From the NCBI GenBank assembly GCA_035495615.1, contig DATJFP010000092.1:6914-70913 (forward strand): a stretch of 64,000 nucleotides of DNA, in the 5' to 3' direction. A program made the translations under genes and the position numbers. Positions 1 through 64,000 of this stretch are shown piece after piece. This stretch comes from Verrucomicrobiia bacterium (lineage in GTDB: Bacteria; Omnitrophota; Omnitrophia; Omnitrophales; Aquincolibacteriaceae). How positions within the stretch are numbered: the stretch's first letter is position 1; every line of letters begins with the position of its first letter. The notes beneath the pieces are model-generated. The model ran no database searches, was not told the origin of the DNA, and was given only the letters and a program-made list of their open reading frames with translations.

Positions 1-458
1 GCCAGGGCCGCGAAGAAACTCGCAAACCCGTTGGCACGCTCCAGCGGATGGTCATGGATGTTGATCGAAAAATCCGTCAAAGGCCCGTAATGCAGGGTCT
101 TCGAGAAAGGCCAGAACAGCATCAGGCCCTTGGGCGCGCGGCCGAAGAGGTCCAGCACAAGATGCGAAACGTAAGCGCCGAAGCTCGCGGGAAAATAATC
201 CCGGAAGCGCTCGGAGCGGAACTTCGAAAAGAACCAGGCGCAGGCGGTGCCGCAGACGAGCGCCGCAAAAAAGCTGTGGGTCGCGCCGCGGTGGAACGCA
301 GCGGCTTTGCCGGCCAGGATGCCGGGAAGGAAATCGAAATCCGGCATGTTGGCCAGGAGAACGCAGGCGGCGGCGAACAGAAAATCCACGGCCTGCTGTT
401 TCTTCGAGGCCCGGTAAAATCCGTACCCGGCGGCGGAATGGAGGACCGGAAGCGACAT
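1..458 (-). CDS. membrane-bound metal-dependent hydrolase, DUF457/YdjM-like; partial, C-terminus beyond left window edge
   Basis: My own minus-strand translation from the ATG at 458 reads MSLPVLHSAAGYGFYRASKKQQAVDFLFAAACVLLANMPDFDFLPGILAGKAAAFHRGATHSFFAALVCG... It contains an HRGxTHS motif and hydrophobic helices typical of DUF457. The frame is open to position 1, so it is absent from the ORF track. It replaces the low-complexity plus-strand ORF 48-464. Confidence 0.5.
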   Translation of the reverse strand, partial: MSLPVLHSAAGYGFYRASKKQQAVDFLFAAACVLLANMPDFDFLPGILAGKAAAFHRGATHSFFAALVCGTACAWFFSKFRSERFRDYFPASFGAYVSHLVLDLFGRAPKGLMLFWPFSKTLHYGPLTDFSINIHDHPLERANGFASFFAAL

Positions 459-460
459 TG

Positions 461-1342
461 CTAGACTTTCCCCCATTCGGTCCGGACGCGGCGCTTGCGT
501 TCGGGATGGTCGTCGGCACGATCGCCGGCGCGGCGGCGCACTTCGTCGTCCATGAGGATCTCGTCACGCGTGGGCGTGCCGATCATGCGGAGCGCCCAGT
601 CCGCGACTTCACTTTCGGGAGTCGGGATCGTGACCGGGGTAAGGTCTTTCTCAAAACGCTGCCACTGGCCGCTCAAAAAACGTTCGTGGAAAAGAAAACC
701 GAGGAATAGGAGCGAGGCGCCGAGCATTTTCACGACGGCCGATCCCATGAGAACGAGGGGCCAAAGCTGATGCTCGCGCGCCGCGTAGGCATCGCCTATC
801 GTCAGAGCCTGGGCCACCGAAGCCGCGGCATAAAGCACCGCGCCCAAAGCCAGGCATCCGGCGCTCTTCGCGGATTCGCGCAGCGCGTCACGAAGGCGGT
901 AACCGAGGACCACGAACGGAAGGATCAGCGCGATGGCCGTCACCCAGGGAGCGGTCTCGAGTTCGAAGCGGCTGAAATACATCCAGCCCGTAAAATCTTT
1001 CATGGACGCGGCCTCCTGGCAGGAAAGCAGCGCGAAAAACGCGCAGAAAATCCGCCAGGTGGTTTTGTGAGACGCTTTCGCGGAAAAATTGGCGAGGCTG
1101 CCGCAGACCAGCGCGGCGAACGCCAAAACCACGGCACAAAACCAGCCGAAAACAGAGTTCTTCAGGATGATGCCCTGCAGCAGCCCTTGCGAGGACTGGC
1201 CTCCGGAAGCGGCATACGTCAGAAAATATCCGGACGCGATGAGTCCCGCGAGGGTGAAAAGAAGCGTGGCCACCCCTTGGATCTCGAAATAATCGGCGAA
1301 CGGCTTCGGCATTGAAATTTTTTCTTTTTTGACTTGCATCAC
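461..1342 (-). CDS. hypothetical polytopic inner-membrane protein (6-7 predicted TM helices, charged C-terminal tail)
   Basis: 293-aa ORF with multiple hydrophobic helices (TLLFTLAGLIASGYFL, WFCAVVLAFAALVCGSL, WVTAIALILPFVVLGY, LWPLVLMGSAVVKMLGASLLFLGFLF). Its stop abuts the start of the DUF457 gene. No family recognised. Confidence 0.45.
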   Translation of the reverse strand: MMQVKKEKISMPKPFADYFEIQGVATLLFTLAGLIASGYFLTYAASGGQSSQGLLQGIILKNSVFGWFCAVVLAFAALVCGSLANFSAKASHKTTWRIFCAFFALLSCQEAASMKDFTGWMYFSRFELETAPWVTAIALILPFVVLGYRLRDALRESAKSAGCLALGAVLYAAASVAQALTIGDAYAAREHQLWPLVLMGSAVVKMLGASLLFLGFLFHERFLSGQWQRFEKDLTPVTIPTPESEVADWALRMIGTPTRDEILMDDEVRRRAGDRADDHPERKRRVRTEWGKV

Positions 1343-1369
1343 TCCTCCTGTGGGCCCAGGCCTCGAGAC

Positions 1370-2683
1370 CTAGAGCCGGACCACTTTCTCGGAATTCGCG
1401 CCCTTGAAGAAATTGCGGGTATCGAGAATCACCGGAAATTTTTCGACGAGCTGCTTGCGGTCGAACAGATCGTGGTCGGTGACCAGGATGGCCAGGTCCG
1501 CTTTGACGGGCTGGGAATCCAGGTTGACGGATTTGTACGCCGTTCCCGCCGTGATCAGTTCGGGCACATACGGATCCGTGTAGCTGACTTTCGCGCCTTC
1601 GTGTTCCAGCATCTCAATGATGTGGAACGCCGGAGATTCGCGGAAGTCGGAAACGTTTTTCTTGTACGTCACGCCGAGCACATGGACGCTCGTGCCGCGC
1701 AAGGGCTTGCTTGAGCGGTTCAGGATCGTCTGGGCCTTGCGGACCACAAACTCCGGCATGTTGGAATTCACGGCATCGGCGAGGTCGATGAAGCGCGGGC
1801 TGAAACCGGTGCTGCGCGCCTTCCAGGCCAGGTAATGCGGGTCGATCGGAATGCAGTGTCCGCCGAGGCCGGGGCCCGGGAAGAACGGCATGAAACCGAA
1901 CGGCTTCGTGGCCGCGGCTTCGATGATCTCCCAGATATTGACGCCGAGCTTTTCGGACATCTGGCACATTTCGTTGACGAGACCGATATTGACGCTGCGG
2001 AACGTGTTTTCGAGCAGCTTCACCATTTCGGCGGACTGCGTCGAGCTGACGACGTGCACTTTTTCGATGGCCAGCGCGTAAAACTGCCGCGCGAGTTCGG
2101 TGCACTGGGGCGTGACGCCTCCGACGACCTTCGGGATGTTACGCGTATGATACGTCGCGTTTCCCGGATCGACGCGTTCGGGCGAAAAGGCCAGGAAGAA
2201 ATCCTTCCCGACTTTCAGGCCGGTGTCTTCGAGCATGGGAAGAATGACTTCTTCGGTCGTGCCCGGATACGTGGTGCTTTCCAGGATGACAAGCATGCCG
2301 GGATGGACGTATTTGGCGATCTGTTCGGCCGCCGCGACGATATAGGACATGTCCGGATCCTTGGACTTGCGAAGCGGAGTCGGCACGCAGATGTTGACCG
2401 TGTCCAGCTCGGAAATCACGCTGAAATCCGTTGTCGCGCTGAGCTTCTTGGCCGACGTCAGGTCTTTCAAGGTGTTCTGCGGCACGTCCTGGATGTAGGA
2501 CTTGCCTTCGTTGACCGACGCCACTTTGCGGGTGTCGACATCGATGCCCGTGACGCGAATGCCGGCGTGGGCAAATTCCACCGCGAGCGGAAGGCCGACA
2601 TAGCCGAGGCCGATGATGCCCGCGCGAATGGTTTTCGTCTGGATTTTCTGCTCTAACGTCTGGTTCAAGGCTGTTTTCTCCAT
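1370..2683 (-). CDS. UDP-N-acetyl-D-glucosamine/mannosamine 6-dehydrogenase (TviB/WecC/WbpA nucleotide-sugar dehydrogenase family)
   Basis: 437 aa. Has an N-terminal Rossmann motif IGLGYVGLPLA, the catalytic-Cys motif GGHCIPID, and the length and architecture of UDP-glucose/GDP-mannose dehydrogenase family members. Confidence 0.9.
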   Translation of the reverse strand: MEKTALNQTLEQKIQTKTIRAGIIGLGYVGLPLAVEFAHAGIRVTGIDVDTRKVASVNEGKSYIQDVPQNTLKDLTSAKKLSATTDFSVISELDTVNICVPTPLRKSKDPDMSYIVAAAEQIAKYVHPGMLVILESTTYPGTTEEVILPMLEDTGLKVGKDFFLAFSPERVDPGNATYHTRNIPKVVGGVTPQCTELARQFYALAIEKVHVVSSTQSAEMVKLLENTFRSVNIGLVNEMCQMSEKLGVNIWEIIEAAATKPFGFMPFFPGPGLGGHCIPIDPHYLAWKARSTGFSPRFIDLADAVNSNMPEFVVRKAQTILNRSSKPLRGTSVHVLGVTYKKNVSDFRESPAFHIIEMLEHEGAKVSYTDPYVPELITAGTAYKSVNLDSQPVKADLAILVTDHDLFDRKQLVEKFPVILDTRNFFKGANSEKVVRL

Positions 2684-2855
2684 GGGTATCTTCCTTCGCT
2701 TGAAATAAATTTTGATAATCCGATTGCGCTTGTCAGCACTATACCCCTTTGCCCGACAAATGTTAGCGGGGATTTGCCCACAAAATGGTCAGGCAAAAAT
2801 TGACACGCGAAAGGATTCATCGTACGACCGTCAACGGTTTCCCCTACCTGCGCCA

Positions 2856-4694
2856 TTATTCGACCGTTACACTTTTGGCCAAGTTACGCGGCTGATCGAC
2901 ATCGGTTCCGCGCAGCACGGCCACATAATAAGCCAGGTACTGGAGCGGCAGCGCCACCAGCAAAGGCGACAAGATTTCGCTGCACGCGGGAATCTCGATG
3001 ACGTCGTCTGAAATCTGAGCAAGCTTGGTATCGCCGGGATTCGCGATGGCGATGACGCGGCCCTTCCGGGCCTTGACTTCCTGGATGTTGGAAAACATTT
3101 TTTCGTACACCGGCGAATGCGGCGCGATGCACACGACCGGCATGTCCTGGTCGATGAGGGCGATGGGCCCATGCTTCATTTCGCCCGCCGGATGGCCGGT
3201 AGCATGGATGTAAGCGATTTCCTTGATCTTCAACGCGCCTTCGTGCGCGTTCGGATAATTGATGCCCCGGCCCAGGAACAGAAAATCACGGGCGCGGAAA
3301 TATTTCTCGGCAATCTTACGGATTTTTTCCTTGCCTGCGATGATCGCGCTCATCTTGGCCGGGATGCCCTGGAAGTCATGGACCAGCTCTTCATACACGT
3401 GGCTGGAAAGCGTTTCGCGGATCTGGCCCCAATAAAGGCTGAGCGCGACGAGCACGCCGAGCTGCGCCGTGTAAGCCTTGGTCGACGCCACGCCGATTTC
3501 CGGCCCGGCCTGCGTGTAAATCACGCCGTCGGATTCGCGGGCGATGGTGCTGCCGAGCACGTTGCAGATCGAAATCGTCTTGTAGCCCATATCCCTGCCC
3601 TTGCGCAAGCCCATGAGCGTGTCCACGGTTTCTCCGGACTGCGTGATGGAAAGGACGAGCGTGTTCTTCAAAGGAACGAGCGTGCGGTAGCGCAGCTCCG
3701 ACGAAACATCCACTTCGGTCGGGATGCCGGCCAGTTTTTCAAAAAGGAATTTGGCGGTGAGCGCCGCGTGCCAGGACGTGCCGCAGGCCTGGATGATGAC
3801 GCGTTCGGTCTTGCGCAGGGTTTCTTCGTCGAAGCGGAGCACGTCGAAAACGCGTTTCTCGGCGATTTTGCCGACGCGCTTGCGGACGAGCGCATCGAGG
3901 ACCTTGGGCTGTTCCTCGATTTCCTTCAGCATGAAATGTTCGAAGCCTTCCTTGCTGACGTCTTTCGCATCCCATTCGATCTTCGTCACCAGGTTGGGGA
4001 CGTCCTCGCCGTTCACGTTCGTCACCCGGACGTTGTCGCGCGAAATAACGGCCATCTGGTAATCCTCGAGGAAAATGACGTTGCGCGTGTAATCCAGGAG
4101 CGCGGGAGCATCCGAGGCCACGAGATTACGGCCTTCGCCCACGCCCACGACGAGCGGGCTTCCGTTGCGGGCCGCGATGAACTTGTCCGGTTCGCGCGTG
4201 CTCATGACGCAGAAGGCGTAGCAGCCTTCGATCTGCTTCAGCGCGCGCCGCACCGATTCCTCGAGCGGCATTTTTTCCTTGAGATGGTAGTTTTCCACGA
4301 GGTGGCAAAGCACTTCCGTGTCCGTGTCGGACTGGAAGACGTGGCCTTGGGCGATGAGAAGGTCTTTGAGCGCGGCATGGTTTTCGACGATGCCGTTGTG
4401 GACGACCGCGATGGAACCCGTGCAATCCGAATGCGGATGCGCGTTGGCCTGCGAAGGCTCGCCGTGCGTGGCCCAGCGCGTGTGGCCGATGCCCATGCGT
4501 CCCTCAACGGGATTGGCCAGGACCACTTCGCTCAGGTTGCGGAGCTTGCCCGCCTGCTTGTGGATGGAGATTTTATCTTCTTCGAGCGTCGCGATGCCCG
4601 CCGAGTCGTAGCCCCGGTATTCAAGGCGCGACAGCCCTTTCAATAAAACGTTGCCGACTTTTCCGTCACCAATATAACCAACGATGCCGCACAT
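2856..4694 (-). CDS. glmS: glutamine--fructose-6-phosphate aminotransferase
   Basis: 612 aa. Starts with the MCGIVGY N-terminal nucleophile Cys of a class-II glutamine amidotransferase, followed by two SIS domains. Confidence 0.95.
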   Translation of the reverse strand: MCGIVGYIGDGKVGNVLLKGLSRLEYRGYDSAGIATLEEDKISIHKQAGKLRNLSEVVLANPVEGRMGIGHTRWATHGEPSQANAHPHSDCTGSIAVVHNGIVENHAALKDLLIAQGHVFQSDTDTEVLCHLVENYHLKEKMPLEESVRRALKQIEGCYAFCVMSTREPDKFIAARNGSPLVVGVGEGRNLVASDAPALLDYTRNVIFLEDYQMAVISRDNVRVTNVNGEDVPNLVTKIEWDAKDVSKEGFEHFMLKEIEEQPKVLDALVRKRVGKIAEKRVFDVLRFDEETLRKTERVIIQACGTSWHAALTAKFLFEKLAGIPTEVDVSSELRYRTLVPLKNTLVLSITQSGETVDTLMGLRKGRDMGYKTISICNVLGSTIARESDGVIYTQAGPEIGVASTKAYTAQLGVLVALSLYWGQIRETLSSHVYEELVHDFQGIPAKMSAIIAGKEKIRKIAEKYFRARDFLFLGRGINYPNAHEGALKIKEIAYIHATGHPAGEMKHGPIALIDQDMPVVCIAPHSPVYEKMFSNIQEVKARKGRVIAIANPGDTKLAQISDDVIEIPACSEILSPLLVALPLQYLAYYVAVLRGTDVDQPRNLAKSVTVE

Positions 4695-4737
4695 GGATGA
4701 AAGCCCCTCTTGAGATCGTATTTTCGGCCGCAGTCCG

Positions 4738-5733
4738 TTAAACTAAAACGGTACGCCGCCGGGACTTGCCGGAACTTTTCTTCTTCGACTTCTTCTGGTC
4801 CAGGAGGCCGGAGTCGAGGAACCAAGCGACCGTCTTTTCGAGGCCTTCCTTGAAACGCGTCTGGACCTTAAAATTCAGGATCTTTTTCGCCTTCGAGATA
4901 TCCGCGAAGGTGCGCCTGACGTCGCCGGCGCGCTTGGGCTTCATCACGGGCTTGATGTGTTCCTTGCCAAGAATACGCTGCAGTTCCGTGTACATGTCGA
5001 GGATCGAATATTCTTCGTGGCAGGCGATGTTGATGACTTCCCCGCTGGCCTTGGGCGTCTTCATGGCCAGGATGTTGCCCACAACGACGTTGTCGACGTA
5101 CGAAAAGTCGCGCGACTGCTTGCCGTCCCAGTGCATTTCCGGGGCCTTATCATTGAGAAGCGCCTGGATGAAAATCGGAATGACCGCCGAATACTTGGAT
5201 TCGGGATTCTGGCGCGGGCCGAACACGTTGAAATAGCGCAGTGCGACGGTTTCGAGGCCGTAAAGCTTGGTGAAAATCTTGCAGTAGTATTCGCCCATGA
5301 TCTTGGAAGCGGCATACGGCGAGCAGGGTCCGGGAAGGTCGGTTTCCTTTAATACGGGCTGCTTGGTTTCGCCGTAAACGGACGAAGAAGACGAGAAGAC
5401 AAGGCGCTTTACGCCGGCATCGCGGGCCGCAACAAGAAGGTTCAGCGTGCCGCCGACGTTGATGTGATCGGTTTCGATCGGATTATCCACGGAACGCAGC
5501 ACGGCGCGCGCCGCGGCGAAGTGGAAAACACCATCAATGCCTTTCACGGCCTTTTTCACCGCCGCCATGTTGCGGAGGTCGCCCTTCACAAGCTCGGCTT
5601 CCGGATTGATGTTATGCTTATAGCCGGTGGACAGATTGTCGAGGATGCGTACGCTGTTCCCCTGTTTCACAAGTTCGTCCACGAGATTGGATCCAATAAA
5701 GCCGGCGCCGCCGGTCACAAGATATTTAGACAT
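4738..5733 (-). CDS. NAD-dependent nucleotide-sugar 4-epimerase (UDP-GlcNAc/UDP-glucose 4-epimerase family, TviC/WbpP-like) with Lys-rich C-terminal tail
   Basis: Has a TGGAGFIGS Rossmann motif, the SPYAASK (YxxxK) catalytic motif and the overall SDR-extended fold. The C-terminal tail KKSKKKSSGKSRRR is unusual. Confidence 0.85.
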   Translation of the reverse strand: MSKYLVTGGAGFIGSNLVDELVKQGNSVRILDNLSTGYKHNINPEAELVKGDLRNMAAVKKAVKGIDGVFHFAAARAVLRSVDNPIETDHINVGGTLNLLVAARDAGVKRLVFSSSSSVYGETKQPVLKETDLPGPCSPYAASKIMGEYYCKIFTKLYGLETVALRYFNVFGPRQNPESKYSAVIPIFIQALLNDKAPEMHWDGKQSRDFSYVDNVVVGNILAMKTPKASGEVINIACHEEYSILDMYTELQRILGKEHIKPVMKPKRAGDVRRTFADISKAKKILNFKVQTRFKEGLEKTVAWFLDSGLLDQKKSKKKSSGKSRRRTVLV

Positions 5734-5826
5734 CTAAAAATCCCTTCCTTATGCTTTTATTTTAAGTGGATAAAAAGAAGCAAGGAACCTTTCGGCACTT
5801 TTCCTCCAGGTTTCCTTGCTCGGATT

Positions 5827-6867
5827 TTACCCCTTTATTTCCGCTGTTTCTGTAAGGTCTTCCCCTGTTCCGACGGGCAAAATCGCTTTTTTCCCGCTTT
5901 TCAGGACATGCTTCTGCCACCAGGCATTGAATTTGTTCTCGGTGTTTTCAAAATTGATCCCAGCCACTTTCATGTGATGGCGGGCTTTTTTCTTGAAGCT
6001 GGTGTTGTCCAGCTCATGCCCGTAACCGAGATAATAGTTATTATAGTAGCGGTAGTCCGCCGACTGATACTGGACGTTGGTCAGCACGTAACCGAGCATC
6101 CGGGCACCCGCCTGCTTGAACAGCAGGTTGGACTGCGCGATCATGCTCTTGGGCGTGCGTCCGATCTGAATGATGAAGAGGACGCCGTCCACGTCGCGGG
6201 CCATGATGCCCGGATCCGCAACCGACATGATCGGAGGCGAATCGATGATGATGTAGTCGAAATACAGCCGGAGCTCCGCGATGAGAAGACGGAACTTCTG
6301 CGAGTTCACGAGCGTCGAGGGGTTCTTATGCAGATGGCCCCGCGGCATGATGCAGAGGTTCGGGATCGAATTCTTCACGAATACTTCTTTGGGATTCAAC
6401 TCCTCCGTCAGAAGGTCCGAGAGTCCTTTTCTCGTCCCGCCGAAACCCATGTATTCATGGATCTTGCCTTTTCTGAGGTCCGCGTCGATAAGCGCAACGC
6501 GAACGTCCTGGTCTTCCGCCAAAGAAAGGGCCAGGTTAGTCGACGTGATGCTCTTGCCTTCGCCCTGCAGCGAGCTGGACACAAGGATGACCTGGGCGCC
6601 GCTCTTCTGGAGCTGGCTCTTCAGGCTGGTGCGCATCATGCGGTACTGTTCCGTCACGAGCGAGTTGGGGAAATTGTACGTGACGATACGGATGTCGGGC
6701 TTGCAGTTCTTCTCGTGTTTAATGCCCGCATCCCAGGCAACCTTCTTTTCTTCGGTTCCTTCCGCGGCCACGCGGAACGACGCCGGCTTGGAAGCCTTCG
6801 GAGCCTTCGGGGCCGGGCTGTCGCTGTCATGCTGGATCTTGTTCAGGGCATCGCTAAACTTGCTCAT
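5827..6867 (-). CDS. BY-kinase (CpsD/CapB-type cytoplasmic tyrosine autokinase) with ~110-aa N-terminal extension
   Basis: Walker A SLQGEGKS, Walker A' ALIDADLRKG, Walker B YIIIDSPP and a C-terminal Tyr cluster (YQSADYRYYNNYYLGYGH). The start was moved to the internal ATG at 6867 (MSKFSDAL), which is preceded by AAGGAG. The full ORF extends to 6912. Confidence 0.85.
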   Translation of the reverse strand: MSKFSDALNKIQHDSDSPAPKAPKASKPASFRVAAEGTEEKKVAWDAGIKHEKNCKPDIRIVTYNFPNSLVTEQYRMMRTSLKSQLQKSGAQVILVSSSLQGEGKSITSTNLALSLAEDQDVRVALIDADLRKGKIHEYMGFGGTRKGLSDLLTEELNPKEVFVKNSIPNLCIMPRGHLHKNPSTLVNSQKFRLLIAELRLYFDYIIIDSPPIMSVADPGIMARDVDGVLFIIQIGRTPKSMIAQSNLLFKQAGARMLGYVLTNVQYQSADYRYYNNYYLGYGHELDNTSFKKKARHHMKVAGINFENTENKFNAWWQKHVLKSGKKAILPVGTGEDLTETAEIKG

Positions 6868-7699
6868 AAATTTTTTCTCCTTGGAAGCGCAGATCGGTGA
6901 TCGATTCCTCAATGATCTCTCCGGTAATCACCTTCGAGTCTTTGACAAATCCCGTCAGAAGAGAATGGTCGCAAAGCACGTTGACCATGCGCGGAATTCC
7001 CTTCGTGTATTCGAAAATCGCCCGATAAGCGTCCTCCTCGTAATAAGATTCCGCAGTGCGGCCGTTGGCGGTAACGGCGGCAAGGCGGTGCACAATGTAA
7101 TTCTTGGTTTCGTCGTAGCTGAGCGGCGTGATGTGGTAATGCACGGCCACGCGCTGGCGAAGCTGCTCGAGGGAGGCCATTTCGAGCTTTTTACGGAGCT
7201 CCGGCTGGCCGAGCAGCACAATTTGAATCAGTTTTTCCTTTTCCGTTTCCAGGTTCGAGAGCATGCGCACTTCTTCGAGGCACGCGGGGCTCAGGTTCTG
7301 GGCCTCGTCAATAATGAGAACGACGTTGTACCCTTCCATGATCTGCTGGATGAGGTACTGGTTGAGCTGGATGAGCAGCTTGTCCTTGGAACCGTCTTTA
7401 TAAGGAACGCCCAGGTCTTCCAGAATCATGGTGAGGACACCCTTCGGGCTAAGCGCCGTGTTCGTCACGACCGCGCTCTTGAACTTGCTGTCCAGGCGCT
7501 TGAGAAGCGTGCGGGCGACCGTCGTCTTCCCCGAACCGATGGGGCCGGTGATCACGACAAAGCCCTTGCGCTGCTTGATCGCGTAAATCAGCGCGTCCAG
7601 CGCGGCGCGGTGCTGCTCCGACGGGTAGAAAAACGACGAGTCGGGCGTAATGGAAAACGGGTTCTCTTTGAGCCCGAAAAAGTGCTTATACAGCGGCAT
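6854..7699 (-). CDS. ExeA/GspA-like AAA ATPase (type found in exosortase/PEP-CTERM-style EPS loci)
   Basis: P-loop VVITGPIGSGKTT and Walker B LIIDEAQNL. The N-terminus LKENPFSITPD is typical of ExeA-family secretion ATPases. Confidence 0.75.
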   Translation of the reverse strand: MPLYKHFFGLKENPFSITPDSSFFYPSEQHRAALDALIYAIKQRKGFVVITGPIGSGKTTVARTLLKRLDSKFKSAVVTNTALSPKGVLTMILEDLGVPYKDGSKDKLLIQLNQYLIQQIMEGYNVVLIIDEAQNLSPACLEEVRMLSNLETEKEKLIQIVLLGQPELRKKLEMASLEQLRQRVAVHYHITPLSYDETKNYIVHRLAAVTANGRTAESYYEEDAYRAIFEYTKGIPRMVNVLCDHSLLTGFVKDSKVITGEIIEESITDLRFQGEKIYEQV

Positions 7700-8900
7700 C
7701 GGCTTTGAGCCTTTCTCCCAGCAGGAGCTCTTCGGGATTAATTGTCGCGATCGTGCCGAAAATCGGGAGCTCGAGAAGCTCCCGCGCTTCGTCCACGGTG
7801 CGGATCGAGTTGTTGCTCATCTCGATCAGGAAAATAAGAGCGATGCCGGCGCCCAGGCCGATGAAAATGCCCGCGATGGAAATGATGACGCGGTTGGGCT
7901 TGAACGGCTTCAGCGGAAGGCGCGCGGGCTCAAGCATGCTGAACTTAAGGCCCTTTTCGGACTCTTCGAGCGTCTGCGAAAGCTTGGCGGTCTCCAGCTT
8001 CTGGAGGAATTGCTGGTAAATGTTGTTGTTGACGTTGTAGTCGCGGCGCAGGCGGGCCAGCTCCTGTTCCTGGAGCGGAACGCTGGAAACCAGGCGCGCG
8101 TAATTTTCGTCACCGACGTCAAAGCCGGCATCTTTTGCCGCGCGGAACTGCTTGTCGCGCTGCTCCTCGAGCTGGCGGATGAGTTCCTGCGTCTGGATGA
8201 CGCGCGGATGCTTCGGCGTGTTGTCGACCATGAGGTTGTTGAGGTCCATCTTGAGCTGCACGAGCTGCTCGTTGAGCCGGGTGGCGACAGGAAGTGTCGC
8301 GCTGTAGAGCTCGCTGAACTGGCGCAGCTTGGTCTCGGAAGACTCGAGCTTCGTGCGGTACTGGTCGAGCTGGTCGGTAATAAACTGAATGGCGCTGTTG
8401 GCCTGGAGGTTCGTGGAGGTCAACGTGCCTTCGACGATGATCGTGGCCAGCGCTTCGACGATGTTCTGCGCCTGCTTGGCGTCGGTCGCATCGGCCGCCA
8501 CAACGATGATGCCGTCGCCGCGCATCTTGATGTCAATATTGTTGCGGAGGTTGCGGATCAGGGTTTCATATTCAAGCGGCGACTTGACCTTCTTGTCGAG
8601 CTGCAGCTTTTCCGCCAGGAGCGTCAGGCGCGGCCAAGACAGCAGCTGTTCGCGCAGGGCGCGGAGACGCGCATGCTCGGAAGGCGTGATGGCCAGACCC
8701 GAAATCAGCGGGTTCAGGATCTGCTCGTTCTGGATCATCAGGACCGTTTCGGACCGGTAAACCTTCGGCAGCGAAAAGGAGAAGGAGACCGAACCGACCA
8801 CGCAAGCCAGCACCGTGATGGCCAGCAGCAGCTTGTGCCGCAGCACCATATAATAGTATTCTCTCAATCGGAACGACTGTCCCATACTCGTAATGTTCAT
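7686..8900 (-). CDS. polysaccharide co-polymerase / chain-length determinant (Wzz-like, PCP family) lacking kinase domain
   Basis: N-terminal TM helix (LLLAITVLACVVGSV), a long coiled-coil periplasmic region and a C-terminal TM helix (VIISIAGIFIGLGAGIALIFLI). AAGGAGAA lies upstream of the ATG at 8900. Confidence 0.75.
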   Translation of the reverse strand: MNITSMGQSFRLREYYYMVLRHKLLLAITVLACVVGSVSFSFSLPKVYRSETVLMIQNEQILNPLISGLAITPSEHARLRALREQLLSWPRLTLLAEKLQLDKKVKSPLEYETLIRNLRNNIDIKMRGDGIIVVAADATDAKQAQNIVEALATIIVEGTLTSTNLQANSAIQFITDQLDQYRTKLESSETKLRQFSELYSATLPVATRLNEQLVQLKMDLNNLMVDNTPKHPRVIQTQELIRQLEEQRDKQFRAAKDAGFDVGDENYARLVSSVPLQEQELARLRRDYNVNNNIYQQFLQKLETAKLSQTLEESEKGLKFSMLEPARLPLKPFKPNRVIISIAGIFIGLGAGIALIFLIEMSNNSIRTVDEARELLELPIFGTIATINPEELLLGERLKADAAV

Positions 8901-8942
8901 TGTTTCCCATTCTCCTTTAGGATGACGTACCGCCGGTCCGGG

Positions 8943-9080
8943 CGGTTAACCTTCGATCATGTCCCAAACATTAAAAACCATACGAAATACCAGCCGGCCT
9001 CCCGCTACGATCAACGGCCAGAACAAAAAGGTGCGGTAAAGCGCCGGGCCGGGATAAAAATGTTTGCGCCAGGGTTTCAT
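8943..9080 (-). CDS. possible 45-aa hydrophobic micro-protein translationally coupled to wza-like gene
   Basis: My own translation reads MKPWRKHFYPGPALYRTFLFWPLIVAGGRLVFRMVFNVWDMIEG. Its ATG overlaps the upstream TAA stop (TAATG at 9078-9082). It has one predicted TM helix and was not in the ORF track because it is under 60 aa. Confidence 0.3.
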
Positions 9081-10102
9081 TAATTATTCTTCCCCCCGGA
9101 GATGAACCCGCCGTCTTTGCTGCCGAAGCCGAGTTCATAAACGGCCGCGGCCTGGAAGAGCGGGCCCACGAGCCTCGAGAAACCGTTGACGAACCGGTCG
9201 AAGTAGCGCTGATGCACGACGAGCGTGTCGCCCGGCTGGAGCAGGAAGTCTTCCGCCGAGTCGCCTTTTTCGATCAGTTTCTTCAAATCAACTTTTTTCT
9301 TCGCGGCCTTGTCATTGTCGCGGAATTCCGAAGGACGGATGACATAAACGCGCTTGAGCGAGCCGTCCATGCGGGGAAGGCCCGCGGCCACGATGGCTTC
9401 TTTCACCGTAATCTTATTGCCCTTCATGGCGAACTTGCCGGGCCGGTTAACGAAGCCGAACACGTAGATGTTCTTGCTGCGGTATTCCGAGATCATGACG
9501 GCCACGTCGGGATAACGCACATATTCTTTCAGGCGCTCGGTGATGTCAGCCTTCAGCTCTTCTTTCGTCTTGCCTTCGGCCTTGACGTCGCCGACGAAGT
9601 TGTACTGGATGTTGCCGTTCGGGTCCACGATGTAGCGGCCCGAGAAATCAGGCTGGTTGCGGACGATGATCGTGACCACGTCGTCCACGCCCAGGGTGTA
9701 ATCGGAGCCTTCGCCGATGATTTCGACGTAGGGCGAGTACTTAGAATACGGGGAGACTTCATTGGCCGCGTAGGGATCGTTCGCACCCTGCTGCGGCTGC
9801 TGCGCGTAGGCCGGCATCATCTGGCCCTGCTGATAAGCCGTGGGCGGAGCGGACATGGGAGACCCCATGGGGCCGTAAGGAGAGCTCATGAAGCTCGCAT
9901 ACGGGCTGAATTGCGTCTGGTAGTTGGTGCTGTATCCCACGGAAGCCACGGGATAATCCCCCACTACAGCGCTGGTGCCATTCATATCGGTGCCGCTGTC
10001 ATTGCCGCGGTACGCGAGCGGCTCGGCCGAAACATAGGGCACGGCCAGAATCATCACCAGCACGCTGGCGGCCCCTTTTATTAGTGCAGTCTTTAATTTC
10101 AT
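9080..10102 (-). CDS. polysaccharide export protein (Wza/KpsD family: Poly_export + SLBB domains), with signal peptide
   Basis: Poly_export core YTLGVDDVVTIIV...YIVDPNGNIQYNFVGDVKAEGKTKEEL and SLBB-like ITVKEAIVAAGL...LQPGDTLVV. The likely start is MKLKTALIKG (ATG at 10102) with a signal peptide. An N-terminal S/Y/P/Q-rich low-complexity linker follows. The ORF extends to 10141. Confidence 0.85.
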   Translation of the reverse strand: MKLKTALIKGAASVLVMILAVPYVSAEPLAYRGNDSGTDMNGTSAVVGDYPVASVGYSTNYQTQFSPYASFMSSPYGPMGSPMSAPPTAYQQGQMMPAYAQQPQQGANDPYAANEVSPYSKYSPYVEIIGEGSDYTLGVDDVVTIIVRNQPDFSGRYIVDPNGNIQYNFVGDVKAEGKTKEELKADITERLKEYVRYPDVAVMISEYRSKNIYVFGFVNRPGKFAMKGNKITVKEAIVAAGLPRMDGSLKRVYVIRPSEFRDNDKAAKKKVDLKKLIEKGDSAEDFLLQPGDTLVVHQRYFDRFVNGFSRLVGPLFQAAAVYELGFGSKDGGFISGGKNN

Positions 10103-10130
10103 GGAATCCATCCTCACTTTGTCCGGGAAT

Positions 10131-10325
10131 TTAAATCTCATAAACGGAGTTCACAAGCCTTTCCAGCGCGTCCAGGTCTTCTTGCATGTAAACACGCCAG
10201 CCTTTCCAATCACGCTTGGGCTTTTTGACCTTGCCGGCCTTTTCCCACCGCATGATGGTCTTCGTGGTAACGCCGATCTTTTCCGCGACTTCTGTTATGG
10301 TGTAGCGGCCATTATCTTTCAACAC
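10131..10325 (-). CDS. small excisionase/MerR-type helix-turn-helix (HTH_17) DNA-binding protein
   Basis: 64 aa. YTITEVAEKIGVTTKTIMRWEKAGKV matches the HTH_17/excisionase-family motif. It overlaps the wza-like start by about 10 nt. Confidence 0.65.
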   Translation of the reverse strand: MLKDNGRYTITEVAEKIGVTTKTIMRWEKAGKVKKPKRDWKGWRVYMQEDLDALERLVNSVYEI

Positions 10326-10746
10326 AATTCCTCCCTGAATGACTCAAGACTATTAACTCAGTGCAATTCCTGACATTTCCAACTATGTCCTGGAGTGTCC
10401 AACTATGTACATGAATTATGCCAATCAGCAAAACCCTGAAAATATAATCACGGGTGTCTACGGATGTTTATTGTTGCTAGCGATCGCTCGTTTACCGTTG
10501 GGCCATTTCATCATCCGCAGACGGGCGGGATGTCTAAAAAATTAAACATCGTGGAAATAACTTAACGTATCTTATTGATACCAAATGAGTTATTTCATCA
10601 ATGTCAAAGACCCAACGAATGTCGATTTATTTCATCAAGCGGAAAACGATATTAGGCGGAAGCTTACCACCTGACTTTAGAAATTGCAAATCAGGGAGTA
10701 AAAAAAGTGTCCCATTAAGGGGAAAATAAGGGGGGACAGTCCTGGA
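10326..10746 (-). promoter_or_regulatory. AT-rich non-coding control region upstream of HTH/EPS genes with two pairs of direct repeats
   Basis: Markedly AT-rich compared with flanking DNA and has no ORF. TCCAACTATGT occurs twice (10378-10388 and 10398-10408). TTATTTCATCAA occurs twice (10590-10601 and 10627-10638). Confidence 0.4.
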
Positions 10747-11247
10747 CTATCGGCGGGAATGCTTGTTCATGGTCCGGGAATGCATGTCGGTCTTCAGGCA
10801 GGCCACGCGATCCAGGAAAAGAACGCCGTTCAAGTGGTCGATCTCGTGCTGGACGCAGATGGCTTCGATACCCTGAAACTTACTTTCGTGCTCCCGGCCG
10901 TCGGCGGATTGCCACCGGGCCGTGACGCTGTCATAACGTTTGAGATCCGCCGTGTAATCCGGGAGGCTCATGCACCCTTCCCGGCTCAGGATTTCTCGGC
11001 CCTGTTCAAGGATCCGGGGATTGACCAGGACGATGAGCGACGCGCCGGGAACGCGCGGCGAAACATCGACCAGAGCCACGGCGCGGCCGTCGCCGATCTG
11101 CGGCGCGGCAATGCCGATGCCGTGTTTCTGAGCACGCATGATCTTTTCCAGTTTACGCACGAGCTGCGCGAGCGAGGCATCGAACGCTGTCACGGGGCGC
11201 GCCTTTTGCCGCAGCACGGGATCGGGGAAAAAGCGGATTTCAGACAC
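10747..11247 (-). CDS. def: peptide deformylase
   Basis: Contains the three PDF motifs GIGIAAPQIG, EGCMSLP and QHEIDHLNG. Confidence 0.95.
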   Translation of the reverse strand: MSEIRFFPDPVLRQKARPVTAFDASLAQLVRKLEKIMRAQKHGIGIAAPQIGDGRAVALVDVSPRVPGASLIVLVNPRILEQGREILSREGCMSLPDYTADLKRYDSVTARWQSADGREHESKFQGIEAICVQHEIDHLNGVLFLDRVACLKTDMHSRTMNKHSRR

Positions 11248-11248
11248 G

Positions 11249-11788
11249 TCAAAACCGCAAGGATTCTACAGGCTTCCAGTGAATGTCGATGCGCAGGCTG
11301 CGGCGCAGCTTTTCCAGGCCCGCTTCGATCGTCCGTTTCGAAAATCCCCGTGGGACGTCGACTTCAAGGACCAGAACGTAAATCCCCTGCCTGCCCTGGG
11401 CCACGATCTTGGAATTCAGGTCCGTGATGTTCAACCTGCGGCCCGCGAAAAAACGGCTGACGTGGTAGACGATGCCCGTGCGGTCTTTGCCCGCCGCCGT
11501 CAGGATGTACCGGTCTGTCGCCTTTTGCTTTTTTGATTTGGCGCGAGCGAGACGCTTCCAGTTGATGGAAAGCCCGGCGCGGCGCCCCAGCGCTTCCAGG
11601 GCCTTGCGGACTCTCGGTTCGGCCCCGCCCGCGGCGAGCGAGACGATCAGGATCATCGCGAACTCACGTTCGAGGATGGTCATGCTGACGTCTTCCAGGT
11701 TTCCTTTTTGCTTGAAAAGAACGCCCGTGACTTCGGCGATGATGCCGGGTTTATCGTTTCCGGTCACGCTGATGACGGCATGCGGCAT
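11249..11788 (-). CDS. tandem ACT-domain regulatory protein (GcvR-like)
   Basis: Two ACT-like modules (VISVTGNDKPGIIAEVTGVL and YILTAAGKDRTGIVYHVSRFF). The start was moved to the ATG at 11788, which is preceded by GGAGGA. The longer ORF to 11941 overlaps the upstream gene. Confidence 0.65.
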   Translation of the reverse strand: MPHAVISVTGNDKPGIIAEVTGVLFKQKGNLEDVSMTILEREFAMILIVSLAAGGAEPRVRKALEALGRRAGLSINWKRLARAKSKKQKATDRYILTAAGKDRTGIVYHVSRFFAGRRLNITDLNSKIVAQGRQGIYVLVLEVDVPRGFSKRTIEAGLEKLRRSLRIDIHWKPVESLRF

Positions 11789-11825
11789 GGCTTCCTCCGT
11801 GATGGCAAGATGGGTCAGGTTGGGG

Positions 11826-13361
11826 TTATTCGGGCCGGTGCGGCGATGCGTCCACGGGGGCCCGCCACCACGCATCGGAAGGAGCTTCTTCTTTCTCGGC
11901 GGCGGGTTCCGGAGGCTGCTCCTCCGGATGGGCCGCGGCATAAGCGCTGATCTTGGCCTCGACGTAATCCGAATCGATTTTTAAATTCGCGTTCGGCAAA
12001 AGCCCGCGGTACATGAACGGCAGCACCATGCGGCCGTGCTCGTTCACAAGGCCGCCCAGCGACGGGAACTCGTCCAAGACCATTTGCGTGAGTTTTTCCA
12101 TCAGCACGATCTTGCCCTGCATGTCGAGCTGATGGTCTGCCAGCGAAACTTTACCTTCGGCTTCGATCGCATAACTTTCATGCTTCACCATCGCGTCACG
12201 GACAAAGGCCTGCCCCTGCACCACTTCGATGTTGGCTTGCGCAATATCAAACGGCAGTTTTTTTTCTTCCAGCACCGTGGCGAAAACGAGGAGGTTGAAT
12301 TCCGGCGATTTCCGTTTCCCGCCCGCGGCGTCTAAGGCCAGCGCCAGCGACTCCCGCACGATGTTTTTTTCGATGAAACGCCCTTTACGAATATCGACGG
12401 CGCCTTTCAACGCGGATTCCGGCAGCACCTCGCTCAGCTTCGTCAAAGGGCTGCGGCCTTCCAGATGCGCGGTCATCTCCCCTTCCAGGTAATCGTTTTC
12501 AATACCGAGAAGCTCCATGACGCGCTGGAAGCTGATGCCCGAAGATTCGATTTCCCCCTCGAATTGCGGCTTGCCGCGCAGGAAAGGCTTGATCTCGCCT
12601 TCGAACATCAGTGTCTCGTCCGCATCGCTCATGGCTGCGGAAAAAGAATCCTCGGCCGGCTGGTAAACGCCCTGCAGGCTGTAGGTCTGCGCCGGCGCGT
12701 CTTGCGGGCTGCCGACGGCATCCACCTGCCAGGCTCCGCCTTTCTGCGCTTCGGCCAGAAAATGAACAGAATAGGCCGCGGCCGGACCGCCGGATTTCCG
12801 GTCGGGGCGGAAAATCACCGTAGCTTCGCTAGCCGTCATGGACTGCAGGACGAACTCCCAGCTCGAAGGATCACGGAAATCAGGAATTTTCGGCATCGGC
12901 AGTTTTTGCGCGAGTCTTCCGCCCGCGGGCTGAGGCGGCACGGCGACGCTGAGATCGATGTAGGGTTTAGTGAACTCGAGATTTTCCGCGATGAAGCGGC
13001 CTGAAAAAAGGCCGCGCCAGCTCAAGGTGACTACAGCCTGAGGCGCGGACAATACCGTTTCATGCGTCACGGGCGCGGAAACGCGGAGACCTTCGGCAAT
13101 AATTTTGGGCTGGCGGCCGGGGCGGATGGAAATCGTGCCCAAATCCACATCGCAGGAAAACGTGCGGGCCAGCGATTCTTCGATGCTCTTGCGGAAAGAT
13201 TCCGTGGAATAAAGCGTGGTGGTGGCCAGCATGGAGAAAAAAGACGCGGCCAGGCACAGCGCGAGCAGCAGCGGCGGAATCAGGAGCAGCGGGTTTTTCG
13301 CCTCACCCGGATCAAGAGACCGGTGGAGGTGATACCGGGGCTTGTGAAAAGTTTTCTTCAT
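11826..13361 (-). CDS. AsmA-family / large periplasmic protein with N-terminal membrane anchor
   Basis: 511 aa. Has an N-terminal TM helix (LLLIPPLLLALCLAASFF) and a long beta-rich body. The AsmA-like assignment is by architecture only. Confidence 0.4.
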   Translation of the reverse strand: MKKTFHKPRYHLHRSLDPGEAKNPLLLIPPLLLALCLAASFFSMLATTTLYSTESFRKSIEESLARTFSCDVDLGTISIRPGRQPKIIAEGLRVSAPVTHETVLSAPQAVVTLSWRGLFSGRFIAENLEFTKPYIDLSVAVPPQPAGGRLAQKLPMPKIPDFRDPSSWEFVLQSMTASEATVIFRPDRKSGGPAAAYSVHFLAEAQKGGAWQVDAVGSPQDAPAQTYSLQGVYQPAEDSFSAAMSDADETLMFEGEIKPFLRGKPQFEGEIESSGISFQRVMELLGIENDYLEGEMTAHLEGRSPLTKLSEVLPESALKGAVDIRKGRFIEKNIVRESLALALDAAGGKRKSPEFNLLVFATVLEEKKLPFDIAQANIEVVQGQAFVRDAMVKHESYAIEAEGKVSLADHQLDMQGKIVLMEKLTQMVLDEFPSLGGLVNEHGRMVLPFMYRGLLPNANLKIDSDYVEAKISAYAAAHPEEQPPEPAAEKEEAPSDAWWRAPVDASPHRPE

Positions 13362-13806
13362 AGGACCAGATTCCTTGGGCTTTTTTCTTGGCTTCGTCTT
13401 CGAGCCGGAGAAAACCGTCGAGCTCCTGGCAGGGTTTCGAGCGGTCGACCTTGGCCGCGCCGAGAAACAGCAGAAGCTCGTTCACCATGACTTTCTTTTC
13501 CCGCGTCTTGAATTTGTCCGCAAAGGGCATGTCGATTTCCGACGTATTCACAAAAAGGTACGCGGGCACGGGGCCTTCCGCCGGAGCCGTATCCGGGCGG
13601 ACTTCGATGTCTTTCCCGCCTAAAAGAATGGGCAAAAGGCGGAGGGTTTCCTCGGGAAGCTCCAGGCCTGCGAGCTGTACGGTTTGGCCGTTATCCAACG
13701 CCAGACTGCCGTCCGGATGAATCGAGGAAACTTTCTCGGCCCAAAGACGCGGCACAACGCTCAAAAAAACCACCAACACTAGGAGTAACGTCTTCACAGA
13801 GGCCAT
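13312..13806 (-). CDS. secreted thermonuclease (SNase)-like protein
   Basis: Signal peptide MASVKTLLLVLVVFLSVVPRLWA. The DGSLALDNGQTVQLAGLELPE segment resembles the SNase DGDT...RLxGIDxPE motif. Confidence 0.4.
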   Translation of the reverse strand: MASVKTLLLVLVVFLSVVPRLWAEKVSSIHPDGSLALDNGQTVQLAGLELPEETLRLLPILLGGKDIEVRPDTAPAEGPVPAYLFVNTSEIDMPFADKFKTREKKVMVNELLLFLGAAKVDRSKPCQELDGFLRLEDEAKKKAQGIWSYEENFSQAPVSPPPVS

Positions 13807-13838
13807 TCTGCCCCACCCGGCTGTGAAATCAAAGGGGT

Positions 13839-14270
13839 TTATTCCAGCACGGCGGCAGACGGCGCCGGAGCCTCAGTTTCGGGAGCCGGAAACTTTTTGT
13901 AGCGGATCATTTCTCCCCGCGCATGGATATAGCCTTCCGGAAAAACGCTGGAAGCAGGATCCGGCCAATACGTGACGTTCACCACGGCATTGGCGCCGTA
14001 ACGGTTTTTGGCGGTGCGGGCAAGCGTATCCTTCAATTTGTTTTTGTACATCTCCGCGCGCGAGGTGTCGGCCCTTCCCAGGGTTACGGCCTCTTTCGTC
14101 ATGCCGGTAAGAACCGGCGCGATACGGCAGGCGCGTTCCTGGACTTCAAGAGTTCCGAGCGTATCGTACGGCGCGGAAGCCGGAGCTTCCACGGCACGCA
14201 CCTTTTCCGTGCGCGCGCAGCCGGAAAAAGCAAAGATGAGAATCATGACGGGAACGATTTTTTTTTGCAT
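13839..14270 (-). CDS. hypothetical lipoprotein
   Basis: Signal peptide with a lipobox-like IFAFSGC. 143 aa. Confidence 0.5.
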   Translation of the reverse strand: MQKKIVPVMILIFAFSGCARTEKVRAVEAPASAPYDTLGTLEVQERACRIAPVLTGMTKEAVTLGRADTSRAEMYKNKLKDTLARTAKNRYGANAVVNVTYWPDPASSVFPEGYIHARGEMIRYKKFPAPETEAPAPSAAVLE

Positions 14271-14329
14271 AAGGCCTCCTGTGGGGACCTTAGGATATCG
14301 GTTTTTGATGGTAAAACCTTGAGGGGCTG

Positions 14330-15658
14330 TTACTTAGCCTTGCGGAGCTGCTTCTCCGCCCAAGCCAGGGCCTCGGCCTTGCCGGGAAAAGCCCCTTCCA
14401 GCTGCAGGGTATAAGCCTCGTCCAGAATCTCCCGGATCAGCGGCCCAGGCGCGGCTCCCATGGCCAGCAGGTCATGGCCGTTGAGGAGCGGCTTGGGCTT
14501 GAGCTGCTCCTCCGCGAAAGCCGCCCGCTTCTGTTTGAGGAAGTCATAATTGTCGAGCTTGCCGTGGCTGGAAAGACAGTCGATGCGGTGCAATTCCAGC
14601 TCTTCCCCGAAATTGTCGCGGGCGATAAAACGCATGAGCTTCCCCTCGCGCATTTTCTGCACGTCCGCGAATTTCATGTGGTTTTCCACGGCTTCCGAGA
14701 CTTTGTCGATTTCTTCATTTGAGAACCGCAGACGCTTCATGATCTCACGCGTCATCTTGGCGCCGATGGGCGCATGCTCGTAAAAACAGATCTTGCCGTT
14801 GCGAATCGCATACGTGACCGGTTTGGCCACGTCGTGGAAAAGCGCGGAAAGCGCGAGCGTTGCCGAGGGCTCGTTCAGTTTTTCCAGCAGCATGCGCGTG
14901 TGAATGAACACGTCGCCTTCCGGATGGTATTGCGGCGGCTGCTCCACGCCCTTCATGGCTTCGAGTTCCGGCAGGATGACTTTTAGAAGACCGGACTCGG
15001 ACAAAAGCGAAAAACCACGGGCCGCGCCTGTTCGAGTCAGAATTTTTACGACTTCGTCGCGGATGCGCTCCGGACTGACGCACCGGATCTCGGCCGCCAT
15101 TTTTTTCACGGCGTTCCAGGTTTCCGGCTCAATCTCGAAGCCGAGCACCGAAGCAAACCGGACGGCCCTTAAAAGTCTCAGCTTGTCTTCTTCAAAGCGC
15201 TTTTCCGGTTCACCAATCGCGCGGATGACCTTCTTTTTCAAATCCTCGCCGCCGCCCACGAAATCAATGACTTTTTCTTCGAAGGGGTCATAGAAAAGAC
15301 CGTTCACCGTAAAATCGCGGCGCGCCGCATCTTCCTTCGGGCCCGTAAAGCTGACGTGGGTTGGGTGCCGGCCGTCCTGATAGCCGCCTTCGGTACGAAA
15401 CGTGGCCACTTCGAAAACATGCTCGCCTTCTTCCACGACGAGCATGACGCCGAATTGCTTGCCGACCGGGATCGTGCGGGGAAAAAGCTTTTCGATTACG
15501 TCCGGAACCGCGGACGTCGCCACGTCGAAATCCTGAGGCGGCTTCTTCATCAGATGATCGCGGACGCAGCCGCCGGCGAAATAAGCCGTATGGCCCGCTT
15601 TACGCAGAGTGTCCGCGATGCGGACGGCTTTTTTTGCGAGTTCGGAGGTCAGATCCAT
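14330..15658 (-). CDS. cca: CCA-adding tRNA nucleotidyltransferase / poly(A) polymerase family with HD domain
   Basis: GGCVRD and DFDVAT polymerase-beta motifs, RRDFTVN, and an HD motif LFHDVAKP. The start was moved to the ATG at 15658 (MDLTSELAKK). The ORF extends to 15952 with an Arg/Ser-rich junk N-terminus. Confidence 0.85.
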   Translation of the reverse strand: MDLTSELAKKAVRIADTLRKAGHTAYFAGGCVRDHLMKKPPQDFDVATSAVPDVIEKLFPRTIPVGKQFGVMLVVEEGEHVFEVATFRTEGGYQDGRHPTHVSFTGPKEDAARRDFTVNGLFYDPFEEKVIDFVGGGEDLKKKVIRAIGEPEKRFEEDKLRLLRAVRFASVLGFEIEPETWNAVKKMAAEIRCVSPERIRDEVVKILTRTGAARGFSLLSESGLLKVILPELEAMKGVEQPPQYHPEGDVFIHTRMLLEKLNEPSATLALSALFHDVAKPVTYAIRNGKICFYEHAPIGAKMTREIMKRLRFSNEEIDKVSEAVENHMKFADVQKMREGKLMRFIARDNFGEELELHRIDCLSSHGKLDNYDFLKQKRAAFAEEQLKPKPLLNGHDLLAMGAAPGPLIREILDEAYTLQLEGAFPGKAEALAWAEKQLRKAK

Positions 15659-15677
15659 GTTTGGAATTTCCGGAAGG

Positions 15678-15998
15678 TTACGAGCCGAAAAAATCGCGGG
15701 CTTTTTTCTGGCCGACGGCTTTTTGAAAATCGCCGTAGTCGATGAAGACCATCTCCGGCCTTTTCTCCCGGATGCGGCGCACGGTGGTGAAACGCTCGCC
15801 CTGATGGGTCTCGATCCGGCGGCTCGTGATGTATTTGAACGGAACCCCGCATTCCGGGCAGGACGTGGCCGTGTAACCGTCGATCCCGAGCGCGCGGCAG
15901 GCCGAACAATCCGCCGACAAATCGCCCATGATGAGCAAATGCTTTTCCACATCCTCCAGGTCGAACTCCTGATACACGCGAAGATAATGTCTGGCCAT
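15678..15998 (-). CDS. small zinc-ribbon protein (two CxxC pairs)
   Basis: 106 aa with CSAC...CPEC. Tightly packed between neighbouring genes (17-20 nt gaps). Confidence 0.4.
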   Translation of the reverse strand: MARHYLRVYQEFDLEDVEKHLLIMGDLSADCSACRALGIDGYTATSCPECGVPFKYITSRRIETHQGERFTTVRRIREKRPEMVFIDYGDFQKAVGQKKARDFFGS

Positions 15999-16014
15999 AC
16001 GCCTCCCGCCTGCT

Positions 16015-16572
16015 TTAGATCCGGTACACTTTGTCGCCCACGGACACGTCGCTCTTGACCTCCAGGCCGATCTCCTCGCCCGGACGCCCCTGGTCGATCG
16101 GAATCCTGTTGATCTGCATGGACTTCACTTTTTGCCTTATCTTACCCGATTTTCCGAGGATCACAATAGAATCCCCAAGGTCGAGCGGCTCCTCCAGCTT
16201 GAGGACCGCCGCGTGGACTTTGGGAAAATAATGCGTCAAGTTGCCCACATAAGTTCCCGGCGCCTCGTCTTTCGGGAGAGCTTTGGCGGAAACCTTTGCG
16301 GGGCGCACCGGTTTGGTCTCAGTCTTCAACTTGGCCTTGGCTTTTACGACAGGCAGCTTTGCCGGCCTTGGGCTGGGCTTGGGCGCGGGCGCCTTCTTCT
16401 TGGGCTTGGAAGCTTTTTTCTGTTTTACGGGACGGGCAGCGGCCCGCCTGGCTTTGGGCCTGGCCTTTTTACGAGGAGCTCTGATCCTGCGCCTCTTTTT
16501 TTTGCGCGGCGGTTTCCCCGACCATAGGGACAAACCGGACAGGAATCGTTTCAATTTTTTTAAAATGCCCAC
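16015..16572 (-). CDS. histone H1-like Lys/Pro/Ala-rich basic N-terminus fused to EF-Tu domain-2-like beta-barrel
   Basis: N-terminus is KKKRRRIRAPRKKARPKARRAAARPVKQKKASKPKKKAPAPKPSPRPAKLPVVKAKAK. C-terminus is GNLTHYFPKVHAAVLKLEEPLDLGDSIVILGKSGKIRQKVKSMQINRIPIDQGRPGEEIGLEV. The start is uncertain because the listed ATG start overlaps the pcm 3' end by about 100 nt. Confidence 0.4.
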   Translation of the reverse strand: MGILKKLKRFLSGLSLWSGKPPRKKKRRRIRAPRKKARPKARRAAARPVKQKKASKPKKKAPAPKPSPRPAKLPVVKAKAKLKTETKPVRPAKVSAKALPKDEAPGTYVGNLTHYFPKVHAAVLKLEEPLDLGDSIVILGKSGKIRQKVKSMQINRIPIDQGRPGEEIGLEVKSDVSVGDKVYRI

Positions 16573-17107
16573 CTTGCTTGACTCCCAGGATAAGGTGCTG
16601 CTGATCGCTGCCGACAGGGATGATCATTTTCCCTCCGTCTCTTAATTGATCGGCCAAAGTCGGCGGAATTTTATCGGGAGCCGCCGACACGAGGATTTTA
16701 TCGAACGGCGCTTTTTCCGGCCATCCCTCCCACCCGTTGCCGAGACGAAGGTGCACATGCTTGCAGCGCAGGCGTTTCAGACGCGCGGCAGCCTCCTGAT
16801 GCAGCGTCTCTACGATCTCCACGCTGAAGACTTCCGCACCCAGTTCGGCGAGCACCGCAGTTTGATAGCCCGAGCCGGTCCCGATTTCGAGAACGCGCTC
16901 GCCGGGGCACACCTCGAGCGCCTGCGTCATAAATGCCACGATGTATGGCTGGGAAATCGTCTGCCCCGCACCGATGCAAACGGGACCGTCCTCGAAAGCC
17001 TGGCCGCGCACCGGTTCCGGAATAAACAAAGGCCGCGGGACTTTACGCATGGCCTGCAGGATTTGCGGGGAATGAATGTCACGGGTTTCGAGCTGGCGGG
17101 CCACCAT
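16469..17107 (-). CDS. pcm: protein-L-isoaspartate O-methyltransferase
   Basis: GQTISQPY and VLEIGTGSGYQTA SAM motifs. The start was moved to the ATG at 17107. The ORF extends to 17335. Confidence 0.9.
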   Translation of the reverse strand: MVARQLETRDIHSPQILQAMRKVPRPLFIPEPVRGQAFEDGPVCIGAGQTISQPYIVAFMTQALEVCPGERVLEIGTGSGYQTAVLAELGAEVFSVEIVETLHQEAAARLKRLRCKHVHLRLGNGWEGWPEKAPFDKILVSAAPDKIPPTLADQLRDGGKMIIPVGSDQQHLILGVKQGGHFKKIETIPVRFVPMVGETAAQKKEAQDQSSS

Positions 17108-17184
17108 GAGGCGGAGGTGTTCTTGAAGCGAAGGATCGGGATCTCGTGTCACAAGTACCTCGGGAGGCCTCCCCCCGGACGGCC

Positions 17185-18228
17185 TCAGGACTCGTCGTTC
17201 AGCAGGCCCTGGGCGTCGCGCTTTTCGATCGCGGAGAGTTTGTGGTGGATCTGGTCGAAGCGTTTCTCGGTCTTGTCGAAAGCCGATTTCGCATTGGACA
17301 GGTGCGCCCCAACCTTTTCGAAATCCGCCAGGCATTTGGCGAAGTCCGTTTCGAGCTGGCCCAGATTTTCGAGAATCAGCTGGGCGGAGCGCTCGATGCG
17401 CAGGCCCTTGAGGCCGCGCACAATGGCCTGGAGGTAAGCATAAAAACTGTTGGGCGAAACCGGGATGACCTTTTTCCGCATCGCGTATTCGGAGAGGCTT
17501 TCGTTCTGGCCTTCATGTTTGATGATGGTTTCGTAGTAGATGTTTTCCGCGGGAATGTACATGAGCGCGAATTCGAAAGTTCCTTCTTCCGGAAGGATGT
17601 ATTTTTCGGCGATGGAATCGATGTGCTTCTTCACGTCCGACGCGAACAGTTTGCGAAGCGACTTTTCTTCGTCGCCCTCCGCGGCGATCACGCGGCGGAA
17701 ATTTTCCAGAGGAAACTTCGCGTCCACCGGCACCATCCCCTGTCCGAGCGTGATGACCGCGTCCACTTTGCTTCCGTTCTGAAAACCGTATTGAAGACAG
17801 AAATGATCGGGCGGAAGGATTTGCGCGAGAAGCTCGCCCAGCATCAGTTCGCCGAGCCCGCCGCGCAGTTTGGGCGAGCGCAGGATGTCCTGCAGCGACG
17901 CGATGTCTTTGCCGATGTCGGACATTTCCTGGGTGGCTTTATGCAGTTCGCCCAGCTTGTGCTGGAGATTGCCGACCGTCTGGGCGTAACCCTGCTGGGA
18001 CGTCTGGAGGAACTTCTGGTTTTCCTTGAAATGCTCGTGGACCTGGCGCTCGAGGCCGAGGCTCTGGTCTTTGAGCGCGGTCCGGAGATCCGCCATTTCC
18101 TTTTGCAGCTGGGATACGACCGCGGCGTTGTCCTGTTTGCCGGCTGCGGTAAAACGGGCCAGGACAAACACAACGGCGCCGAGACAGGCAAGCACAAGCA
18201 GGAAAAGGGCGGCTGCGAGGAAAGTCAT
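17185..18228 (-). CDS. rmuC: DNA recombination protein RmuC
   Basis: N-terminal TM helix, a long coiled coil, and a C-terminal RmuC nuclease-like region (VDAVITLGQGMVPVDAKFP...). Confidence 0.85.
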   Translation of the reverse strand: MTFLAAALFLLVLACLGAVVFVLARFTAAGKQDNAAVVSQLQKEMADLRTALKDQSLGLERQVHEHFKENQKFLQTSQQGYAQTVGNLQHKLGELHKATQEMSDIGKDIASLQDILRSPKLRGGLGELMLGELLAQILPPDHFCLQYGFQNGSKVDAVITLGQGMVPVDAKFPLENFRRVIAAEGDEEKSLRKLFASDVKKHIDSIAEKYILPEEGTFEFALMYIPAENIYYETIIKHEGQNESLSEYAMRKKVIPVSPNSFYAYLQAIVRGLKGLRIERSAQLILENLGQLETDFAKCLADFEKVGAHLSNAKSAFDKTEKRFDQIHHKLSAIEKRDAQGLLNDES

Positions 18229-18312
18229 GCCCGCATTATATCAAGGCGCGGCCGGCGTTTCCAGCTTCAGACTGGAAAAGTTCTCGCCGTCCCGGCCTTA
18301 CCGAGGCCGGGT

Positions 18313-19896
18313 CTACTGGACAAACGTAATGTTGATGTCCTCGAGGTGCATGCTCGGCTCGGAAAACACGTAAATCCGGCTGTTTTTAGTGCTCTCCAGC
18401 TGCTGCAGGGCACGTTTCTCCTGATTCAGCAGGCGCTCGGAAACCGTCGGGTGCACGTACGCATTGACCAGCCTGTTGCTGGAATGCGCCAGGGCCTTGC
18501 GCAGTTCCCGGATGGTCTGGATGGCCATGCTCGTCGGCGATTTGACGATGCCGCGGCCATTGCAATACGGACAGGTCCTGTGAACCGTGCTTTCGTGCGA
18601 AGCCTTGATCCTCTGCCGCGTCATTTCCACGAGGCCGAGCTCGGACATGGGCAGGATGTTGATTTTAGCGCGGTCCGGCCTCACGGCTTCCTTGAAGGCG
18701 CGCATCAGGTTCCGCCGGTTTTCGTGCCGCTCCATGTCGATGAAGTCGATGATCACGATGCCGCCGACGTCCCGCAGCCGGAGCTGCCGGGCAACTTCCC
18801 AGGCCGCTTCCATATTGTTTTTGTAGACGGTTTCCTCGAGATTTCGGGTGCCCGTGAATTTGCCGGTGTTCACGTCGATCGCAACAAGGCTTTCCGTCTG
18901 CTCGATCACGATGTGGCCGCCGGATTTCAGGTACACGTTGCGCTGGAACGTGGCCTCGATCTCTTTTTCGACGTTGAACTTTTCGAAAAGCGATTCGTTG
19001 CCCTTGTACATCTCGACCTTGAGCGTGTGCCCGCCCTGGAGGTAAATCCCGACGAAGCGTTTAACCCGGTGAAACAGGTCTTTGTTGTCCACGACGATCT
19101 TGTCGGTTTCATCGGTCAGGTGGTCGCGGATCACGCGTTCGACGAGATCCAGCTCCTGATGGATGAGGTTCGGAGCGCGCCCCTCGTTCATTCCCTTTTC
19201 AATGCGCGCCCATTGACGGGTCAAATACCGGATGTCGCGCGCGAATTCTTTTTCGCTCTTACCTTCACCGGCCGTGCGCACGATGAAGCCGACGCCCTTG
19301 GGCAGCTCCATGGATTCGAAAATCTGTCGGATGCGATCCCGCTCTTTCCGGTCTTCGATCCGGCGTGAAATACCGACCTTGGATTCGCCGGGCATCATCA
19401 CCAAATAACGCGCGGGAATGGAAAAGTGAGTGGTCAGGCGGGGCCCCTTGTTTCGGATGGCCTCCTTGACAACCTGCACGATGACTTCCTGGCCGATTTT
19501 CAGGACTTCGTCGATGGACTTCATCCGCTCGCGCCCCTGATGGTGGCGGCGGCGCTTCTTCTGCGGACGGCCATTGCCTTCCGCTTCGTCCTCGTCGTCT
19601 TCTTCATCATCAATATCGCCGGAGTCGCCGTCGAGTTCCGGATCCAGAGGGTTTTGCAAGGCGTCGGCGACATAGAGGAACCCGTCTTTCTTGGTTCCCA
19701 GGTCCACGAAGGCGGCGCCGATGCCCTTGATGACGGTCTTCACCTTTCCTTTATAAATATTCCCGAACATTCTTCCGTGGTCGGAGCGCTCCATGTAGAG
19801 CTCTTCCAGACGGCCGTCTTCGAGAATGGCGACCCTTTTTTCATTGGCTTCCTGACTGATGAGAATTTCCCGTTTCATAAAACAAGTTCCTTTCAA
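18313..19896 (-). CDS. rng: ribonuclease G/E family endoribonuclease
   Basis: S1 domain (GNIYKGKV...AAFVDLG) and an RNase E/G catalytic domain (VAIDVNTGKF, GGIVIIDFIDM). An acidic insert is present. The start may be the internal MKREILIS. Confidence 0.9.
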   Translation of the reverse strand: MKGTCFMKREILISQEANEKRVAILEDGRLEELYMERSDHGRMFGNIYKGKVKTVIKGIGAAFVDLGTKKDGFLYVADALQNPLDPELDGDSGDIDDEEDDEDEAEGNGRPQKKRRRHHQGRERMKSIDEVLKIGQEVIVQVVKEAIRNKGPRLTTHFSIPARYLVMMPGESKVGISRRIEDRKERDRIRQIFESMELPKGVGFIVRTAGEGKSEKEFARDIRYLTRQWARIEKGMNEGRAPNLIHQELDLVERVIRDHLTDETDKIVVDNKDLFHRVKRFVGIYLQGGHTLKVEMYKGNESLFEKFNVEKEIEATFQRNVYLKSGGHIVIEQTESLVAIDVNTGKFTGTRNLEETVYKNNMEAAWEVARQLRLRDVGGIVIIDFIDMERHENRRNLMRAFKEAVRPDRAKINILPMSELGLVEMTRQRIKASHESTVHRTCPYCNGRGIVKSPTSMAIQTIRELRKALAHSSNRLVNAYVHPTVSERLLNQEKRALQQLESTKNSRIYVFSEPSMHLEDINITFVQ

Positions 19897-20033
19897 TGCG
19901 ATTAAAGATAAGACACGGGGACAAACTTTGGGGCATGCTGGCTGGGAAGGAAAGACAGAGGAAATCGCGTGAAATGCAAAATCAGATCAACCGGTCAAGG
20001 ACCGGCCTTTGGAGTTCTATTCCAAAGCCCCGT

Positions 20034-21680
20034 TCACTGAGCCGCGGCCGCCGGAGGCTGAGCCGCTGTCCCCGCTTCGGGTTGAGCGTTTTGTGCGGGC
20101 GGAACCGTAGTTTGCCCGCTTTGCATGCTTGCTGTTTCGTCTGCTGCGCCTGAGGCCTGGGCGGCGGAGCTCGACGCGGGCGCATGCGCCGCAGCGCTGC
20201 CCACGTTTTGTTTCCCCGCGACCCTTTGGCCGGCCGGTTGACCTTCCGTATCCACCATGGTCACCGTGACAAAAAATAGTGTTTCGACTTTTTTATTAGC
20301 ATCTCCTGCCGTTTGACGTTTTGATCTGAAAGCTTTACCTACCAGGGGTAGATCTGCCAAATAAGGTACCTTCGATTCATTCATCGCGACATTGTCCGTG
20401 AGCAGACCGCCGATGGCGATGGTTTCACCGCTGCGGATCAGCACCTGCGTGATAGCCTTTGTCACGTTAAAGCTTGGAATTTGGAACTCACCGAAATCAA
20501 TGTTGGCCCCGGTCGAGCTGACCTCGGGGTTGAGGTCCACAAGAATTTCTTCTTCGGAATTGATGTGAGGCGTCACTTTCAGGACAACGCCGACCTGGCG
20601 GTAATAAAAACCGCTGATCTCGACGCTGCCCGTCGTTTCGTTGCGCTCGAAAGTGGGAAGAGGAATATCGCTTCCGACCTGGATGTTCGCGGACTGGTTG
20701 TTCAAGACCACGATCCTGGGATTGGAAACAACTTTGGTGTTGCTGCGGGTCTTCAGCATCTGGAGGATGGCGCTGAAACCTGAAAAATCCAGCGTGCCGT
20801 AATTATAGGTGGTGCTGGCGGAGGCTTCCGGTTCCGGAAAGCCGCGAGGATCGTTCGGATTTGCAGCGGCAGTGCCCGGGTCCGTATTGAGAACCGGGAA
20901 ATACTGCTGCAGCGCATTACCGATGTTACCGCCGAACAAATTATCGGTTTTGCTGGCAAACGGAAAAGTCGTGGGTCGGCTCGAGCCCGAGAGCTTGAGA
21001 AGCTGCGTCGCGGAATCGCCGCCGGTACGCCATTCGACGCCGAGGTTTTCCGCGGTCCCGACGTCGGTTTTGACGACCTTGGAATCGATGTACGCCTGCG
21101 GCGTCACCTTATCCAGTTTTGTCACGACTTCTTCGATGCTGTAAAGGTTGGTGGGAATGTCCGTGATGACGAGCATATTCGTGCGCTCCGCCACCTTGAT
21201 GCGTCCGCGTTCGGTCAGCATGTCTTTGACCGCTTCCATGACTTCCGCGGCCTTCGAGTAATTCAGGATGAACGTCTTGGTGACAAGCGGTTCGGCCGCG
21301 AGATTTTCCCGCGTGGTCACGCGGATGATATTGCCGTCCTTCTCGAACACGTAGCCGTAGGTCCGAAGCACCACCTCAAGCGCCTTCTTCCAGGGCACGT
21401 TTTCCAGGCGAATAGTCACGGTCCCCTGCACTTCCGGGCCCGCCACGATATTGACGCCGCTTTTGAGGCTCATGACGCGGAGCACCGTATTAATGTCCGC
21501 GTCTTTGAAATCAAGCGTCACCGTGGTCATCGCTTCTTCATTATTATTGGCCTCAACCGCGGGCTGGCTGACGGGCTGCGCCGCAGGCTGCTGGGCATAG
21601 ACCGTCTGAGAAACCAGGGTCAAAAAGGAGGCGAGGAGGGCGACGAACGGCTTATTTCTTTTGGGGGCTTTTAATATCAT
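20034..21680 (-). CDS. pilQ: type IV pilus secretin
   Basis: Signal peptide, an AMIN-like N-terminus, N0/N1 domains (VTLDFKDADINTVLRVM), and a secretin domain (RIVVLNNQSANIQVG...ETIAIGGL...VPYLADLPLVGKAFRS). An Ala/Gln/Pro-rich C-terminal tail is also present. Confidence 0.9.
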   Translation of the reverse strand: MILKAPKRNKPFVALLASFLTLVSQTVYAQQPAAQPVSQPAVEANNNEEAMTTVTLDFKDADINTVLRVMSLKSGVNIVAGPEVQGTVTIRLENVPWKKALEVVLRTYGYVFEKDGNIIRVTTRENLAAEPLVTKTFILNYSKAAEVMEAVKDMLTERGRIKVAERTNMLVITDIPTNLYSIEEVVTKLDKVTPQAYIDSKVVKTDVGTAENLGVEWRTGGDSATQLLKLSGSSRPTTFPFASKTDNLFGGNIGNALQQYFPVLNTDPGTAAANPNDPRGFPEPEASASTTYNYGTLDFSGFSAILQMLKTRSNTKVVSNPRIVVLNNQSANIQVGSDIPLPTFERNETTGSVEISGFYYRQVGVVLKVTPHINSEEEILVDLNPEVSSTGANIDFGEFQIPSFNVTKAITQVLIRSGETIAIGGLLTDNVAMNESKVPYLADLPLVGKAFRSKRQTAGDANKKVETLFFVTVTMVDTEGQPAGQRVAGKQNVGSAAAHAPASSSAAQASGAADETASMQSGQTTVPPAQNAQPEAGTAAQPPAAAAQ

Positions 21681-22086
21681 TCTTGGCTTCGCCGGGTTGT
21701 CCGGTTATTTCTTCTCTTAACCATATCGTTTTTTCTTCGTCTTCCTGGGCGAGGATGATGCGGTCCTTGAAAATCTGGAGGAGCGTCGCCTCGCCTATTT
21801 TATCTCCGGCGTGATAAACATCGCCGTTGATGAGCACCATCGAACCGCCTTGCGGATCGATGATAATGCCTTCGATCTGGAACGCGGCTGCTTTTGGCTG
21901 GCGGGTGATGATCCCGTGAGGCCCGACTAAAGGGATGAAGGGATCTCTCCGGCCTTCGCTATGATATTGAACATTTTCAGCCAATGCAACCGGAAAAACT
22001 GACGCGGTCATGAGGACAAAGAGCCAGGCGGCTCGAAACGCCGCTTTGTATTCCCGCTTAAAGCATCGGCTTCTCTTGAAAAACAT
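21652..22086 (-). CDS. pilP: type IV pilus assembly lipoprotein-like PilP
   Basis: Small protein with the RRDPF motif, positioned between pilO and pilQ. Confidence 0.55.
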   Translation of the reverse strand: MFFKRSRCFKREYKAAFRAAWLFVLMTASVFPVALAENVQYHSEGRRDPFIPLVGPHGIITRQPKAAAFQIEGIIIDPQGGSMVLINGDVYHAGDKIGEATLLQIFKDRIILAQEDEEKTIWLREEITGQPGEAKNDIKSPQKK

Positions 22087-22116
22087 AAAGTTTATTTTTT
22101 CCCTTTCTAAGAAATT

Positions 22117-22740
22117 TTAGGTGCCGGCTGCGGCGGCGGCCTGAGGCTCCTGCAGCGATACGGCCGAAAGCGTCAGGTGGACCATGTGCTTTTCCGGCGT
22201 GTCCTCTTCCGGCGTGATCGTGAAGTCTTCCACCCGCAGGATCTTGTCGTAGGATTCCACGCGGCTGATGAAGTCGGCGATCTGATGGTAGCCGCCTTCC
22301 ACGGTGAAATCAAAATAATCAGCTTTGTACTTCGCGTCAAAAGGCTTCGGAAAATCCGTTTTGACCTCCTGCGGCGAGGACGAAACGATCTTGATCTGGC
22401 TTTCGTCCGCAAGTCTTGCGATCTTTCCCAAAAGCAGCGATGTCTCCCCCGGAAAATAAAGGCGGCCTTTGACGTCTTTGATGAATTTTTCCGATGCTTC
22501 TTTTTCCTGAGTCCACACCGTTTTTTTCCGTCGCAGCGTCTGCAGCTGGATGATCTGCCCCTGCACGGCCGCGATCTGAGTCTTGACCATGGGCCGCTTG
22601 ATCCAGGCGGGCCAGACAAGAAAATACGTCAGCAAGAGCGCCCCGGCCGCTCCGGCCCCGATCATCGTCCAGGTCTTCTTATCGATGGATTTGGCCAGCA
22701 CGAGAAAGTCCTGAGGCGTCATCTGGTTCAGCGGCTTCAT
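22117..22740 (-). CDS. pilO: type IV pilus assembly protein PilO
   Basis: Single TM helix plus a periplasmic domain. The start was set at the ATG at 22740, which overlaps the pilN stop (ATGA). Confidence 0.6.
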   Translation of the reverse strand: MKPLNQMTPQDFLVLAKSIDKKTWTMIGAGAAGALLLTYFLVWPAWIKRPMVKTQIAAVQGQIIQLQTLRRKKTVWTQEKEASEKFIKDVKGRLYFPGETSLLLGKIARLADESQIKIVSSSPQEVKTDFPKPFDAKYKADYFDFTVEGGYHQIADFISRVESYDKILRVEDFTITPEEDTPEKHMVHLTLSAVSLQEPQAAAAAGT

Positions 22741-23348
22741 GCTTTTTTCGCCTCCCCTGTGTCCCATTGAAAAATCGCCGTGAACTGCGTGAGCTCGACG
22801 TTTTCCACGATTTGACGCGACGTCGTGAGCGAAAGCTTGGTCTCGGGCATCAGCTCTTTGAGCTGGTGCAGGTAAAGTTCGATGGATTCGATGCTGGATT
22901 TTTCCTTAGTCGCCAGGCAAAGCCCCTGGATCACGAGATCCCGCTTCTGGGCCTGATGTTTCAGGCTCACGCCCGTCAGCCACCCGCTCTCCGGCAGATT
23001 GCCGCTCAGCCACTCGAGGACCTGCGTGAGGGGCCGCTGCGTCGTGACGAACCGCTCCAAAAAATCCTTTTCGGTCTTGAGGACGTTTTCCACTTCGTTT
23101 TTCAGGTTGTTGAGGACCTGGGCCTGCGGCTGGACTTCCTTCCACTCCGCGTCCAGCTTTTTGAGACGCGCGTTGCTGCCCAGATAATCGAAATAAAAGA
23201 AGACGGTCAGGAGCGCCAGGCAGGCGCCTGCGGCGATGCCGATCTTGACGAGCGGCAGCTGGGTTGTCTGCGCTTTTTCTTTGACGCGGAATTCTTCGGG
23301 TAAAAGGTTGATTTCCAGCATCACGGGGCCTTCTAGTTCCTCAAACAA
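22737..23348 (-). CDS. pilN: type IV pilus assembly protein PilN
   Basis: INLLPEE N-terminal motif, one TM helix and a coiled coil. The start may be the internal MLEINLLPEE. Confidence 0.65.
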   Translation of the reverse strand: MFEELEGPVMLEINLLPEEFRVKEKAQTTQLPLVKIGIAAGACLALLTVFFYFDYLGSNARLKKLDAEWKEVQPQAQVLNNLKNEVENVLKTEKDFLERFVTTQRPLTQVLEWLSGNLPESGWLTGVSLKHQAQKRDLVIQGLCLATKEKSSIESIELYLHQLKELMPETKLSLTTSRQIVENVELTQFTAIFQWDTGEAKKA

Positions 23349-24457
23349 AGTCCCAGCGCCACGGGAATCAGGCGCTGATTTTTTTCAAAAAGAGCCCGGT
23401 CCATGCCCGGCGCCAGGATCAGCTTGTCGGCCTTCATCAATTCGGACGGGATGCCGAGCTGCTGCTGGAGGATGCTTCCGACGACCTGGAGGTCCCCTCC
23501 GCCTCCGCCCAGGTAAATCTTCTGCACCGGGCGCGCGTCCGTCACTTGTCCGAGATAATAATCGAGCGTCACTTTCAGGTCGGAGCACAACGTCTCCACG
23601 GCTTCCACCAGGACTTGCTTGCTTTCCGGCGTGGCCGCACTTCCGCCTTCCAGAGTCTTCTCCGCGTCTTCCTGCGTCATCCCGAGCTTCCTCCGCAGGC
23701 GTTTGGCAATGTCTTTGCCCCCGAACGAAATGTCCCGGATGAAACGCGGCTTACCATCCAGCACGATGCTCAGGCTGGAAATTTCGTCCCCGATGTCCAG
23801 GAACGCTATGGCCCCGGTCTTGAATTCTTCGGGGTGCAGGTATTCGAGCGCGTTCAGCGAGGCAAGGATATCCACGTCGATCAGCCCGATCGAGATGTCG
23901 GCGTCCTGGAAATCCTTGATGAGCGGGTAGATCTCCTCTTTTTTGACCGCAATCAAAAGCAGGTCGAGCAGGACTGCCGCATTGTCAGACTTCCGCTCCC
24001 CTAATATATGGAAGTCCAGGATAACTTCGTCGAGTTTGAACGGGATGTAGTTCTCCGCCTCGTAAGCGATGGCGCTGCGGAGTTCGGCCGGGCTCATTTT
24101 AGGAAACTGGATAAAACGGATGATGACGCTCTGCCCTTTCACGGAGATATGGACTTTTTCGGGCGAGATTCCCGCGAACGCTTCTTTCAGCGCATCAGCG
24201 CTCTTTCCCGACTCTTTCGGACGACGCACGATTTTGAAGTTCTGCACGGAGATGCCCGCGGCACTCTTTTCGAGGTCCAGCACCAGGATCTTCGAGGCCC
24301 CGTAATCGCAGGCGACGGCCCTGACGGGCCCTTCTTTTGCCGCGGCACCCGATTTCATGCCGCCTAATTTACCGAGCAAAGGGCCGGCCTTTTCCTGGAG
24401 CTTCTGCAGGACCGGTTGAATTTTGTCGAGTTTCGGAAGGTCGAACTTCATGTTCAC
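23333..24457 (-). CDS. pilM: type IV pilus assembly protein PilM (actin-like ATPase fold)
   Basis: 374 aa with the FtsA/PilM-like architecture (GGGGDLQVVGSILQQQLGIP). Confidence 0.75.
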   Translation of the reverse strand: MNMKFDLPKLDKIQPVLQKLQEKAGPLLGKLGGMKSGAAAKEGPVRAVACDYGASKILVLDLEKSAAGISVQNFKIVRRPKESGKSADALKEAFAGISPEKVHISVKGQSVIIRFIQFPKMSPAELRSAIAYEAENYIPFKLDEVILDFHILGERKSDNAAVLLDLLLIAVKKEEIYPLIKDFQDADISIGLIDVDILASLNALEYLHPEEFKTGAIAFLDIGDEISSLSIVLDGKPRFIRDISFGGKDIAKRLRRKLGMTQEDAEKTLEGGSAATPESKQVLVEAVETLCSDLKVTLDYYLGQVTDARPVQKIYLGGGGGDLQVVGSILQQQLGIPSELMKADKLILAPGMDRALFEKNQRLIPVALGLCLRN

Positions 24458-24554
24458 ACTTGAGGTTGAGAGCCCGTTTGGGCGGTTGCAAGAGCTCTTT
24501 TAATGATACCTAGATATCGTCCGACAAAGCCTCTTCATGCAGGTTAAAAAAAAA

Positions 24555-24592
24555 CCCGCCCCGCAACGCTGCGGGGCGGGTTTTCCGTGTTT
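24555..24592 (-). terminator. rho-independent terminator downstream of pilin copy 1
   Basis: CCCGCCCCGC-aacgct-GCGGGGCGGG hairpin. On the minus strand it is followed by a T9 run. Confidence 0.7.
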
Positions 24593-24603
24593 CAAACCAC
24601 TTA

Positions 24604-25095
24604 CTAGCCAGCGATCGCGGTACCACCAGCGCAACCCGCAGCGGCGCCAGCAGGAGCACCTGCACCGTTCACCGAACCGACGATCACACCCGTCTGGTCA
24701 ACGCAATAGGTGTTGGTCGCAGTCTGGTTGGCCACAACCGGCGTGGAAAGCAGCGAGAACGTGTTCGGGGTACCCGCACCACCGCCCGCATAAGCGAGGT
24801 TGAAGCCGTGTTTACCACCGGCAGCGCCCCAAGACGCGTCCAGATAAGCCGGAACAGCGCCCGTCAACGCGGCAACGTTCGCCGCATAGGCCGGAGGATT
24901 TTGTGCAGCGCGAAAGCTTTCATTTGAAGAGCTAAAAGCACGAAGGTCCGTCTTCATGGCGCCTTCGTTAGCGTTCATCCTAGCACGTAGCAAGTTCGGA
25001 ATCGCGATCGCGGCGAGCAGGCCGATGATGGCCACCACGATCATAATTTCTACAAGCGTAAAACCTTTTTGGTTCTTCCTTATCATGCGTATCAT
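24604..25095 (-). CDS. pilA: type IVa major pilin / pseudopilin (copy 1)
   Basis: Class III signal QKG|FTLVEIMIVVAIIGLLAAIAIPNL with Glu at +5. Has a C-terminal Cys pair (YCVDQ...AAGCAGG). GGAGG lies 6 nt upstream of the ATG. Confidence 0.85.
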   Translation of the reverse strand: MIRMIRKNQKGFTLVEIMIVVAIIGLLAAIAIPNLLRARMNANEGAMKTDLRAFSSSNESFRAAQNPPAYAANVAALTGAVPAYLDASWGAAGGKHGFNLAYAGGGAGTPNTFSLLSTPVVANQTATNTYCVDQTGVIVGSVNGAGAPAGAAAGCAGGTAIAG

Positions 25096-25278
25096 TTAAC
25101 ACCTCCATTATGTCATCGCGACTATTACAACTATTACCACATGGGTGCTGTTTCGGCAAATTCTATCAAAACTAAAACTCCTCAGATTCCTATAGTTCTT
25201 TTGCTTCCTTAAATAAGTCCCAATCACCCGTTAAGCCTTGCGATAGAAACGTTTTCCACAGGATAGGCAAAGAAAAAC

Positions 25279-25312
25279 CGCCCCGCAAATTAATGCGGGG
25301 CGGTTTCCCAAA
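25279..25312 (-). terminator. rho-independent terminator downstream of pilin copy 2
   Basis: CCGCCCCGC-aaattaat-GCGGGGCGG hairpin with a T-run on the minus strand. Confidence 0.7.
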
Positions 25313-25333
25313 CGTCCTAAAATGCGCTGCGGC

Positions 25334-25825
25334 TTAGCCGGAAATGGCCGTACCGCCCGCACAACCGGCCGCCGCTCCGGCAGGAGCGCCCGCGCCGTTT
25401 ACCGATCCTACGATCACGCCCGTCTGGTCCACACAATACGTGTTCGTCGCTGTCTGGTTGGCAACGACAGGCGTCGAAAGCAGCGAATACGAATCCGGAG
25501 TACCCGCTCCTCCGCCGGCATAGGCCAGGTTAAAGCCATGCTTTCCGGTAGCCGCTCCCCACGAAGCATCCAGATAAGCAGGCACCGCACCGGTAAGAGC
25601 GGCCACGTTTGCCGCAAAAGCCGGCGGATTCTGTGCCGCCTGGAAGCTGGTGTTGGCAGAGCTGAAAGCCCGAAGGTCCGTCTTCATGGCACCTTCATTG
25701 GCATTCATCCTTGCACGAAGCAGGTTCGGAATCGCAATCGCGGCCAAAAGGCCGATAATGGCAACCACGATCATGATTTCGACAAGCGTAAAACCTTTTT
25801 GATTCTTCTTTGTAATAAAATTCAT
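25334..25825 (-). CDS. pilA: type IVa major pilin / pseudopilin (copy 2, ~94% identical to copy 1)
   Basis: Same prepilin leader and C-terminus as copy 1. The start was set at the ATG at 25825, which has GGAGG at 5-nt spacing. The ORF extends to 25837. Confidence 0.85.
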   Translation of the reverse strand: MNFITKKNQKGFTLVEIMIVVAIIGLLAAIAIPNLLRARMNANEGAMKTDLRAFSSANTSFQAAQNPPAFAANVAALTGAVPAYLDASWGAATGKHGFNLAYAGGGAGTPDSYSLLSTPVVANQTATNTYCVDQTGVIVGSVNGAGAPAGAAAGCAGGTAISG

Positions 25826-25958
25826 ACATGCCTCCATACAATCAGATTTACTGCTAATTCAACTGTAAGTTATTCCTACCAAAACTTCAAATCCTCACAA
25901 GACTAAATTTCGTTAAAATCTCAGTTTTTTTCATCTCGTTAAAAACTCTTTCCGCTTC

Positions 25959-27188
25959 CTATTTAATATGCTGCGTCAGCGTCAGGATCGGCAGGAAGAG
26001 CGCGATCACGATGCCGCCGATGACCACCCCGAGAAACAGGATGATCAAGGGTTCGATCAGGGAAGTCAGGCCGTCCACCGCCGCATCGACCTGCGTGTCG
26101 TAAAAATCGGCAATCTTCATGAGCATCTCTTCCAATTCGCCCGTCTCTTCGCCGACGGCGATCATGCGCACGACCATCTGGGGGAAAACGTCGCTTTTGA
26201 GGAGCTGTCCTGAGATACTTTCCCCTTTCTTGACCGAATCCATCAGCGAGGTGATCACCAGCTCAATGCGCCTGTTGCCCGACGTCTTCGCGACGATTTC
26301 CAGGGACTGCAGGATGGAAACGCCGCTTCGGACAAGGGTGGCGAGGGTCCTCGAAAATTTACTGACGGCCACTTTCAGGAGGATGGGCCCGAAAATCGGC
26401 ATTTTGATGATGAAAGAGTCAAAGGCCAATCGTCCTGCCGGCAGCTTGATGAGCTGCGTGAAAAGGAAGATCGCGCCGCCGATACCCCCCAGGATCAGCA
26501 GCCAGTTGGCGGCCATGAAACGGCTGATGTCGATCAGCGTCTGCGTGATGACCGGCAATTTCGCGTCCAGACCTTCGAAGATCTCCGCGAATTTCGGGAT
26601 AACGAAGGTCATCATGCCGAAGGTGATCAAAAAGGCGATGATGGTGACCGACAGCGGATACATCATCGCGGACTTCACCTTCTTCTGCAGGGCGCTCGTT
26701 TTTTCGAGGTAGTTGGCGACGCGGTCGAGAATCTCTTCCAGGCTTCCGCTGGTTTCACCGGCGCGCACCATGTTGATGAAGAGAGTCGAGAACACCTTCG
26801 AATGTTTCTGCATGGCCTCGGAAAAACTTTTGCCGCTCTGCACGTCCTGGTGCATGGTTTTCAGGATGACGCGGAACCGGTCTTTCTCCACCTGCTCGCC
26901 GAGAATGTCCAGCGCCTGGATCAACGGGATGCCCGCGGACACCAGCGTGGCCATCTGGCGGGAAAAGACGACGAGGTCGTCCAGCTTGACGCTGCCGCTC
27001 TTTCCCTTTCTCTTGGCCGGGCCTTTGGAGACGTTGAAAACTTTCTTCGCCTGGATCTCGTTCACCCGGACGATGATGAGGCCCTGGGAACGCAGCGTGC
27101 CGACAAGCGTGCCCACGTCCGGAGCTTCCTGAATCCCGCTCTGATCTTTGCCTGTTCTGTCTTTGACCTGATACTCGAAGGTTGGCAT
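25959..27188 (-). CDS. pilC: type IV pilus assembly platform protein PilC (GspF family)
   Basis: Two T2SSF repeats (SAGIPLIQALDIL and RSGVSILQSLEIV) and three TM helices. Confidence 0.9.
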   Translation of the reverse strand: MPTFEYQVKDRTGKDQSGIQEAPDVGTLVGTLRSQGLIIVRVNEIQAKKVFNVSKGPAKRKGKSGSVKLDDLVVFSRQMATLVSAGIPLIQALDILGEQVEKDRFRVILKTMHQDVQSGKSFSEAMQKHSKVFSTLFINMVRAGETSGSLEEILDRVANYLEKTSALQKKVKSAMMYPLSVTIIAFLITFGMMTFVIPKFAEIFEGLDAKLPVITQTLIDISRFMAANWLLILGGIGGAIFLFTQLIKLPAGRLAFDSFIIKMPIFGPILLKVAVSKFSRTLATLVRSGVSILQSLEIVAKTSGNRRIELVITSLMDSVKKGESISGQLLKSDVFPQMVVRMIAVGEETGELEEMLMKIADFYDTQVDAAVDGLTSLIEPLIILFLGVVIGGIVIALFLPILTLTQHIK

Positions 27189-27192
27189 AAGC

Positions 27193-28902
27193 TTAGTGGT
27201 CCGAAGCGGTCACCCGCAGGACTTCCTCCATGGTGGTTTGGCCGAGTTTGAAAAGAGAGAAGGCATTTTCAAACAGCGTCTCCATTCCCTTTTTAACGGC
27301 AGCCTCGTGAATAACATTGCTGGATTTTCTTTGAATGATCAATTCCCTGATTTCATTGTCGATCGTGAGAACCTCGGTTGTGCCGAGGCGCCCGTAGTAA
27401 CCGGTGTTGTTGCATTTCGCGCAGCCCTTGCCTTTAAAGCTCTTAATGTCCTTCATGTCTTCGGGTTTCATGTGGCAGCGCCGCATCACGTCTTCCGGAA
27501 CTTCGCACGGCGCTTTGCAGAACTGGCAGATTTTTTTCATGAGCCGCTGCGCGGCCACCCCGACCAGCGAGGACGCGATGAGGAAAGGCTCCACACCCAT
27601 GTCGATGAGGCGCGTGACGGCGCCGGCCGCGCTATTGGTGTGCAGCGTGCTGAAGACAAGATGGCCGGTCAACGCGGCTTTGACCGCGATGTCCGCGGTT
27701 TCGCCGTCGCGGATTTCGCCGACCAGCACGATGTCCGGGCTTTGGCGCAAAAGCGAGCGCAGCCCCGCGGCAAACGTGAGCCCGACTTCGGGGATCACGC
27801 CGGTCTGGCTTATGCCTTCCACCTGGTATTCGACGGGATCTTCGATGGTCATGATGTTCCGGTCGGCCGTGTTCAACGTCCCCAGGATCGTGTAGAGCGT
27901 CGTGGATTTTCCGCTGCCCGTGGGGCCGGTCACGAGCATCATGCCGTAAGGATGCTTGATGATCTCGGCGATCCTGGACGTGGGCCTTTCCGTGAAGCCC
28001 AGTTTGTCGAGGCCGGATTTCAAACCCGATTTGTCCAGCACGCGGAGCACCATTTTCTCTCCGAAATACGTCGGCAGGATGGAAACGCGGAAATCCACCT
28101 CCGTGTTGTGAACCTTGATGCGGAAGCGCCCGTCCTGCGGCACGCGCTTTTCCGTGATGTCCAGCTGGGAAATGATTTTGACTCGGGCGACCACGGCGGG
28201 ATAAACGTCCTTGGCATGCGCGAACGATTCGTGAAGCGCGCCGTCGATGCGGTAGCGCACGCGGAATTCTTTTTCGTACGGCTCGAAATGGATGTCCGAA
28301 GCGCGAGACTTCAGCGCGCCGTCCAGGATCACGTTCACCATGCGCACGACCGGGGCATTGTCGATCTTGCCCCCGGAGCCCTTGTCCTCATCTTTGTTGT
28401 CTTCCTTGATGACTTCGAGGCTGTCTTCGTCGATGCCTTCGATGATTTCATCCAGGTTGGCGCTTTCGGAATAGTACTGCTCGATCAGGCCCGAAATCAT
28501 TTTGGGAGGCGCGAGAACCAGAGCCACGTCGCAGCTGAGAAGCCCTTTGATGTCGTCTTTCAGCATGAGATCGAAAGGATTGCTGGTCGCCAGCGTAACA
28601 AGTTTTTTAATGCGCGACAGCGGGATGACGCGATAACGTTCCGCGATCTTGGCCGGAAACGATTTGATGATTTCTTTGGGGATACGGTAAGCCGGAAGAT
28701 TCAGGAGGGGGATCCCGAGATGGTTGCTCATGAAATCGATCATCTCGTCGTCCTTCATCATCTCTTTTTCGGTGATCAGCTGCAAAACCGTCTTTTTTTC
28801 TTTCCGTGCAAGAGGCATCAGCTCTTTCAACTTTTCCGCGTCCACCTTTTTTTCCTCGACGAGGAGCTCGGCCAGTTTGTCCGCGGAAAAATGAGGCGTC
28901 AT
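27193..28902 (-). CDS. pilB: type IV pilus assembly ATPase PilB/GspE family (copy 1)
   Basis: GspE N-domain, Walker A LVTGPTGSGKSTT, Asp box, His box, and a tetra-Cys zinc motif (CQFCK...CAKC). The start was moved to the ATG at 28902 (MTPHF), which is preceded by GGGAGGGAAGG. Confidence 0.9.
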   Translation of the reverse strand: MTPHFSADKLAELLVEEKKVDAEKLKELMPLARKEKKTVLQLITEKEMMKDDEMIDFMSNHLGIPLLNLPAYRIPKEIIKSFPAKIAERYRVIPLSRIKKLVTLATSNPFDLMLKDDIKGLLSCDVALVLAPPKMISGLIEQYYSESANLDEIIEGIDEDSLEVIKEDNKDEDKGSGGKIDNAPVVRMVNVILDGALKSRASDIHFEPYEKEFRVRYRIDGALHESFAHAKDVYPAVVARVKIISQLDITEKRVPQDGRFRIKVHNTEVDFRVSILPTYFGEKMVLRVLDKSGLKSGLDKLGFTERPTSRIAEIIKHPYGMMLVTGPTGSGKSTTLYTILGTLNTADRNIMTIEDPVEYQVEGISQTGVIPEVGLTFAAGLRSLLRQSPDIVLVGEIRDGETADIAVKAALTGHLVFSTLHTNSAAGAVTRLIDMGVEPFLIASSLVGVAAQRLMKKICQFCKAPCEVPEDVMRRCHMKPEDMKDIKSFKGKGCAKCNNTGYYGRLGTTEVLTIDNEIRELIIQRKSSNVIHEAAVKKGMETLFENAFSLFKLGQTTMEEVLRVTASDH

Positions 28903-30662
28903 GCGGCCTTCCCTCCCGTTTTCGCCTGGTCCGCGGCGGTCACGCGGTAAACCTCTTCCAGCGACGTCTCCCCTTCCGAGGCCTTGCGCACGGCGCATTC
29001 GCGGAGCGTGGTCATGCCCTGCTCACGCCCCTGCGCCTTGATGTCGTCCGAAGAAGCGGCCTTTGCAATCATCGAAATCACCTGCGGCGTCATTTCCAGG
29101 ATTTCCGTGATCACGGTGCGGCCGGCGTAACCCGAATTGCGGCAGCGCTGGCAGCCTTTCGGCTGAAAAAAGGTGTGGGGCTTCGAAGGATCCAGGCCCA
29201 GGTTTTTCAATGTTTCGGCATCGACTTCATAAGGCTGGCGGCATTTGAAGCACAGGCGGCGCACCAGGCGCTGGGCGGAAATCATGATCACAGTCGATGC
29301 GATGAGAAATGGTTCCAGCCCCATGTTCATCATGCGCGTGACGGAGCTCGCGGCATCGTTGGTGTGCAGCGTGCTGAGCACGAGGTGGCCGGTGAGCGCG
29401 GCCTTGACCGCGATGTCCAGCGTGTCGTTGTCGCGGATTTCACCAATGAGGATGATGTCCGGATCCTGGCGCAGGATCGAACGCAGCGCCGCCGGAAAAG
29501 TCAGCCCTACGGTGTCGCGGACGTTCACCTGGTTGATGCCGATCATCTGGTATTCCACGGGGTCTTCGACCGTTGTGATGTTCACTTCGGGATCGTCCAG
29601 GTATTTGAGCACAGAGTAAAGCGTCGTGGTTTTGCCGCTGCCCGTAGGGCCCGTCACCAGGATCATGCCGTGCGGCCGCTGCGCGGAATCTTTGATGATC
29701 TGCTGCTCGCGGTCGTTGAACCCCAGCTTGCTGATGTCGTGGCTCTGTGACGACGTGTCCAGAATACGCAAGCACACCTTCTCGCCGAAGCTCGTCGGCA
29801 AAATCGAAATGCGCATGTCCACCTGGCGTTTTTCGGCTTTGACCTTGATGCGGCCGTCCTGCGGGACCCGGTGTTCGGCAATGTCGAGGTTGCTCATGAC
29901 CTTGATCCTGGAAACGATGGCCGAGGCCAGCGACTTGGGCGGCCGGATGACTTCTTCCAGAAGCCCGTCGACGCGCGCGCGGACGCGCACGTGGTTTTCC
30001 CAGGGCTCGATGAAAATGTCGCTGGCGTGCCGCTTGATGCCCTCGATCAAGAGCCGGTTCACGAGCTTGATGACCGGCGTTTCGAACGCTTCCTTCATCA
30101 GGTCGGAAGTCTGGACGGCGGGGCCATCCTGCTCGATCTCGATGGCCTTCACGATGTCGTCGAGCTCCTCGCTGTAATTTTTCTCCGAGCCCCCGGCCGC
30201 CGGCGCCTCGCCCGGCTTGGCTTCGAAGTAGTACTTCTGCACGTATTTTTTCAACACGCTGTATTGCGCGACCGCGGCCTTGATGCGCAGGCCCGTGATG
30301 CTGTGGAGCTCATCGATGGCCTTCAGGTTCAGCGGATTGGCGAGCGCCACGGTCAACGTGTTCTCCAGGCGCGTGATCGGCAGAGCGTTGTACTTCTCCG
30401 CGATTTTGGCGGGAATCAGCTTGATGAGCTCCGGCTCGATGACGAAGATCGCGGGATTGACCGATGTCATGGCGTACTCCTGGCTGAGTACTTTGACGAG
30501 CGCGCGCTCGTCGCATTTGCCCAGCCGCAGGAGAACGTCGAGGAGCGGCTCTTTGGTTTCTTCGTGCTCGCGAAGGGCCTGATGGATGTCGCCGGGCGCC
30601 GCGACGTTACCCTTGATCAGGCTATTTTGAAGCTCGGCGTAAATATTTTCTTTTCCCGGCAT
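28899..30662 (-). CDS. PilB/GspE/MshE-family secretion ATPase (copy 2, tandem paralog)
   Basis: Walker A LVTGPTGSGKTTT and a tetra-Cys motif (CFKCR...CQRC), with the same architecture as copy 1. It overlaps copy 1 by 4 nt. Confidence 0.85.
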   Translation of the reverse strand: MPGKENIYAELQNSLIKGNVAAPGDIHQALREHEETKEPLLDVLLRLGKCDERALVKVLSQEYAMTSVNPAIFVIEPELIKLIPAKIAEKYNALPITRLENTLTVALANPLNLKAIDELHSITGLRIKAAVAQYSVLKKYVQKYYFEAKPGEAPAAGGSEKNYSEELDDIVKAIEIEQDGPAVQTSDLMKEAFETPVIKLVNRLLIEGIKRHASDIFIEPWENHVRVRARVDGLLEEVIRPPKSLASAIVSRIKVMSNLDIAEHRVPQDGRIKVKAEKRQVDMRISILPTSFGEKVCLRILDTSSQSHDISKLGFNDREQQIIKDSAQRPHGMILVTGPTGSGKTTTLYSVLKYLDDPEVNITTVEDPVEYQMIGINQVNVRDTVGLTFPAALRSILRQDPDIILIGEIRDNDTLDIAVKAALTGHLVLSTLHTNDAASSVTRMMNMGLEPFLIASTVIMISAQRLVRRLCFKCRQPYEVDAETLKNLGLDPSKPHTFFQPKGCQRCRNSGYAGRTVITEILEMTPQVISMIAKAASSDDIKAQGREQGMTTLRECAVRKASEGETSLEEVYRVTAADQAKTGGKAA

Positions 30663-30664
30663 TC

Positions 30665-31147
30665 CTAACCCGCTTTTCTCTTTTCGACTTTCGGGGTTTG
30701 TTTGGAGTAGGCAAGGTCCAGCATGTTCAAAATCTCGCTCGCGGTGGAAACAAAGACCTGGGGTTTGAGCTTCAAACGCTGGCGGAGGTCTTCGATGACG
30801 GTGGCATTCAAGGGATCGCTGACCGCCACAAAGACCCGGGTTTCGTCGTAGTCAATGACCACAAGCACCGCATGGCGGCAAAATTCTTCGGTCAGCAGAT
30901 GAACGGCTTCCATGTTGACCGCGTAATTCACCAGAGGCAGGTACGGCATTCCGAGCTGACGGCACAGCGCGCTGACGAGATCCTCTTCGCTCAGATAGCC
31001 GAGCTGGATGAGGATCTGGCCGATAAGGCCGCCCTCTTTTTTCTGGTAGCAAAGCGCTTCTTCCAGGTTCTCCTGCGTGAGGAGCCCGTCTTCAATAAGC
31101 AGTTCTCCCAAACGGCGTTTGGGTTTCTCCCTGGGGACAGTATCCAT
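30665..31147 (-). CDS. stand-alone MshEN-type c-di-GMP-binding domain + GspE N-terminal (T2SSE_N) domain protein, no ATPase domain
   Basis: Tandem 24-aa motifs RLGELLIEDGLLTQENLEEALCYQ and LIGQILIQLGYLSEEDLVSALCRQ separated by a 5-aa spacer (KKEGG). This is the canonical MshEN RLGxx(L)(V/I)xxG(I/F)(L/V)xxxxLxxxLxxQ x2 arrangement. Confidence 0.7.
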   Translation of the reverse strand: MDTVPREKPKRRLGELLIEDGLLTQENLEEALCYQKKEGGLIGQILIQLGYLSEEDLVSALCRQLGMPYLPLVNYAVNMEAVHLLTEEFCRHAVLVVIDYDETRVFVAVSDPLNATVIEDLRQRLKLKPQVFVSTASEILNMLDLAYSKQTPKVEKRKAG

Positions 31148-31272
31148 GCTATAAAAAGTATAATGAATGATAGTTTTGTTTTCAATTTGCTCTAAGATAG
31201 ATTTAATATAAAAAGGACAAAATGATGCTAGTTAATGCTATCTAATGATATCTAAAGATAATTCTGAAGAAA

Positions 31273-31986
31273 TCAGAGGTAGGATGCCAGCGGACAGCCT
31301 TCGCAATCAAACCGCGTGGCTTTGCAATGGCGTTTGCCCAGTTCGACGATCTGGGCATGGAAATCGTTGTAAAGCGAGACCTTGGGCGGCAGCGCGTTAT
31401 GGAATAGACGCTGCCATTCGTGATAATCCGCCTCGAAATCATGCAGGCCGTGGCGGGAAAAAATCCTCTTGGTGTAGGCGTCCATGACAAAAGTCAGCTT
31501 GCCTCCCGCATAGAGCAGGATGGAGTCCGCGGTCTCGGGCCCGATGCCGTTTACGCCCAGGAGTTCCTGCCGGAGCGACGCCGCGTCCTGGCGGAACATG
31601 GCGGCCAGGCTGCCACCGTAGCGACGCGTGAGAAAATCTGTGAAATGCTTCAAACGCTTGGCCTTCACGTTGAAATACCCCGCCGGCCGGATCAGCCGCG
31701 CAAGCGTCGAAGCCTTGGTGCCGTGCATGGCCTTGACCGTGAGTTTGCCCGCGCGTTTGAGATTCAGGAGCGCTTTTTCCACGTTGGTCCAGGCCGTGTT
31801 CTGCGTAAGGATGGCGCCGACGATGATTTCGAAAGGCGTGTCGCCGGGCCACCACGCGCGATGGCCAAAGGCTTTGAGAAGGCGGCGGTAGATTTCGGGA
31901 AGTTCGCCCGGCGTAAGCTTACGCCGCGAAAGGAAATTTTTCGACGGCTTCATAGACCGGGCCCGTTCCGGAGGAGTGGCTTTCAT
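31273..31986 (-). CDS. HhH-GPD superfamily DNA glycosylase (endonuclease III-related)
   Basis: HhH-GPD motif LLGVNGIGPETADSILLYAGG plus a catalytic Asp region. Confidence 0.7.
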   Translation of the reverse strand: MKATPPERARSMKPSKNFLSRRKLTPGELPEIYRRLLKAFGHRAWWPGDTPFEIIVGAILTQNTAWTNVEKALLNLKRAGKLTVKAMHGTKASTLARLIRPAGYFNVKAKRLKHFTDFLTRRYGGSLAAMFRQDAASLRQELLGVNGIGPETADSILLYAGGKLTFVMDAYTKRIFSRHGLHDFEADYHEWQRLFHNALPPKVSLYNDFHAQIVELGKRHCKATRFDCEGCPLASYL

Positions 31987-32503
31987 AAAGGACCATGTGG
32001 CCGATCACGGCTTCGGCTGTGGCCGGAAAATCAACGCGCGGCTCCAGCCGGAATTCCGCGATATTTTTGACGCGCGCGATCGTGGCATGCGGGCGGAAGG
32101 CCCGCTCTTCGACCGGAAACCCCGCAGCCTTCAGGGACGCCTCGATCCGCGCCTGAAAAGCGGCGAGCGGCTCCAACTCCCCTTTCAATCCCAGCCATAC
32201 CACCCGCGGCCGGCGCTCGTCGGGAAAAAATCCCAGGCCTTCCATGGCGATTTTCAAGGGCCGCATCTTTTGCGCTTCAGCCGCGCCGAGGGTTTTGATC
32301 TTGGGATAATCTTCGTCAGGAACGGGGCCGAAAAAATGCAGCGTCGCATGGATCTGAGAAGGCACGCACCATTTCATGCCGCGGCTCTTCGCCTGCAGGC
32401 GGGCCATGTAGGCCTCCGTCGGCCCCTCGAAATATTCCGCCAGCGGCAGCGCGAAAAAAAGACGCCTCACCGCAAGCCCCGGGGGCCGCGCAGCTCGCGC
32501 CAC
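31919..32503 (-). CDS. thpR: RNA 2',3'-cyclic phosphodiesterase (2H phosphoesterase, LigT/ThpR)
   Basis: Two H-x-T-x motifs (HATLHFFG and HATIARV). The start is uncertain because the listed start overlaps the cinA 3' end. Confidence 0.8.
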   Translation of the reverse strand: MARAARPPGLAVRRLFFALPLAEYFEGPTEAYMARLQAKSRGMKWCVPSQIHATLHFFGPVPDEDYPKIKTLGAAEAQKMRPLKIAMEGLGFFPDERRPRVVWLGLKGELEPLAAFQARIEASLKAAGFPVEERAFRPHATIARVKNIAEFRLEPRVDFPATAEAVIGHMVLYESHSSGTGPVYEAVEKFPFAA

Positions 32504-33711
32504 AAAAGCTCCAGGGCCTTGACTGTGCTTTTGGTTTGAATCGCCTGACGGTCGCCGGAAAACACAAATTTCCAGACCCGCGTCTGGCGCGGGCCCGCGA
32601 GAGCGATGCAGACCGTGCCCACGGGTTTTGTCTTAGTGCCGCCGTCCGGTCCCGCAATTCCGGTAATCCCCACGCCGTAAACCGCGCGGCATTTTTCCCT
32701 CACCCCGCGGGCCATGGCGCGCGCGGTTTCGGGCGAGACCGCGCCTTTAGAATTCAGTACGGCTGCCGGAACCCCCAGCTGCTTTTCTTTGATTTCATTG
32801 GCGTAGGCGACCACGCCTCCTTTGAAATAACGGCTGGAACCGGGCACCGACGTCAGGACCGCCGAAAGCGCGCCGCCGGTACAGCTTTCCGCGGCCGCGA
32901 GCGTGGCTCTTTTTTTCAAAAGCAGACGTCCCACGACTTCCGCCAGCGAAAGGTCCTCGTAAGCGTAGACGTGTTCCTTGAGACGCTTCTCGATGTGGCG
33001 GCGCAGCCGCGTGATCACGGCCGGAGTTTCCGCCTGGTTGAAAAAAGAGACTTCTCCGGCGTAAGGATAAATACCGAAATCAAACGGGTCGGAGAAAAAA
33101 GACGATCCTAGTTTCGACATGACGTCCGGCTCGGAAATGCCTGCGGTCTTCACCACGAGCGAATACTTGGCTTTGAGGCCCGGAAATTTCTTTTTGAGGA
33201 GCGGCGTGACGAGCTCCGCGAACATTTTTTCCTGCTCGCGCGGCACGCCCGGAAGCACGGCCACGAGGTGTTTCCCATCTTCGATGGAAAAGCCCAGCGC
33301 GATGCCGTGGCGGTTGACGAGCGGCACCGCGTTCGAAGGAAAAAGCGCTTCTTTACGCACGATGGCGGGAACGTTTTTTTTGCGGCCCTTGTAATAGCGG
33401 ACAATGTGGCGGTACTGGTCCTGGGAAAATTCCAGGGAAACGCCGTAATGTTCGGCCACGGCTTCCCGCGTCACGTCGTCGGGCGTGGGGCCCAATCCCC
33501 CGGTCAGCACCACGACCGGAGCTTCAGCGAGCGCCTCGCGCAGCGACGCGATGATGGGCCCGGTTTCGTCCGGACAGGATTTTTGCGCGCGGACTTTGAA
33601 TCCCAGGCGTGTCAATTCACGCCCCAGAAACTGCGCGTTGGTATTGAGCGCGCGCCCTTTCAGGAGCTCGTCGCCGATGGTGAGGATCGCAGCCGTGGGC
33701 CGGGTTTCCAT
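32467..33711 (-). CDS. cinA: CinA-family competence/damage-inducible protein (MocF-like + NMN deamidase PncC domains)
   Basis: N-terminus AILTIGDELLKGRALNTNAQFL. C-terminal CinA domain TLAAAESCTGGALSAVLTSVPGSS. Confidence 0.9.
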   Translation of the reverse strand: METRPTAAILTIGDELLKGRALNTNAQFLGRELTRLGFKVRAQKSCPDETGPIIASLREALAEAPVVVLTGGLGPTPDDVTREAVAEHYGVSLEFSQDQYRHIVRYYKGRKKNVPAIVRKEALFPSNAVPLVNRHGIALGFSIEDGKHLVAVLPGVPREQEKMFAELVTPLLKKKFPGLKAKYSLVVKTAGISEPDVMSKLGSSFFSDPFDFGIYPYAGEVSFFNQAETPAVITRLRRHIEKRLKEHVYAYEDLSLAEVVGRLLLKKRATLAAAESCTGGALSAVLTSVPGSSRYFKGGVVAYANEIKEKQLGVPAAVLNSKGAVSPETARAMARGVREKCRAVYGVGITGIAGPDGGTKTKPVGTVCIALAGPRQTRVWKFVFSGDRQAIQTKSTVKALELLWRELRGPRGLR

Positions 33712-33715
33712 GAAG

Positions 33716-34723
33716 TTATCCCAAAATGAGCTTGAGGATCAGCCAGCTGTAAATGCCCGCCCCGAGATCGTCGAGCATGATGCCCCAGAAGCCGTGGATC
33801 TTTTCCAGGCGGCGAAGCGGGAACGGCTTCAAGATGTCGAAAAAACGGAAAAGCAGGAAGCCGAGCCCCAGCGACATCCAGCCCAGGGGCAGGCCGGCAA
33901 GCGCGAGCATCATGCCGCAGGTCTCGTCCACGACCACGTACGACGGGTCTTCGTGTTCCTTCAATCCAAGGCGCCGTACGCCCCACCACCCCGCGCAAAA
34001 AATAATCACAAAGGAACCGGCGTAGACCGCGGGATGGACGCTGCAAAGGATGATGAGCGGGATGGCAAGCAGCGAACCCCACGTGCCGGCGGGTCCGGGA
34101 AAAAGCCCCACGCCCATGGCGCTTGTGTATTTGGCAAAAAAAGGAGTAAGGCAAAGCTTGTGGTTGGAAATCATGAACGTGATTCCCGAGACGATCGTCA
34201 TGATCACGGCAGCAACCACAAAGAAAAACATCACGTGCCGGAGGATGGCATTCTCATGATAATCGCTCACCATCTGGTAAATAAGAGAGAACGACACCGC
34301 CGCGATCTGGAGGCCCATCTTGAATTTGCCGAGCTTTTCCGCGCCGATGGCTTTGCCTTCGAGCAGCCAGCCTGTCCGGCAAAACGTGATGATGATTTCG
34401 CGGGCAAAAACCGGAACCACCCACCAAAAGGAATAATAGCCGAGCGCGGCAAAGGCGGACAAAGGCCCGAGGATGAGGACCTTGTCGGCCAGAGGATCCA
34501 CGTACTTTCCAGTATCACTGACGACACCCATCTTGCGCGCAAGCAGTCCGTCCCATTGGTCGGTAAAGGCGGCAAAGCCGTAAATCCAGGACGCAAGCTG
34601 ATGGGCTTGAGGTTCGTGGCGGAAAATAAAATACGGAAGGATACAGCCCAGAACGGCTCTCAAGGCGCTCAGGGCATTAGGGAGATGCGAAAAACCCGGC
34701 TTAGATTTCACCCAAAAGGTCAT
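33716..34723 (-). CDS. fused CDP-diacylglycerol--glycerol-3-phosphate 3-phosphatidyltransferase / phosphatidylglycerophosphatase A (PgsA-PgpA fusion)
   Basis: N-terminal half has the CDP-alcohol phosphatidyltransferase motif DQWDGLLARKMGVVSDTGKYVDPLADK (DG..AR x8 G x3 D x3 D). C-terminal half has PgpA motifs PAGTWGSLLAIP, DETCGMMLAL and FRFFDILKPFP. Confidence 0.8.
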   Translation of the reverse strand: MTFWVKSKPGFSHLPNALSALRAVLGCILPYFIFRHEPQAHQLASWIYGFAAFTDQWDGLLARKMGVVSDTGKYVDPLADKVLILGPLSAFAALGYYSFWWVVPVFAREIIITFCRTGWLLEGKAIGAEKLGKFKMGLQIAAVSFSLIYQMVSDYHENAILRHVMFFFVVAAVIMTIVSGITFMISNHKLCLTPFFAKYTSAMGVGLFPGPAGTWGSLLAIPLIILCSVHPAVYAGSFVIIFCAGWWGVRRLGLKEHEDPSYVVVDETCGMMLALAGLPLGWMSLGLGFLLFRFFDILKPFPLRRLEKIHGFWGIMLDDLGAGIYSWLILKLILG

Positions 34724-36077
34724 ATTCCCTCACCGCCGTGATGCGGACGGGATGAAATTCTCCCGGCCGGAGGGTTCTGGAAGATTTCAACAAAACGTTG
34801 CCATCGACTTCGGGAGCGTCCATGTAGGAACGGGCCACCCAGATCTCGGGGTCTTTTTCGTCCTGCCCTTCGATCATGACCTGGAACGTCTTTCCCAGAT
34901 GCGCCTTGTTCTGCGCAAGCGACACCTTCTGCTGGACAAGCATGGCCTGCTCGAGGCGTTTTTCTTTCACCTTTTCAGGGATCTGCCCTTCCAGTTGAGC
35001 TGCGGGAGATCCCTCTTCCTGCGAATACGTAAAAATCCCCAGCCGGTCGAAGCGCGTCTCTTCGATGAATTCGAGAAGCTCCTGAAAATCACGCTCGGTC
35101 TCTCCGGGAAAACCCACGATGAACGTCGTGCGGATCGCGACGTCCGGCACGATTTCACGGAAGCGGCGGATCAGGTCGATCGTACGGCGCTTGGTGATGC
35201 CGCGCTTCATGGCCAGCAGCATCGGATCACTCGCATGCTGAAGAGGCATGTCGAGGTAGTGGCAGACTTTTTTGGACTGCGCCATGGCTTCCATCAACTC
35301 CTCGGTGACGCAGGACGGATAAGCGTAAAGGACGCGGAGCCATTCGATGCCGTCCACCTTGTCAAGCTGGCGCAAGAGTTCGGGAAGGAGAAATTTTCCC
35401 GTGGTGTCGCGCCCGAAAAAGGTCGTGTCCTGTCCGGTTAAAATGATTTCTTTGGCGCCCTGCGCGGCGAGATCCTCGGCTTCGCGCACCACATCGTCCA
35501 GCGTGCGCGAGCGGTGCTTGCCGCGAAAAGACGGGATCGTGCAGAAGGTGCAGACATGATCGCAGCCTTCGGAAATTTTAAGATACCGGTAATGCGTCGG
35601 CGTCAGGGCCACGCGGCGCTCACGGGCCGTGGAAAGATAGCCGGGCTTACCCAGCGACACCACATGGTCGCCTCCCATCACCTTCCCGACGATGTCCTGG
35701 ATTTTGGCGTACTCCCCGGAGCCAATGAAAGCGTCCACCTCTTTCAATTCCTTCTGCAGCTCCTTGGGAAAACGCTGGACCAGGCATCCCATGACCACGA
35801 CGGCCTGAATTTTCTTTTCCTTCTTGAGCTCCAGAAGCTCCAGGATCCGGTTCACGGATTCTTCCTGGGCGTCTTGGATAAAAGCGCAGGTATTCAGAAG
35901 GGCCACGTCGCAGTCTGTGACCGAAGGCACGAGCTCATAGGAAGGCCCGCCGAGCTTTCCGAGGATGACCTCGCTGTCGACCAGGGTCTTGGGGCACCCG
36001 AGGGACAGCATACCGACCCGGACCGGGCGGTCTTTCGAAACAGGAAGCGATGAAGTTTTGGTTTTGGTGGTTGCCAT
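34701..36077 (-). CDS. rimO: ribosomal protein S12 methylthiotransferase (radical SAM MTTase)
   Basis: MTTase N-domain (SLGCPKTLVDSE), radical-SAM CxxxCxxC (CDHVCTFC) and a TRAM domain at the C-terminus. Confidence 0.9.
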   Translation of the reverse strand: MATTKTKTSSLPVSKDRPVRVGMLSLGCPKTLVDSEVILGKLGGPSYELVPSVTDCDVALLNTCAFIQDAQEESVNRILELLELKKEKKIQAVVVMGCLVQRFPKELQKELKEVDAFIGSGEYAKIQDIVGKVMGGDHVVSLGKPGYLSTARERRVALTPTHYRYLKISEGCDHVCTFCTIPSFRGKHRSRTLDDVVREAEDLAAQGAKEIILTGQDTTFFGRDTTGKFLLPELLRQLDKVDGIEWLRVLYAYPSCVTEELMEAMAQSKKVCHYLDMPLQHASDPMLLAMKRGITKRRTIDLIRRFREIVPDVAIRTTFIVGFPGETERDFQELLEFIEETRFDRLGIFTYSQEEGSPAAQLEGQIPEKVKEKRLEQAMLVQQKVSLAQNKAHLGKTFQVMIEGQDEKDPEIWVARSYMDAPEVDGNVLLKSSRTLRPGEFHPVRITAVREYDLLGEI

Positions 36078-36173
36078 AGGAACCGGGTATTGTACCTTAC
36101 GGGGAGGAATTATGCAAGTGCTTATAAATGAGATGTTTAGAACATCTGCTCCCGGCTTTTGAGGGGAAATCCG

Positions 36174-37847
36174 CTAGCGGGAGGCGGTTTTGATCATTTC
36201 CTTGGCATGGGACCGGGAAATTTCCGTTTCGCGGCTGCCGCTCATCATCTGGGCCAATTCCTTGACTCTGTCGTCCCCTTCCAGCAGCTCATAGCGCACG
36301 CGCGTCGCGCCCTTGAAGACCGTCTTGATGACTTTGAAATGGCGCTCGGAAAAAGACGCGATCTGAGGCAGGTGCGTGATGAGAAGCACCTGGCGCTCGG
36401 AGGCAATCTCGCGCAGCTTGCGGCCCACGGTCTCGCCCAGGCGTCCGCCGATGTTGGCATCGATTTCGTCGAAAATCAGACAGGGAATATTATCCACCCG
36501 CGCCAAAGCGCGTTTCAAGGCGAGCAGGATCCGCGACGCCTCGCCGCCGGAAGCGACTTTGGCCAGCGGCTTCAATTCATGGCCGGGATTCGGACTCAAA
36601 TAAAATTCGATGTGATCCTTCCCGTGCTCCGCGAGCTCCGTATCAGACAAGCGGCATTCGAATTGGGCCTGCAGGAATGCGAGGTCTTTGAGCTCACGCT
36701 CGACCTGCGTCTTTAAATTTTGGGCCGCGCGCTTGCGGAGCTTGGAAATTTCGGAAGCTTTTTTGTCCAGCTCCGGCAAGAGCTTCGCCATTTCGCCTTG
36801 CAGGTCTTTTTCCACGATCTCGGAATCCACGAGCTCGTCGTATTCTTGTTTTGAAGTTTCGAAAAAGGCCAGGACTTCGGTCAGTGTGCCGCCGTATTTG
36901 CGCTTCAATGTCTCGAGCTGGTCCAGACGCTGCTGGATTTCGTCGAGGCGCCCTTCGTCGAACGACAATTTCTCCTGGTAGTCGCGCACGTCCCGCAGCA
37001 GCTCTTCAAGGCCGGTCTGGACGTTCTCGAGATTTGCGCGCAAAGGCTCCGCGCTTTCGTCGATCTTGATCCAGGACTGGAACTGCCGGAAAGCCTCCAG
37101 CACGCGGGATGAAGCCGAGATGTCTTCTTGATCGAGAGCGCCCAGGATCGCGCCCGTGATATCAAAGAGCTTCTGGGCATGCGACAAACGGATGCGCTCG
37201 GTCTTGAGCTCTTCCTCTTCTTCAGGCCGCGGCGCGATTTTTTCGATCTCGTCGATCTGGTAGCGTAAGAGATCAAGACGCCGCTGCTTGCCCTGGCAGG
37301 CTTCGAGAAGACGTTCGTGGCGCGAGCGAAGGTCTTTGTAGGTCCGAAAAAGCTCGGCATAGGACTTCGTGAGCCCGGTATGCTCGCCCTGCAGGCCAGC
37401 CAGGCGGTCCAAAAGCCCGCGGTGCGCGTCCGGCAGGAAAATCGTCTGCTGGTCGTTCTGGCCGTGGAATTCAATGAGGCGCTGCCCCGCTTCCCGCAAA
37501 AGCGAGAGGTTCACGATCTGCCCGTTCATCAGGCATTTGCTTTTGCCTTCGGGGGAAATTTCGCGCTTCAGGATGAGGCATTCGTCGCCGGCGGCGAAGA
37601 AACCGGCAAATTTTTCATCTGCAGCGAAATCTTTGTCCGCGGAAAAAGCGGCTTCGATCACGCAGGGCTTCCCAGGCAGAAGGAATTCCGTGCGGTCCAT
37701 GCGCTCGCCCAAAGCAAGCCGGAGCGCGTCGAGAAGGATGGATTTACCGGCCCCGGTTTCGCCGGTGAGAACGTTCAGCCCTCCGGTGAATTCCAGGCTC
37801 AATTCGTCGATGAGGGCAAAATTGCGGATGGTCAGTTGAAGGAGCAT
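36174..37847 (-). CDS. recN: DNA repair protein RecN
   Basis: N-terminal Walker A LTGETGAGKS, a long coiled coil and a C-terminal ABC signature. 557 aa. Confidence 0.95.
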   Translation of the reverse strand: MLLQLTIRNFALIDELSLEFTGGLNVLTGETGAGKSILLDALRLALGERMDRTEFLLPGKPCVIEAAFSADKDFAADEKFAGFFAAGDECLILKREISPEGKSKCLMNGQIVNLSLLREAGQRLIEFHGQNDQQTIFLPDAHRGLLDRLAGLQGEHTGLTKSYAELFRTYKDLRSRHERLLEACQGKQRRLDLLRYQIDEIEKIAPRPEEEEELKTERIRLSHAQKLFDITGAILGALDQEDISASSRVLEAFRQFQSWIKIDESAEPLRANLENVQTGLEELLRDVRDYQEKLSFDEGRLDEIQQRLDQLETLKRKYGGTLTEVLAFFETSKQEYDELVDSEIVEKDLQGEMAKLLPELDKKASEISKLRKRAAQNLKTQVERELKDLAFLQAQFECRLSDTELAEHGKDHIEFYLSPNPGHELKPLAKVASGGEASRILLALKRALARVDNIPCLIFDEIDANIGGRLGETVGRKLREIASERQVLLITHLPQIASFSERHFKVIKTVFKGATRVRYELLEGDDRVKELAQMMSGSRETEISRSHAKEMIKTASR

Positions 37848-37907
37848 GCCACTCCCTCCTTAGGTACCGGGGACAAGCCTAAACGCATGTCCCCAGGAAG
37901 ATTCCGC

Positions 37908-38684
37908 CTAAGCCATGGAAAGGCGGTGCTTGAATTCCTGCCAGGGGAAATTATTCCCCGGGCATTCCGTATGCTTTCCTTTCACGTCGCGGTGACGGAT
38001 GACGTGCGAATCGGGAATGCCGTAATAATTCTGAAGCGTCTGGACCAGAAACACGAGTGAATCCAGCATGTGCTCCGGAACGCGGGTCTCCGAAAAATTG
38101 CCCACGAGCGAAATACCGATGCCCTTCTGGTTCATGCCGTCCGCGTTCGCGTGCGCGCCGTCGGACTGCTTCACCCAGCGCGGCCCCACTTCGATCAGGC
38201 CCTGCTGCTTGCCGTCGGTCCCGTTGTCGATCAGAAAGTGATAGCCCAGGCCGTTCCAGAAGCCGCGCTTGTGATGCAGGTCGTTGATCGTCATGGCATT
38301 GCCCGCCTCAGTCGCCGTGTGATGGATCACAATATACTGCCACTTTTTCGAAGGATAAAGAGGAATCACGGGCACCGGGCCCTGCGTGTCCGGAATCACG
38401 AGCACCTGGCCCATCGTGAGCTTGCTATTGCTGGTCAGGTTGTTGGCCCGCATGATGGTATTCATGTCCACGTGATACATTTTGGAGATGCGCCAAAGCG
38501 TTTCAGAAGGGCCGACTTGATGGCGAATGGTCCGCGGCGATGCATACGGAGCCGGCATGGACACCGAAATCGGGCCCGCATAACGCCCGGGGCGCGTGGA
38601 TGGCGTGGACGAGCAGCTTGCAAGAAACACGGTTGCTGCCGCCAGCAGAAGATGGGCCGCAAAGGCCTTAGATTTTAATCGCAT
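37908..38684 (-). CDS. N-acetylmuramoyl-L-alanine amidase (Amidase_2/PGRP) lipoprotein with LysM domain
   Basis: Lipoprotein signal MRLKSKAFAAHLLLAAATVFLASC (start moved to the ATG at 38684). LysM segment VGPSETLWRISKMYHVDMNTIMRANNL. Amidase_2 core QYIVIHHTAT...GYHFLID...HVIRHRD...ECPG. Confidence 0.85.
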   Translation of the reverse strand: MRLKSKAFAAHLLLAAATVFLASCSSTPSTRPGRYAGPISVSMPAPYASPRTIRHQVGPSETLWRISKMYHVDMNTIMRANNLTSNSKLTMGQVLVIPDTQGPVPVIPLYPSKKWQYIVIHHTATEAGNAMTINDLHHKRGFWNGLGYHFLIDNGTDGKQQGLIEVGPRWVKQSDGAHANADGMNQKGIGISLVGNFSETRVPEHMLDSLVFLVQTLQNYYGIPDSHVIRHRDVKGKHTECPGNNFPWQEFKHRLSMA

Positions 38685-38764
38685 AGTAAGACTATCAAGC
38701 CATTCTAATGGGTTGGATGGTGAAATTTCGGCAATACCCCGTGTTTTCTTGACGCAAAAGGTCC

Positions 38765-41632
38765 TCAAGAAGCCGGGTTTTTCTGCTTCAGGTAACGAAC
38801 GAGCTGCTTTTCGAAGGCTTTGAGGCCGCCTTCCAGGTCCCGGCCCAGATCCACGGTCATGGCCGGAAGCCCGCGGTCGGAAAGCGCCTGCGAGTCCCCC
38901 GTGGCCTGCGCCTTCTTCAGGTCGGAAAAGCTGAATTTCACGTGCGGGATCTTGGCATCGCGCGGATCCTGGAGCGTGAAAAACAGAAAGTTTCCCGTTT
39001 CCGGGCCGCCCTTGAAAAGCTGTCCGATGGAGTGAAGGTAGCGCGGACCGAAGCCCACGGTCACCGGCACTTTGAAGGCGTCGCGCAGCACGGCCTGGAT
39101 CCTCTCGAAATACGCCGTGGTCTTGGGCGAACGCATAACATAAGGAAGCAGCGCGAGGTAACGCCCCTCTTCCAGGCTGCGGAAAAAATCGTCGAAATCA
39201 ATGGGCTTGCGCGCCTTGACGAGATTTTCCGGGTCCACGATTTCCCCGTCCCGTTCCGATTCGGTTAAAAGACGCGTGGTAATGTCCTTGCTCTCTTTGA
39301 CGTTGGGCTCGTCAAAAGGGTTGACGCCCATCACCGCACTTGCAACGGCCGTGCTGATCTCCCACCGAAGAAATTCAGCGCCTAGAGACGTGCGGTCCGG
39401 CCAATCCATTTCAAGGACAGGGAAGCCGGCTTTTTTGAGTTCTTTGACCTGCGCGGCCAGGCGCTTGTTTTTTTCGCCGGCCAGTTTCAAGATAAGAAAC
39501 GAACGGTCCTTGCCGTAGACGTCTGTCTTGCCCGGGCGTTCGCCGTCGACGGGCAAAATCCCCTGGCCTTCCTTGCCCGTGCTTTCGGCCACCAGCTGTT
39601 CGAGCCAGGCGCCAAACGGCTTGAGCCGCGGTGAAGTCCATACCGTCAGCTTGCCCCGGCCTTCACGCGCCAGCGTTCCCAAAAGCGCCCCCAGATAAAA
39701 GGAAGCGTTCTTTCTCAGGTCTTTTTCGGATTCCGCGGACGCAAACAGCGTCTTCGCCTGTTTCAGCAGCTGCCGCACGGAAATCCCGAGAAGCGCGGCG
39801 GGCACGAGGCCGAAAAACGAAAGCGCGGAATAACGGCCGCCCACGTCCGTAGGATTGATGAACACCTTGCGGAAGCGCTTGTCGTAACCTTCCTGCTCGA
39901 GCCGCGACCCTTCGTCCGTGATGGCGATGAACTGATTTCCCGACAGCGAAAGCTTGTCCGGGTTCCCCGCGTACTGCTTGAGGACCTTCTCGTGAAAGTA
40001 CTGGTACTGCGACATGGTTTCCACCGTGGATCCGGATTTACTGGCCACGATGAAAAGCGTCTTCTGCAATTTCACTTTCCGCTCCACGGCCAGGAGGGCG
40101 CCGGGATCGGTGGTGTCGAGCACATGGAAGCGCATTTTCTTACCCCGGCCCAGACGCGGCACGATCAGACTCATGACTTCAGGCGCCAGGCTCGAGCCGC
40201 CCATGCCCAAAAGCACGAGGTCGTGATAATGTTCATTCCACACGTCGTCGGAAAGCTCGTCGAGTTCATAAAGGCGTCCCAGCATCCAGTCCGCGATGCG
40301 CAGCCATCCCATGCGGTTGTTGATCACCTGCTGGTGTTCTTTTTCGGTTTTCCACAGGGACGGGTCGGCTTTGAAGAAACGTTCCCGGAACGATTCCTTT
40401 TCCATGCGTTCGACCGGCACCTTGCGCGTCACGATTTCCGAAACCGTGGCCTTGAGGCGCGCCAGCGTCGTTTTCCCGCGAAAATGCTCGCAGGCCAGCT
40501 CCAGCGTTTTCATGAGCGAATCAAACGAGTTTTCGAACGCGATGAGGCCGTCGTGCTGCAGTTTCTGCCCGACCTCGTTGAGGTCCAGCCCCCATTCCTT
40601 GAGACGGTCCACGACTGCGGCGGCCTCTTCCACGTTTTCTTCGACGGCGCCGATCTTCACCTGGCCGTGATCGAGAAAAGCGGTGAACGTGGGCTCCGGC
40701 ATGGTGTTGACGGTTTCTTCCCCGATAAGCGGTTCCACGTAAAGCAGGTCCGGATATTTGGGATTTTTCACGCTCGTGCTGCCCCACAGGACTTTTTGCA
40801 CGTTGGCGCCGTTGGCCTTCAAGGTCTGGAAGCGTCCGCCCGCAAGCACCTTGCGGAATTCCTGGTAGATAATCTTGGAATTGGCGACGGCCGCCTTGCC
40901 CTTCAGGGATTCGAGATCCGCGCGTTCGTCCGCGTCGGATTCGCGCTCCTGGAGCTGGGCCAGGCGCACGTCGAGCAGCGAATCATAGCGGCTGACGAAA
41001 ACGCTGGCGACGGAATGAACCTTGGAAAGATCGGCTCCCTTGCGCAGGCGCTCTTCGAGGCCTTCCAGGTAAGCATTCAGGACGGAAAGATAATGCTCGA
41101 GAGAAAAGATCAGCGTCACGTTGACGTTGATGCCGCGGGCCGTAAGCTCGCGGAAGGCTGCGACGCCGGCGGTCGTCGCCGGGACCTTGATCATAACGTT
41201 CGGCCGGGCCACCCTGCCGAAAAGCCGGACGGCGTCTTCGACCGTGCGCTTTTCATCATGCGCGAGATCGGGACGGACTTCGAGGCTGACATAGCCGTGC
41301 TCGCCTTCAGACTCGGTGTGCACGCCCTTGAAAAGGTCGCAGGCCTCCTGGATGTCTTCGATCGTCAGCGCGTCGTAGATCTCGAGCGTGGACTGGCCTT
41401 TGCGGCTCAGGCGCTTGACGTCTTTGTCGTAACCGGCGCCCGGCGTGCCGATGGCCTTTTCGAAAATGCTGGGATTGGAGGTCACCCCGAGAAGCCCTGC
41501 GTCTTCGATCAGGGACTTCAGTTTTCCGGACGAAAGGAGCTGGCGGCTGATGAAATCAAGCCAGGGGCTCTGCCCTGCACGGGCGAGCTCGAAGGTCGAG
41601 GCATTGCCGGACGATGCGTTCGTAGTCTTCAT
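38765..41632 (-). CDS. bifunctional transaldolase / glucose-6-phosphate isomerase fusion
   Basis: N-terminal transaldolase segment (SPWLDFISR...GVTSNPSIFEKA) and C-terminal PGI segment (GGRYSALSFFGLVPAALLG, GSTVETMSQYQYF). The start was moved to the ATG at 41632, which is preceded by GGAGGA. Confidence 0.9.
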   Translation of the reverse strand: MKTTNASSGNASTFELARAGQSPWLDFISRQLLSSGKLKSLIEDAGLLGVTSNPSIFEKAIGTPGAGYDKDVKRLSRKGQSTLEIYDALTIEDIQEACDLFKGVHTESEGEHGYVSLEVRPDLAHDEKRTVEDAVRLFGRVARPNVMIKVPATTAGVAAFRELTARGINVNVTLIFSLEHYLSVLNAYLEGLEERLRKGADLSKVHSVASVFVSRYDSLLDVRLAQLQERESDADERADLESLKGKAAVANSKIIYQEFRKVLAGGRFQTLKANGANVQKVLWGSTSVKNPKYPDLLYVEPLIGEETVNTMPEPTFTAFLDHGQVKIGAVEENVEEAAAVVDRLKEWGLDLNEVGQKLQHDGLIAFENSFDSLMKTLELACEHFRGKTTLARLKATVSEIVTRKVPVERMEKESFRERFFKADPSLWKTEKEHQQVINNRMGWLRIADWMLGRLYELDELSDDVWNEHYHDLVLLGMGGSSLAPEVMSLIVPRLGRGKKMRFHVLDTTDPGALLAVERKVKLQKTLFIVASKSGSTVETMSQYQYFHEKVLKQYAGNPDKLSLSGNQFIAITDEGSRLEQEGYDKRFRKVFINPTDVGGRYSALSFFGLVPAALLGISVRQLLKQAKTLFASAESEKDLRKNASFYLGALLGTLAREGRGKLTVWTSPRLKPFGAWLEQLVAESTGKEGQGILPVDGERPGKTDVYGKDRSFLILKLAGEKNKRLAAQVKELKKAGFPVLEMDWPDRTSLGAEFLRWEISTAVASAVMGVNPFDEPNVKESKDITTRLLTESERDGEIVDPENLVKARKPIDFDDFFRSLEEGRYLALLPYVMRSPKTTAYFERIQAVLRDAFKVPVTVGFGPRYLHSIGQLFKGGPETGNFLFFTLQDPRDAKIPHVKFSFSDLKKAQATGDSQALSDRGLPAMTVDLGRDLEGGLKAFEKQLVRYLKQKNPAS

Positions 41633-41788
41633 TCCTAGAAAATCCTCCAACTTGGACTTTAACGATGATGGATGTGGCCGGGGATAAACCGGCGGAATAA
41701 CTGCCGGAATAATGCCATAAAATACCAAAAAAGGCGGGGAAATACCATCACAAGGTTAGAAAAAAAGGAAAAAAGGTGTGAATGAAAA

Positions 41789-42844
41789 TCAGGCCGCGGT
41801 TTTACGCGCGGAATGCAGCGGGCTTTTGGAAATGGGCAGCGTGAAAAAGAAACTGCTCCCTTTGCCGAGCCCTTCGCTGAAAATGCCCACGGTGCCGCCC
41901 TGCGCTTCCACGAGCTGCTTGACGATCGTCAGGCCCAGGCCGCTGCCCGAATATTTCTTGCCGTGATTGTGCTGGGCGCGGAAGAATTCCTGGAACACAT
42001 GGCCCTGGTCTTCGGGAGCAATCCCGATCCCGGTGTCGTCGATCTTGACCTTGACCTGCTGCGCGGCCTGGTCATAAGCGGCGGAAAGCACGATCGTGCC
42101 GCCCGGATCGGTATATTTAATGGAATTATTGACGAGATTGACGATTACCTGGGTCACGCGCTCCAAATCGCCCACGACATCAGGAAGCACGTCCGGAATC
42201 TCGTCCCGCAGTTCGATCTTCTGCTGCTCGCACACGATCTGATGGTCGTCGATGCAGGCTTTCAATACCGGAACCAGGTCGAAGACGTCCTTGCGGCATT
42301 CGATCTTCCCCCGCCGGATGCGGGAAAGATCAAGCAGTTCATCGATGATCCGGTTCAGCCTCTGTCCCTGCATGAGGATCTTCCGGACGCGCCGTTTCTG
42401 CTCGTCATTGAGCGGCCCAAGCTTCTCGCGGACCAGGATTTCGCCGAAGCCGTTAATCACCGACAGCGGCGTGCGCAGCTCGTGGGACGCGACAGAAAGG
42501 AACTCTTCCTTTAATTTGTCGAAGCGGTCTTTGGAGGCCTCGATGTCGGCCAGGCTGAACCCGAAATTCTTTTTCGTTCCCGCCAGCAGGAAGATCATGG
42601 CCGGCACCGCGCTCATGACAAGGCAGAGCGTCTCCGACCACGGCTCCTTCCATTCCGGGGCGAGAAGTGCCTGGGCGAAAAAAATCAGCGTGATGACGCC
42701 GAAAAGCAGGACGATTGAAATTGAAAACATGCTGCGCAGCCCGGCGGGCAGAAGCATGTTCTTGAACACGAAAAAGAAAATGAGGAGATAGGCGCTGCCG
42801 ACGAGGAGATTGCCGTAAACGTGGATGACCGCCGAGGGGGGCAT
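41789..42844 (-). CDS. membrane sensor histidine kinase (HisKA + HATPase_c)
   Basis: Three or four N-terminal TM helices, an H-box SHELRTPLSVINGFGEIL, and N/G1/G2 boxes (DDTGIGIAPEDQ...GSGLGLTIV). Confidence 0.85.
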   Translation of the reverse strand: MPPSAVIHVYGNLLVGSAYLLIFFFVFKNMLLPAGLRSMFSISIVLLFGVITLIFFAQALLAPEWKEPWSETLCLVMSAVPAMIFLLAGTKKNFGFSLADIEASKDRFDKLKEEFLSVASHELRTPLSVINGFGEILVREKLGPLNDEQKRRVRKILMQGQRLNRIIDELLDLSRIRRGKIECRKDVFDLVPVLKACIDDHQIVCEQQKIELRDEIPDVLPDVVGDLERVTQVIVNLVNNSIKYTDPGGTIVLSAAYDQAAQQVKVKIDDTGIGIAPEDQGHVFQEFFRAQHNHGKKYSGSGLGLTIVKQLVEAQGGTVGIFSEGLGKGSSFFFTLPISKSPLHSARKTAA

Positions 42845-42902
42845 GGGGCTAAGGCCTCTTCTGCGACTTACGAGTTTGGATCATTCCTTCCGGTCCTTTG
42901 AT

Positions 42903-43517
42903 TTAAGCGCTTTTCGCGCCCGAGGTGCCGTTCTTCCCGCCGCGGTAATATTCGATTTTTTCCAGAAGCTTGTCCAGGGTGAACGGCTTGTGGATGACGT
43001 CGTTGGCCCCGGATTCTTTCATCTTGGCCTGCTCGCCTTCGCCTTTCAGTCCCGTGACCGCGACGATGATGACTTCTTTGAAGCGGGGGTCTTCGCGCAC
43101 GAACCGGCAGAACTCGAAACCGTCCAGCTCCGGCATGCGGAAATCCAGAAGCACCATATCGGGCCTCTCTTCGACCAGCTTCGCGCCGGCCGTGAATCCG
43201 TTGTTGACCGTAATCAGCTTGAGGCCCTGGATGCCGGAGAACATGTCCTGCAGGAGTTCCAGGACGTCCGTTTCATCGTCCACGGCGAGGATGACGTAAT
43301 CTTTCCTTTTTTCCAGCTCTTCTTCGCCCTGCCAGGGAAGATTGTAGGCCTGCGCGAAATGAACGAGCTCGTCATGCGCGATGCGGCGGTGCCCGCCGAC
43401 GGTCGTGAAACAGCTGAACTTCCCGCCTTCGATCCACCGGATCACGGTGATCGGCGTGACCCCCAGAAGCCTGGCCACTTCGTGCGTCGTATAGAGCTTT
43501 TTGGTTCCCTGTTCCAT
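42903..43517 (-). CDS. response regulator with inverted architecture: N-terminal excisionase/MerR-type HTH_17, C-terminal receiver domain
   Basis: N-terminus LYTTHEVARLLGVTPITVIRWIEGGKF. C-terminal REC domain with the acidic pair ILAVDDETD, phospho-acceptor LLDFRMPELDG, AVTGL and HKPF. Confidence 0.8.
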   Translation of the reverse strand: MEQGTKKLYTTHEVARLLGVTPITVIRWIEGGKFSCFTTVGGHRRIAHDELVHFAQAYNLPWQGEEELEKRKDYVILAVDDETDVLELLQDMFSGIQGLKLITVNNGFTAGAKLVEERPDMVLLDFRMPELDGFEFCRFVREDPRFKEVIIVAVTGLKGEGEQAKMKESGANDVIHKPFTLDKLLEKIEYYRGGKNGTSGAKSA

Positions 43518-43836
43518 GTCATCCCCCTCGGGTCTTGGACTATGAAGATAAAGACATGATAACTATGTAGGTTTTGTTATTCTGAGTAAAGTATAGCCAC
43601 CGGGTTTCCGTAATTCAAATTCTGAGGCGAAGAATATTTAGCCCTAAGCGCATTGCTTAAATGGAGTTACAAATAATAAGCCCACAATTTTAAGAGAGGT
43701 TTTCGAAGCAGGTCCGCGGGTTTGAGGAGCGGCGGCGTCTTTATGATAGAATTATCCGGGACGCTCCTGGACATGGGGACGTTTAAAATTTGCTATGGAA
43801 TTCGCGTTCCTTGCCGTAAATTAGCCCTGATATCTT
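43518..43836. promoter_or_regulatory. AT-rich divergent intergenic region between the response-regulator gene and the lipoprotein gene; contains an ACTATG direct repeat
   Basis: 319-bp non-coding region. It contains GGACTATGAAG and ATAACTATGTAGG (43547-43579), a motif related to the one upstream of the HTH gene at 10378-10408. Confidence 0.35.
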
Positions 43837-44439
43837 ATGAAGAAAGCCATTCTTATTTCCTTATGCGTGCTGGCCGCCGGCCTTCCCCTTACCGGCTGCC
43901 GCAAAAAACCTCTCCAAGAGCAGCCTCCTGCCAAGCAGGAAGCCGCGACTCTCAAGCTATTAAAGAAGGCCGGCCTCGAGGTCTATCCGAAGAGCGAGAT
44001 CCTGGATCAGTCGCTGAAGAATCAGGAAACCGAAAAGCTCTATGGAGCGAACCCGGAGGCGAAAAGCGAAGTGACCGTAGCGCGGGTGTGGGCGGCGGTG
44101 GATGCGCCGGTCGAAGAAGTGCGGGCCTACTACGCGAAAACTCATCCCTATGTCCTGCGCGACGAGCATAAGACCGACGGCACCGAATTCATCCAGCTCT
44201 CTTCCGTGGAAAAGATCGCCTCAGCCATCACCGAAGGTGTGACCCCGATTACGCTGGTGGACATCCGCAAGAACAAACTGACCGCCGACGAACGCACGGG
44301 CTACGAAGGCGAGCTGAAGGCCTTGCAGGAAAAAAAGGGCCCGGATCTCGTCGACGAAAACAGGATCAAGGAACTGCAGCGGCTCCTTGCGGAAAAAACC
44401 ATCGTCAAGCTGAGCCTCCGCGCGGAAAAACCCTCCTAA
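43837..44439 (+). CDS. hypothetical lipoprotein (only plus-strand gene in window)
   Basis: Signal peptide and lipobox LISLCVLAAGLPLTGC. 200 aa. Followed by a strong terminator. Confidence 0.55.
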   Translation: MKKAILISLCVLAAGLPLTGCRKKPLQEQPPAKQEAATLKLLKKAGLEVYPKSEILDQSLKNQETEKLYGANPEAKSEVTVARVWAAVDAPVEEVRAYYAKTHPYVLRDEHKTDGTEFIQLSSVEKIASAITEGVTPITLVDIRKNKLTADERTGYEGELKALQEKKGPDLVDENRIKELQRLLAEKTIVKLSLRAEKPS

Positions 44440-44446
44440 AGGAAAC

Positions 44447-44523
44447 GGGGACACACCTGAAGGTATGTCCCCGTATCAAAAAAAACGTTTGGGGACAGGT
44501 CTTTAGACCTGTCCCCTTTTTTG
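44447..44523. terminator. bidirectional rho-independent terminator shared by lipoprotein gene (+) and giant gene (-)
   Basis: Two GC-rich hairpins: GGGGACACACC...GGTATGTCCCC (44447-44472) and GGGGACAGGTC-tttaga-CCTGTCCCC (44491-44516). The second is followed by T6 on the plus strand and by a T8 run on the minus strand after a 4-nt gap. Confidence 0.75.
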
Positions 44524-44551
44524 TGCGCCGCAATGGCGGATGCTGAAGGAA

Positions 44552-47500
44552 TTATGCCGAGGATTTGACCTGCATTTCCTCGAGCAAGGAATCGGTCAAC
44601 GAAGCGGCGACGGCTTCGGCGACCAGCATGCCGCGGTTACCGTTCGGAGCCTTGGCCGCGTCAAAGACGTACGGCGGAATTTCCTTCAGACCCAAGATGG
44701 ACAGGACGAGCGCGGTCTCGATCAGTTTACGGATGGCAAGATCGCGGTCCTTGGCTTCGGCCGCGGGATTGACGACAGCAAGACCGACGGCCAGTTTGCC
44801 GGCGTAGTCCGCGTTGACGGCCTGATACATGTCGGATTCGGCGCCCTGGACCATGATGGCCTGGTTGCCTTCGGCGGCGATCTCGGCATTGAGGTTGACC
44901 ATCGTGCCGAGCTGATCCACGTTCGTGGCAAACCGCACGGTCTGCGTTCCGTAGTAGGCGGCCAGCTGCGCCCAGCGCGCGTCGAACTGCACGCCGGCGA
45001 TGACCACTTGGTGGCGCCTGGCGAACATTTCGGTTTCGAGGGCCGGCATCGAGATCATCATGGCCTGCGCCGGGTGCACGCCGCCCATCGCGCCCTGGAC
45101 ATTCATCACCCAATCCGTGACGGTCAGGAGGCCGTCTTCCTTGGCCAGCGCTTCTTTGAGTTCCGCGCCCGTATGCTGCGTGGCCATACGGATGAGAAGC
45201 TCGATGTTTTCGCCGCGGCCCTGGAAGTAGTCGCGCGCGGCGGCGGACGTCTTCGGATCGTTCAGGATGCCTTCGATGTCGCCGAGCGTCGTCGAGTACG
45301 CGGCCAGTTCGTGCAGGACGTCGAACGCGTGAGAATTGTAGCCCAGCGTATCCAGCGAAGCGCGCAGCTGCGGGTTGGCGGCCAGGGCTTCGATCTTTGC
45401 ATGCAGTAAGGCGTGCGTCTTTTCGTGGTTCAGGAAGATCCGCAGGTGCTGGGCGCGGATCGTGCGGTCCAGGCTTGTGTCCACGAAGCGTTCGGGCGTC
45501 ACGACGATCTTGGTGCTGCCGTCTTCCATGTGGCGCGCATAACCCAGACGGCGGTTGTCCTGCGCGAGCAGCGTGTCTTCCGGGCGCTGCACGAAGAACA
45601 TATGGATGTTGTCGGGATTCGTGCCGCGCAGCATGGAGAGCACTTCCTCCGGCGATTCGAAGGCCGCCGCGAGGACGTTTTCGAGTTCGGCAGTCTGTTC
45701 CGGCGTGAGGCCGAGGTCCTGGCCCGCGAGTACGCCTTCGAACGGGGCTTCGCGCAGTTCCGACTTCGGCGCGGCCGGCGCCGTTTCACGCAGCTCGCCG
45801 CGGATTTTCTTGAGCGCCTGAACAAGCGTATCCCCTTCGAGGCCGGCAAGATTGTCCAGCCATGTTTTCAGCTGGCCGGGCAATTCTTCGATGCCGGAGA
45901 AGAACTGGTCGGCGCCCGCCTGGATCGCAATGCCGTCGTTCAGGATCCGGTCCACGAGGCCCTTCATGAATTTCACTTCTTCGATCGCCGGCATCTGCTG
46001 GCTCTTGTCCGCGATGCGGTTGTACATGATCGGGACGAGGAGCGCCATGACGCGGGCGATCAGCGCGTTGACGTCGGCGCGCTCCGGAGCGGACGCGTCG
46101 AGGCTGGCAAGCAGCTGGTCGAGCGACTCCAGCGCGCCGAGCAGCTCTTTCGCGGAACGGTTCTGGTCCTTGCGGCTCTGGATTTCGTCGATCGTCCAGC
46201 GCAGGCCGTTCACGAGATCGGCGCGGCTGTTCGAGAAATCCACTTTCGGCATGAATTCGGACAGCTCGCGGAGCGAAACAGGATCGGCCTTGGCCATGCG
46301 TTCGTCCATCCAGGACTTGGGCTTGAACTCGATGATGACATGCCGGCTTCCGACCTTGGTGATGAACTGGAAGGCCTGGCCCTGGCGCGCGAGGCCGTTG
46401 TACTTTTCACGCGTCTCCTTGACATTGTCGCCGTCATAGATCTGGTCTTGCGGGTAAGTCGCTTCGTCGTCCAGGCGCTTGTCGCCGATCGGCAGGAGCT
46501 GGTAGCGCGTTTCGCCAAGGCCCGTGCCCGCATAGCCGTAAGCGCCTTCGGCGAGCTGGTAGATACCGTCATAATCACGCAGCGTATCGCCCATCACGCT
46601 GGAAGGCAGGACATCGTAAGTTCCCCTCGCGCTCCTCGGATGGATATGATAGAAGCCGCCGAGCTGATTCTTGGCGTAAACTTCGACCTGGTTGTGCTTC
46701 AAGCCGGTGGTCAGGATAAAGCGCTCGCGGCCCGTGGACGGGTCGATCTGGGCGCTGATCGCGAATTCGTACGGCATCTTCTTCATCATTTCCAGCTCGT
46801 CGCGCGTGGGCTTGGCCGAAAGCTCGACCACATAACGGCCGTTCGCACCGAGATCGCGGTGCAGCGCGCGCGTGGCCGAGGCCTGCGCGAGGACGTCGTC
46901 GCGGTCGAGCGCGGCCGCGGCGGCTTCCGCTTCCGCCTTCTCCTGATGGAGTTCCATGTAGCGTTCCGACAGCTGCTGCATCTGAGACGGATCCATCGTA
47001 CGGGCCATCTCCGACAGCTGCTGCATTTCCTGATCGATTTCTTCGGGACGGTTCAGGATCTTGAGCTGTTTGGCCAGCTTCAGGCTGTCGTTCAGAACCT
47101 CGGCCAGCGAAACGGTTCCTTCCATGCCGAGGAACTTCACGTTGTAGGCGTGGACGCGAGGATTGACGCTGCCCGCTTCCCAGAGCGCGGCCATGGCCAG
47201 GATGCCGAGCTCCGTATCGTCGGAGCGCAGGAACTGGGCGATGAGGCCGAGCGCCCGCTGCAGGCGCGCATCCAGCTCGTCCTGCGTCGGAGGCGTGGGA
47301 GGAATTCCCGCGCCGGCCTTGCGTCCGTCATACTGCAGGGCGACGTCGATGATCTTGTCGAAGACCTTTCTCATGGTGCGGTTCTTGAACGCCACTTCAT
47401 CAACGGAATCATTCGGCGCGTAATCCTGCAGCTCTTTGGCCAGCGCCTTGAGCTCGGTGCCGTCCGCGTCGTAATCCGCGTCCGCGGCGAGTTTCTCAGC

Positions 47501-50500
47501 GTAGGACTTGGTCTTGTTTTCGTAAGCGGCCATCACCGAAGGCTTGGCCGCGTCCGCGCCGATCTTGCTGTTGAAGGCCTGGCGGCTCGTTTCGATCTGC
47601 TGGCCGACGCGGATGACTTCGTCCGGCGTGAGATTCAGGAAGCCCGTGATGTCGGAGATCGTCTTGGCCGTGCGCGCGATGTACATGACCTGCGCCGGCG
47701 TCAGATAGCGTTCCAGGTAGCGCATGGCCGCGCGCATCTGCTTCATCTGGCGCAGTTTGTTCAGCTTGCGCTCTTCCAGGTTCTGCGACTTGAGGAAGTT
47801 CTGGTAAACGTCCGAACGTTCGACCTTCGCGTCGAGCGCCGACACCTTCGGGTCGACACCCTGCGTCACTTCGCCTCTGAGGCGCGCCATGTAAGCGTTC
47901 AGCTGGTTCTGCAGTTCTTGTTCCTGCTGCTCGTCCAGCTTGTCAGTCTTCAATTCCTTGAGCTTCATTTCACGGTACAGCTGCTGCCACTGGAACCGCT
48001 TGACGTTCTTTTCTTCATCGCGGTACTGGTCCATGGCGTACGAGAAGATCGGGCCGTTCTCCATGCTGTCTTCGTCGTAGGAGCGGCCGCTCTGCTGGAT
48101 CTTGCGGATCAGGATCTGCACCGTGTACGCCTCGTTTTCGTCGAGCAGCGTGCGGTCGGCGGTGCTGTCCTTGCGCTTGCCGGTCGGATCGGTCGGATCG
48201 ACGTAAGCCTGCTCTTTGCGCTGCGTGCCAAGGCCCAGGTCGATCATGTGGGTGGATTCGTGTTCGAGCGCTTCTTCTTCGTAACCCGCGATCGAGAAGA
48301 TGTAACCGGACTTGCGGAACACATGTTCCTGGCCCTTGAACTTATCGGGACCGGAGACGACAGGAATGTTCTTGGTTTCGTCCGGACGCGTCGCGTTGGC
48401 CTGGCCGGTCGCCGACAGGAAGCCTTTTTCGCGCAGCCACTGCAGCGCGGCCTTGGGCACGGAGATTGAAATGACCGGGACGTCCGGCAGGCCGAAGATG
48501 TCCTGCCACACTTTCAGGAGCGGGTCGCTGCTCGCCATGCGGACGCTGACCTGGACGGGCCTGTCGGTGCCGGCCGCCTTTTTCAGGCCTTCCTTGTCGA
48601 TCTTGGGCTTGTCGTAATAGTTGTTGAGGCCTTCGAGCACGTAATCCAGGGCCTTCTCGTATTCCTCGGCCGAGCTTCCGTCTTTCATCATGTTGCTGAT
48701 CTCGAGCAGGTCAGCCTGCGATTCGCGCATGCGCTTGATCTTTTCGTAATAACGCACGACGTCCGCCTGGTCCAGCGGGCCTTTTTCGAACCGCTCCTGC
48801 AGGGTTTCCGCATTGATGCCTTTCACATAATCGTCTTTCAGGTCGTCGTCTTTTTCGCTGACGCGGTACTTCACTTTCAGCACCGAGGCCGCGGCCTGCG
48901 CCGACGCATCCGCCTGGACGGCCAGCCGCAGCAGGTTGAGGCCGACGAACTTGTAGCTGTCGTCGATCAGTTTGTCTTCCATCAGGAAGCTCTCGGCCAT
49001 GTCGAGGAGGACAAGGCTGAGACCCTTTTTCAGCGCCTTCACGTCATCCGCGGCTTCCTGCTTCGCCGTGGCATCCGCCGCCGCGGCGCCGCGCGCTTCG
49101 GCCTGCTTGATCGCGGCTTCGTAAATCGACTTGAGCTGGACCATCGCGAGCGGCTTCGTCAGATCGATGTTCAGGGCCGCAAAATCCAGGCCCGTGCGGT
49201 TCAGCAGCGCGCCGCCGTCCTGGCCCGCAAGCGCTTCCAGCACCTGGGTCGTGGTCAGCGCGCCGGTATCGATGCGGGTGCCGCGGGCCGCGAGGAGCGG
49301 CACGATAAGCGCCAGCTTGTCCCCTTGCTCGGCGAGAGCTCCGGTAAGGCCGATCTTCGGCGCGACGAGCGACAGGAACAGCATGCGTTCGAACAGCGTG
49401 AGGTCGTAACGGTCCATGATGCCCGTGACTTCCAGCAGGTTGTCCGGACGGCTCACGCCTTCGGCGAGAGCGTTCATCTTGTAGAGGATCTTGGCGATCT
49501 CTTCCAGCTTCAGCTTGAGGATCGGCCAATGCCCGCGGATAGCGACGGTGAAAATGTCCCAGACGCCGCGCGGCACGAAGGCGAGATCAGGATCGAAGCG
49601 CACGAGGAGATCCGGAATGCTGCCCAGGTCCGGCGCCGTGGTCTTGTCGTCCAGCTGCTGGTGCTTGGCGGCCAGGAACGGCTGGTCGATCGCAAAGAGA
49701 TTGCCCGGCCGCAGGTTGTCTTCGAAATACGCCGCTTCGATCTCGCGGCGGCTCTTGCCCGTGCGCTTCTGCGTGTTTTCGACGTAGGCATTCAGGCGGA
49801 AGTGGTCGTAACGGCGCGCCGTGCGGATCTGGTTGTCCAGGGCCTGGCCCGTCTTGATCTGCAGGTCGTCCTGGTCGAGCAGCTTGCCGAGGCGCGCGTA
49901 CGCGTCCTGCTGCAGCTTCATCAGGACTTCGAGATTATTCTCGTCAAATCCTTTTTCTTTGTTCAGACCCAGGCTCTTGGCCGCATCCAGCGCGCGTTTC
50001 TTGTCGCGGTTCACGTCCTTCTCGGAGACGTACGGCGACGGCTTGCCGAGCGCCTTCGCCTGTTCGATTTCCCGCTGGATCTTGGGATCTTTGTAGTCCA
50101 CGGCGCTCTTCTGCAGCGCCACCAGCGTGTCGAGCGCCTGCTTCGCGCGGACCGCGTTGAGAAGGTCGACGAGCGCCTCTTCGACCGCTTCGACGCGGGC
50201 GTGGTCGCCGGCGGCCGTGGCCGCGTCATGTTCGGCGCGCAGCTTCATCATTTTGAGGTCGAACGCCGTTTCCTGGCTCGGTTCCTGGAAGCCTTCGGCG
50301 CCGGCCTTGTAGAGGTCGGACCAGGCCTGGTCGATCTCGTTACGCGTGAGCGGCGAGAACAGGCGTCCGAAGAAGCTGGTCTTGCGGTCCAGCGCCTCGG
50401 CCTTGTTCAGGAGGTACTCGCGCACTTCTTTTTCCGTGCGCTGGCTCTGTTCGACGAGCGTCTGCACGGCCTTTTCCTGGCGGACCAGGTAGTACAGCGC

Positions 50501-53500
50501 GTCGAGCGACAGGTCGACGAGCGCGTCCATGCCATAGCCCGCGACGGCGCGGCGCAGGTCGTCCCGGAAGTTCAGCGATTCGTCCTGGGCCAGGAGGTCG
50601 ACCACCGACAGGAACAGGTTGTGCTGATACGCATCGACCTGGCCGGGCGTGGCGCCCCGCAGGAACGCGGGCTTGAGTTCGTGAATGTCGGAGAGCTTGA
50701 AGCCCTTCAGCGTGGCGCGCAGGCTTTCGAGGGCTTTCTGCTGCTGGCGTTCGTACTTGGCCTTGGCCTTCTCGAGGCTCGCCTTTTCGCGGTCGATTTC
50801 TTCGCCGGTCGCCGTGGCAAAACCGCGCTCGGACTTGCGCAGCGCGATCTTCTGCAGCTCGATCTCCGCGGACCGCAGGCTGTCGCGCTGCTGGGACAGG
50901 CGCGTGTAGAGCTGACGGACAGGCTTGGGCATGTCGGAACGGGCGTTCTTCAGGGCGATCTGCGCGATGCGGCCGGCCGGGCTCAGTTCGCCGTAGCCGT
51001 CGCCGTAGATGTCGAAGAGGAGCTTCGAGTCCACTTTGCTTTCGATTTCTTCGCCGGTCAGACCGACGTTCTCGAGATGGCGGACCACGTTGAGCAGCTG
51101 GTTCAGGCCGCGGCGGTCGTAGCTGGTGAAGTCAACGAAGCCGCGGTCGGAAAGTTCCAGCGCGATGCGGTAAAGTTCGCGGTCATCTCCGTCGTCCCAG
51201 TGGAAGCCGAGCTTGCGCAGGCTGTTCTTCTGATAGTCGGACAGGTTCTGCAGGTCTTCGATGGTCCGCGTGAACGCCTGGCCTTTACGGGTCAATTCGT
51301 AATGACTCTGCTCGACCGTCTCGCCGTTCCTGACGTCGGTAACCTCGCGTTTCTGCTCGCTGACAAGGCCGCGGCTCTCCAGGTTTTCAGCCACGGCTTT
51401 CGCGGCTTCGGCCTGGTTGTTGCCCAGATGCGCGATCGCGCGGTTGGCGTCGGCCAGGTTCGCGGACTTCACTTTGATTTCCTGATGACGTTCCACGGCT
51501 TCGGCATTGATGACCATCTTCTCCAGGTTCTTGGCCAGGCGGACCGTATCCACCAGGTTGTTGGTCGTGGACAGGCTTTCCTTTTCGACGCGCAGGCCCG
51601 GCGCGACGCTTTCTCCGATATTCAGGTCGCGGAGGATCTGGATGCCGCGGTCGCTGAACCGGACCGAGCACGAGGAGCACGATTCGCTGAGCTCGACCAG
51701 CAGGCCGCGCAGTTCGGTCTTCGACACGTCGGCAAGCAGGGCTTTCAGCGCCGGGTTCTGCTCGGCGAGGAGCGCCAGCGTGCGGAACGTGCTTTCCGAA
51801 CGCGCCACATTGTCTTCGTGACTGGCCAGGACGTCGCGCTGCTGGCCCTTGATGATCTGCTCGAGAAGCGCCTTCAGGGCCGATTCCGCGGTGGCCGGCG
51901 AATTAAGGGCGGACTCGGAATTCGCGAACAGGTTCTTGATCTGGCCTTCGAGCGCGACTTTGTTCGCGTCCACCGTCGAGCCGAACAGCAGCTCCTTCTT
52001 GGCCGCGTCGATTTCCGCGAGGAAGCCCTTGATCATGTCCATCGGATCATCGCTGTTCTTGGCGAAGTCGTGGATGTCGGTTTCCATGGCGTTCAGGTCC
52101 ATCGCCTCATTATTCAGCGCCAGCATGTTGCGGTAGCCGGCGAGGTAGGCCTCGCGCATGGAGTTGAGTTCGCCCAGGACGCGCGACTGCATCTGCTCGC
52201 CGCCGGTCAGGTATCCCTTTTCCTGGAAGTCGAAGTTCACGTCGTCGTCCTGCGCCTCGCGGTTCTGCCAGTCGGTATAGAAATCGTTGATCGCCTGGTG
52301 GACCTTGGCTTTGGCCTTGTAATCCTCGCTGAACTGGAAGCCGTGCTCTTCCATGCGCTGCAGTTCGGCCAGCGCGCTCTTGAGCTCGACGCGCCATGCG
52401 GTCACCATCCGGCGGGCCTCGTCACCCCGGGCCGTATTGTCGCGGCCGGCCAGGCTCGAGTAGTTCTGGATGTTCTTGGAGAGCTCCTTGATGTCCTCGA
52501 CCAGCTGCTTCTGCCGGTCTTCGAACGCCTTCCGCTCCTGTTTTTCCATCTGGGCGAGCTCGCCCTTCAAGCCGTTCAGCATGGACTGCGCGATTTCGTG
52601 GCCGCGGTCTTTCAGCGTTTCGCCGACCTTGTGCAGCAGCGAGCCGGACACGTCGTTCTTGATGTAGTTCCACGCCGACACCATCATGAACCATTCGATC
52701 TCGGTCAAAGTGTCCTTCATTTCGAGGCGCTCGATCAGGTTCAGCGTCAGGCGGAATTCGTTTTCTTTCATTTCTTCCTGGTACTTTTTCAGCGTGATCT
52801 TGCCGCGGTTCAGATCCTTCAGGAGGCCGGCCTCGAACTGGGCCAGGACTTCCTGCATGGCGCCCTTGAAGCTGTTGTTGCGCTCGTGGATGTCCATCTC
52901 GATCGAATTGCGGATGGCCTGGAAATCCTTGGTCGGGAGCAGCACCTGGCGATGGCCGATTTCACCCTTGCCGCGGACGATGCGGCCGAGGATCTGCATC
53001 ATTTCGCGGAAGCCGCGGCTCGCGGACTTGATGGTCAGCGACCACTTGCCCTGGAAGTCGACGCCCTGCTGCGTGTCCTGGATGTTGTTGGTGACGACGA
53101 GCGACGGCGTGCCCAGCGACGCGGCCACGCGCGCGACCGTCGGGATGAGTTCGCTGAAGGCCACGGCGTCGACCGCGAACATGTAGCTCTTGTTTTTGTC
53201 GGTCAGCTTCGGAAGCGCTTCGAGCTCCTGCTGGTCCTTCTGCGTGGCCTCGAGGATCATGTCCGTCTTCTTCTTGAGGTTGTCCTGAATTTCCTGGTAA
53301 CGCTGGCTGCTCCACACGTTGTCGCCCAGCTGCCGTTCGAGCTGCGTGGCCTCTTTCTGGAGGCGTTCGAACAGGCCGATGACCGACTTGACGTTCTTGC
53401 CCACATCGACTTCGATATACGTGCGGCCGCCGTTGTCCTTTTCCGCCTTGAAGCTTTCGAGGACCTTCGAATACTCCGTGTGGTCTTCCACGAACATCAG

Positions 53501-56500
53501 ATGGGCCCAGCCCTTCTCGAGGTATGCCCGGCCGATTTCCAGCATCTTGGCCACGCCGTTTTCTTCGTCGACGAACATGAGGTTCTTGGCGTTGGCCCTG
53601 CCGATCTCGTCGTTCTTCTTCGTGGCTTCCGCGGCTTCGGATTTCGCGATGAGCTGCTTCACGTCATTGGCCGTGATGTCTTCGGCATAGGTCCAGGCCG
53701 CGCTGATGACATTGCCTTCGTTGTCGCGCTCCTCGCCCTGCTGCATGCGCGAACGGTCGCGCGCCACGGTGTGCACGCCCATCAGGATGGACGACAGCGG
53801 GCTGTAAGTCGCGGTGCTGCCCGCGCGGCGGATGTGGCGGCGCAGGAGCAGCTCGCCTTCCGCGGTCTGGGTCACGGTGATGTGGTTGTTGAGGTTCAGG
53901 ATGCCCTGGTTCTTCCCGTTGTTTTCCTGCGGGATGTCGCTCATGCGGATAAGGTCGCGGCCGTAGCGGCCTTCGACGACCAGGTATTCCGCGCCATTGA
54001 TCTGCACGCGCTCCAGCGTCACGTTCGACGCCGTGTTGGTGATTTCCGCGTGCGCGCCCACCTGGACTTCCGTACGGCCGGTGATGTCGGCGATCTCGAT
54101 CCGCGTGACGTTCTTATTCGCCTTGTCGATGATGCGCTTGATCAAGCTCATCTGCGTGGAGGTCGCCTGCGTCAGCGAATTCTCGAGCTCGTGCTCCTTG
54201 ACCATCTTGTCGTTGACTTCGGCCAGCTCGCCGCGAAGGACGTTGATTTCGCGGATGCGCGCCTGGATGTCGTCGCGCTGCGCGGCATCCGCGGTGGTGA
54301 GCAGCTGCTTCTCGAGGTTCTCTTTCTCGGTTTCGATTTCCGCGAGGTTGCGGCCCTGGATCTTCTCCAGACGAGCTTCCTTTTCCTTGATCTTGTCCGC
54401 GTTCGCAGCCGCGTCGGTCTTCAGTTTTTCCAGGTCGCCCTTGAGCGCCGTAACTTCATCCGTAAGCTTCGCGGCCTTCTTCGCCAGCACCTCGTTGCTG
54501 ATGAACGACAGGACGAGCTTCGTCACGCGGCCGCTGAAATTCGTGGACTGGATCTTACCGTTCTCTTTCGGGTGCAGCTCGCCGTATTCGTTCGTTTCGA
54601 AGTGCTTGGCATACTGCATGCCGAGCGCGCGGACCGCTTCCTTGACTTCTGAGGCCCGGAATTCGCCGGACACGATGCGCTCTTTCACGCGCTCCTTCAG
54701 GGCCTTGGACATGTACACTTCCGCGTCCTTGTCGGTGCCTTCGACGATCAGCTGCGCGTTTCCGAATTTGTCCGCGATGTCGAGCAGCCGCTTGGCCTCG
54801 CGGTTGTCTTTGGCGACCAGAAGCGCGTTCTTGTTGGCAATGCCGTTTTCGTCGTAGGTCACGCCGAGCATCGTATACAGCTCGCGGATCTTGTTGATGT
54901 ATTCCTCGGCGTTTACGGTCGCGTTCTTCGTGTCGGACAGGATGTACTGCGTGATTTCCGCCTGGAACTTATCGATTTCTTCGATGCCCCACGAATCCAG
55001 TTTCGCCATCAGGAGCTCGAGGATCGCGGGCTGGTCCTGGAGGGTAATCAGCGCGAAACCGACCTGGTCCGGGGCGATGACCTTGATGGCCTCGTCGTTT
55101 CTGAGCGCCGCTTCCAGCTTTTCGAAATCGCGCGCGACCAGGAGCTTCTGGATGTCGATCAGTTCGCCCGCGCCGAAGAGCCGGACCAGTTCCTGGTTCG
55201 GGACGCTGACGCGGAGGTCGTTCGGGCCTTTGATGCCGGCTTTGCCGTTGGCGAAGTCCGCGCCCTTGGTTTCGGTTTCCGCCAGGATCACGCTGCCCGA
55301 GACTTCGCTGTTCTGCCGCGCGAGCGCGATTTCCGTGGACGCCTTGACCATGGCCACCATGTTCTTACCGACGGCGGTCTTACCATTGCCGATTTCTTCC
55401 ATCAGGAAGTCGCCGATGATGCCCTTCTGCACGGCGCGCAGGTCGAAGCGGTAAGCGCTGTCCGCGCGGACCTTATCCGCCGCGGCCTGGGCTTCTCTGG
55501 CGGCCTGATCCTTGTCGTGCGTCCGGCCTTCGACTTCTTCGTACGTCTTGCGGTAAGTCTCGCGCATGAATTCGATCAGCAGCCGGTGTCCGAAAATCTT
55601 GTTGTGATAAACCAGCAGGGATTCGCGGTCGAGCTTGTAACCGTCACCCAGGCGCGCCTTGACGCCTTCGACAAAGGCCTTGTACACCGCGGCGCCGTCG
55701 ATCGTGCCGTTCTTGAAGTAGTCCTGCAGCAGCCGGCCCGCCTGGCCCGCGGTCAATTCCATTTCGGCCTGGAGGTCGAAGATGCCGTACTTGATGTCCT
55801 GGGCGACGTTCGGATTGGCGCCCGTGAATTCCGCAATGGCTTTGTCCGCATACGCGTGCAGCTGCGCGCGCTGATCGGCGTCCAGGCTGTTGTTGGCGAG
55901 CGCCCTCGAAAGCACGGTCAGCGTGGCTGTATCGTTGCGCAGGCTCGACGGCATGCTGAAGGCGACATCGACGATGGCCTGCAGCGCGGCGAGATCCTTC
56001 GTTTCATAGGCTTCCTTGCGCAGGGCCGAGAGCTCGCCCTTTTCGAGCTGCTCGATCTGGTCTTCGAGCTGCTCTTCTTTCATCGAGAGCGACGGATCGC
56101 GCAGGCGCATCGGCATGCCGCGCACGACCGCGAGCTGGCTGCGGAGATCTTCCATCTTCACGAGCGCTTCCTGGAAACGGAAGGCCAGGCTGCCCGCGGC
56201 GGGCGCCGTCTTGAGCGGGCTTGCGGTCGGGGCCTGAGCGCTCTGGAATTCTTCGAGCGCCGCGGCGCGCGCAGGTTCCGGGGCCTTGGCCGCTTTCTTC
56301 GCTTCGGCCGCTTCTTTGGCGGTCGGCGTGGCCTTGGCGCTTTCGGCCGGGGCCTTGGCGGCTTCCCGGGCGGCCGCGGCTTCAGTGCGCGTGGCTTCCA
56401 GGCGGCCGAGGCGGGCCTGTTCCGAGATCTCGAAGCGCATCAGCATGGCTTCGCCGGCGAGCTCGGCGCGGCTCAGCTCGATCTGGCGGAGCGCCATGAA

Positions 56501-59500
56501 CAGGTCCTGCGCCGTGGCGTTGGCCAGCGTGATTTCCGTGCCGTCGCGCGCCTTCAGGTTTTCGAGCGCCGCCATCAGGCCGTGCGCGATCATCATGCGC
56601 TGCGCCCGGACCCGCGCGGAAACGCCGGCCGGCACCAGGATGTTGAAGAGCGGATGGCCGCGGAAGCTGTTGAAACCGAACGGCATGAATCCGAACATTC
56701 CGAGCGCGGCCGTCTGGTACGGCACGTCGCCCTGCACGTAATTGCCGAGGAATGCGAAGGCGTCGTTGAACGGTACGCCGTGGAAGGTGCCGAGCGCGGC
56801 CAGGGCCGCGACGATGCCGATGAAGCCGAGGCTGACGACAGCCGCGGCGCGCGCGAACTTCGCCAGCGGCGAGCGCGAGGCGCGGACCGGCGTTCCGAGA
56901 ACGTCGGCCAGGTCTTCGACCATGTCTTTATACTGCGTTTCGTTCAGTGAGCGGCCGTCCGCCGACAGGTTCAGGCGCTGTTCGACGTCGGCGACCGCAT
57001 CCAGGATCCGGTCCTTGGTCTGGCGTGTCGTTTCGAGCTGGCTGGCCAGGACTTTCAGAGTCGCCTGGTGCTGCGCGATCTGGCTGAGGAGCGACGAGCT
57101 CAGGAAGCGCGCGTTGACCGTGCCGAGAAGCGCCTGGATCTGATCGACGTACACCTGCGCGTTCGCGACGTCCATGCGGTTCAGCGCGGCGATGAGCGCC
57201 GACATCAGGAGATCGATATTGAGGACCATGAGCGAGTGCGTCTGTTCCTGCGCCCACGGATTGGCGGCATTCGTCTGAAGGGCCTGGATGCGCTGGCCGA
57301 GGTCCTGCAGGTCCTGGCGGAACTTCGCCAGCCGCGCGATGCCTTCCTGCGTATTCATCTTGTTCGCTTCGATCGCTTTTTTCAGGCCCGCGTATTCGGT
57401 CCTGTAACCGTCGAGCTTGGTGAGGACATCAAATTCTTCGGTGGCGCGCGTCTGGGCATCGGCCTGCGTGGCGTAGGTTTCAACCGTGATGCCGTTGATC
57501 GTGACCGCGTAGATCGAGCCGCCGTTGGAGAGCTGACGTTCTTCGACCACGACCGCGTCGCGGCCGAGCGTCTGTTTGGAAACTTCTTTGGAAGAGACCG
57601 TCACGGGGGCGGCCGGCGCCGAGGTGCCTGACAGCGCGGGCGCGGCCTGGGCTTCGAGCTGGGCCTGGCGCGCGGCGGCGAGATCGGTCTGGGCCTGGTG
57701 CAGTTCCTGTTGCGCATCCGCATAGGCTTTTTCCGCGGCGATGACTTCAGGCGATTTCACTTTCGCTTCGGCCTGCGCTTCCGTGCGCGCCTGGACCTGC
57801 GCCACGGCATTTTCCGCGACGCTCGGGGCTTTGGCGCCCTGCTCCACGGCCATGACCAGGCGGAGCGAGCGGCCCACGAGATACGCCGCGAAGATCTGGA
57901 TGCCGAGAACAGCCGGCAATCCGATCGGCGCCAGCACGGTGAGGCCGAGAACCGGCGCGGCCACCATGAGGACGGCGGAGGTGAATCCGCCGAGGACGCC
58001 TGCGGCCCACGGGCCGATGACGGCCGACACCATCCGGCCGATGAACGACGTAGGCTCGGCGCTCATCTTGCCGAAGAGCAGCGTGCCGATGCGTTCCATC
58101 CAGGCGCCGAAGACTTGGCCCGTGGTCGGGGCCGAAGACGCGGCGACGCGTTCCGCTTCGCGGATCGTCTGGGGCGCGGCGGCTTCTTCGGCCTGCGGTC
58201 CGGCGCGCGTCTGCGCGTTCGCACGGATCGCGGCGATGACTTTCACGGCCCAGATGAAGAGCGAGACGCCGCCCAGGATCGCGGCCTGGATCGCGGGCGC
58301 GAACGGGAGAATCGCCGCAACCACGCCGAAGCCGGTGGCGGCCAGAGCAATCGCGGTGCCCCAGATGATCGTATTCGTCCAGAGGTTGAAGCGCTTGGTC
58401 TGCGCGTTATTCTTGTTTTCCAGGTCGATGTTGGCGCCGAAGCGGTTGAGAAGCGCCGCGAGCGGAGCCTTCACCCAGGAAACCGAGGTCTTGAGAATGA
58501 AGGCCGAAAGGACCGTGATGACGCCCGGGATGCCGAAGACCGCCAGGAGGCCGCTCACGAACAGGTAACCCAGGCCGCCGACCAGGCCGACCGTGAGCAG
58601 CTGCGCCGTGATGTCCTTGAGAACGCCGAAGAAGCCTTTTTCTTCGGCTGCCTGTTTATTGAGGCCGAGGGTGGACTCGGAGAAGATCAGCGCGAACAGG
58701 CCCGGCAGCACGAGATTGATAAGGGCTCCGATCACCGGCGCCTTCTCGACCACCTTGAAGACGAACCATTCCTGGACCGCGTGCATGCGCTTGGCAAAGC
58801 GGCCGAAGGAGGTCGCCTCGCCTTTCTGCGCGAGGATCTGTTCCTGGATCACTTCGGCCACGGCCTCGAGGACTTCCAGGATGTTGAAGCCGTCGGCGTT
58901 CATCACCTGCTCGGCCACCTTCTGGAGCAGCTCGAGCAGCTTGGTCCGGTCGGCGCCGATCTGCGCGGCCAGGAAGTCGATCACCGCGCGGACGACGGCC
59001 AGCACGCGCAGCTTCGTCTGCTTGGCCTGGATGTCCATGGCCTTCTGGTAGTCCGCGCTCGAAATGCCGAGCAGGCCGTGCGTGTATTTCAGGATGAAGG
59101 ACGCGATGCGGCCCACGATCGAGGACAGGAACTGCACCAGAATCGAGCGCGAGTTCGTGGCCGGCGTCATGAGGTAATTCAGGAGGCGCAGGATCGCGTT
59201 CTGCAGCCAGCCGAGCAGGCCGTTTTCGGACTTGAGCAGCTCGCTCTTTTCCTGCGCCATGTCTTCGGTCGCCTGGTTGACCGCGTCCATGACGTCCTGC
59301 GCCGAAGCGTTCTGGTCGATCGTGATGCCGAGTTCCTGGGCCACGGCACGGGTCGCGCCGTCCGCGACTTCCTGCGCCGTGACGTCCGGCTGGCTGGCGA
59401 TGAGTTCCGAAATCGTCTGGAGGATCTTGCCCGCCGCCTTCTTCTCGTCTTTCAGGTTTTCAGAATCCTGGAGCGCCACGTTCTTGAACGCTTCCGTGAC

Positions 59501-62500
59501 CTTGTCGGTGCGCTGCTCGCTCGCAGCCTGTTCCGCCGCCGTCTTCGGCAGCTCGGTCCGGGCCGGCGCGTTCAGCTTGCCGCCGTTCAGCACGGTCTCG
59601 ATGGCGTCTTCCACGCGGCCCAGCGAATTTTCCAGCGCGCGGACTTCCGGCGTGGTCTCGGCGTACTGGGCGATCATGCCTTTCAGGCCGGCTTCATCCA
59701 CGTGTCCGGCGTCGATGAGGTCGGTCAGCCGCGCCGCTTCCTGCACCGAGATCTGGCCGCCGCTGCGGGCTTCTTTGACAAGGTCTCTGAGGAACGCGAT
59801 GCTGCGCAGCGATTCCTTTTGCTTCTCGCTCATCGGGGCCTGCTCGACGGCCTTGGCGCGGGCTTCCTCGATCTTCTTCTGGGCTTCTTCAAAGGACTTC
59901 ATCGCGCCCTGAGCCGTGGCATTGGCGGCCGCGAGCCTCTTCTCGGCTTCGGCCAGCCGCAGCTGCGCCTGAGTCTGGGCTTCGGCCAGGCGCGCCTTTT
60001 CCTTCTCGCCGTAACCGGCTTCGGCCTTGTCCGCATCGGAAATCGGAGCGGCGGCTTCTTCCAGCGCTTTTTCCGCGGCATAGCGGCTCTCGAGCGCGGC
60101 CTGGAGGTCGGCCTCGGCCTTTTGCACCTGGATCAGCGCGGCGGCCTTGGCATCCGCGTCGCCGATCGCGAGTTTTTCCTGGGCCTGACGCAGGGCCTCG
60201 CGCGCCGTTTCTTCCGCGGTCTTCGCTTCCTGCACGCGGTTGACCAGGCCTGCGCGGGCTTCGACTTTTTCCGCTTCCTTGGCCTTGGCTTCCGCGTCGG
60301 CCTTGGCTTTTTCGGCCTGGGCCCGCAGCGTGTAGGCTTCCTGCGCGGCCGCGAGCATCTGATAGTACGGCGTATTCTGGACTTCGAAATCAAGGCCCGC
60401 GAGCTCGAGCTTCGACAGCGCCTTCAGGAGCGCCACGCGGCGTCCTTCGGTCATCTGGCCGAAGCGGACCAGGTCGCCCAGCATCGCCGCCGCCTCGTCT
60501 TCGGTGTTCAGGTTGTGATGGGACAATTCGTGGCTGAGCGCGAAATCGAGGATCGCCATGATTTCGCGCGCGCTGAGCTTGGTCGTGCGCAGCAGGTCCG
60601 CATTGAAAGAGAACGTCGCCGTCGTGTTGTCGGCGCTCAGCGCGACGCCCGCGACCTGCGTGGTTTCTTTGAGGAGCCGGATCTGGACCTTCTGGAGGTC
60701 CGGCTGCATGCGCTGGGCCGCGAGAAGTTCCGTGGCGATCAGCCGCACGAGGCGTTCCTGCAGGACGCGGTAAGTGTCGTTGTCGATGCCCGCAAACAGC
60801 ACGCCGAAGACTCCGGCCAGTTCGGCGCGGAGGATTTCCCAGAGTTCCGCCTGGCTCTTCGCGGCTGAGGCAAGCTGCACGTCGATCGAGATCAGGCCGT
60901 TTTCGATCGTCACCAGCTGCGCGTTCTCGACCGAGGTCATGGAGTCGCCCAGCAGGTTCTGGCCTTCGAAGGTGCGCGCGCCCTTCGCGGCAGCCTTCAT
61001 GCTGATCGGGAACGCGGCCATGCCGTGATGACCGCCGGTTCCGTCCACGGCCTGGCGGAAGAAGTCCGCGATCTTGGCGATAACGGCTTTCTGACCGTCA
61101 TCCATTTCCCCGGTGAAGAAGATATCCTTCAAGCTGTCTTCCACGGCTTTCTGCGCGGCCGCCTGCTCTTCCTGCCTCAGTTTCTGCTGCTCGGCGGCGC
61201 TTTTCTTCATGTCATCGATCATCTGACGGATGCCGACCACGTTCTGCGTGAACGGAGCCGTGTCGGAGATCATGTCCCCGATCATGCCCTGGGCTTCCGC
61301 GCGGGCCTCAGCCTCGAGTTCGTCCGTGATTTCCGCGGCTTCGCTCATCTGCTGCAGGAGCACCTGGGCGAGTTCGGCTTCGAGCGCGGCGATGGTTTCA
61401 GCGCGCTGCTGCTGATGCGCTTTCGCCTGCTCGGCCGTGATCGTCACCGTGACGCGGCCGGACTTGATCTCGACCTGGCCGTTACGGATCGCTTCCTGCA
61501 GGGTCTCGTTCGACGCTTCCGTCAGGAGGCGCGCGGCCAGTTCTTTCTTGAAGGTTTCGATGCGGGCCGCGGTTTCCGCCTGGCGGGCCCGGGCTTCGAG
61601 GATCCGGTTCTCGGCTTCCAGGACCGCGCCGCGGTATTCCGCCTTGTGCGCTTCGTCCATGGCCGCGTAGCGCTGGAGATTGGCTGCGACGGCACGGACC
61701 GCGTCTTCCACGTTCGCGCCGGCGGCCGCGCGGTCGAGCGAAAGGATGAAGATGTCGATTTCAGCCTGCGTCATTTCCGAGAGATCCTGCAGCAGCTCGA
61801 CGCGTTCGTTGACGTCCATGCCGTGGGCTTCGGCCAGCGCGTCCACGAACCGCTGCGCCGCGGCCTTGCGGGACTCGCTCGCTTTGGCCACGACCGCCTG
61901 TCCGGCGCTCGCGACGCGTTCCTTGTTTTCCTGGGCCAGCGCCGCGGCTTTGAGTCGCGCTTCGTGCTCGGCCTTGACCTGCGCCAGCCGCTGGGCGCGC
62001 TGGTCGACGGCGGCCTGATGCGCCTGCTGGGCCTGGGCCGCGCGCGTGGCGTAAGCCGCGCTGCGCGCCGTGAGGTCCGCGACCGTGGCTTCGAGCGTCT
62101 GGATCTGCAGCGTGAACTGCGCGGCTTCGGAATTGCGGTCGGCCTGCAGCTTGCGGACCTTGTTTTCAAGATCCTCCTGTTCCTTGCTGAGCGACTGCAG
62201 GGCTTCTCCGCTCATGAAGCGCTGCATGCGTTCGAGCTTGTCGGCTTCCGTCATATTGATAAGGGCCTGAAGCTCCGCTTGCGCGGCCGCGATCTGCTTG
62301 TCCAGGTTCTCGAGCCGGGTCTGCTGAGCGGCACGCGCCTGGACAAGCTCATTCTGGGCGCTGGTCAGCGCGTTGGCAAACGTCAGGTTTTCACGCTGCG
62401 CGCGGAGCGCCGTGAGATCGCTCTGTATCTGGCGGATCTCGTCACGGTTTTCGAGGGCCGCCGCATAATCGGCCTGCAGGGTCGCAAGCTGCGATTCCAG

Positions 62501-64000
62501 GCCCGCGATCTGCTGGTCAAGCTCCTCAACGCGGTCCTCAAAACCGCTCAGTTCCGTGCCCATCAGTTCCGCCTGGTCTCTCAGGCCGCGGATCTGCTCG
62601 AGCTCCGCGAGCTCGGCCGCGAACACCGTTTCGCCGCTCTGTCCCGCTTCCGTGACAACGGCAAGGCCGCTCGCCAGTTCCGCGAGGTCGCCTTCGCTCA
62701 GGTTCATGAGCCGCTGCATGAGGTTCGCATTGGCCGCGATGGCCGCGATCCACGTGTTCAGCATGGCCTGGGCCTGGGCATCGAGGCGTCCGAAGGAGTC
62801 GAGGAACTGCACGGCCGCGCGCTGGAAGTTCTGCAGCGCCTGCAGCTTGGCCTGCGCGGCCGCGGTCGTGCCGAGGATCTGCTGGAATTGGCCGGCCAGG
62901 TGCGCCTGCAGGCCCGCTCCGAGAACCGCGAATCTTGCCGCGAGCGCGGCCAGGGCATCGAGCGCCTGCAGCTGCGCCGCGTGATCCAGCCCGCTGTCGG
63001 CCGCGGCAATCAGTTCCGCGATCTGGGCGATGACGCTCTTCATGGCATCCGGGAAGCTCTGGAACGCGGCGATGACGGACGCCTTCTTATTATTAAGCTC
63101 GGTCGCGCGGGCCTTCGCATCCAGTTCCGCCGGCGAAACATTGATGGCGGCCTGCACCGCGGCCGTATCCGTGGCCTTACCGAGGCTCGCGAGGAATTCT
63201 TCCTGGTGTTCGGCGCTCATGGCCTGGAACTCGGCGATCTTCGCGAGCACCGCGTTGACCGCCGCGACAGGGTCCGCCGCCTTAAGCGCATCCTGCAGCG
63301 CGCCCATGAAGGCATCCAGCACTCTCGCATCGAGATTCGCCAGAAGATTGAGCATGTTCACGCGCTCGGTCACGTCGATGTTGAGGTTGCGGATCGCTTC
63401 GGCCGCGCGCTGCGCCGCGTCTTTGGCCGTCGCCTTCGCGACGAGACGGCCTTCGGCTTCCGTCACGGAAGCGGTTTCTTTCGCTTTTCTTTCCTGCTCG
63501 CTCTTGGCGGCCTGGTAATCGGCCTGGCGTCCGGCAAGGCGCTGAGCGCGGGCCTGGACCGCGGCCTGCACGCTGGCGCCGGCCTGGGCCGCGGCAACGC
63601 GTCCGCTCACCTGCTCGCCGAGCGCGGTCAGGCGGCTGACTTCGAGCGTCTGGGCCGCGATTTCGCCGGTCAGGCGCGCTTCTTCGCTCGTGCGCAGCGC
63701 CTGGAGATTTGCGATCTCGGCTTCGAGCTGGCGTTCGGTGCGGCGGAATTCCATCAGGTCGACCTGGCCGCTCTGGATTTCGGCCTGCCAGGCGATCTGC
63801 TGTTCGGGCGTCAGGTCCTGGCGGCGGTGCGAGCGGAGGTCGGCTTCCGCGGCCGCGATCTGATCGGAGATGTCCTTAAGGCGCTGCGGCAATTCCTGGC
63901 GGAGCTGTTCGAGGCGGGCCTGCGCGGCCTGCAGCGCCTGGCTCTGAGACAGGGATTCACGTTCGGCGCGTTTGGAATTCAAGTCGCTGGCGATCGAGCG
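44552..64000 (-). CDS. giant uncharacterized protein, >6476 aa, partial (5' end beyond right window edge); Ala/Gln/Glu-rich helical/coiled-coil megaprotein with internal TM islands, NTPase-like and HEx[S/T]H motifs
   Basis: Uninterrupted minus-strand frame from 63982 to the stop at 44552. The frame remains open through 64000 (the listed first codon is TTG and the upstream codons are sense). Residue composition is protein-like, whereas the plus-strand ORFs inside it are antisense shadows. It ends at a strong terminator. Confidence 0.85.
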   Translation of the reverse strand, partial: RSIASDLNSKRAERESLSQSQALQAAQARLEQLRQELPQRLKDISDQIAAAEADLRSHRRQDLTPEQQIAWQAEIQSGQVDLMEFRRTERQLEAEIANLQALRTSEEARLTGEIAAQTLEVSRLTALGEQVSGRVAAAQAGASVQAAVQARAQRLAGRQADYQAAKSEQERKAKETASVTEAEGRLVAKATAKDAAQRAAEAIRNLNIDVTERVNMLNLLANLDARVLDAFMGALQDALKAADPVAAVNAVLAKIAEFQAMSAEHQEEFLASLGKATDTAAVQAAINVSPAELDAKARATELNNKKASVIAAFQSFPDAMKSVIAQIAELIAAADSGLDHAAQLQALDALAALAARFAVLGAGLQAHLAGQFQQILGTTAAAQAKLQALQNFQRAAVQFLDSFGRLDAQAQAMLNTWIAAIAANANLMQRLMNLSEGDLAELASGLAVVTEAGQSGETVFAAELAELEQIRGLRDQAELMGTELSGFEDRVEELDQQIAGLESQLATLQADYAAALENRDEIRQIQSDLTALRAQRENLTFANALTSAQNELVQARAAQQTRLENLDKQIAAAQAELQALINMTEADKLERMQRFMSGEALQSLSKEQEDLENKVRKLQADRNSEAAQFTLQIQTLEATVADLTARSAAYATRAAQAQQAHQAAVDQRAQRLAQVKAEHEARLKAAALAQENKERVASAGQAVVAKASESRKAAAQRFVDALAEAHGMDVNERVELLQDLSEMTQAEIDIFILSLDRAAAGANVEDAVRAVAANLQRYAAMDEAHKAEYRGAVLEAENRILEARARQAETAARIETFKKELAARLLTEASNETLQEAIRNGQVEIKSGRVTVTITAEQAKAHQQQRAETIAALEAELAQVLLQQMSEAAEITDELEAEARAEAQGMIGDMISDTAPFTQNVVGIRQMIDDMKKSAAEQQKLRQEEQAAAQKAVEDSLKDIFFTGEMDDGQKAVIAKIADFFRQAVDGTGGHHGMAAFPISMKAAAKGARTFEGQNLLGDSMTSVENAQLVTIENGLISIDVQLASAAKSQAELWEILRAELAGVFGVLFAGIDNDTYRVLQERLVRLIATELLAAQRMQPDLQKVQIRLLKETTQVAGVALSADNTTATFSFNADLLRTTKLSAREIMAILDFALSHELSHHNLNTEDEAAAMLGDLVRFGQMTEGRRVALLKALSKLELAGLDFEVQNTPYYQMLAAAQEAYTLRAQAEKAKADAEAKAKEAEKVEARAGLVNRVQEAKTAEETAREALRQAQEKLAIGDADAKAAALIQVQKAEADLQAALESRYAAEKALEEAAAPISDADKAEAGYGEKEKARLAEAQTQAQLRLAEAEKRLAAANATAQGAMKSFEEAQKKIEEARAKAVEQAPMSEKQKESLRSIAFLRDLVKEARSGGQISVQEAARLTDLIDAGHVDEAGLKGMIAQYAETTPEVRALENSLGRVEDAIETVLNGGKLNAPARTELPKTAAEQAASEQRTDKVTEAFKNVALQDSENLKDEKKAAGKILQTISELIASQPDVTAQEVADGATRAVAQELGITIDQNASAQDVMDAVNQATEDMAQEKSELLKSENGLLGWLQNAILRLLNYLMTPATNSRSILVQFLSSIVGRIASFILKYTHGLLGISSADYQKAMDIQAKQTKLRVLAVVRAVIDFLAAQIGADRTKLLELLQKVAEQVMNADGFNILEVLEAVAEVIQEQILAQKGEATSFGRFAKRMHAVQEWFVFKVVEKAPVIGALINLVLPGLFALIFSESTLGLNKQAAEEKGFFGVLKDITAQLLTVGLVGGLGYLFVSGLLAVFGIPGVITVLSAFILKTSVSWVKAPLAALLNRFGANIDLENKNNAQTKRFNLWTNTIIWGTAIALAATGFGVVAAILPFAPAIQAAILGGVSLFIWAVKVIAAIRANAQTRAGPQAEEAAAPQTIREAERVAASSAPTTGQVFGAWMERIGTLLFGKMSAEPTSFIGRMVSAVIGPWAAGVLGGFTSAVLMVAAPVLGLTVLAPIGLPAVLGIQIFAAYLVGRSLRLVMAVEQGAKAPSVAENAVAQVQARTEAQAEAKVKSPEVIAAEKAYADAQQELHQAQTDLAAARQAQLEAQAAPALSGTSAPAAPVTVSSKEVSKQTLGRDAVVVEERQLSNGGSIYAVTINGITVETYATQADAQTRATEEFDVLTKLDGYRTEYAGLKKAIEANKMNTQEGIARLAKFRQDLQDLGQRIQALQTNAANPWAQEQTHSLMVLNIDLLMSALIAALNRMDVANAQVYVDQIQALLGTVNARFLSSSLLSQIAQHQATLKVLASQLETTRQTKDRILDAVADVEQRLNLSADGRSLNETQYKDMVEDLADVLGTPVRASRSPLAKFARAAAVVSLGFIGIVAALAALGTFHGVPFNDAFAFLGNYVQGDVPYQTAALGMFGFMPFGFNSFRGHPLFNILVPAGVSARVRAQRMMIAHGLMAALENLKARDGTEITLANATAQDLFMALRQIELSRAELAGEAMLMRFEISEQARLGRLEATRTEAAAAREAAKAPAESAKATPTAKEAAEAKKAAKAPEPARAAALEEFQSAQAPTASPLKTAPAAGSLAFRFQEALVKMEDLRSQLAVVRGMPMRLRDPSLSMKEEQLEDQIEQLEKGELSALRKEAYETKDLAALQAIVDVAFSMPSSLRNDTATLTVLSRALANNSLDADQRAQLHAYADKAIAEFTGANPNVAQDIKYGIFDLQAEMELTAGQAGRLLQDYFKNGTIDGAAVYKAFVEGVKARLGDGYKLDRESLLVYHNKIFGHRLLIEFMRETYRKTYEEVEGRTHDKDQAAREAQAAADKVRADSAYRFDLRAVQKGIIGDFLMEEIGNGKTAVGKNMVAMVKASTEIALARQNSEVSGSVILAETETKGADFANGKAGIKGPNDLRVSVPNQELVRLFGAGELIDIQKLLVARDFEKLEAALRNDEAIKVIAPDQVGFALITLQDQPAILELLMAKLDSWGIEEIDKFQAEITQYILSDTKNATVNAEEYINKIRELYTMLGVTYDENGIANKNALLVAKDNREAKRLLDIADKFGNAQLIVEGTDKDAEVYMSKALKERVKERIVSGEFRASEVKEAVRALGMQYAKHFETNEYGELHPKENGKIQSTNFSGRVTKLVLSFISNEVLAKKAAKLTDEVTALKGDLEKLKTDAAANADKIKEKEARLEKIQGRNLAEIETEKENLEKQLLTTADAAQRDDIQARIREINVLRGELAEVNDKMVKEHELENSLTQATSTQMSLIKRIIDKANKNVTRIEIADITGRTEVQVGAHAEITNTASNVTLERVQINGAEYLVVEGRYGRDLIRMSDIPQENNGKNQGILNLNNHITVTQTAEGELLLRRHIRRAGSTATYSPLSSILMGVHTVARDRSRMQQGEERDNEGNVISAAWTYAEDITANDVKQLIAKSEAAEATKKNDEIGRANAKNLMFVDEENGVAKMLEIGRAYLEKGWAHLMFVEDHTEYSKVLESFKAEKDNGGRTYIEVDVGKNVKSVIGLFERLQKEATQLERQLGDNVWSSQRYQEIQDNLKKKTDMILEATQKDQQELEALPKLTDKNKSYMFAVDAVAFSELIPTVARVAASLGTPSLVVTNNIQDTQQGVDFQGKWSLTIKSASRGFREMMQILGRIVRGKGEIGHRQVLLPTKDFQAIRNSIEMDIHERNNSFKGAMQEVLAQFEAGLLKDLNRGKITLKKYQEEMKENEFRLTLNLIERLEMKDTLTEIEWFMMVSAWNYIKNDVSGSLLHKVGETLKDRGHEIAQSMLNGLKGELAQMEKQERKAFEDRQKQLVEDIKELSKNIQNYSSLAGRDNTARGDEARRMVTAWRVELKSALAELQRMEEHGFQFSEDYKAKAKVHQAINDFYTDWQNREAQDDDVNFDFQEKGYLTGGEQMQSRVLGELNSMREAYLAGYRNMLALNNEAMDLNAMETDIHDFAKNSDDPMDMIKGFLAEIDAAKKELLFGSTVDANKVALEGQIKNLFANSESALNSPATAESALKALLEQIIKGQQRDVLASHEDNVARSESTFRTLALLAEQNPALKALLADVSKTELRGLLVELSESCSSCSVRFSDRGIQILRDLNIGESVAPGLRVEKESLSTTNNLVDTVRLAKNLEKMVINAEAVERHQEIKVKSANLADANRAIAHLGNNQAEAAKAVAENLESRGLVSEQKREVTDVRNGETVEQSHYELTRKGQAFTRTIEDLQNLSDYQKNSLRKLGFHWDDGDDRELYRIALELSDRGFVDFTSYDRRGLNQLLNVVRHLENVGLTGEEIESKVDSKLLFDIYGDGYGELSPAGRIAQIALKNARSDMPKPVRQLYTRLSQQRDSLRSAEIELQKIALRKSERGFATATGEEIDREKASLEKAKAKYERQQQKALESLRATLKGFKLSDIHELKPAFLRGATPGQVDAYQHNLFLSVVDLLAQDESLNFRDDLRRAVAGYGMDALVDLSLDALYYLVRQEKAVQTLVEQSQRTEKEVREYLLNKAEALDRKTSFFGRLFSPLTRNEIDQAWSDLYKAGAEGFQEPSQETAFDLKMMKLRAEHDAATAAGDHARVEAVEEALVDLLNAVRAKQALDTLVALQKSAVDYKDPKIQREIEQAKALGKPSPYVSEKDVNRDKKRALDAAKSLGLNKEKGFDENNLEVLMKLQQDAYARLGKLLDQDDLQIKTGQALDNQIRTARRYDHFRLNAYVENTQKRTGKSRREIEAAYFEDNLRPGNLFAIDQPFLAAKHQQLDDKTTAPDLGSIPDLLVRFDPDLAFVPRGVWDIFTVAIRGHWPILKLKLEEIAKILYKMNALAEGVSRPDNLLEVTGIMDRYDLTLFERMLFLSLVAPKIGLTGALAEQGDKLALIVPLLAARGTRIDTGALTTTQVLEALAGQDGGALLNRTGLDFAALNIDLTKPLAMVQLKSIYEAAIKQAEARGAAAADATAKQEAADDVKALKKGLSLVLLDMAESFLMEDKLIDDSYKFVGLNLLRLAVQADASAQAAASVLKVKYRVSEKDDDLKDDYVKGINAETLQERFEKGPLDQADVVRYYEKIKRMRESQADLLEISNMMKDGSSAEEYEKALDYVLEGLNNYYDKPKIDKEGLKKAAGTDRPVQVSVRMASSDPLLKVWQDIFGLPDVPVISISVPKAALQWLREKGFLSATGQANATRPDETKNIPVVSGPDKFKGQEHVFRKSGYIFSIAGYEEEALEHESTHMIDLGLGTQRKEQAYVDPTDPTGKRKDSTADRTLLDENEAYTVQILIRKIQQSGRSYDEDSMENGPIFSYAMDQYRDEEKNVKRFQWQQLYREMKLKELKTDKLDEQQEQELQNQLNAYMARLRGEVTQGVDPKVSALDAKVERSDVYQNFLKSQNLEERKLNKLRQMKQMRAAMRYLERYLTPAQVMYIARTAKTISDITGFLNLTPDEVIRVGQQIETSRQAFNSKIGADAAKPSVMAAYENKTKSYAEKLAADADYDADGTELKALAKELQDYAPNDSVDEVAFKNRTMRKVFDKIIDVALQYDGRKAGAGIPPTPPTQDELDARLQRALGLIAQFLRSDDTELGILAMAALWEAGSVNPRVHAYNVKFLGMEGTVSLAEVLNDSLKLAKQLKILNRPEEIDQEMQQLSEMARTMDPSQMQQLSERYMELHQEKAEAEAAAAALDRDDVLAQASATRALHRDLGANGRYVVELSAKPTRDELEMMKKMPYEFAISAQIDPSTGRERFILTTGLKHNQVEVYAKNQLGGFYHIHPRSARGTYDVLPSSVMGDTLRDYDGIYQLAEGAYGYAGTGLGETRYQLLPIGDKRLDDEATYPQDQIYDGDNVKETREKYNGLARQGQAFQFITKVGSRHVIIEFKPKSWMDERMAKADPVSLRELSEFMPKVDFSNSRADLVNGLRWTIDEIQSRKDQNRSAKELLGALESLDQLLASLDASAPERADVNALIARVMALLVPIMYNRIADKSQQMPAIEEVKFMKGLVDRILNDGIAIQAGADQFFSGIEELPGQLKTWLDNLAGLEGDTLVQALKKIRGELRETAPAAPKSELREAPFEGVLAGQDLGLTPEQTAELENVLAAAFESPEEVLSMLRGTNPDNIHMFFVQRPEDTLLAQDNRRLGYARHMEDGSTKIVVTPERFVDTSLDRTIRAQHLRIFLNHEKTHALLHAKIEALAANPQLRASLDTLGYNSHAFDVLHELAAYSTTLGDIEGILNDPKTSAAARDYFQGRGENIELLIRMATQHTGAELKEALAKEDGLLTVTDWVMNVQGAMGGVHPAQAMMISMPALETEMFARRHQVVIAGVQFDARWAQLAAYYGTQTVRFATNVDQLGTMVNLNAEIAAEGNQAIMVQGAESDMYQAVNADYAGKLAVGLAVVNPAAEAKDRDLAIRKLIETALVLSILGLKEIPPYVFDAAKAPNGNRGMLVAEAVAASLTDSLLEEMQVKSSA

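Follow-up and report, generated by a model that had tools for sequence, protein, structure and literature searches.

Distinct, separately conserved tandem-repeat arrays near the promoters of two MerR-like regulator genes in Omnitrophota

Regulator genes and a repeated upstream word

The window (the whole 64,000-nt stretch of DNA that was analysed) carries two genes for MerR-like DNA-binding proteins, both on the minus strand. The first (10131-10325) encodes a 64-amino-acid, stand-alone winged-HTH protein (Pfam MerR, MerR_1) and is the first gene of an EPS-export operon, being followed by genes for Wza (export protein), Wzz (chain-length determinant) and an AAA_22 ATPase in every locus with enough downstream sequence. 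When the EPS-export genes are compared with XrtA/PEP-CTERM models for a chain-length determinant, an ATPase, an export protein and a tyrosine kinase, TIGR03007 is passed (283.8; cut-off 278.85), and the scores for TIGR03015 (316.8; cut-off 324.5), TIGR03018 (143.8; cut-off 230.65) and TIGR03027 (108; cut-off 180) lie below the respective cut-offs. A metagenome scan for the small protein gave 353 matches, from which 80 loci (73 unique) were kept; its 74 close homologs come from Omnitrophota-like MAGs where these are named. The AlphaFold model of the protein (pLDDT 89) consists of an HTH, a wing and one C-terminal helix, with helices at residues 10-17, 21-29 and 48-62. The protein ends after the third helix and has no dimerisation or effector domain. 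Its closest relatives are the N-terminal domains of classical MerR proteins, RacA and the DNA-binding domain of CarH.

The second gene (42903-43517) encodes a response regulator that joins a BldC-like HTH_17 domain at the N-terminus to a receiver domain at the C-terminus (Pfam; Response_reg 1e-21); its residues D80, D81, D125 and K177 are invariant. Directly 3′ of this gene the window has a histidine kinase gene (HisKA and HATPase_c), as do 16 of 18 genome loci. These loci were obtained by a genome scan for regulator orthologs, which found 18 in Omnitrophota (59-78% identity); the window and 17 of them make up the alignment used below. The N-terminal domain matches three distinct PDB sequences, two of which are BldC (6AMA, 6AMK; E ~5e-7). 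Both proteins had been assigned to HTH_17 in the original prediction for this DNA; the assignment is clear for the response regulator, and the small protein stays below the HTH_17 cut-off (22 vs 27 bits).

The region upstream of the small gene (site 1) contains two copies of TCCAACTATGT on the plus strand, at 10378-10388 and 10398-10408, 20 bp apart and 53-83 nt 5′ of the GTG start at 10325. The region upstream of the response regulator gene (site 2) contains GACTATGAA at 43538-43546 and AACTATGTA at 43561-43569 (plus strand), 23 bp apart and 21-52 nt 5′ of the ATG at 43517. The site 1 pair had thus been predicted exactly in both coordinates and spacing. At site 2, the predicted copies and their 23-bp spacing exist, about 10 nt away from where they had been placed, and the predicted distance of 50-85 nt upstream of the start codon holds for site 1 and fails for site 2.

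The word held in common, AACTATGT (the 8-mer ACATAGTT in gene orientation), has three copies in the window, where whole-window shuffles predict 0.23; this null disregards the AT-rich composition of intergenic DNA. All three copies lie upstream of the two regulator genes in the same orientation. With a Markov-1 null fitted to both regions, a shared word of at least 9 nt between two 100-nt upstream regions has P ~0.03, and a word that is repeated in one upstream region and present in the other has P ~1e-4 (Markov null).

Promoters and conserved arrays

Site 1, which reads TTGGCATAATTCATGTACATAGTTGGACACTCCAGGACATAGTTGGAAATGTCAGGAAT in gene orientation, contains a sigma54-type -24/-12 promoter, TGGCAT-N5-ATGTA (10408-10423, minus strand), identified from the promoter consensus. 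The same element, with the same spacing, is found in 67 unique ortholog promoters. Its ortholog form, TGGCA(C/T)-N6-TG(C/T), is present in 75 of 81 upstream regions (the window and 80 loci), and the chance expectation for such an element at the orthologous position is ~1%, as estimated here from the pattern frequency. The GG and the spacing match the sigma54 consensus TGGCAC-N5-TTGCW (GG-10 nt-GC); the -12 element of the window is GT, not the consensus GC. Among the 67 unique ortholog promoters, the -12 element is TGC in 55 and TGT in 12. The TGT-for-TGC form (window position 10409) belongs to one clade, in which the spacing is kept, and would be an unusual variant if still sigma54-dependent. 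Neither rpoN nor a sigma54 activator gene turned up in the window genes that were scanned. A sigma70-type alternative for site 1 (TTTTCA-16-CATAAT in the window) was rejected, as it is not kept in orthologs.

Downstream of the -12 element lies a proximal array of four units, one per 10 bp (10366-10400, minus strand), which begins at ~+1 of the predicted sigma54-type promoter and whose layout recurs over 73 metagenomic loci. The units are GGACA (10396-10400), GGACA (10386-10390), GGAAA (10376-10380) and GGAAT (10366-10370), and the predicted start site falls within the first of them. Among the orthologs, GAC has its peaks at offsets 20-25 from the -24 GG and, 10 nt on, at offsets 30-35, and the logo reads CTAnGACTGTCnnRGACAgtCC. 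Pairs of the form GAC(A/T)-N6-7-GAC(A/T) on the gene strand of the 73 unique loci are concentrated within 200 nt before the gene (58 of 83); elsewhere they occur at ~1 per 100-nt bin. In the window, RGAC(A/T) is ~4-fold enriched across 10326-10760 (P = 0.002). The array has 2-6 units depending on lineage, and both number and orientation vary (e.g., L044, L059, L072); in some lineages, inverted TGTC units precede the array. The central two units are also palindromic in many orthologs (GACTGTC-N3-GACAGTC), so a symmetric dimer of another factor could bind there. The distance from the -24 element to the start codon ranges from 61 to ~196 nt among orthologs. A GC-rich subgroup (L027, L033, L050, L053, L059, L065, L080) differs in having the sigma54-type promoter ~100 nt 5′ of the GGACA array, with a GC-rich leader between the two.

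Similar elements lie farther upstream of site 1. Inverted TAGACA units around an A/T tract (ATGTCTAAAAAATTAAACAT; 10530-10549, plus strand) are located ~110 nt 5′ of the -24 element and are kept in L001, L002 and L012. A distal GGAC pair, GGACAGTCCTGGACTATC (10734-10751, plus strand), overlaps the def stop codon and has equivalents in L001 and L002. The window thus has GACA-type elements ~110 and ~310 nt upstream of the site 1 promoter, and many loci have a second array 250-600 nt 5′ of the small gene.

Three exact copies of ATTTCATCA (10505-10513, 10592-10600, 10629-10637; plus strand), two of which are within 15-nt repeats, lie 83-207 nt 5′ of the promoter. They were considered as enhancer sites and rejected, being unconserved in L001, L002, L003 and L012. 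A GATTTGCA(A/T)TTT block (~10679-10692, plus strand; ~270 nt 5′ of the sigma54-type promoter) is conserved in L001 and L002 and looks like the -35 region found in the response-regulator promoters; it may belong to a second promoter. A further GAC pair, at 16529, is inside long ORFs.

Site 2 has a sigma70-type promoter, TTGAAT-17-TATACT (43590-43618, minus strand), with a TTTGCA-like -35 element and a TATACTT -10 element that are conserved in all 18 aligned sequences. In the ortholog leaders, the TATACTT -10 element is followed by GTAACAAAAnnnACAnnnnTAACA. The leader of the window carries the array ATAACAAAACCTACATAGTTATCA (43557-43580, minus strand), which spans ~+4 to +27 of the predicted start and contains three (T)AACA units, one per 9 bp. 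Their CA dinucleotides are invariant (18/18), lie exactly 9 nt apart and are the sole invariant columns after the promoter in the 18-sequence alignment; on the plus strand they appear as TG at 43575-76, 43566-67 and 43557-58. The array stands at a fixed distance from the -10 element and at 39-109 nt from the start codon.

The shared word in relation to the arrays

The ACTATG that had been taken as the core of the motif consists mostly of unconserved spacer, and its ACA/TGT end alone overlaps a conserved unit. Because the site 1 units recur every 10 bp from the start site, each 11-mer TCCAACTATGT (10378-10408, plus strand) runs from the end of one unit through a spacer and reaches into the next unit or into the -12 element. 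The pair belongs to a 20-nt tandem unit (10368-10407; 16/20 identity), and L001, the closest relative, is alone in keeping this 20-bp super-period. At site 2, AACTATGTA (43561-43569, plus strand) overlaps the middle conserved CA unit only, and GACTATGAA (43538-43546, plus strand) is in unconserved leader sequence near the ribosome-binding site. On the preferred reading, the 8-mer ACATAGTT is a probably functional ACA core joined to unconserved spacer, doubled at site 1 by a lineage-specific 20-bp tandem duplication.

Exact ACATAGTT is found in none of 70 and none of 21 orthologous upstream regions, and in the closest relatives it has decayed, to ACATACTT and ACAAAGTT in L001 and to ACAAAGTT in L100. 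The units that are conserved differ between the sites: GGACA per 10 bp behind a sigma54-type promoter vs (T)AACA per 9 bp behind a sigma70-type promoter. A site 2 matrix built from the orthologs alone has one window match, the array at 43557-43580 (score 21.0; next best 8.5), and finds no site 2-type element near the EPS locus. Conversely, the site 1 matrix misses the predicted site 2 motif in a window scan; on the window's own site 1 it scores 14.8, against best scores of shuffled sequences that average 11.0 and reach 17.8. The two HTH domains (13/25 residues identical) belong to different MerR-like subtypes.

What the sites have in common is an architecture, in which direct-repeat arrays with an ACA core start right after the -10 or -12 element. 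As the motif falls inside two different conserved arrays, each gene is probably self-controlling, and these comparisons make it unlikely that the loci are linked by an operator common to both. The original prediction is partly confirmed as an observation and partly supported as an interpretation. Same-orientation direct repeats near each promoter do make an operator plausible at both genes, and autoregulation is plausible for each, since each array lies just 3′ of the gene's own promoter; a single common operator, and cross-regulation through a shared motif, are not supported. An exact shared 9-mer can accordingly overlie operators that are real but different, which is a caution for motif-based links of this kind.

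Candidate binding proteins and alternative readings

The two arrays are somewhat more probably than otherwise a pair of autoregulatory operators, the small protein acting on the GGACA array of site 1 and the response regulator on the (T)AACA array of site 2. The arrays themselves, where they stand relative to the promoters and how they are conserved are observed; which protein binds which array, and the sign of its effect (repression or activation), we infer here. Because the arrays always accompany the small gene and the EPS operon, co-occurrence cannot tell which regulator uses them. At site 1, the sigma54-type promoter would transcribe the small gene together with the XrtA/PEP-CTERM-type EPS-export genes that follow it, and small winged-HTH proteins, by analogy with BldC and CarH, could assemble side by side on the GGACA units (~+1 to +35). 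Since the array is at the start site, repression is the likely effect: the bound protein would hinder open-complex formation or promoter escape, resulting in negative autoregulation of the operon. At site 2, the BldC-like N-terminal domain may bind the three (T)AACA units head to tail, and phosphorylation of the receiver domain could control this assembly and thereby autoregulation of the regulator/kinase operon.

BldC of Streptomyces is a MerR-like winged-HTH protein that binds head to tail on 9-bp direct repeats in variable number and contacts DNA through Lys26, Arg30 and His46, of which Lys26 contacts bases (PMC5859096). The way in which the site 1 arrays vary in unit number and orientation between lineages is typical of cooperative multimer sites, those of BldC included. 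Like BldC, the small protein is a winged HTH only, with 64 residues and neither coiled coil nor effector domain, and it keeps Lys22 and Arg26 (corresponding to Lys26 and Arg30), with Trp43 in place of His46. The response regulator matches BldC at E 5e-7 and keeps the contact Arg (Arg27) and the His of the GGHRR motif (His43), with Ile23 in place of the Lys. The unit period at site 2 is 9 bp, as for BldC, and that at site 1 is 10. However, both proteins score below the cut-off of 77 bits of NCBIfam NF033787 (41 for the regulator, 25 for the small protein), BldC reads a different unit, AATTXXXX(C), from (T)AACA or GGACA, and, unlike the response regulator, it carries no receiver domain. The small protein, with Trp where BldC has His, is also nearer to the DNA-binding domains of classical MerR and CarH.

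The DNA-binding domains of CarH occupy tandem direct repeats nnnnTnnACAn with an ACA core, which overlap promoter elements (PMC9304148). By both sequence and fold, CarH/LitR (PDB 5C8D/5C8E) ranks with the nearest relatives of the small protein, and the same ACA core is contained in GGACA. The period is 11 bp in CarH operators vs 10 bp at site 1, and the T three bases before ACA is present in 17 of 43 sequences. The B12-binding oligomerisation domain of CarH is absent from the 64-residue protein, which matches the first 57 positions of the CarH model alone. In addition, CarH operators overlap sigma70 -35/-10 elements, whereas the site 1 array is at a sigma54-type start site. Classical MerR, CueR and SoxR share the N-terminal winged-HTH fold, but these are coiled-coil dimers with an effector domain that use one palindrome in a 19-20-bp sigma70 spacer, none of which is seen here, and the site 1 array is downstream of the -12 element.

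Variation among the orthologs bears on the pairing of small protein and array. Lys22, the counterpart of the base-contacting Lys26 of BldC, is replaced by Arg in five loci, which are exactly the five with the changed operator GTC-N13-GAC. Protein and operator thus change together, and this co-variation is suggestive only, since the five loci may go back to a single evolutionary event. The small-protein variants of these loci (L031, L034, L055, L056, L073) have, besides the Arg for Lys22 and the GTC-N13-GAC layout, the C-terminus WRFYH/Y.

The GGAC-binding protein of site 1 may in addition act at the second locus. A third GGAC array, GGACGCTCCTGGACATGGGGAC (43759-43780, plus strand), is located between the regulator gene and a divergent lipoprotein gene (43837-44439), ~60-80 nt 5′ of the latter, and its binding could control the lipoprotein gene, the regulator operon or both. 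Its part GGACGCTCCTGGACAT (43759-43774) has 14/16 identity to the site 1 core GGACACTCCAGGACAT, where 0.22 window matches with three or fewer mismatches are expected, and all three window matches of GGACWNNYCNRGACA are confined to these two intergenic regions, one of them overlapping the def stop codon. When the intergenic region is aligned with that of L100, the sole comparable genome, three blocks prove conserved, and the array is one of them; the lipoprotein has three homologs, one with just 21 nt upstream. Against the link, the other 18 loci have no GAC arrays 5′ of the regulator gene, where the neighbouring gene is a different one, and the site 1 matrix scores of 7.9 and 11.3 are inside the shuffle range. 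We therefore treat such a connection between the loci as possible and rather doubtful.

Another regulator of EPS genes, such as a sigma54 activator (a PrsR-like enhancer-binding protein), could occupy the site 1 arrays instead. A cis-regulatory site with a sigma54 motif has been described upstream of PEP-CTERM protein genes in the PEP-CTERM/EpsH system of Proteobacteria (Haft et al., 2006; PMC1569441). Site 1 resembles it in that EPS-associated genes lie behind a -24/-12 promoter with large intergenic regions and the export genes match XrtA/PEP-CTERM models. The Proteobacterial PEP-CTERM/EPS genes with sigma54 promoters have, in addition, an activator motif upstream of the promoter, and neither a small MerR-like gene nor a start-site array is described in that paper, from whose text the term 'MerR' is absent (PMC1569441). 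The GACA-type elements ~110 and ~310 nt upstream of the site 1 promoter are at enhancer-like distances, and the palindromic form of some units would suit a dimer. However, enhancer-binding proteins act from upstream, and the best-conserved units are at or after the start site. The usual sites of enhancer-binding proteins are dimer sites, unlike direct arrays of 2-6 units per 10 bp. The tracking of the changed operator by the Lys22-to-Arg replacement likewise points to the small protein rather than to an activator, which is an unlikely occupant on this evidence.

The conserved blocks might instead act in the transcript, as a 5′ stem-loop or as a single-stranded protein-binding motif (GGA, A/C-rich tracts) that affects mRNA stability or translation. 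Both blocks are inside the predicted 5′ leaders, A-purine-any-base triplets are frequent in the site 2 block, and at site 1 GACUGUC-AUA-GACAGUC could make a 7-bp hairpin in one clade. [quoted passage not shown] RNAalifold gives no consensus structure for either leader alignment. The site 1 hairpin is paired in 70.5% of cells, with no compensatory changes and with every departure unpaired, and an alternative site 1 stem is no better than controls and has no compensatory changes either. Rfam has no match (permissive E-values for both window regions; gathering threshold for seven GC-rich loci). The distance of the blocks to the start codon varies (site 2, 39-109 nt; site 1, 61 to ~196 nt as measured from the -24 element), and the same site 1 units are also found 5′ of the promoter and in both orientations. 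With spacing fixed to the promoter, these results favour a DNA-level, protein-binding role for the arrays as the better reading, and action in the transcript appears improbable.

Least probable is the model of the original prediction, in which AACTATGT(A) direct repeats are a common operator of both HTH domains that cross-regulates the EPS and two-component loci: the three same-orientation copies, the rarity of a repeated-and-shared word (P ~1e-4) and the ACA in both unit types speak for it, and against it stand the loss of the 8-mer from all 70 and 21 orthologous regions and its decay in L001 and L100, the differing conserved columns (GGACA/10 bp vs (T)AACA/9 bp), the unconserved surroundings of the second site 2 copy (43538-43546), the matrices that each miss the other site and the different subtypes of the domains.

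The preferred reading, in which each regulator acts on its own array, belongs to a known kind, that of MerR-like mini-regulators reading tandem repeats; the setting at a sigma54-type EPS promoter and the fusion to a receiver domain would be new. The analysis supplies defined, conserved cis-elements, each with a candidate binder, for two regulators of Omnitrophota, a phylum without a genetic system. If the mechanisms hold, tandem-repeat reading of the BldC/CarH type would extend to the sigma54-type promoter of an EPS-export operon and to a BldC-like domain fused to a receiver. A wider and distinctly speculative scheme, which we regard as rather unlikely, would make the 64-residue MerR-type protein a gatekeeper of sigma54-dependent EPS export across Omnitrophota, polymerising on the GGACA units of the transcription start and on sites farther upstream, with possible looping of the DNA. 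In this lineage the gatekeeper would also bind beside a two-component operon whose own BldC-like polymerising regulator is controlled by phosphorylation, the whole forming a small network of repeat-reading mini-regulators within a phylum that is uncultivated.

Two further features of the window may be recorded. A single ORF of 6476 amino acids (44552-63982, minus strand) adjoins the two-component locus. A type IV pilus or type II secretion cluster (20034-30662, minus strand) encodes a secretin, PilM, a T2SSF protein and two T2SSE ATPases.

Follow-up and report, generated by a model that had tools for sequence, protein, structure and literature searches.

Two translationally coupled PilB-type ATPases in Omnitrophota as candidate joint extension motors of one type IVa pilus machine

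Type IV pilus extension is usually credited to a single PilB hexamer; what, then, is the role of two full-length PilB-type ATPases that are encoded side by side in one pilus gene cluster? Such a pair, here called A and B, is found in an Omnitrophota genome (contig DATJFP010000092.1), within a stretch of 64,000 nucleotides that was analysed as a whole and is referred to as the window. A precedent exists in Acinetobacter baylyi, where two phylogenetically distinct extension motors, PilB and TfpB, are both needed for one type IVa pilus (T4aP) (Ellison et al. 2021, PMC8213720; reviewed in PMC11656802), and which has raised the questions of how two extension motors use one platform and whether such sharing is common. 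Attachment to other cells and predation on them have been attributed to Omnitrophota, and expression of T4aP has been reported for V. archaeovorus (PMC10066038). The T4aP cluster is among the most conserved Omnitrophota surface machines beside giant genes. We propose, with a probability of roughly 45%, that A and B are two extension ATPases dividing the work on one T4aP machine, with c-di-GMP input through a small protein, M, encoded upstream.

Table 1. Features of the pilus cluster (positions within the window)
Feature	Position	Strand	Description
M, stand-alone MshEN protein, predicted c-di-GMP receptor/adaptor	30665..31147	minus	160 aa; stop 2 nt before the A start
ATPase A	28899..30662	minus	587 aa, ATG start; predicted PilB-type T4aP extension ATPase, the more derived paralogue
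A/B start/stop overlap, ATGA	28899..28902	minus	B start within A stop
ATPase B	27193..28902	minus	569 aa; predicted PilB-type extension ATPase, between pilB and pilC
PilC/GspF platform protein	25959..27188	minus	409 aa; Pfam T2SSF x2, E 6e-70; NCBIfam PilC/GspF models
Type IV pilin copy 1	25334..25837	minus	Pfam N_methyl; KGFTLVEIMIVVAIIGLLAAIAIPNL invariant across loci
Type IV pilin copy 2	24604..25095	minus	91% identical to copy 1, recent tandem duplicate
PilM, actin-like cytoplasmic ring protein	23333..24457	minus	Pfam PilM_2, E 2e-42; TIGR01175 150 bits vs cutoff 133
PilN-like protein	22737..23348	minus	203 aa; assigned by position only; position conserved in all loci
PilO/GspM-like protein	22117..22767	minus	Pfam PilO, 33 bits
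PilP-position protein	21652..22086	minus	144 aa; role inferred from position (conserved); only weak T2SSB/T2SSC matches
Secretin, PilQ/GspD-type	20034..21680	minus	Pfam Secretin, Secretin_N, STN, GspD N0

As the initial annotation stated, the two ATPases are of the PilB/GspE type and their genes are adjacent, with a 4-nt overlap (Table 1). The longest open reading frame for B begins at 28998; the ATG at 28902, which overlaps the TGA of A as ATGA, is preceded by a Shine-Dalgarno-like run, GGGAGGGAAGG. A start/stop overlap was found at all 27 A/B junctions compared (22 with ATGA, four with an ATG 8 nt upstream, and one with GTG), which indicates translational coupling of the two genes. The order M-A-B-PilC is seen in every Omnitrophota locus for which context is available.

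A and B match Pfam T2SSE (E-values of 1e-136 and 1e-138) and MshEN alike, and both align end to end with the T4aP PilB model TIGR02538 (positions 1-563) in an N1 + N2 + CTD architecture. The Walker A motif reads GPTGSGKTT in A and GPTGSGKST in B, and each protein has an Asp box, an atypical Walker B that includes the catalytic Glu, a His box, two Arg fingers and CxxC...CxxC, so that Pfam and motif inspection bear out the N-terminal domains, Walker A and tetracysteine motifs first noted in both. The catalytic and Zn-site residues are all invariant across 26 A and 27 B orthologues. With motifs that are complete and invariant among orthologues, neither copy is a pseudogene, and both are intact, PilB-like proteins of the extension type, as had been suggested.

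Family assignment points in the same direction. The closest solved structures for A and B are those of Geobacter and Myxococcus PilB (495-521 bits), with PilT at about 110 bits, and the best NCBIfam model for both is PilB. Across four genomes the scores against TIGR02538 were 617-645 bits for A and 634-655 bits for B, just under the cutoff of 675.65, and the genomic context of a T4aP PilB is present, with pilC, pilM-N-O-P, a secretin and a type IV pilin encoded alongside. A and B are predicted to be PilB-type drivers of pilus extension. Against the TfpB model NF053534 the window proteins scored 478 (A) and 458 (B) bits, and those of other genomes 454-471, where the cutoff is 850; by these scores A and B are not TfpB orthologues. 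Neither copy is a clear T2SS GspE: scores against TIGR02533 (568-601 bits) fall below its cutoff of 630.25, and the cluster encodes PilM and lacks GspL, GspC and minor pseudopilins. The candidate identity of B as a T2SS GspE with its own operon was likewise rejected for this locus on NCBIfam scores and gene content.

A second motor next to PilB might also retract the pilus. When A and B were used as phmmer queries, no other T2SSE-family protein was found among the window ORFs of 90 aa or more, and Pfam scans of the remaining ORFs found no Peptidase_A24, in agreement with the earlier statement that the window encodes neither PilT nor a prepilin peptidase. PilT was also not found in the approximately 17 kb around each related locus (about 8 kb from the ATPase pair). 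In Aminicenantes/Acidobacteriota loci pilT directly follows pilB, a slot that B fills here between pilB and pilC, and the His box of B, HLVF, is the same as in PilT. It is highly improbable, all the same, that B (or A) has turned into a retraction motor that replaces PilT in the pilB-pilT-pilC slot, a takeover that the initial annotation had offered as an option. The N1 domain and the Zn site have been retained in both proteins; the four Cys of this site occur without exception in A and B and are missing from all 19 PilT sequences. The six-residue extension of pore loop 3, a trait specific to PilT (PMC5424180), occurs in 19/19 PilT outgroup sequences, 0/26 A and 0/26 B. Scores against the PilT/PilU model TIGR01420 (180-203 bits) lie below the cutoff of 319, and the distance of A and B to PilT (1.6 against 0.7) is no shorter than that of any PilB. 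Loci L044 and L046 carry a PilB-like / PilT / PilB-like operon, so PilT and a second PilB can occur together. Furthermore, the two Omnitrophota genomes with readable KO lists in Seymour et al. 2023 each have K02669 (pilT) and K02654 (pilD). Retraction is therefore probably encoded elsewhere in the genome, and the lack of PilT is a statement about the locus that does not extend to the genome.

Two motors might instead serve two filaments or two machines. PilC is present in a single copy in the window cluster, and every related locus likewise encodes a single PilC and a single PilMNOP-secretin set. The PilN-like protein of this set has no Pfam match and weakly matches the PilN-like part of the Amuc_1101 family. 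Two pilin paralogs are indeed present in the window, as first described, and the idea of one motor for each does not hold: the copies result from a recent duplication, and both ATPases are retained in all 21 related loci compared, of which 17 encode just one pilin. With a single platform and a single scaffold, separate filaments or machines, such as the pilus and pseudopilus pairing suggested at the outset, are not indicated at this locus.

A shared machine could still make two kinds of fiber, if one ATPase served the surface pilus and the other a short pseudopilus built through the same PilC and secretin, for secretion that possibly includes giant-gene products. The distances of B to E. coli GspE (0.73) and to A (0.72) are about equal, and giant ORFs are present a few kb upstream, both in the window and in loci L002 and L003. 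The published KO list of genome 231 includes pilB and gspE and appears to hold no other T2SS KO except gspA. Earlier work has described T2SS-like loci in the neighborhood of giant genes (West-Roberts et al.). We consider this reading very unlikely, given that the cluster has one pilin type and none of the T2SS-specific genes named above, and that the A and B N-terminus is of the PilB/MshE type with scores below the GspE cutoff. The locus of West-Roberts et al. includes rcpC and a rotamase gene and lies upstream of giant genes; in the T4aP cluster, which is downstream of the giant ORF, neither gene is present, and the two loci therefore appear to be different.

In order to place the pair, we used a neighbor-joining tree in which the functionally named references were E. 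coli GspE and HofB (PDB chains were compared by score). A and B each form a clade with 60/60 support, and divergence within the two clades is nearly equal (0.18 and 0.17). The group that contains A, B and other PilB-like proteins does not include E. coli GspE. The tree thus upholds separate A and B clades that are PilB-like and far from PilT; it does not uphold a sister relation of A and B (21/60), nor does it place the origin of B. One of the ATPases could therefore have been acquired by transfer and have had a different original role. The two proteins are 43% identical, which, together with the support for the clades and the invariant catalytic residues, rules out a recent duplication or pseudogene. 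Both genes are present in all 26 related Omnitrophota loci and neither is ever found alone; the paralogy is, on this comparison, old and stable.

A and B are also more conserved than the flanking housekeeping genes. After the housekeeping signal was removed, the highest partial rate correlation was that between A and B (0.84), followed by A-PilM (0.74) and B-PilM (0.73), with 0.70 for the known pair PilM-PilN; the A-B value is inflated because paralogues have a common rate profile and the pairwise distances are interdependent. At otherwise conserved sites there are 10 fixed changes specific to A and 13 specific to B, which argue against simple redundancy. In the (A/G)SD(I/L)H segment the His is replaced by Phe in 26/26 A orthologues and is present in 105/105 other family members compared; a literature search on the ASD(I/L)H segment gave no relevant results. 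The clade-wide substitutions of A at superfamily-invariant N2-domain positions are H217F, A208G, Y221W and V297C.

These substitutions may bear on how the two proteins assemble, since the N2 domain makes the main contact to the CTD of the neighboring chain in PilB hexamers (PMC5424180). It is conceivable, if doubtful, that A and B are an obligate heteromer that forms one mixed hexamer, for example A3B3 or A2B4, as the sole functional motor. Coupling at 27 of 27 junctions favors a fixed stoichiometry, as for the subunits of one complex, and the A-B rate correlation and the N2-domain changes in A point the same way; with the strict co-occurrence of the genes, this coupling fits a mixed hexamer at least as well as two hexamers. 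On the other side, the characterised PilB and GspE motors are all homohexamers and so, to our knowledge, are all characterised PilT and PilU motors. Catalytic residues are complete in both A and B, although obligate heteromers often let one subunit decay, and strict alternation would be expected to break the C2 symmetry of the PilB cycle (PMC5424180). In a broader form, for which we likewise see rather low odds, A and B would be an obligate two-subunit motor, either a mixed hexamer or two locked hexamers, whose c-di-GMP sensor has been split off as M. If true, the type IV filament superfamily would gain its first heteromeric motor, one that is fixed across a phylum of ultra-small predators or parasites, and the loss from A of the superfamily-invariant N2 His would mark an asymmetric subunit interface.

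The gene for M is a third member of the module and was missed in the initial annotation. M matches Pfam MshEN (54 bits) and the c-di-GMP motif model NF053729 (66 bits in the window and 59-66 across five genomes, with a cutoff of 38). Its PDB matches are V. cholerae MshEN (5htl, E 9e-19) and the Thermus PilF GSPII domains, and an orthologue is found upstream of A in 25 other loci. MshEN domains bind through two tandem 24-residue motifs, RLGxx(L/V/I)(L/V/I)xxG(L/V/I)(L/V/I)xxxxLxxxLxxQ (PMC5013675), and the motifs of M, RRLGELLIEDGLLTQENLEEALCYQ and LIGQILIQLGYLSEEDLVSALCRQ, were judged by the published relaxed pattern (PMC5013675) and by the NF053729 domain model. Motif I fits the relaxed pattern in 24/26 orthologues. 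Motif II departs from it in most orthologues: the window copy differs at the first residue alone, and in the orthologue consensus the central Gly is replaced as well. Binding of c-di-GMP is therefore not assured. In the ATPases themselves NF053729 scored below threshold in window A and had no match in the other A and B proteins scanned. A c-di-GMP-motif protein upstream fits the earlier suggestion that one of the ATPases may have a regulatory role.

Taken together, we infer that both A and B would be active PilB-type extension ATPases on one type IVa pilus machine, in which one PilC platform, one PilM-N-O-P-secretin scaffold and one kind of pilin serve both motors. One coupled M-A-B-PilC transcript would give a fixed A:B ratio. 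Pilus assembly would be divided between A and B, for example into initiation and processive extension as for PilB and TfpB, most likely by two hexamers that take turns, or cooperate, in docking on a common PilM/PilC base. M may supply the c-di-GMP input that can no longer be received through the A and B N-termini. It is less easy to suppose that A and B are largely interchangeable motors used according to conditions, for example with M and c-di-GMP gating one of them while the other is constitutively active, so that labor would not truly be divided. Both are full PilB-type enzymes, the operon encodes a dedicated c-di-GMP-motif protein, and an A. baylyi inhibitor acts on PilB and not on TfpB (PMC8213720). 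We nevertheless judge this unlikely: redundant copies are rarely equally constrained over a whole phylum, A and B have each fixed their own changes at conserved sites, and co-transcription with translational coupling would make separate expression impossible.

The closest known system is A. baylyi PilB and TfpB, in which, as is proposed for Omnitrophota, two distinct full-length PilB-type ATPases serve one T4aP machine. Divergence between the motors is in both cases about that of PilB from GspE or MshE, the catalytic sites of both motors are complete, and regulation at the motor level involves a small protein (CpiA in Acinetobacter, and M as proposed for Omnitrophota). However, tfpB is not syntenic with pilB or pilC, whereas A and B are adjacent, overlapping and followed by pilC, and the A/B pair is kept in all Omnitrophota loci sampled, unlike TfpB, which is found within one genus. 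PilT and PilU of Pseudomonas, Vibrio and Acinetobacter are likewise adjacent paralogous hexameric motors of the same machine, in which the accessory motor relies on the primary motor (PMC11656802), but they are proteins of about 350-380 aa without N1 or Zn site and with the pore-loop-3 insertion. More than one PilB-type ATPase per genome is also found as PilB1/PilB2 in Saccharibacteria and Clostridium perfringens and as haloarchaeal PilB-PilC pairs. In all these organisms each ATPase has its own PilC (with PilM/N/O) and its own filament (bioRxiv 10.1101/2024.11.25.624915), while A and B have one platform and one pilin. Loci L044 and L046 share with the window two full-length PilB-type ATPases in one operon, but there PilT lies between them, no pilC or pilM is adjacent, and the two PilB-like proteins group with neither A nor B in the tree.

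With regard to signaling, the sequence of M is close to the MshEN domains of Thermus thermophilus PilF and Vibrio cholerae MshE, and a similar c-di-GMP logic is proposed. In PilF and MshE the sensing domain lies inside the ATPase chain (in three copies in PilF), whereas M is a separate protein, and the N-termini of A and B, unlike those of PilF and MshE, have lost the c-di-GMP motif. In Xanthomonas the sensor is a degenerate GGDEF-EAL protein with a PilZ adaptor. The Xanthomonas PilB-PilZ-FimX system is similar in that a separate c-di-GMP sensor relays to the PilB N-terminal region (PMC8389850); it differs in having no MshEN sensor and a single PilB, compared with an MshEN protein and two PilB-type ATPases in Omnitrophota.

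The Omnitrophota pair is probably a second, independent case of a pilus machine with two assembly motors. It is a tighter example than that of Acinetobacter, with adjacent and coupled genes and one PilC in all sampled loci, and this arrangement makes the choice between separate and mixed hexamers directly testable with recombinant proteins. KO- and HMM-based pipelines probably label the pair "PilB" and "GspE", which hints at an absent T2SS.

The initial annotation described two tandem, full-length assembly ATPases, here A and B, with genes overlapping by 4 nt and proteins sharing an N-terminal domain, a Walker A motif and a tetracysteine motif, and every one of these details proved correct at the level of ORFs, Pfam matches and motifs. 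All genes in the pilus part of the window are on the minus strand. The longest ORF for B is 27193..28998 (-), but we take the gene as 27193..28902 because the ATG at 28902 overlaps the stop of A, the ATG and the TGA sharing ATGA, and because a GGGAGGGAAGG run lies just upstream of this ATG. Both proteins match the Pfam T2SSE family (E-values of 1e-136 for A and 1e-138 for B) and the N-terminal MshEN/T2SSE_N domain, and both carry the Walker A motif, Asp box, Walker B motif with catalytic Glu, His box, arginine fingers and CxxC...CxxC. The catalytic and zinc-site residues are invariant across 26 A and 27 B orthologues.

Coordinates of the features discussed (window positions)
Feature	Position	Strand	Length	Remark
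M, MshEN domain only	30665..31147	-	160 aa	directly upstream of A
ATPase A	28899..30662	-	587 aa	
ATPase B	27193..28902	-	569 aa	
Tandem pilin genes (two)	24604-25837	-		91% identical to each other
Giant ORF	44552-63982	-	>6476 aa	continues past window end
Transaldolase and phosphoglucose isomerase fusion	38765-41728	-	987 aa	
CDP-alcohol phosphatidyltransferase (PgsA-like) and PgpA fusion	33716-34723	-	335 aa	
Histidine kinase and response regulator	41789-43517	-	351 aa (kinase)	regulator with N-terminal HTH_17/MerR-like domain before receiver
Exopolysaccharide export set	5827-10141	-		Poly_export/SLBB, Wzz/GNVR chain-length, AAA_22 ATPase, ParA/MinD-like P-loop
ORF antisense to RmuC and RNase G genes	17146-19368	+	740 aa	no Pfam match
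ORFs on coding strand (two)	461-1342, 16015-16572	-	293 aa, 185 aa	no Pfam family

The best solved relatives of A and B are the PilB proteins of Geobacter and Myxococcus (495-521 bits), followed by Thermus PilF and then Vibrio EpsE, with PilT at about 110 bits. The top NCBIfam model is the PilB equivalog (617-645 for A and 634-655 for B, just under the cutoff of 675.65), and the GspE model comes second (568-601 against a cutoff of 630). PilT-like, TfpB-like or clear GspE identities were rejected for both proteins, with model scores below the cutoffs (PilT family model 180-203 against 319, TfpB model 454-478 against 850) and with the PilT hallmark, a 6-residue insertion in pore loop 3 (PMC5424180), absent from all A and B and present in 19/19 PilT. 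Judged by their sequences, A and B are predicted to be extension-type enzymes.

A retraction role for one of the two ATPases had also been proposed, and B does occupy the position taken by pilT in the pilB-pilT loci of Aminicenantes and Acidobacteriota. However, every sequence test for a PilT-like nature (scores, insertion and zinc site) is negative, and PilT does not preclude a second PilB, since in two loci from other bacteria (L044 1865-6394 and L046 6022-10551) the operon reads gatA-gatB-PilB-like(572)-PilT(365)-PilB-like(589)-TrxB-like; we regard retraction as most improbable. This operon, which has neither pilC nor pilM adjacent, comes from a further uncharacterised lineage in which two PilB-type ATPases, both full-length, are encoded together. 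When all window ORFs of 90 aa or more were searched by phmmer, with A and B as queries, no further family member was returned, therefore the window encodes no PilT, and Pfam scans of the other ORFs revealed no prepilin peptidase. The reported absence of PilT thus stands locally but should not be carried over to whole genomes: the two complete KO lists used from "KO counts per genome" in Seymour et al. 2023, those of genomes 58 (order B26-G9) and 231 (Velamenicoccia), both contain K02669 (pilT) and K02654 (pilD), together with K02652 (pilB) and K02454 (gspE). In the list of genome 231 the sole T2SS KO seen besides gspE is gspA, so KofamScan has probably labelled one of the pair "GspE".

A has an identical counterpart on a 99-kb MAG contig labelled Verrucomicrobiae. 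The next-best 119 relatives of A share 60-82% identity with it, and their organism names, where given, are all Omnitrophota or Omnitrophica. Our comparison loci comprised three long contigs, GTDB species representatives and one more distant match; every locus with context contains a conserved core of M, A, B, PilC, one or more pilins, PilM-N-O-P and secretin, followed by RNase G, and an upstream flank of MiaB-like, PgsA-PgpA, CinA, LigT and HhH-GPD proteins. Against A, the A-type proteins reach 750-950 bits, compared with about 440 bits against B; the pattern is inverted for B-type proteins. The A stop and B start overlap at all 27 junctions (ATGA in 22, an ATG 8 nt upstream in 4 and GTG in 1).

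A and B are 43% identical to each other. In a neighbor-joining tree built from 328 core columns, with PilB-like proteins of other phyla, E. coli GspE and HofB included and PilT as the outgroup, clades A and B were each recovered in 60/60 bootstrap replicates and their sisterhood in 21/60, so that the pair may have arisen by either duplication or acquisition. The A-B distance (0.72) is similar to the distances of A from Legionella PilB (0.76) and Aminicenantes PilB (0.72) and of B from E. coli GspE (0.73), while PilT lies at 1.6 from A or B. Because of these distances, the mean within-clade divergence (0.18 for A and 0.17 for B) and the better conservation of both proteins relative to the adjoining housekeeping genes, the pair is taken to date back as far as phylum-level splits, with both members constrained equally and strongly.

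The operon runs from M through a 2-nt gap to A, a 4-nt overlap to B and a 4-nt gap to PilC, and continues with two pilins, PilM, a protein in the PilN position, PilO, a small protein in the PilP position and a secretin. Because it has PilM instead of GspL or GspC and lacks minor pseudopilins, the cluster is of the type IVa pilus (T4aP) type. In the Omnitrophota literature searched, T4aP clusters are reported for almost every genome, and T2SS-like loci are described near giant genes; the latter would favor a role of one ATPase in secretion or in a pseudopilus, which is very improbable in our view. A motor for each pilin, or two separate filaments, as the initial annotation had suggested, is not supported by the pilins themselves, which are the product of a recent, lineage-specific duplication and are replaced by a single pilin in 17/21 loci, nor by the presence of one platform protein (PilC) and one scaffold both in the window and in all related loci with context. 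Almost all pilins of the 21 loci share one mature N-terminus, FTLVEIMIVVAIIGLLAAIAIPNL.

The stand-alone MshEN protein M had been overlooked. M passes the NCBIfam domain model for the c-di-GMP motif in five genomes (the window copy at 66 bits, with a cutoff of 38). The window copy contains two stretches resembling the motif, RRLGELLIEDGLLTQENLEEALCYQ and LIGQILIQLGYLSEEDLVSALCRQ; among solved structures it comes closest to the GSPII/MshEN domains of Thermus PilF and V. cholerae MshE. The same model gives 20.5 bits for the window A, below threshold, and no match in the window B or in six further orthologues scanned, three of A and three of B. The published relaxed c-di-GMP motif is present in 24/26 M, 0/26 A and 0/27 B.

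A and B are most alike in the ATPase core (63% identity) and least alike at the N-terminus (helical part 14%), with N1 at 25% and N2 at 48%. Interchangeable motors under different regulation are rather improbable; the two clades have 45 fixed differences, and A is derived at 10 otherwise conserved positions and B at 13. The most striking change lies in the (A/G)SD(I/L)H segment of N2D, where His is replaced by Phe (residue 217 of A) in 26/26 A orthologues and kept in all 105 others (27/27 B, 57/57 other PilB-like proteins, E. coli GspE and HofB, and 19/19 PilT); a literature search on the role of this His found nothing. Further changes are A208G, Y221W, V297C, A415L and L444M in A, and GKT to GKS, DPD to SPD and K560L in B. 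N2D is the main inter-chain contact of PilB hexamers (PMC5424180). The matrices of pairwise distances for A and for B, computed over 21 loci, are correlated with r = 0.99. Once the contribution of three flanking housekeeping genes is removed, the partial r of A-B (0.84) is the highest among all pilus gene pairs, followed by A-PilM (0.74), B-PilM (0.73) and the known contact PilM-PilN (0.70), with PilC at about 0.6 to A or B. As a sign of joint function this co-variation is no more than suggestive, since a rate profile is common to paralogues and the distances lack independence. The main rival reading, a single motor built as a mixed A/B hexamer, is on the whole unlikely.

We favor, with a probability of roughly 45%, a reading in which A and B are two active extension motors on a single T4aP machine: they would split the labour of pilus assembly and be co-produced at a constant ratio, and M would relay c-di-GMP input to them in trans. 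The initial observation is confirmed and its interpretation partly supported. The concept of two extension motors is itself already known. The sole direct precedent in the general T4P literature, and the closest working likeness, is A. baylyi, where one T4aP requires PilB and the phylogenetically distinct TfpB (PMC8213720); TfpB was proposed as an extension initiator and PilB as a processive extender, and separate or mixed hexamers were posed as a question (PMC8213720, PMC11656802). Unlike that pair, A and B lie outside the TfpB family, are tandem and translationally coupled, directly precede a single pilC and follow a stand-alone MshEN protein, and are conserved across the phylum as sampled. 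In the multi-PilB systems of Saccharibacteria and Clostridium each PilB has its own PilC and filament (bioRxiv 10.1101/2024.11.25.624915). The Omnitrophota literature searched makes no mention of a double ATPase.

The giant ORF matches the Omnitrophota giant genes of bioRxiv 10.1101/2023.11.21.568195. It has a GC content of 0.61-0.66, against 0.55-0.58 elsewhere, and a strongly negative AT skew; its C-terminal 2000 aa have no Pfam match. It lies about 8.5 kb upstream of the conserved block, and giant ORFs have the same relative position, directly upstream, in two related Omnitrophota loci, L002 (7363 aa) and L003 (4711+ aa). The kinase and regulator pair has the giant ORF on one side and the housekeeping block on the other. 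At least the second of the two fusions in the window, PgsA-PgpA, is kept in related loci. The 740-aa ORF is almost certainly spurious, as GC-rich DNA produces long ORFs of this kind. The exopolysaccharide export set, whose AAA_22 ATPase (281 aa) has a weak T2SSE match, resembles PEP-CTERM-type EPS loci, and GlmS, an epimerase and UDP-glucose dehydrogenase are encoded upstream of it.

Follow-up and report, generated by a model that had tools for sequence, protein, structure and literature searches.

A free-standing MshEN protein at the head of an Omnitrophota type IVa pilus operon is a candidate c-di-GMP receptor for two PilB motors

In Vibrio cholerae, binding of c-di-GMP to the ATPase MshE promotes extension of the MSHA pilus (PMC11656802), and the MshEN domain that senses this second messenger is covalently fused to the motor. 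The locus studied here raises the question of what such a domain does when it is detached, because within the 64-kb window (the whole stretch of DNA that we analyzed) it forms a separate 160-aa polypeptide. The first-pass annotation of this DNA, made from the sequence alone, had placed this small protein directly upstream of two tandem PilB-type ATPases and proposed that it could be a c-di-GMP receptor docking onto them. The position of the gene is borne out by our analysis, in which the features of the small protein and its upstream region are as follows:

30665..31147, minus strand: gene of the stand-alone MshEN protein (ATG start, TAG stop, 160 aa)
31043..31114, minus strand: c-di-GMP motif I, residues 12-35, RLGELLIEDGLLTQENLEEALCYQ
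31028..31042, minus strand: 5-residue spacer KKEGG, residues 36-40
30956..31027, minus strand: c-di-GMP motif II, residues 41-64, LIGQILIQLGYLSEEDLVSALCRQ, with Leu as first residue
30695..30955, minus strand: MshEN_C (T2SSE_N1-like) alpha/beta subdomain, residues 65-151, matched by PF05157
31157..31185, minus strand: promoter-like site TTGAAA-17-TATACT, 10/12 consensus matches, with the ATG 10 nt downstream

Read on the plus strand, 30665..31147 translates into an unrelated sequence. An AT-rich gap of 125 nt separates the gene from an endonuclease III-like gene and holds the promoter-like site, which is only suggestive of a promoter; by consensus match, there is one such site in this gap vs. 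0.7 expected. A 99%-identical NCBI entry labeled "Verrucomicrobiae bacterium" is annotated as a 148-aa protein that has the TTG of codon 13 as its start. In the family alignment, K-K-R-L-G-E upstream of this annotated start is conserved, and we therefore take the ATG at 31147 to be the real start. The public gene call is 12 codons late, turns L13 into the initiator Met, and removes R12, i.e., a late public start costs the stand-alone protein the first residue of its motif, which is a lesson for annotation.

The MshEN consensus defined by Wang et al. 2016 consists of two 24-residue repeats of the form RLGxx(L/V/I)(L/V/I)xxG(L/V/I)(L/V/I)xxxxLxxxLxxQ with 5 residues between them. Residues 12-64 of the 160-aa protein match 21/22 strict positions of this consensus, with L41 at position 1 of motif II as the sole deviation. 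The tandem motif and its KKEGG spacer are thus present exactly as they had been quoted in the first-pass annotation, with the exception that RLG had been given as the opening of both repeats; this holds for the first one, but the second opens with LIG. The protein scores 66.4 bits (E = 1.5e-18) against the NCBIfam c-di-GMP_motif model NF053729, which spans 53 positions and has a curated cutoff of 38 bits, and this match supports MshEN over a generic T2SSE_N domain. As judged from sequence scores, the agreement with the tandem motif is far beyond chance. A search with the Pfam profile for MshEN (PF05157, formerly T2SSE_N) had been suggested as a check and does return the small protein (54.3 bits, cutoff 23.1). 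However, this profile covers only the C-terminal subdomain (residues 65-151) and matches both PilB ATPases of the operon as well, so that it is uninformative about the c-di-GMP motif and we rejected it as a discriminating test for c-di-GMP binding; NF053729 does discriminate, and we relied on it together with a residue-by-residue comparison of the ligand positions.

The stand-alone architecture was also read correctly from the start. No PF00437 match and no Walker A motif were found in the 160-aa protein with Pfam, NCBIfam, and a motif check, and it aligns to TIGR02538 at positions 2-142 only, which together show that it is not a PilB. Some sources call homologs of this protein "PilB". Pfam and NCBIfam profiles likewise found neither an EAL nor a PilZ domain in it.

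An AlphaFold2 model of the protein built on 63 homologs (mean pLDDT 88.9) places helices at residues 13-19, 25-38, 42-48, and 54-65, followed by a beta/alpha unit. Its best Foldseek match is MshE with bound c-di-GMP (5HTL, chain 5HTL_B; E = 2e-12, TM 0.66/0.75), and c-di-GMP-bound structures of PilF GSPII-B are among the other top matches. A phmmer search of PDB sequences retrieved V. cholerae MshE(1-145) and the three GSPII domains of Thermus PilF. As modeled, the protein is a four-helix bundle followed by an alpha/beta subdomain with the fold seen in 5HTL.

We mapped the ligand-contacting residues onto MshE numbering following Wang et al. 2016 (PMC5013675). R9, L10, and G11 of MshE correspond to R12, L13, and G14 of the 160-aa protein, L25, L29, and Q32 to L28, L32, and Q35, L39 and G40 to I42 and G43, and L54, L58, and Q61 to L57, L61, and Q64. 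All contacts of MshE are kept with the exception of R38, which is replaced by L41 at a position where all members of the stand-alone family have a hydrophobic residue (L, M, V, or I). The replacement is compatible with tight binding because GSPII-B of PilF has a leucine (L196) at the same position that stacks on guanine; the wild-type domain binds at 6 nM, and its L196R variant binds 4-fold more weakly (PMC11731258). By analogy, L41 may favor tight binding of c-di-GMP.

Downstream of the small gene, the operon continues on the same strand with the following genes:

28899..30662, minus strand: PilB1, 587 aa, Walker A GPTGSGKT, MshEN-fold N-domain with degenerate motif
27193..28902, minus strand: PilB2, 569 aa, Walker A GPTGSGKS, MshEN-fold N-domain with degenerate motif
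25959..27188, minus strand: platform protein PilC
25334..25837, minus strand: type IV pilin (N_methyl motif)
24604..25095, minus strand: second type IV pilin (N_methyl motif)
23333..24457, minus strand: PilM
22737..23348, minus strand: PilN-like ORF (assigned by position only; no Pfam match)
22117..22767, minus strand: PilO
20034..21680, minus strand: secretin PilQ

With a small ORF between PilO and PilQ, the gene order reads MshEN, PilB1, PilB2, PilC, two pilins, PilM, PilN-like, PilO, small ORF, PilQ. The PilN-like slot between PilM and PilO is filled by an ORF of 193-194 aa without Pfam match in loci L001 and L002. Only 2 nt lie between the TAG of the stand-alone MshEN gene and the ATG of PilB1, and the true start of PilB2 (ATG 28902) overlaps the stop of PilB1 as ATGA. 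No PilT-like ATPase was found within the 64-kb window.

The two ATPases are 43% identical to each other. Both retain Walker A, the Asp box, GEIRD, the His box, and two CxxC pairs, and on account of these motifs they look catalytically competent. Neither had been credited with a clear MshEN motif, and inspection of their N-termini upholds this. The best 53-residue window contains 12/22 consensus positions in PilB1 and 13/22 in PilB2 vs. 21/22 in the 160-aa protein, and NF053729 scores 20.5 bits for PilB1 (below the cutoff of 38) and does not match PilB2 at all. Both N-termini are nevertheless matched by PF05157 (66.8 and 67.8 bits), i.e., the motifs are degenerate and the fold is kept. Since the ATPases retain an MshEN domain and lack only the ligand-contacting residues, the stand-alone protein is an extra domain and not a replacement for a missing one.

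This difference is sharpest at two glycines. The backbone amides of G11 and G40 of MshE read guanine (PMC5013675), and a G11L substitution abolishes binding (PMC5013675 supplement). The equivalents of both residues are Gly in all 28/28 stand-alone proteins. At the G40 position, in contrast, Gly was found in 0/24 PilB1 and 1/25 PilB2 sequences, with L, I, V, F, S, or T instead, while the G11 position of the PilBs is occupied by Q, R, K, H, S, or A and their terminal Gln residues are frequently lost. On these alignments, fold and ligand site are both retained in the small protein, but only the fold in the ATPases.

Our search for homologs of the small protein covered 5.8 billion sequences and yielded 67, which come from Omnitrophica/Omnitrophota metagenome-assembled genomes (MAGs) or unlabeled metagenomes. 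All of them are 143-236 aa long and match PF05157, and none of the 67 has an ATPase domain on record; NF053729 was matched by 63/63 aligned family members at E ≤ 1e-5. On three contigs, with homologs that are 60%, 56%, and 45% identical, the order MshEN-only gene, PilB, PilB, PilC, pilin is the same as here. Of 80 loci obtained by scanning GTDB species genomes, ca. 29 are Omnitrophota loci with an MshEN-only ORF (147-203 aa) followed by PilB1 and then PilB2. In these loci, the Walker A motif of PilB1 reads GPTGSGKT (rarely GPTGCGKT) and that of PilB2 GPTGSGKS (rarely GPTGCGKS). The gap between the MshEN-only ORF and PilB1 is usually shorter than ca. 20 nt, and some of the ORFs overlap; since both length and frame of the spacing vary, neither readthrough fusion nor a conserved frameshift can explain the arrangement. 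Outside Omnitrophota, the loci of the scan mostly have the domain fused to the ATPase. PilBs with multiple MshEN domains occur at L032, L073, and L076. Three loci from other phyla have MshEN-only genes: a Planctomycetota-labeled MAG (L041) with a PilT-like gene, an MshEN-only gene, and then a PilB with degenerate motif (20.9 bits); a Stahlbacteria MAG (L081), in which the MshEN-only gene overlaps the gene of a 344-aa ATPase core; and a Neomarinimicrobiota MAG (L031), in which it lies between pilD and the gene of a sigma-54 response regulator. MshEN is a well-known receptor that occurs in many architectures, and stand-alone MshEN proteins are not new in themselves, since architectures without ATPase domain such as PA3740 and (MshEN_N)2 proteins have been listed before (Wang et al. 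2016, Supplementary Table 4, PMC5013675) and about a quarter of the best 150 matches in a library of 1.84 billion representatives are single-domain proteins of 123-215 aa.

We built a neighbor-joining tree from 120 MshEN-type domains, in which the stand-alone proteins (including the one of L041) fall into one clade, nested within fused domains from other phyla that bear the motif. The N-domains of PilB1 and PilB2 form two other clades, and the internal branching order is the same in all three, which argues that the trio is old within the phylum and has been inherited together. A recent duplication of a PilB N-domain as the source of the small protein can be ruled out, because BLASTP gave no alignment to the N-domain of PilB1 and 19% identity without gaps to that of PilB2 and because the three clades are deep and separate. 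We also rejected a C-terminal [KR]K[AVT][GSA] tail as universal docking peptide, as it is confined to one subclade.

We then explored covariation using pairwise distances from 19 loci with all four genes, from which the signals of PilC and both ATPase cores had been regressed out. Across these 19 non-independent loci, the residual correlation of the stand-alone protein was 0.47-0.58 with the N-domain of PilB1 (permutation p ~0.0005) and 0.39-0.43 with that of PilB2, compared to 0.21-0.26 between the two N-domains and ca. 0.04 between the stand-alone protein and the PilB1 core (PilC-only control). These values come from phylogenetically structured loci and fast-evolving domains and may partly reflect a between-clade shift, so that the pattern, which is the one predicted by a physical partnership with the PilB N-domains, is a lead and not proof.

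To compare motif quality across clades, we scored the proteins with an independent HMM of the 53-residue motif that was derived from 29 fused proteins outside Omnitrophota, including MshE. The stand-alone proteins score 45-76 bits across both clades. In the main clade, to which the window belongs, the PilB1 proteins score 8-35 bits and the PilB2 proteins 6-30 bits, vs. 47-52 and 35-48 bits, respectively, in a subclade with a PilT gene upstream (L003, L021, L022, and L024). The PilBs of this subclade pass the NF053729 cutoff at 39-59 bits, yet they also lack the key glycines. Simple replacement of a lost sensor is therefore not how the stand-alone protein arose.

We infer from the tandem motif that the 160-aa protein binds c-di-GMP and, from translational coupling, co-diversification, and the exploratory covariation, that it docks on the PilB ATPases. 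The reading that we favor, and consider somewhat probable, is that it is a free-standing c-di-GMP receptor acting in trans on the motor of pilus extension. Its gene would be co-transcribed and translationally coupled with pilB1 and pilB2, which encode the extension ATPases of a type IVa pilus. One c-di-GMP molecule is predicted to sit in the N-terminal four-helix bundle, where R12 and L41 would stack on the guanines and further contacts would come from the backbone amides of G14 and G43, from Q35 and Q64, and from two leucine triangles; MshEN domains are known to bind this ligand at 6 nM to 0.5 µM (PMC5013675; PMC11731258). The liganded protein would then pack on the degenerate MshEN-fold N-domains of PilB1 and/or PilB2, similar to the extra GSPII domains of Thermus PilF, and this packing would tune how the ATPases engage the PilM/PilC platform and thereby control pilus extension. 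A non-binding PilB N-domain that receives c-di-GMP input via docked proteins has a precedent in Xanthomonas (7LKM; PMC8389850). High c-di-GMP would favor extension by analogy with MshE and PilB, for which ligand binding has this effect (PMC11656802).

The same protein could instead work at the platform, as a c-di-GMP-dependent adaptor or competitor at PilM or PilC sites that gates or chooses the engaging PilB paralog. We regard this as possible but unlikely. MshEN_C has the same fold as N1 of GspE, a domain that binds the PilM-like cytoplasmic domain of GspL, and Foldseek aligns the C-terminal subdomain to N1 in two complexes, GspE-GspL and EpsE-EpsL (4PHT and 2BH1), but these matches are weak (ranks 22-25, E = 0.04-0.14). 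PilF reaches its platform via PilM, and although none of its GSPII domains is needed for PilMN binding, the proximal one (and only this one) is needed for PilMN stimulation (PMC6325625). PilM, the PilN-like protein, and PilO are indeed encoded in the same operon; however, the MshEN gene is always found immediately before PilB1 and tightly coupled to it rather than beside PilM, and the covariation signal, in a comparison that covered PilB1, PilB2, and PilC, points to the PilB N-domains. Little credence can be given to the view of the protein as a general c-di-GMP effector or buffer with a target outside the pilus (e.g., transcription or another secretion system), for which the operon position would be incidental. 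Such a role might be illustrated by PA3740 of Pseudomonas aeruginosa, which has no listed ATPase domain and is linked to swarming (PMC5013675 supplement), or by L031 with its stand-alone gene away from pilB. The neighbors in L031 are still pilus-related, though, and adjacency to PilB1 is kept across the whole family tree, including members with 41-45% identity.

Two further explanations dispense with ligand sensing or with the protein itself. According to one, it has a structural or assembly role in the PilB1/PilB2 motor that does not depend on ligand, and it keeps the motif only to build the four-helix bundle, in line with the same fold being formed without the motif by the PilB paralogs and with the lack of c-di-GMP binding by XpsE and PilF GSPII-A (PMC5013675; PMC11731258). 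Yet G14, G43, Q35, Q64, and the leucine triangles are invariant in the stand-alone family and lost in the non-binding paralogs of the same fold, so these residues are evidently not needed for folding, and the NF053729 score is well above the curated cutoff; we consider this explanation very improbable. The other is an artefact, i.e., the N-terminus of a multi-MshEN PilB that was split or frameshifted by sequencing error or pseudogenization. PilBs with 2-4 MshEN domains do exist (PMC5013675 supplement Table 4; see also the multi-MshEN loci above), and here stop and next start are only 2 nt apart, but the genes are separate, with varying spacing and frame, in ca. 29 independent assemblies, 67/67 database homologs are short, and the family forms a single clade that is clearly constrained. 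The artefact is effectively refuted.

A free-standing receptor acting on the PilB motors can be compared with several known systems. With V. cholerae MshE (5HTL), the small protein shares the 53-residue tandem motif, the two-subdomain fold, and the context of a pilus motor; beyond the detachment of the domain, it differs in that the first residue of its motif II is Leu rather than Arg. Thermus thermophilus PilF is similar in having an extra, ATPase-distal MshEN-type domain (GSPII-B; 8PDK), which is the high-affinity sensor (6 nM) of that protein, a sister domain without binding (GSPII-A), and a motif II that opens with Leu (L196). However, the three domains of PilF are part of one chain and the proximal one still binds c-di-GMP, whereas the sensor described here is a protein of its own and neither PilB has the key glycines in its ATPase-proximal domain. 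The locus does not have a PilF-like (MshEN)n-T2SSE arrangement, given that a stop codon separates the genes across ca. 29 loci. In the FimX-PilZ-PilB systems of Xanthomonas and Pseudomonas, a non-binding PilB N-domain also receives the signal in trans (PMC8389850; PMC11656802), and the signaling proteins dock on its MshEN fold (7LKM and 7LKO, both of which were matched in our PDB searches). There, the sensor is the degenerate EAL protein FimX bridged by a PilZ protein, i.e., the folds are unrelated, and unlike the stand-alone MshEN gene, those of FimX and PilZ are not encoded in front of pilB. The resemblance to these trans regulators is therefore functional only. Finally, PA3740 is an MshEN-type c-di-GMP receptor without listed ATPase domain for which binding has been shown experimentally. 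Different from the protein described here, its MshEN_N is joined to a highly diverged N1-like domain, and the literature consulted does not describe it as the partner of degenerate PilB paralogs within a pil operon.

We found no description in open-access papers or on bioRxiv of a motif-perfect stand-alone MshEN protein that heads a T4aP operon before two PilBs without the glycines; the arrangement is absent from the MshEN paper (PMC5013675), the 2024 review of PilB cofactors (PMC11656802), and Omnitrophota genomics (10.1101/2023.11.21.568195; PMC10066038). It could be of use beyond this phylum. How c-di-GMP binding is relayed from MshEN to the motor is unclear even for MshE, PilB, and PilF (PMC11656802), and with a detached sensor and glycine-less motors, sensing and catalysis could be varied separately in vitro by mixing, titration, or mutation.

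Nearly all Omnitrophota have type IVa pili, for which a role in attachment to hosts or prey has been proposed (PMC10066038). A putative c-di-GMP receptor at the head of a pilus operon thus points to second-messenger control of host attachment in this uncultured phylum. In a more speculative and rather unlikely extension of our favored reading, the detached MshEN domain would be a shared, exchangeable "key" that selects which PilB motor engages the platform, and the two motors may match the two pilins. If true, it would provide ultra-small predatory or parasitic Omnitrophota with a second-messenger gear shift for host attachment, and other phyla would use detachable sensors on the same principle, for which L041 and L081 provide a hint.

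No recognizable GGDEF, EAL, HD-GYP, or PilZ gene and, by Rfam at gathering thresholds, no c-di-GMP riboswitch were found within the 64-kb window. The only GGDEF regex match (41813..42514, plus strand) is antisense to a histidine kinase gene and has no Pfam match. Among the PilZ-like regex matches, the three that we followed up did not match PilZ: 2856..4694 is a GlmS-type amidotransferase/SIS protein, and 7650..9083 (plus strand) and 461..1342 have no Pfam match. An AAA_31 (EpsG-like) protein at 5827..6912 was discarded as it lacks the N-terminal MshEN_N subdomain of Methylobacillus EpsG. For Omnitrophota in general, GGDEF domains and PilZ homologs or pilZ genes have been reported (preprint 10.1101/2023.11.21.568195), and on these phylum-level reports we assume that c-di-GMP metabolism is present in this genome. 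Just downstream of the giant gene in the window, the ORFs encode proteins without matches and an HTH-REC regulator.

The public NCBI protein for the stand-alone MshEN gene (P0001, VL688_11895) comprises 148 aa, with the TTG at codon 13 taken as its start. R12 is thereby lost and L13 becomes the initiator methionine, leaving the c-di-GMP motif truncated. Conservation of K-K-R-L-G-E in the family instead supports the ATG at 31147 as the start of the gene. A correction also applies to PilB2, the second of the two tandem pilus motor ATPases downstream, for which the mechanical open reading frame (window 27193..28998, minus strand, 601 aa) is over-extended at its start. The true start of PilB2 is ATG 28902, with a product of 569 aa as in its orthologs, and this ATG overlaps the stop codon of PilB1 as ATGA. 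The segments of the MshEN gene relevant here and below are:

31112..31147, minus strand, codons 1-12, omitted from P0001
30668..30679, minus strand, C-terminal [KR]K[AVT][GSA] tail, conserved in the window's subclade

This tail forms the extreme C-terminus (free COOH end) of the stand-alone proteins in the window's own subclade (P0002-P0053) and is not present in the other subclades of stand-alone MshEN proteins. It is modeled with low pLDDT in the structure model of the MshEN protein and may serve as a short linear motif for docking or turnover. The family members P0054-P0056 (about 204 aa) have an inserted second MshEN_N unit, resulting in an (MshEN_N)2-MshEN_C layout. At loci L025, L027, and L029, the two motifs are separated by 6 residues instead of 5.

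The window probably derives from Omnitrophota, although NCBI labels its source as "Verrucomicrobiae bacterium". The named relatives of the window's MshEN gene come from Omnitrophota/Omnitrophica MAGs. Two contigs carrying close homologs (L001 and L002) also share the synteny around the operon, i.e., RimO-like, PgsA/PgpA, CinA, LigT, transaldolase-PGI fusion, LysM-amidase, and RecN-like genes. Loci L003, L021, L022, and L024 represent a distinct Omnitrophota subclade with a PilT-like gene upstream of the stand-alone MshEN gene. Both PilB proteins of these loci still score above the cutoff of NF053729, the NCBIfam model of the c-di-GMP motif (39-59 bits), though their motif glycines are nonetheless substituted, mostly by Ser or Ile. 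This subclade may be an intermediate stage in motif decay. Stand-alone MshEN genes are also found in pilus contexts outside Omnitrophota:

L081:5995-7616, Stahlbacteria MAG, stand-alone MshEN gene overlapping a 344-aa T2SSE core
L031:5118-8068, Neomarinimicrobiota MAG, stand-alone MshEN gene flanked by pilD and a sigma-54 response regulator
L041:4797-8301, Planctomycetota-labelled MAG, stand-alone MshEN gene flanked on one side by a PilT-like gene and on the other by a PilB whose motif is degenerate

Elsewhere, the window encodes several other features:

44552..63982, minus strand, giant ORF of 6476 aa
5827..10141, minus strand, exopolysaccharide-type cluster
41789..43517, minus strand, two-component pair with the transaldolase-PGI fusion gene on one side and the giant ORF on the other
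41789..42844, minus strand, histidine kinase of this pair (HisKA and HATPase_c)

Giant genes are reported to be a hallmark of Omnitrophota and to be usually followed by pilZ genes (preprint 10.1101/2023.11.21.568195). We found no Pfam match in the first 1000 or last 1000 residues of the giant ORF and no pilZ gene after it. The exopolysaccharide-type cluster encodes an AAA_31 tyrosine-kinase-like protein, an AAA_22 ATPase, a Wzz/GNVR chain-length protein, and a Poly_export/SLBB protein, and the N-terminus of the tyrosine-kinase-like protein lacks MshEN_N. The 204-aa partner of the histidine kinase (42903..43517, minus strand) looks, from its sequence, like a protein composed of an HTH domain and a receiver domain.

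Follow-up and report, generated by a model that had tools for sequence, protein, structure and literature searches.

A giant open reading frame from a metagenome-assembled genome encodes a mosaic membrane protein with an SF2 helicase-like ATPase core

The 64,000-nucleotide stretch of DNA analysed here, referred to as the window, carries the 3' 19.4 kb of a giant gene of at least 7,575 codons, the product of which is a multi-domain membrane protein of mosaic make-up and essentially without repeats. It is very probable that this is one genuine gene with an SF2 ATPase core and that its product belongs to a rare family. The source is a metagenome-assembled genome bearing the NCBI label Verrucomicrobiae, with HTL48739-HTL48762 as the neighbouring genes on a contig of 99,146 bp. 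Taken as a whole, the evidence is best read, tentatively, as an envelope-anchored, ATP-driven multi-enzyme giant.

The open frame occupies 44552..64000 on the minus strand, with 6,482 codons and a stop codon at 44552-44554, its 5' end being cut by the edge of the window. In the list of ORFs this frame (minus strand, frame 0) is entered from a TTG codon, at 44552..63982, with a length of 6,476 aa. An earlier reading made from the sequence alone had described a single gene open to position 64000, with RSIASD as the first residues and the true start beyond the window. Translation confirms these residues and the open edge. In the Logan assembly of SRR9009773, which has the same neighbours, the gene product reaches at least 7,575 aa and still runs off the contig. 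Three observations speak for coding on the minus strand: a GC3 of 0.81-0.87 in each block of 1,000 codons, with a GC2 of 0.33-0.42; a relative codon usage that correlates with that of 20 neighbouring genes (r = 0.95); and the collinear alignment of the product with independent giant proteins of other metagenomes. Three long plus-strand ORFs (1018, 1775, and 1056 aa) share one common phase against the sense frame and have a GC1 of 0.82-0.86, a mirror image of the GC3 on the sense strand; these are therefore antisense shadows, as had been supposed. Likewise, the stated lack of tandem DNA repeats in the gene agrees with the 0 arrays reported by Tandem Repeats Finder. Alanine, leucine, glutamic acid, and glutamine are the four commonest residues of the fragment, making up approximately 41% of it jointly, and there are only 2 cysteines in all 6,482 aa.

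The gene ends at a terminator-like site, in keeping with the shared bidirectional terminator of the sequence-only reading. A GC-rich hairpin at 44491..44516, terminator-like on both strands and with an 11-bp stem containing 8 GC pairs, lies between the convergent stop codons, followed by TTTTTT on the plus strand and a T-rich tail on the minus strand. A second hairpin is present at 44445-44474. Neither Rfam families nor tRNAs were detected when the window was scanned for them. The two-component system and the type IV pilus cluster, near which the sequence-only reading had placed the gene, have no supported functional link to it. The cluster (two copies of PilB, PilC, PilM, PilO, and a secretin; 20034-31147) and the 3' end of the giant gene are 13.4 kb apart, and the intervening genes encode HhH-GPD, CinA, RimO, RecN, a transaldolase-PGI, and the two-component pair. 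The neighbours of the giant gene are chromosomal housekeeping genes, and there are no integrase or mobile-element genes near it or near the relatives examined. Genomic context was available for four relatives, no one of which has these pilus or two-component genes as neighbours, and the link is rejected because of this absence of synteny.

Among 1.84 billion representatives, scanned exhaustively with HMMER, only 10 relatives of the giant protein came to light, 7 of them at E<=1e-30. One locus was found in the GTDB species genomes, one in the JGI metagenomes, and none in 2.9 million viral contigs. A core of approximately 3,900 aa (aa ~2596-6482) is collinear in a handful of other giant proteins, at about 27-33% BLASTP identity, and these are independent proteins from other metagenomes. 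For P0003, a single BLAST alignment covers aa 2596-5895 of the giant protein and the C-termini align as well. The complete relative (L002g + P0003) is 4,859 aa long, with a signal-peptide-like N-terminus and no other hydrophobic helix. N-termini of this type, judged by eye, are present in three relatives (L002g + P0003, P0005, and P0007). The N-terminal regions of the relatives are variable and lineage-specific, and the enzymatic core is conserved.

Profile libraries are blind to this protein, with 6,482 residues lacking a significant Pfam, NCBIfam, or PDB match. Pfam gave no significant match to the whole protein, its halves, 700-aa tiles, or the relatives, and NCBIfam, PHROGs, and PADLOC gave none to the giant protein. 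Nothing significant was found in the PDB with the single sequence, the ATPase profile, a 3,886-aa profile, or the NBD1 and NBD2 sub-profiles. Homology searches with aa 2801-3750, 1-520, and 5155-5345 returned no match, missing even the relatives found by HMMER, and aa 1-500 had no match in genome and metagenome contigs. Matches to FeS_assembly_P, DUF7019, and KaiC_arch_4 were rejected as sub-threshold noise. The description of the protein as unclassifiable therefore stands to the extent that no named family (Pfam, NCBIfam, PHROGs, PADLOC, PDB) includes it, but it does not stand for the SF2 ATPase and protease-like motifs, which are recognisable through the relatives. Two exclusions made from the sequence alone are supported. 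The protein is not a non-ribosomal peptide synthetase, polyketide synthase, or RHS protein, there being no condensation, adenylation, KS, AT, or RHS-repeat domains in Pfam or NCBIfam, tiled Pfam searches included. It is also not an adhesin of the RTX, Bap, or Ebh type, having no tandem arrays, one ancient duplication only, and no repeat-domain Pfam matches.

The SF2 helicase-like ATPase region is at aa 2853-3700 (52901..55444, minus strand) and has motifs I, II, III, V, and VI in canonical order: a Walker A GKTAVGKN at aa 2873-2880, motif II IEEID at aa 3006-3010, motif III STAT at aa 3395-3398, motif V QQGVDF at aa 3644-3649, and motif VI QILGRIVR at aa 3669-3676. Motif II is separated from motif III by an insertion of approximately 385 aa, and motif III from the second RecA-like domain by a spacer of about 235 aa that contains coiled coil. 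In alignment A2, containing 7 proteins with 21-36% identity to the giant protein, the invariant positions are T..GK, I.E.D (IEEID / IDEVD / IDEAD), (S/T)AT, QG.(D/N)F, and Q..GR..R. There are two tandem RecA-like alpha/beta domains, and together with the motifs these assign the region to the SF2 helicase-like ATPase superfamily as a putative motor. In the giant protein and in P0003 the Walker A ends in GKN, not GK(T/S), and catalytic competence is therefore uncertain. The Pfam families SecA_DEAD, DEAD, and ResIII are absent from all 7 family members even at E<=10, and the best Foldseek E-value for the ATPase is 2e-3.

Beyond the ATPase, a zincin-like module at aa 5150-5345 (47966..48553, minus strand) contains HESTH at aa 5247-5251, followed at aa 5288-5292 by ENEAY. 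The residues H, E, and H of the first motif and E.EAY of the second are invariant in the giant protein, P0002, and P0003 (35-43% identity). HExxH with a downstream Glu ligand is what characterises a gluzincin, and at this motif level the module is a putative metallopeptidase. Its predicted structure has a pLDDT of 30-40, with no Foldseek match at E<=1e-3 and no Pfam or PDB profile match. A beta-rich module follows at aa 5720-5900 (46301..46843, minus strand), in which HIHP (5785-5788)...PS (5799-5800)...GD...RDYDG form invariant columns in alignments A3 and A4, the conserved HxHP...PS motif spanning aa 5785-5805. This part of the model has a pLDDT of 65-85 and no significant PDB structural match. 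Compared with the JAMM motif (E...HxH...S..D), HxHP...PS....GD is conserved but its spacing is atypical. The C-terminal region, aa 6100-6482 (44555..45703, minus strand), is aligned with P0002 and P0003 in A3 and closes with a conserved tail, ..Q V x S/V A A. Conservation in these two proteins does not extend to the HEKTH at aa 6192. The AF2 model of aa 5150-5900 as a whole has a pLDDT of 59 and no Foldseek match, and it lends no support to a zincin fold or to the JAB/MPN idea for HxHP...PS..D.

The N-terminal part contains a duplication, of which copy A is at aa 1-276 (63173..64000, minus strand) and is heptad-rich, and copy B is at aa 523-796 (61613..62434, minus strand), offset by approximately 522 aa. 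The copies match in phmmer with an i-E of 7e-22 and have 34% protein identity and almost no DNA similarity. The duplication is ancient, and it is the only one found when the protein is compared with itself. At aa 977-1229 (60314..61072, minus strand) there is a conserved module with HELSHH at aa 1157-1162, which aligns by BLASTP at 28% identity (E 1e-11 to 2e-12) with P0003 aa 373-619 / L002g aa 930-1176; in the relative this position is occupied by HEIEHH. The membrane region, aa 1753-2445 (56666..58744, minus strand), has about nine hydrophobic helices with Kyte-Doolittle values of 1.7-2.5 in 19-residue windows. Approximately eight of these are at aa 1753-2049, with one or two more at aa 2384-2445 after a 334-aa loop. 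Short uncharged turns alternate with loops bearing K/R. Judged from hydropathy and a manual application of the positive-inside rule, the helices may form hairpins, the long loops and C-terminal part being cytoplasmic. The positions of the TM segments differ among the relatives.

A topology and mechanism can be proposed for an envelope-anchored, ATP-driven multi-enzyme protein, although both are doubtful. The hairpin helices would anchor the giant protein in the inner membrane, with the ATPase and putative metallopeptidase core on the cytoplasmic face. The coiled-coil-rich N-terminal part would be outside the cytoplasm, a placement drawn from the Sec-type signal sequences at the start of relatives. 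By hydrolysing ATP, the SF2 motor might drive the translocation or remodelling of a polymer, either polypeptide or nucleic acid, and this could be coupled to proteolytic processing. The closest complete relative conflicts with the proposed topology; its N-terminus is signal-like and it lacks any further hydrophobic helix, so that its ATPase would be extracytoplasmic.

This relative is also part of the case for a secreted polyvalent effector or toxin, which would be exported by an N-terminal signal and delivered onto or into another cell, its ATPase and metallopeptidase-like modules acting on the host or prey and its hydrophobic helices serving for membrane insertion or translocation. Such a role is unlikely. 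Three relatives have signal-peptide-like N-termini, among them the complete 4,859-aa protein with no other TM segment, but these signal peptides were judged by eye only, and the roughly nine mid-protein hydrophobic helices of the giant protein argue for a resident membrane protein. Conservation of the protease-like motifs, and of the enzymatic core behind variable, lineage-specific N-terminal regions, would suit an effector. Yet no toxin, adhesin, carbohydrate-binding, or secretion-signal domains are recognisable with Pfam and NCBIfam, and no dedicated secretion genes are conserved beside the four relatives with context. Giant proteins of the Omnitrophota and other PVC bacteria have been read as prey- or host-directed (10.1101/2023.11.21.568195; PMC12057145), which is in keeping with the effector explanation.

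It is improbable that the protein is a helicase or translocase of nucleic acids, with an SF2 core of the DinG/XPD, SNF2, or restriction type that has DNA or RNA as its substrate, in the manner of a defence system or of a mobile-element polyvalent protein, and with the metallopeptidase-like modules as accessories. The lack of PADLOC and PHROG matches, of relatives in the viral contigs, and of integrase or mobile-element genes among the housekeeping neighbours, here or near relatives, is against this. No nuclease, methylase, or other DNA-enzyme domain was found, and TM helices and signal sequences would be unusual for DNA enzymes.

The sequence-only reading had taken the protein to be dominated by heptad-like helices and had proposed a membrane-anchored fibrous or cytoskeleton-like scaffold, mainly of coiled coil, which now seems very unlikely. 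The composition, with its high share of Ala, Leu, Glu, and Gln, and the long helices in aa 1-1320 and within the ATPase insert are consistent with a scaffold. By a crude home-made score, 5.5% of 28-residue windows are heptad-like, approximately six-fold more than the 0.9% in shuffled sequences, so that enrichment above chance is real by this measure. These windows cover only about 22% of the residues, however, and are concentrated in aa 1-1320 and 3166-3266, and coiled coil therefore does not dominate the protein. The conserved part, aa ~2596-6482, is instead a non-coiled enzymatic core with invariant catalytic-type motifs (SF2 core, HExxH...ENEAY), and the coiled-coil-rich N-terminal part, mostly the first ~1,300 residues, is not kept in the relatives. 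Lastly, an artefact, either a chimera of the assembly or GC-rich DNA whose long open frame is not one translated gene, is scarcely credible even though the sequence is known from metagenome assembly only, given the same arrangement and longer frame in a second assembly (Logan SRR9009773), the even GC3 periodicity along all 6,482 codons, the collinear single BLAST alignment with an independent protein over aa 2596-5895, and the kept motifs and C-termini that indicate purifying selection.

The giant proteins of the PVC superphylum are a recognised phenomenon without a functional explanation, the published examples being 30,000-147,000 residues long and beyond experimental handling. At 4,859 to >7,575 aa, the family described here is smaller by one to two orders of magnitude. 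Its conserved core is compact (~3,900 aa), and its ATPase, clearly delimited and marked by invariant motifs, is fit for expression and assay. If the motor proves to be kin to the SecA-like domains found in larger giants, cis-acting export or remodelling becomes directly testable; if it is not, this is a new SF2 ATPase subfamily with ~10 cluster representatives in 1.8 billion. A more far-reaching view, and a rather improbable one, is that the protein founds a very rare giant envelope family, not described before, which combines a highly divergent SF2/SecA-like motor encoded in cis, metallopeptidase modules, and a variable exported N-terminal arm. It would then be a self-contained, ATP-driven machine for export, processing, or cell-cell interaction, its ATPase would be a new subfamily that is neither SecA, DinG, nor SNF2, and Omnitrophota giant-protein biology would extend into the Verrucomicrobiae at an experimentally workable size.

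The giant protein differs from the polyvalent proteins of phages and conjugative elements, and from defence systems, in its PHROGs, PADLOC, and viral contig results and in its housekeeping neighbours. It differs from DinG/XPD (Rad3) and SNF2 proteins in its low identity to them (6-13%) and in rmsd values that are in part large (10.7 Å for the top match). There is no DNA-binding or nuclease domain, and the membrane and signal-peptide setting is foreign to DNA enzymes. The Fe-S cluster cysteine motif of DinG/XPD is also missing from a fragment with 2 Cys. The zincin-like module resembles the gluzincins (thermolysin NEAxSD) in having HExxH and then E-N-E-A-Y approximately 37 residues further on, invariant in three proteins, but unlike them it has no Pfam or PDB match and a predicted structure with a pLDDT of 30-40.

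The likeness to SecA is in the large insertion between motifs II and III, where NBD1 of SecA carries the preprotein cross-linking domain. In contrast to SecA, the protein appears to lack a helical scaffold and a wing domain, and there is an extra beta-rich insertion before motif III. PF07517 (SecA_DEAD) and PF01043 (SecA_PP_bind) were absent at E<=1 on the whole protein and at E<=0.5 on 700-aa tiles. By eye, the surroundings of motif II, EEID......TQYILSD, resemble DEVDSILIDEARTPLIISG, and ENSLTQATSTQ resembles ENQTLASITFQN, both of which we take to be SecA sequence, and these resemblances serve as a lead only. Kinship with SecA was not upheld by hhalign against what we take to be the E. coli SecA sequence, which gave E 0.15 over motif II only.

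Omnitrophota, a candidate phylum grouped with Verrucomicrobia in the PVC superphylum, encode giants with many TM helices and divergent SecA_DEAD domains, many of them Pfam-dark (10.1101/2023.11.21.568195; 10.64898/2026.06.07.730766). West-Roberts et al. (2023) centre on a class of >30,000 aa and distinguish 'Archaeovorin' and Dockerin types (10.1101/2023.11.21.568195), and 137 of the 916 proteins in the long-protein catalogue of Nielsen & Lui (2026) are Pfam-dark (10.64898/2026.06.07.730766). The suggestion that the gene represents an undescribed system is therefore not sustained, since giant, often Pfam-dark, membrane-anchored proteins with a SecA/DEAD-like ATPase have already been described, although this particular family is not described in either study (10.1101/2023.11.21.568195; 10.64898/2026.06.07.730766). 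The differences from the Omnitrophota giants are in size (≥7.6 kaa against >10-147 kaa), in the NCBI source label of Verrucomicrobiae rather than Omnitrophota, in the absence, even weakly, of the Pfam SecA_DEAD that defines the published group, and in the absence from Pfam results of glycosyl transferase/hydrolase, methyltransferase, NUDIX, dockerin, and TSP3 domains. The giants of West-Roberts et al. have a conserved T2SS/T4P-like locus immediately before the gene and PilZ genes after it. This arrangement is not seen here, where housekeeping genes lie between the 3' end and the pilus/T2SS cluster and no such cluster is conserved beside the relatives; the upstream side is outside the window. 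What is shared is a single giant ORF, here of ≥7,575 aa, with numerous TM helices, here about nine; signal-type N-termini, here in the relatives; a divergent P-loop SF2/SecA-like ATPase module, apparently without the SecA scaffold and wing domains; peptidase-type modules; a largely Pfam-invisible and mostly unique sequence; and a T2SS/T4P-like gene cluster in the neighbourhood. The protein is best read as a smaller, Pfam-dark analogue in kind of the membrane-anchored, SecA/DEAD-like giants of the Omnitrophota, rather than as a cytoskeletal fibre.

A single minus-strand reading frame is open from window position 64000, from which residues are numbered here, to a first stop at 44552-44554, giving 6,482 sense codons by reverse-complement translation. 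The remaining two minus frames meet stops within 6 and 13 codons of the same position. The ORF table entry (44552..63982, minus strand, 6,476 aa) is counted from the first TTG; the codons preceding it read RSIASD, and the start of the giant gene therefore lies beyond the window, as the sequence-only reading had it. In the Logan assembly of SRR9009773, found through the neighbouring 200-aa ORF (43837-44436, plus strand), gene order is as in the window and the giant product is at least 7,575 aa, the frame still being open at the end of the 26.9-kb contig. Exact look-up identified the window genes as NCBI proteins HTL48739-HTL48762, and they are also present in JGI sample 3300045391.

GC at codon positions 1/2/3 is 0.67/0.39/0.84 in the giant frame and 0.60/0.38/0.75 in 20 neighbouring genes, so that GC3 is higher in the giant gene; relative codon usage correlates between the two at r = 0.95. 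Each 1,000-codon block of the frame has a GC3 of 0.81-0.87. Overall GC is about 0.61 where the gene ends (3') and climbs to about 0.66 in its 5' part; elsewhere in the window it is 0.53-0.61. The three long plus-strand ORFs inside the gene have one common phase relative to the sense frame, and their GC1 (0.82-0.86) mirrors the sense GC3. These are therefore antisense shadows, as first supposed. Tandem Repeats Finder found no tandem DNA repeats over 44552-64000, in agreement with the earlier reading, and the shared bidirectional terminator that it proposed corresponds to an 11 bp GC-rich hairpin between the convergent stops (44491-44516), which has a terminator-like score on both strands.

No significant Pfam match was found for the halves of the giant protein, for ten 700-aa tiles or for its relatives. 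NCBIfam, PHROGs and PADLOC likewise gave no significant match to the giant protein, and nothing significant was found among PDB sequences by phmmer or by profiles. NRPS, PKS, RHS, RTX, Bap and Ebh identities are ruled out by these blank searches, which also revealed no fusion of well-known families. The claim of a real, giant and unnamed gene is upheld.

A word-indexed protein search with three regions of the giant protein returned no matches (8,000 candidates in two, 59 in the third). With aa 2801-3800 as query, phmmer run exhaustively over 1.84 billion cluster representatives recovered only 10 relatives at E<=1e-3, of which seven pass E<=1e-30; matches reach E 1e-142 where the word-indexed search was blank. 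The relative P0003 (4,302 aa) aligns in one BLAST alignment to aa 2596-5895 at 29% identity and also matches aa 977-1229, P0002 (3,821 aa) matches aa 2664-5918, and the C-terminal tail is similar in all three proteins. P0005, P0007 and P0008 (4,340-5,488 aa) have only the ATPase region of about 950 aa in common with the giant protein, at 23-25% identity. Scans with degenerate patterns gave a single locus in the 185,579 genomes of GTDB species (L001, whose 9.4-kb contig is one open frame throughout), one in JGI metagenomes (L002) and none in viral contigs.

The assignment of aa 2853-3700 as an SF2 helicase-like ATPase is established at the superfamily level. Across seven aligned proteins, 21-36% identical to the giant protein, the Q upstream of the P-loop, T..GK, motif II as I.E.D (IEEID, IDEVD or IDEAD), (S/T)AT, QG.(D/N)F and Q..GR..R are invariant. 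An insertion of about 385 aa separates motifs II and III, and a spacer containing a coiled coil precedes the second RecA-like domain. The AlphaFold2 model from this alignment (pLDDT 67) has Setx as its best Foldseek match (E 2e-3), with M. tuberculosis SecA at E 0.02 over 875 columns; these matches are weak, and the ATPase is placed to superfamily but not to subfamily. Likeness to SecA is seen by eye around motif II and in the ENSLTQATSTQ stretch, but Pfam SecA_DEAD is undetectable in the giant protein and its relatives, and hhalign against an approximate SecA sequence gave E 0.15. Pfam's one helicase trace is Helicase_C_2, of DinG/XPD type, seen in a single member at E 0.09. The Walker A motif GKTAVGKN (window 55361-55384, aa 2873-2880) ends in GKN, not GK[TS]. 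The canonical residue after the P-loop lysine is Thr, found in four other relatives, with Asn in the giant protein and P0003 and Leu in P0008. Some members may have an attenuated or degenerate ATPase.

N-terminal to the ATPase, aa 1-1400 are rich in Ala, Glu, Gln, Leu and Arg. Heptad-like helices, said to dominate the product, are indeed enriched (5.5% of 28-residue windows exceed the 99th percentile of shuffles by a crude score, against 0.9% expected), but they account for about 22% of residues, almost all in aa 1-1320 and 3166-3266. An ancient duplication relates aa 1-276 to 523-796 (phmmer i-E 7e-22, 34% identity, DNA similarity almost nil), and aa 977-1229 form a module common to P0003 and the L002 gene product, with HELSHH in the giant protein and HEIEHH in the relative. 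About nine hydrophobic helices follow (aa 1753-2049 and 2384-2445), in which turns that are short and uncharged alternate with loops bearing K/R, and Arg is abundant just past the final helix. Read by the positive-inside rule, the pattern suggests helical hairpins whose long loops, like the C-terminal 4,000 or so residues, would be cytoplasmic. Beyond the ATPase is a conserved, mostly helical stretch (aa 3700-5150) that matched no family, followed by aa 5150-5345, which at motif level carry a putative gluzincin-type signature: HExxH (aa 5247-5251) and E.EAY (aa 5288-5292) are invariant in three proteins of 35-43% identity, and the model of this region is poor (pLDDT 30-40). A beta-rich module (aa 5720-5900) has an invariant HxHP...PS....GD..RD(Y/W)DG; its model is of moderate confidence and has no significant structural match, so that a JAB/MPN identity is unconfirmed. 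The C-terminal region (aa 6100-6482) is conserved, except for HEKTH at aa 6192.

The P0003 gene continues to its 5' end at the L002 locus (99.8% identity across 3,007 aa), so that one relative, of 4,859 aa, is complete. Its N-terminus, MTQRSGLLTKSLAAFLAFLLLFDPFQSVRPSWVWA-AG, is signal-peptide-like as judged by eye, as are those of P0005 and P0007. The region after the signal sequence (L002 5261-8860, aa ~60-560, FIEDAHAVYD ... LVTGGFHAGG) has a ChaN/TraB/erythromycin-esterase-type look by eye, is blank in Pfam, and has no counterpart found inside the window. As a description, the giant gene, its membrane-helix cluster, its SF2 ATPase with catalytic-type motifs that are conserved, the conserved HExxH...E motif and the signal-like N-termini of relatives have high confidence.

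Syntenic giant ORFs had been suggested as a check; relatives were found, but their neighbours are unrelated to those of the window and to one another. These are nuoG, nuoH and a NUDIX gene at L002, and an HTH and a YqeY gene at L005. At L003/L004 (1-10000), P0007, a complete 4,340-aa protein with TPRs and a weak Metallophos match, lies directly downstream of a 'Bat'-like MoxR AAA-DUF58-VWA-VWA-TPR operon and is followed by a TPR protein gene. Giant genes are clustered at L006 (1-26992), where a second (at least 4,040 aa) lies directly upstream of P0005 (5,488 aa) and a 698-aa gene runs directly downstream to the locus end, all on the same strand.

In the window, a 200-aa orphan ORF (43837-44439, plus strand; HTL48762.1, hypothetical) lies downstream of the giant gene in convergent orientation; Pfam has no match for it, and among 15 billion proteins in one collection it forms a singleton cluster. 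Next are a response regulator of inverted domain order (42903-43517, minus strand), with N-terminal HTH_17 (excisionase/MerR-type) and C-terminal receiver, its paired HisKA/HATPase kinase (41789-42844), and a 987-aa transaldolase-PGI fusion (TAL_FSA + PGI) in a single ORF (38765-41728, minus strand). Genes for RecN, RimO, CinA and an HhH-GPD glycosylase separate this from a minus-strand type IV pilus/T2SS-like cluster (20034-31147), comprising a small MshEN-domain-only protein (30665-31147) ahead of two tandem PilB/GspE-type ATPases (28899-30662 and 27193-28998), PilC/GspF (25959-27188), PilM (23333-24457), a 203-aa ORF with no family given, PilO (22117-22767) and the secretin (20034-21680). 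RNase G, RmuC and CCA/poly(A) polymerase genes are listed after it. The sequence-only reading had pointed to the two-component system next to the giant gene and to the pilus cluster about 14 kb away. Housekeeping genes lie in between, and none of these neighbours recurs beside the relatives; both points argue against one functional unit.

It is possible, and is proposed tentatively, that the giant protein is an ATP-driven multi-enzyme machine. It would be anchored in the inner membrane, with a variable, partly coiled-coil N-terminal arm outside the cytoplasm and a conserved motor-plus-peptidase core inside, and ATP hydrolysis would drive polymer movement or remodelling coupled to proteolysis. 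The main rival, an exported polyvalent effector, is somewhat less probable; it would explain the complete relative, in which no TM helix is present besides the signal sequence and whose ATPase would otherwise be stranded outside the cytoplasm. A nucleic-acid helicase is improbable. A structural fibre, the scaffold suggested by the sequence-only reading, is a shade less probable again, the ATPase, HExxH...E motif and membrane-helix cluster indicating an enzyme-bearing membrane protein instead. An artefact can be dismissed as highly improbable; a chimera is very unlikely at least over aa 2596-6482, since independent metagenome proteins are collinear across thousands of residues.

This extremely rare family is completely dark in the profile libraries. 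Its tractable, clearly delimited motor could render the giant-protein question testable, the function of the giant protein here being putative. The sequence-only reading saw a candidate for an undescribed system; a class of giant proteins has, however, been described from Omnitrophota and is the closest known kind. Numerous TM regions are reported for every full-length member, SecA DEAD domains that are divergent and lack the scaffold and wing parts for most, and a position beside T2SS-like loci for many (West-Roberts et al., 10.1101/2023.11.21.568195). A catalogue of 916 proteins, each 10 kaa or longer, has TM helices or signal peptides in 94%, with 137 Pfam-dark and 80% sequence singletons (Nielsen & Lui, 10.64898/2026.06.07.730766). 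The window's protein is alike in outline. It differs in that Pfam SecA_DEAD is not detected, Archaeovorin or dockerin domain content is absent, and the gene has no adjacent secretion locus; it is also much smaller and its NCBI taxon label differs (Verrucomicrobiae). With the outline shared and the testable features of the class lacking, it is therefore neither a member of the Omnitrophota class nor categorically new.
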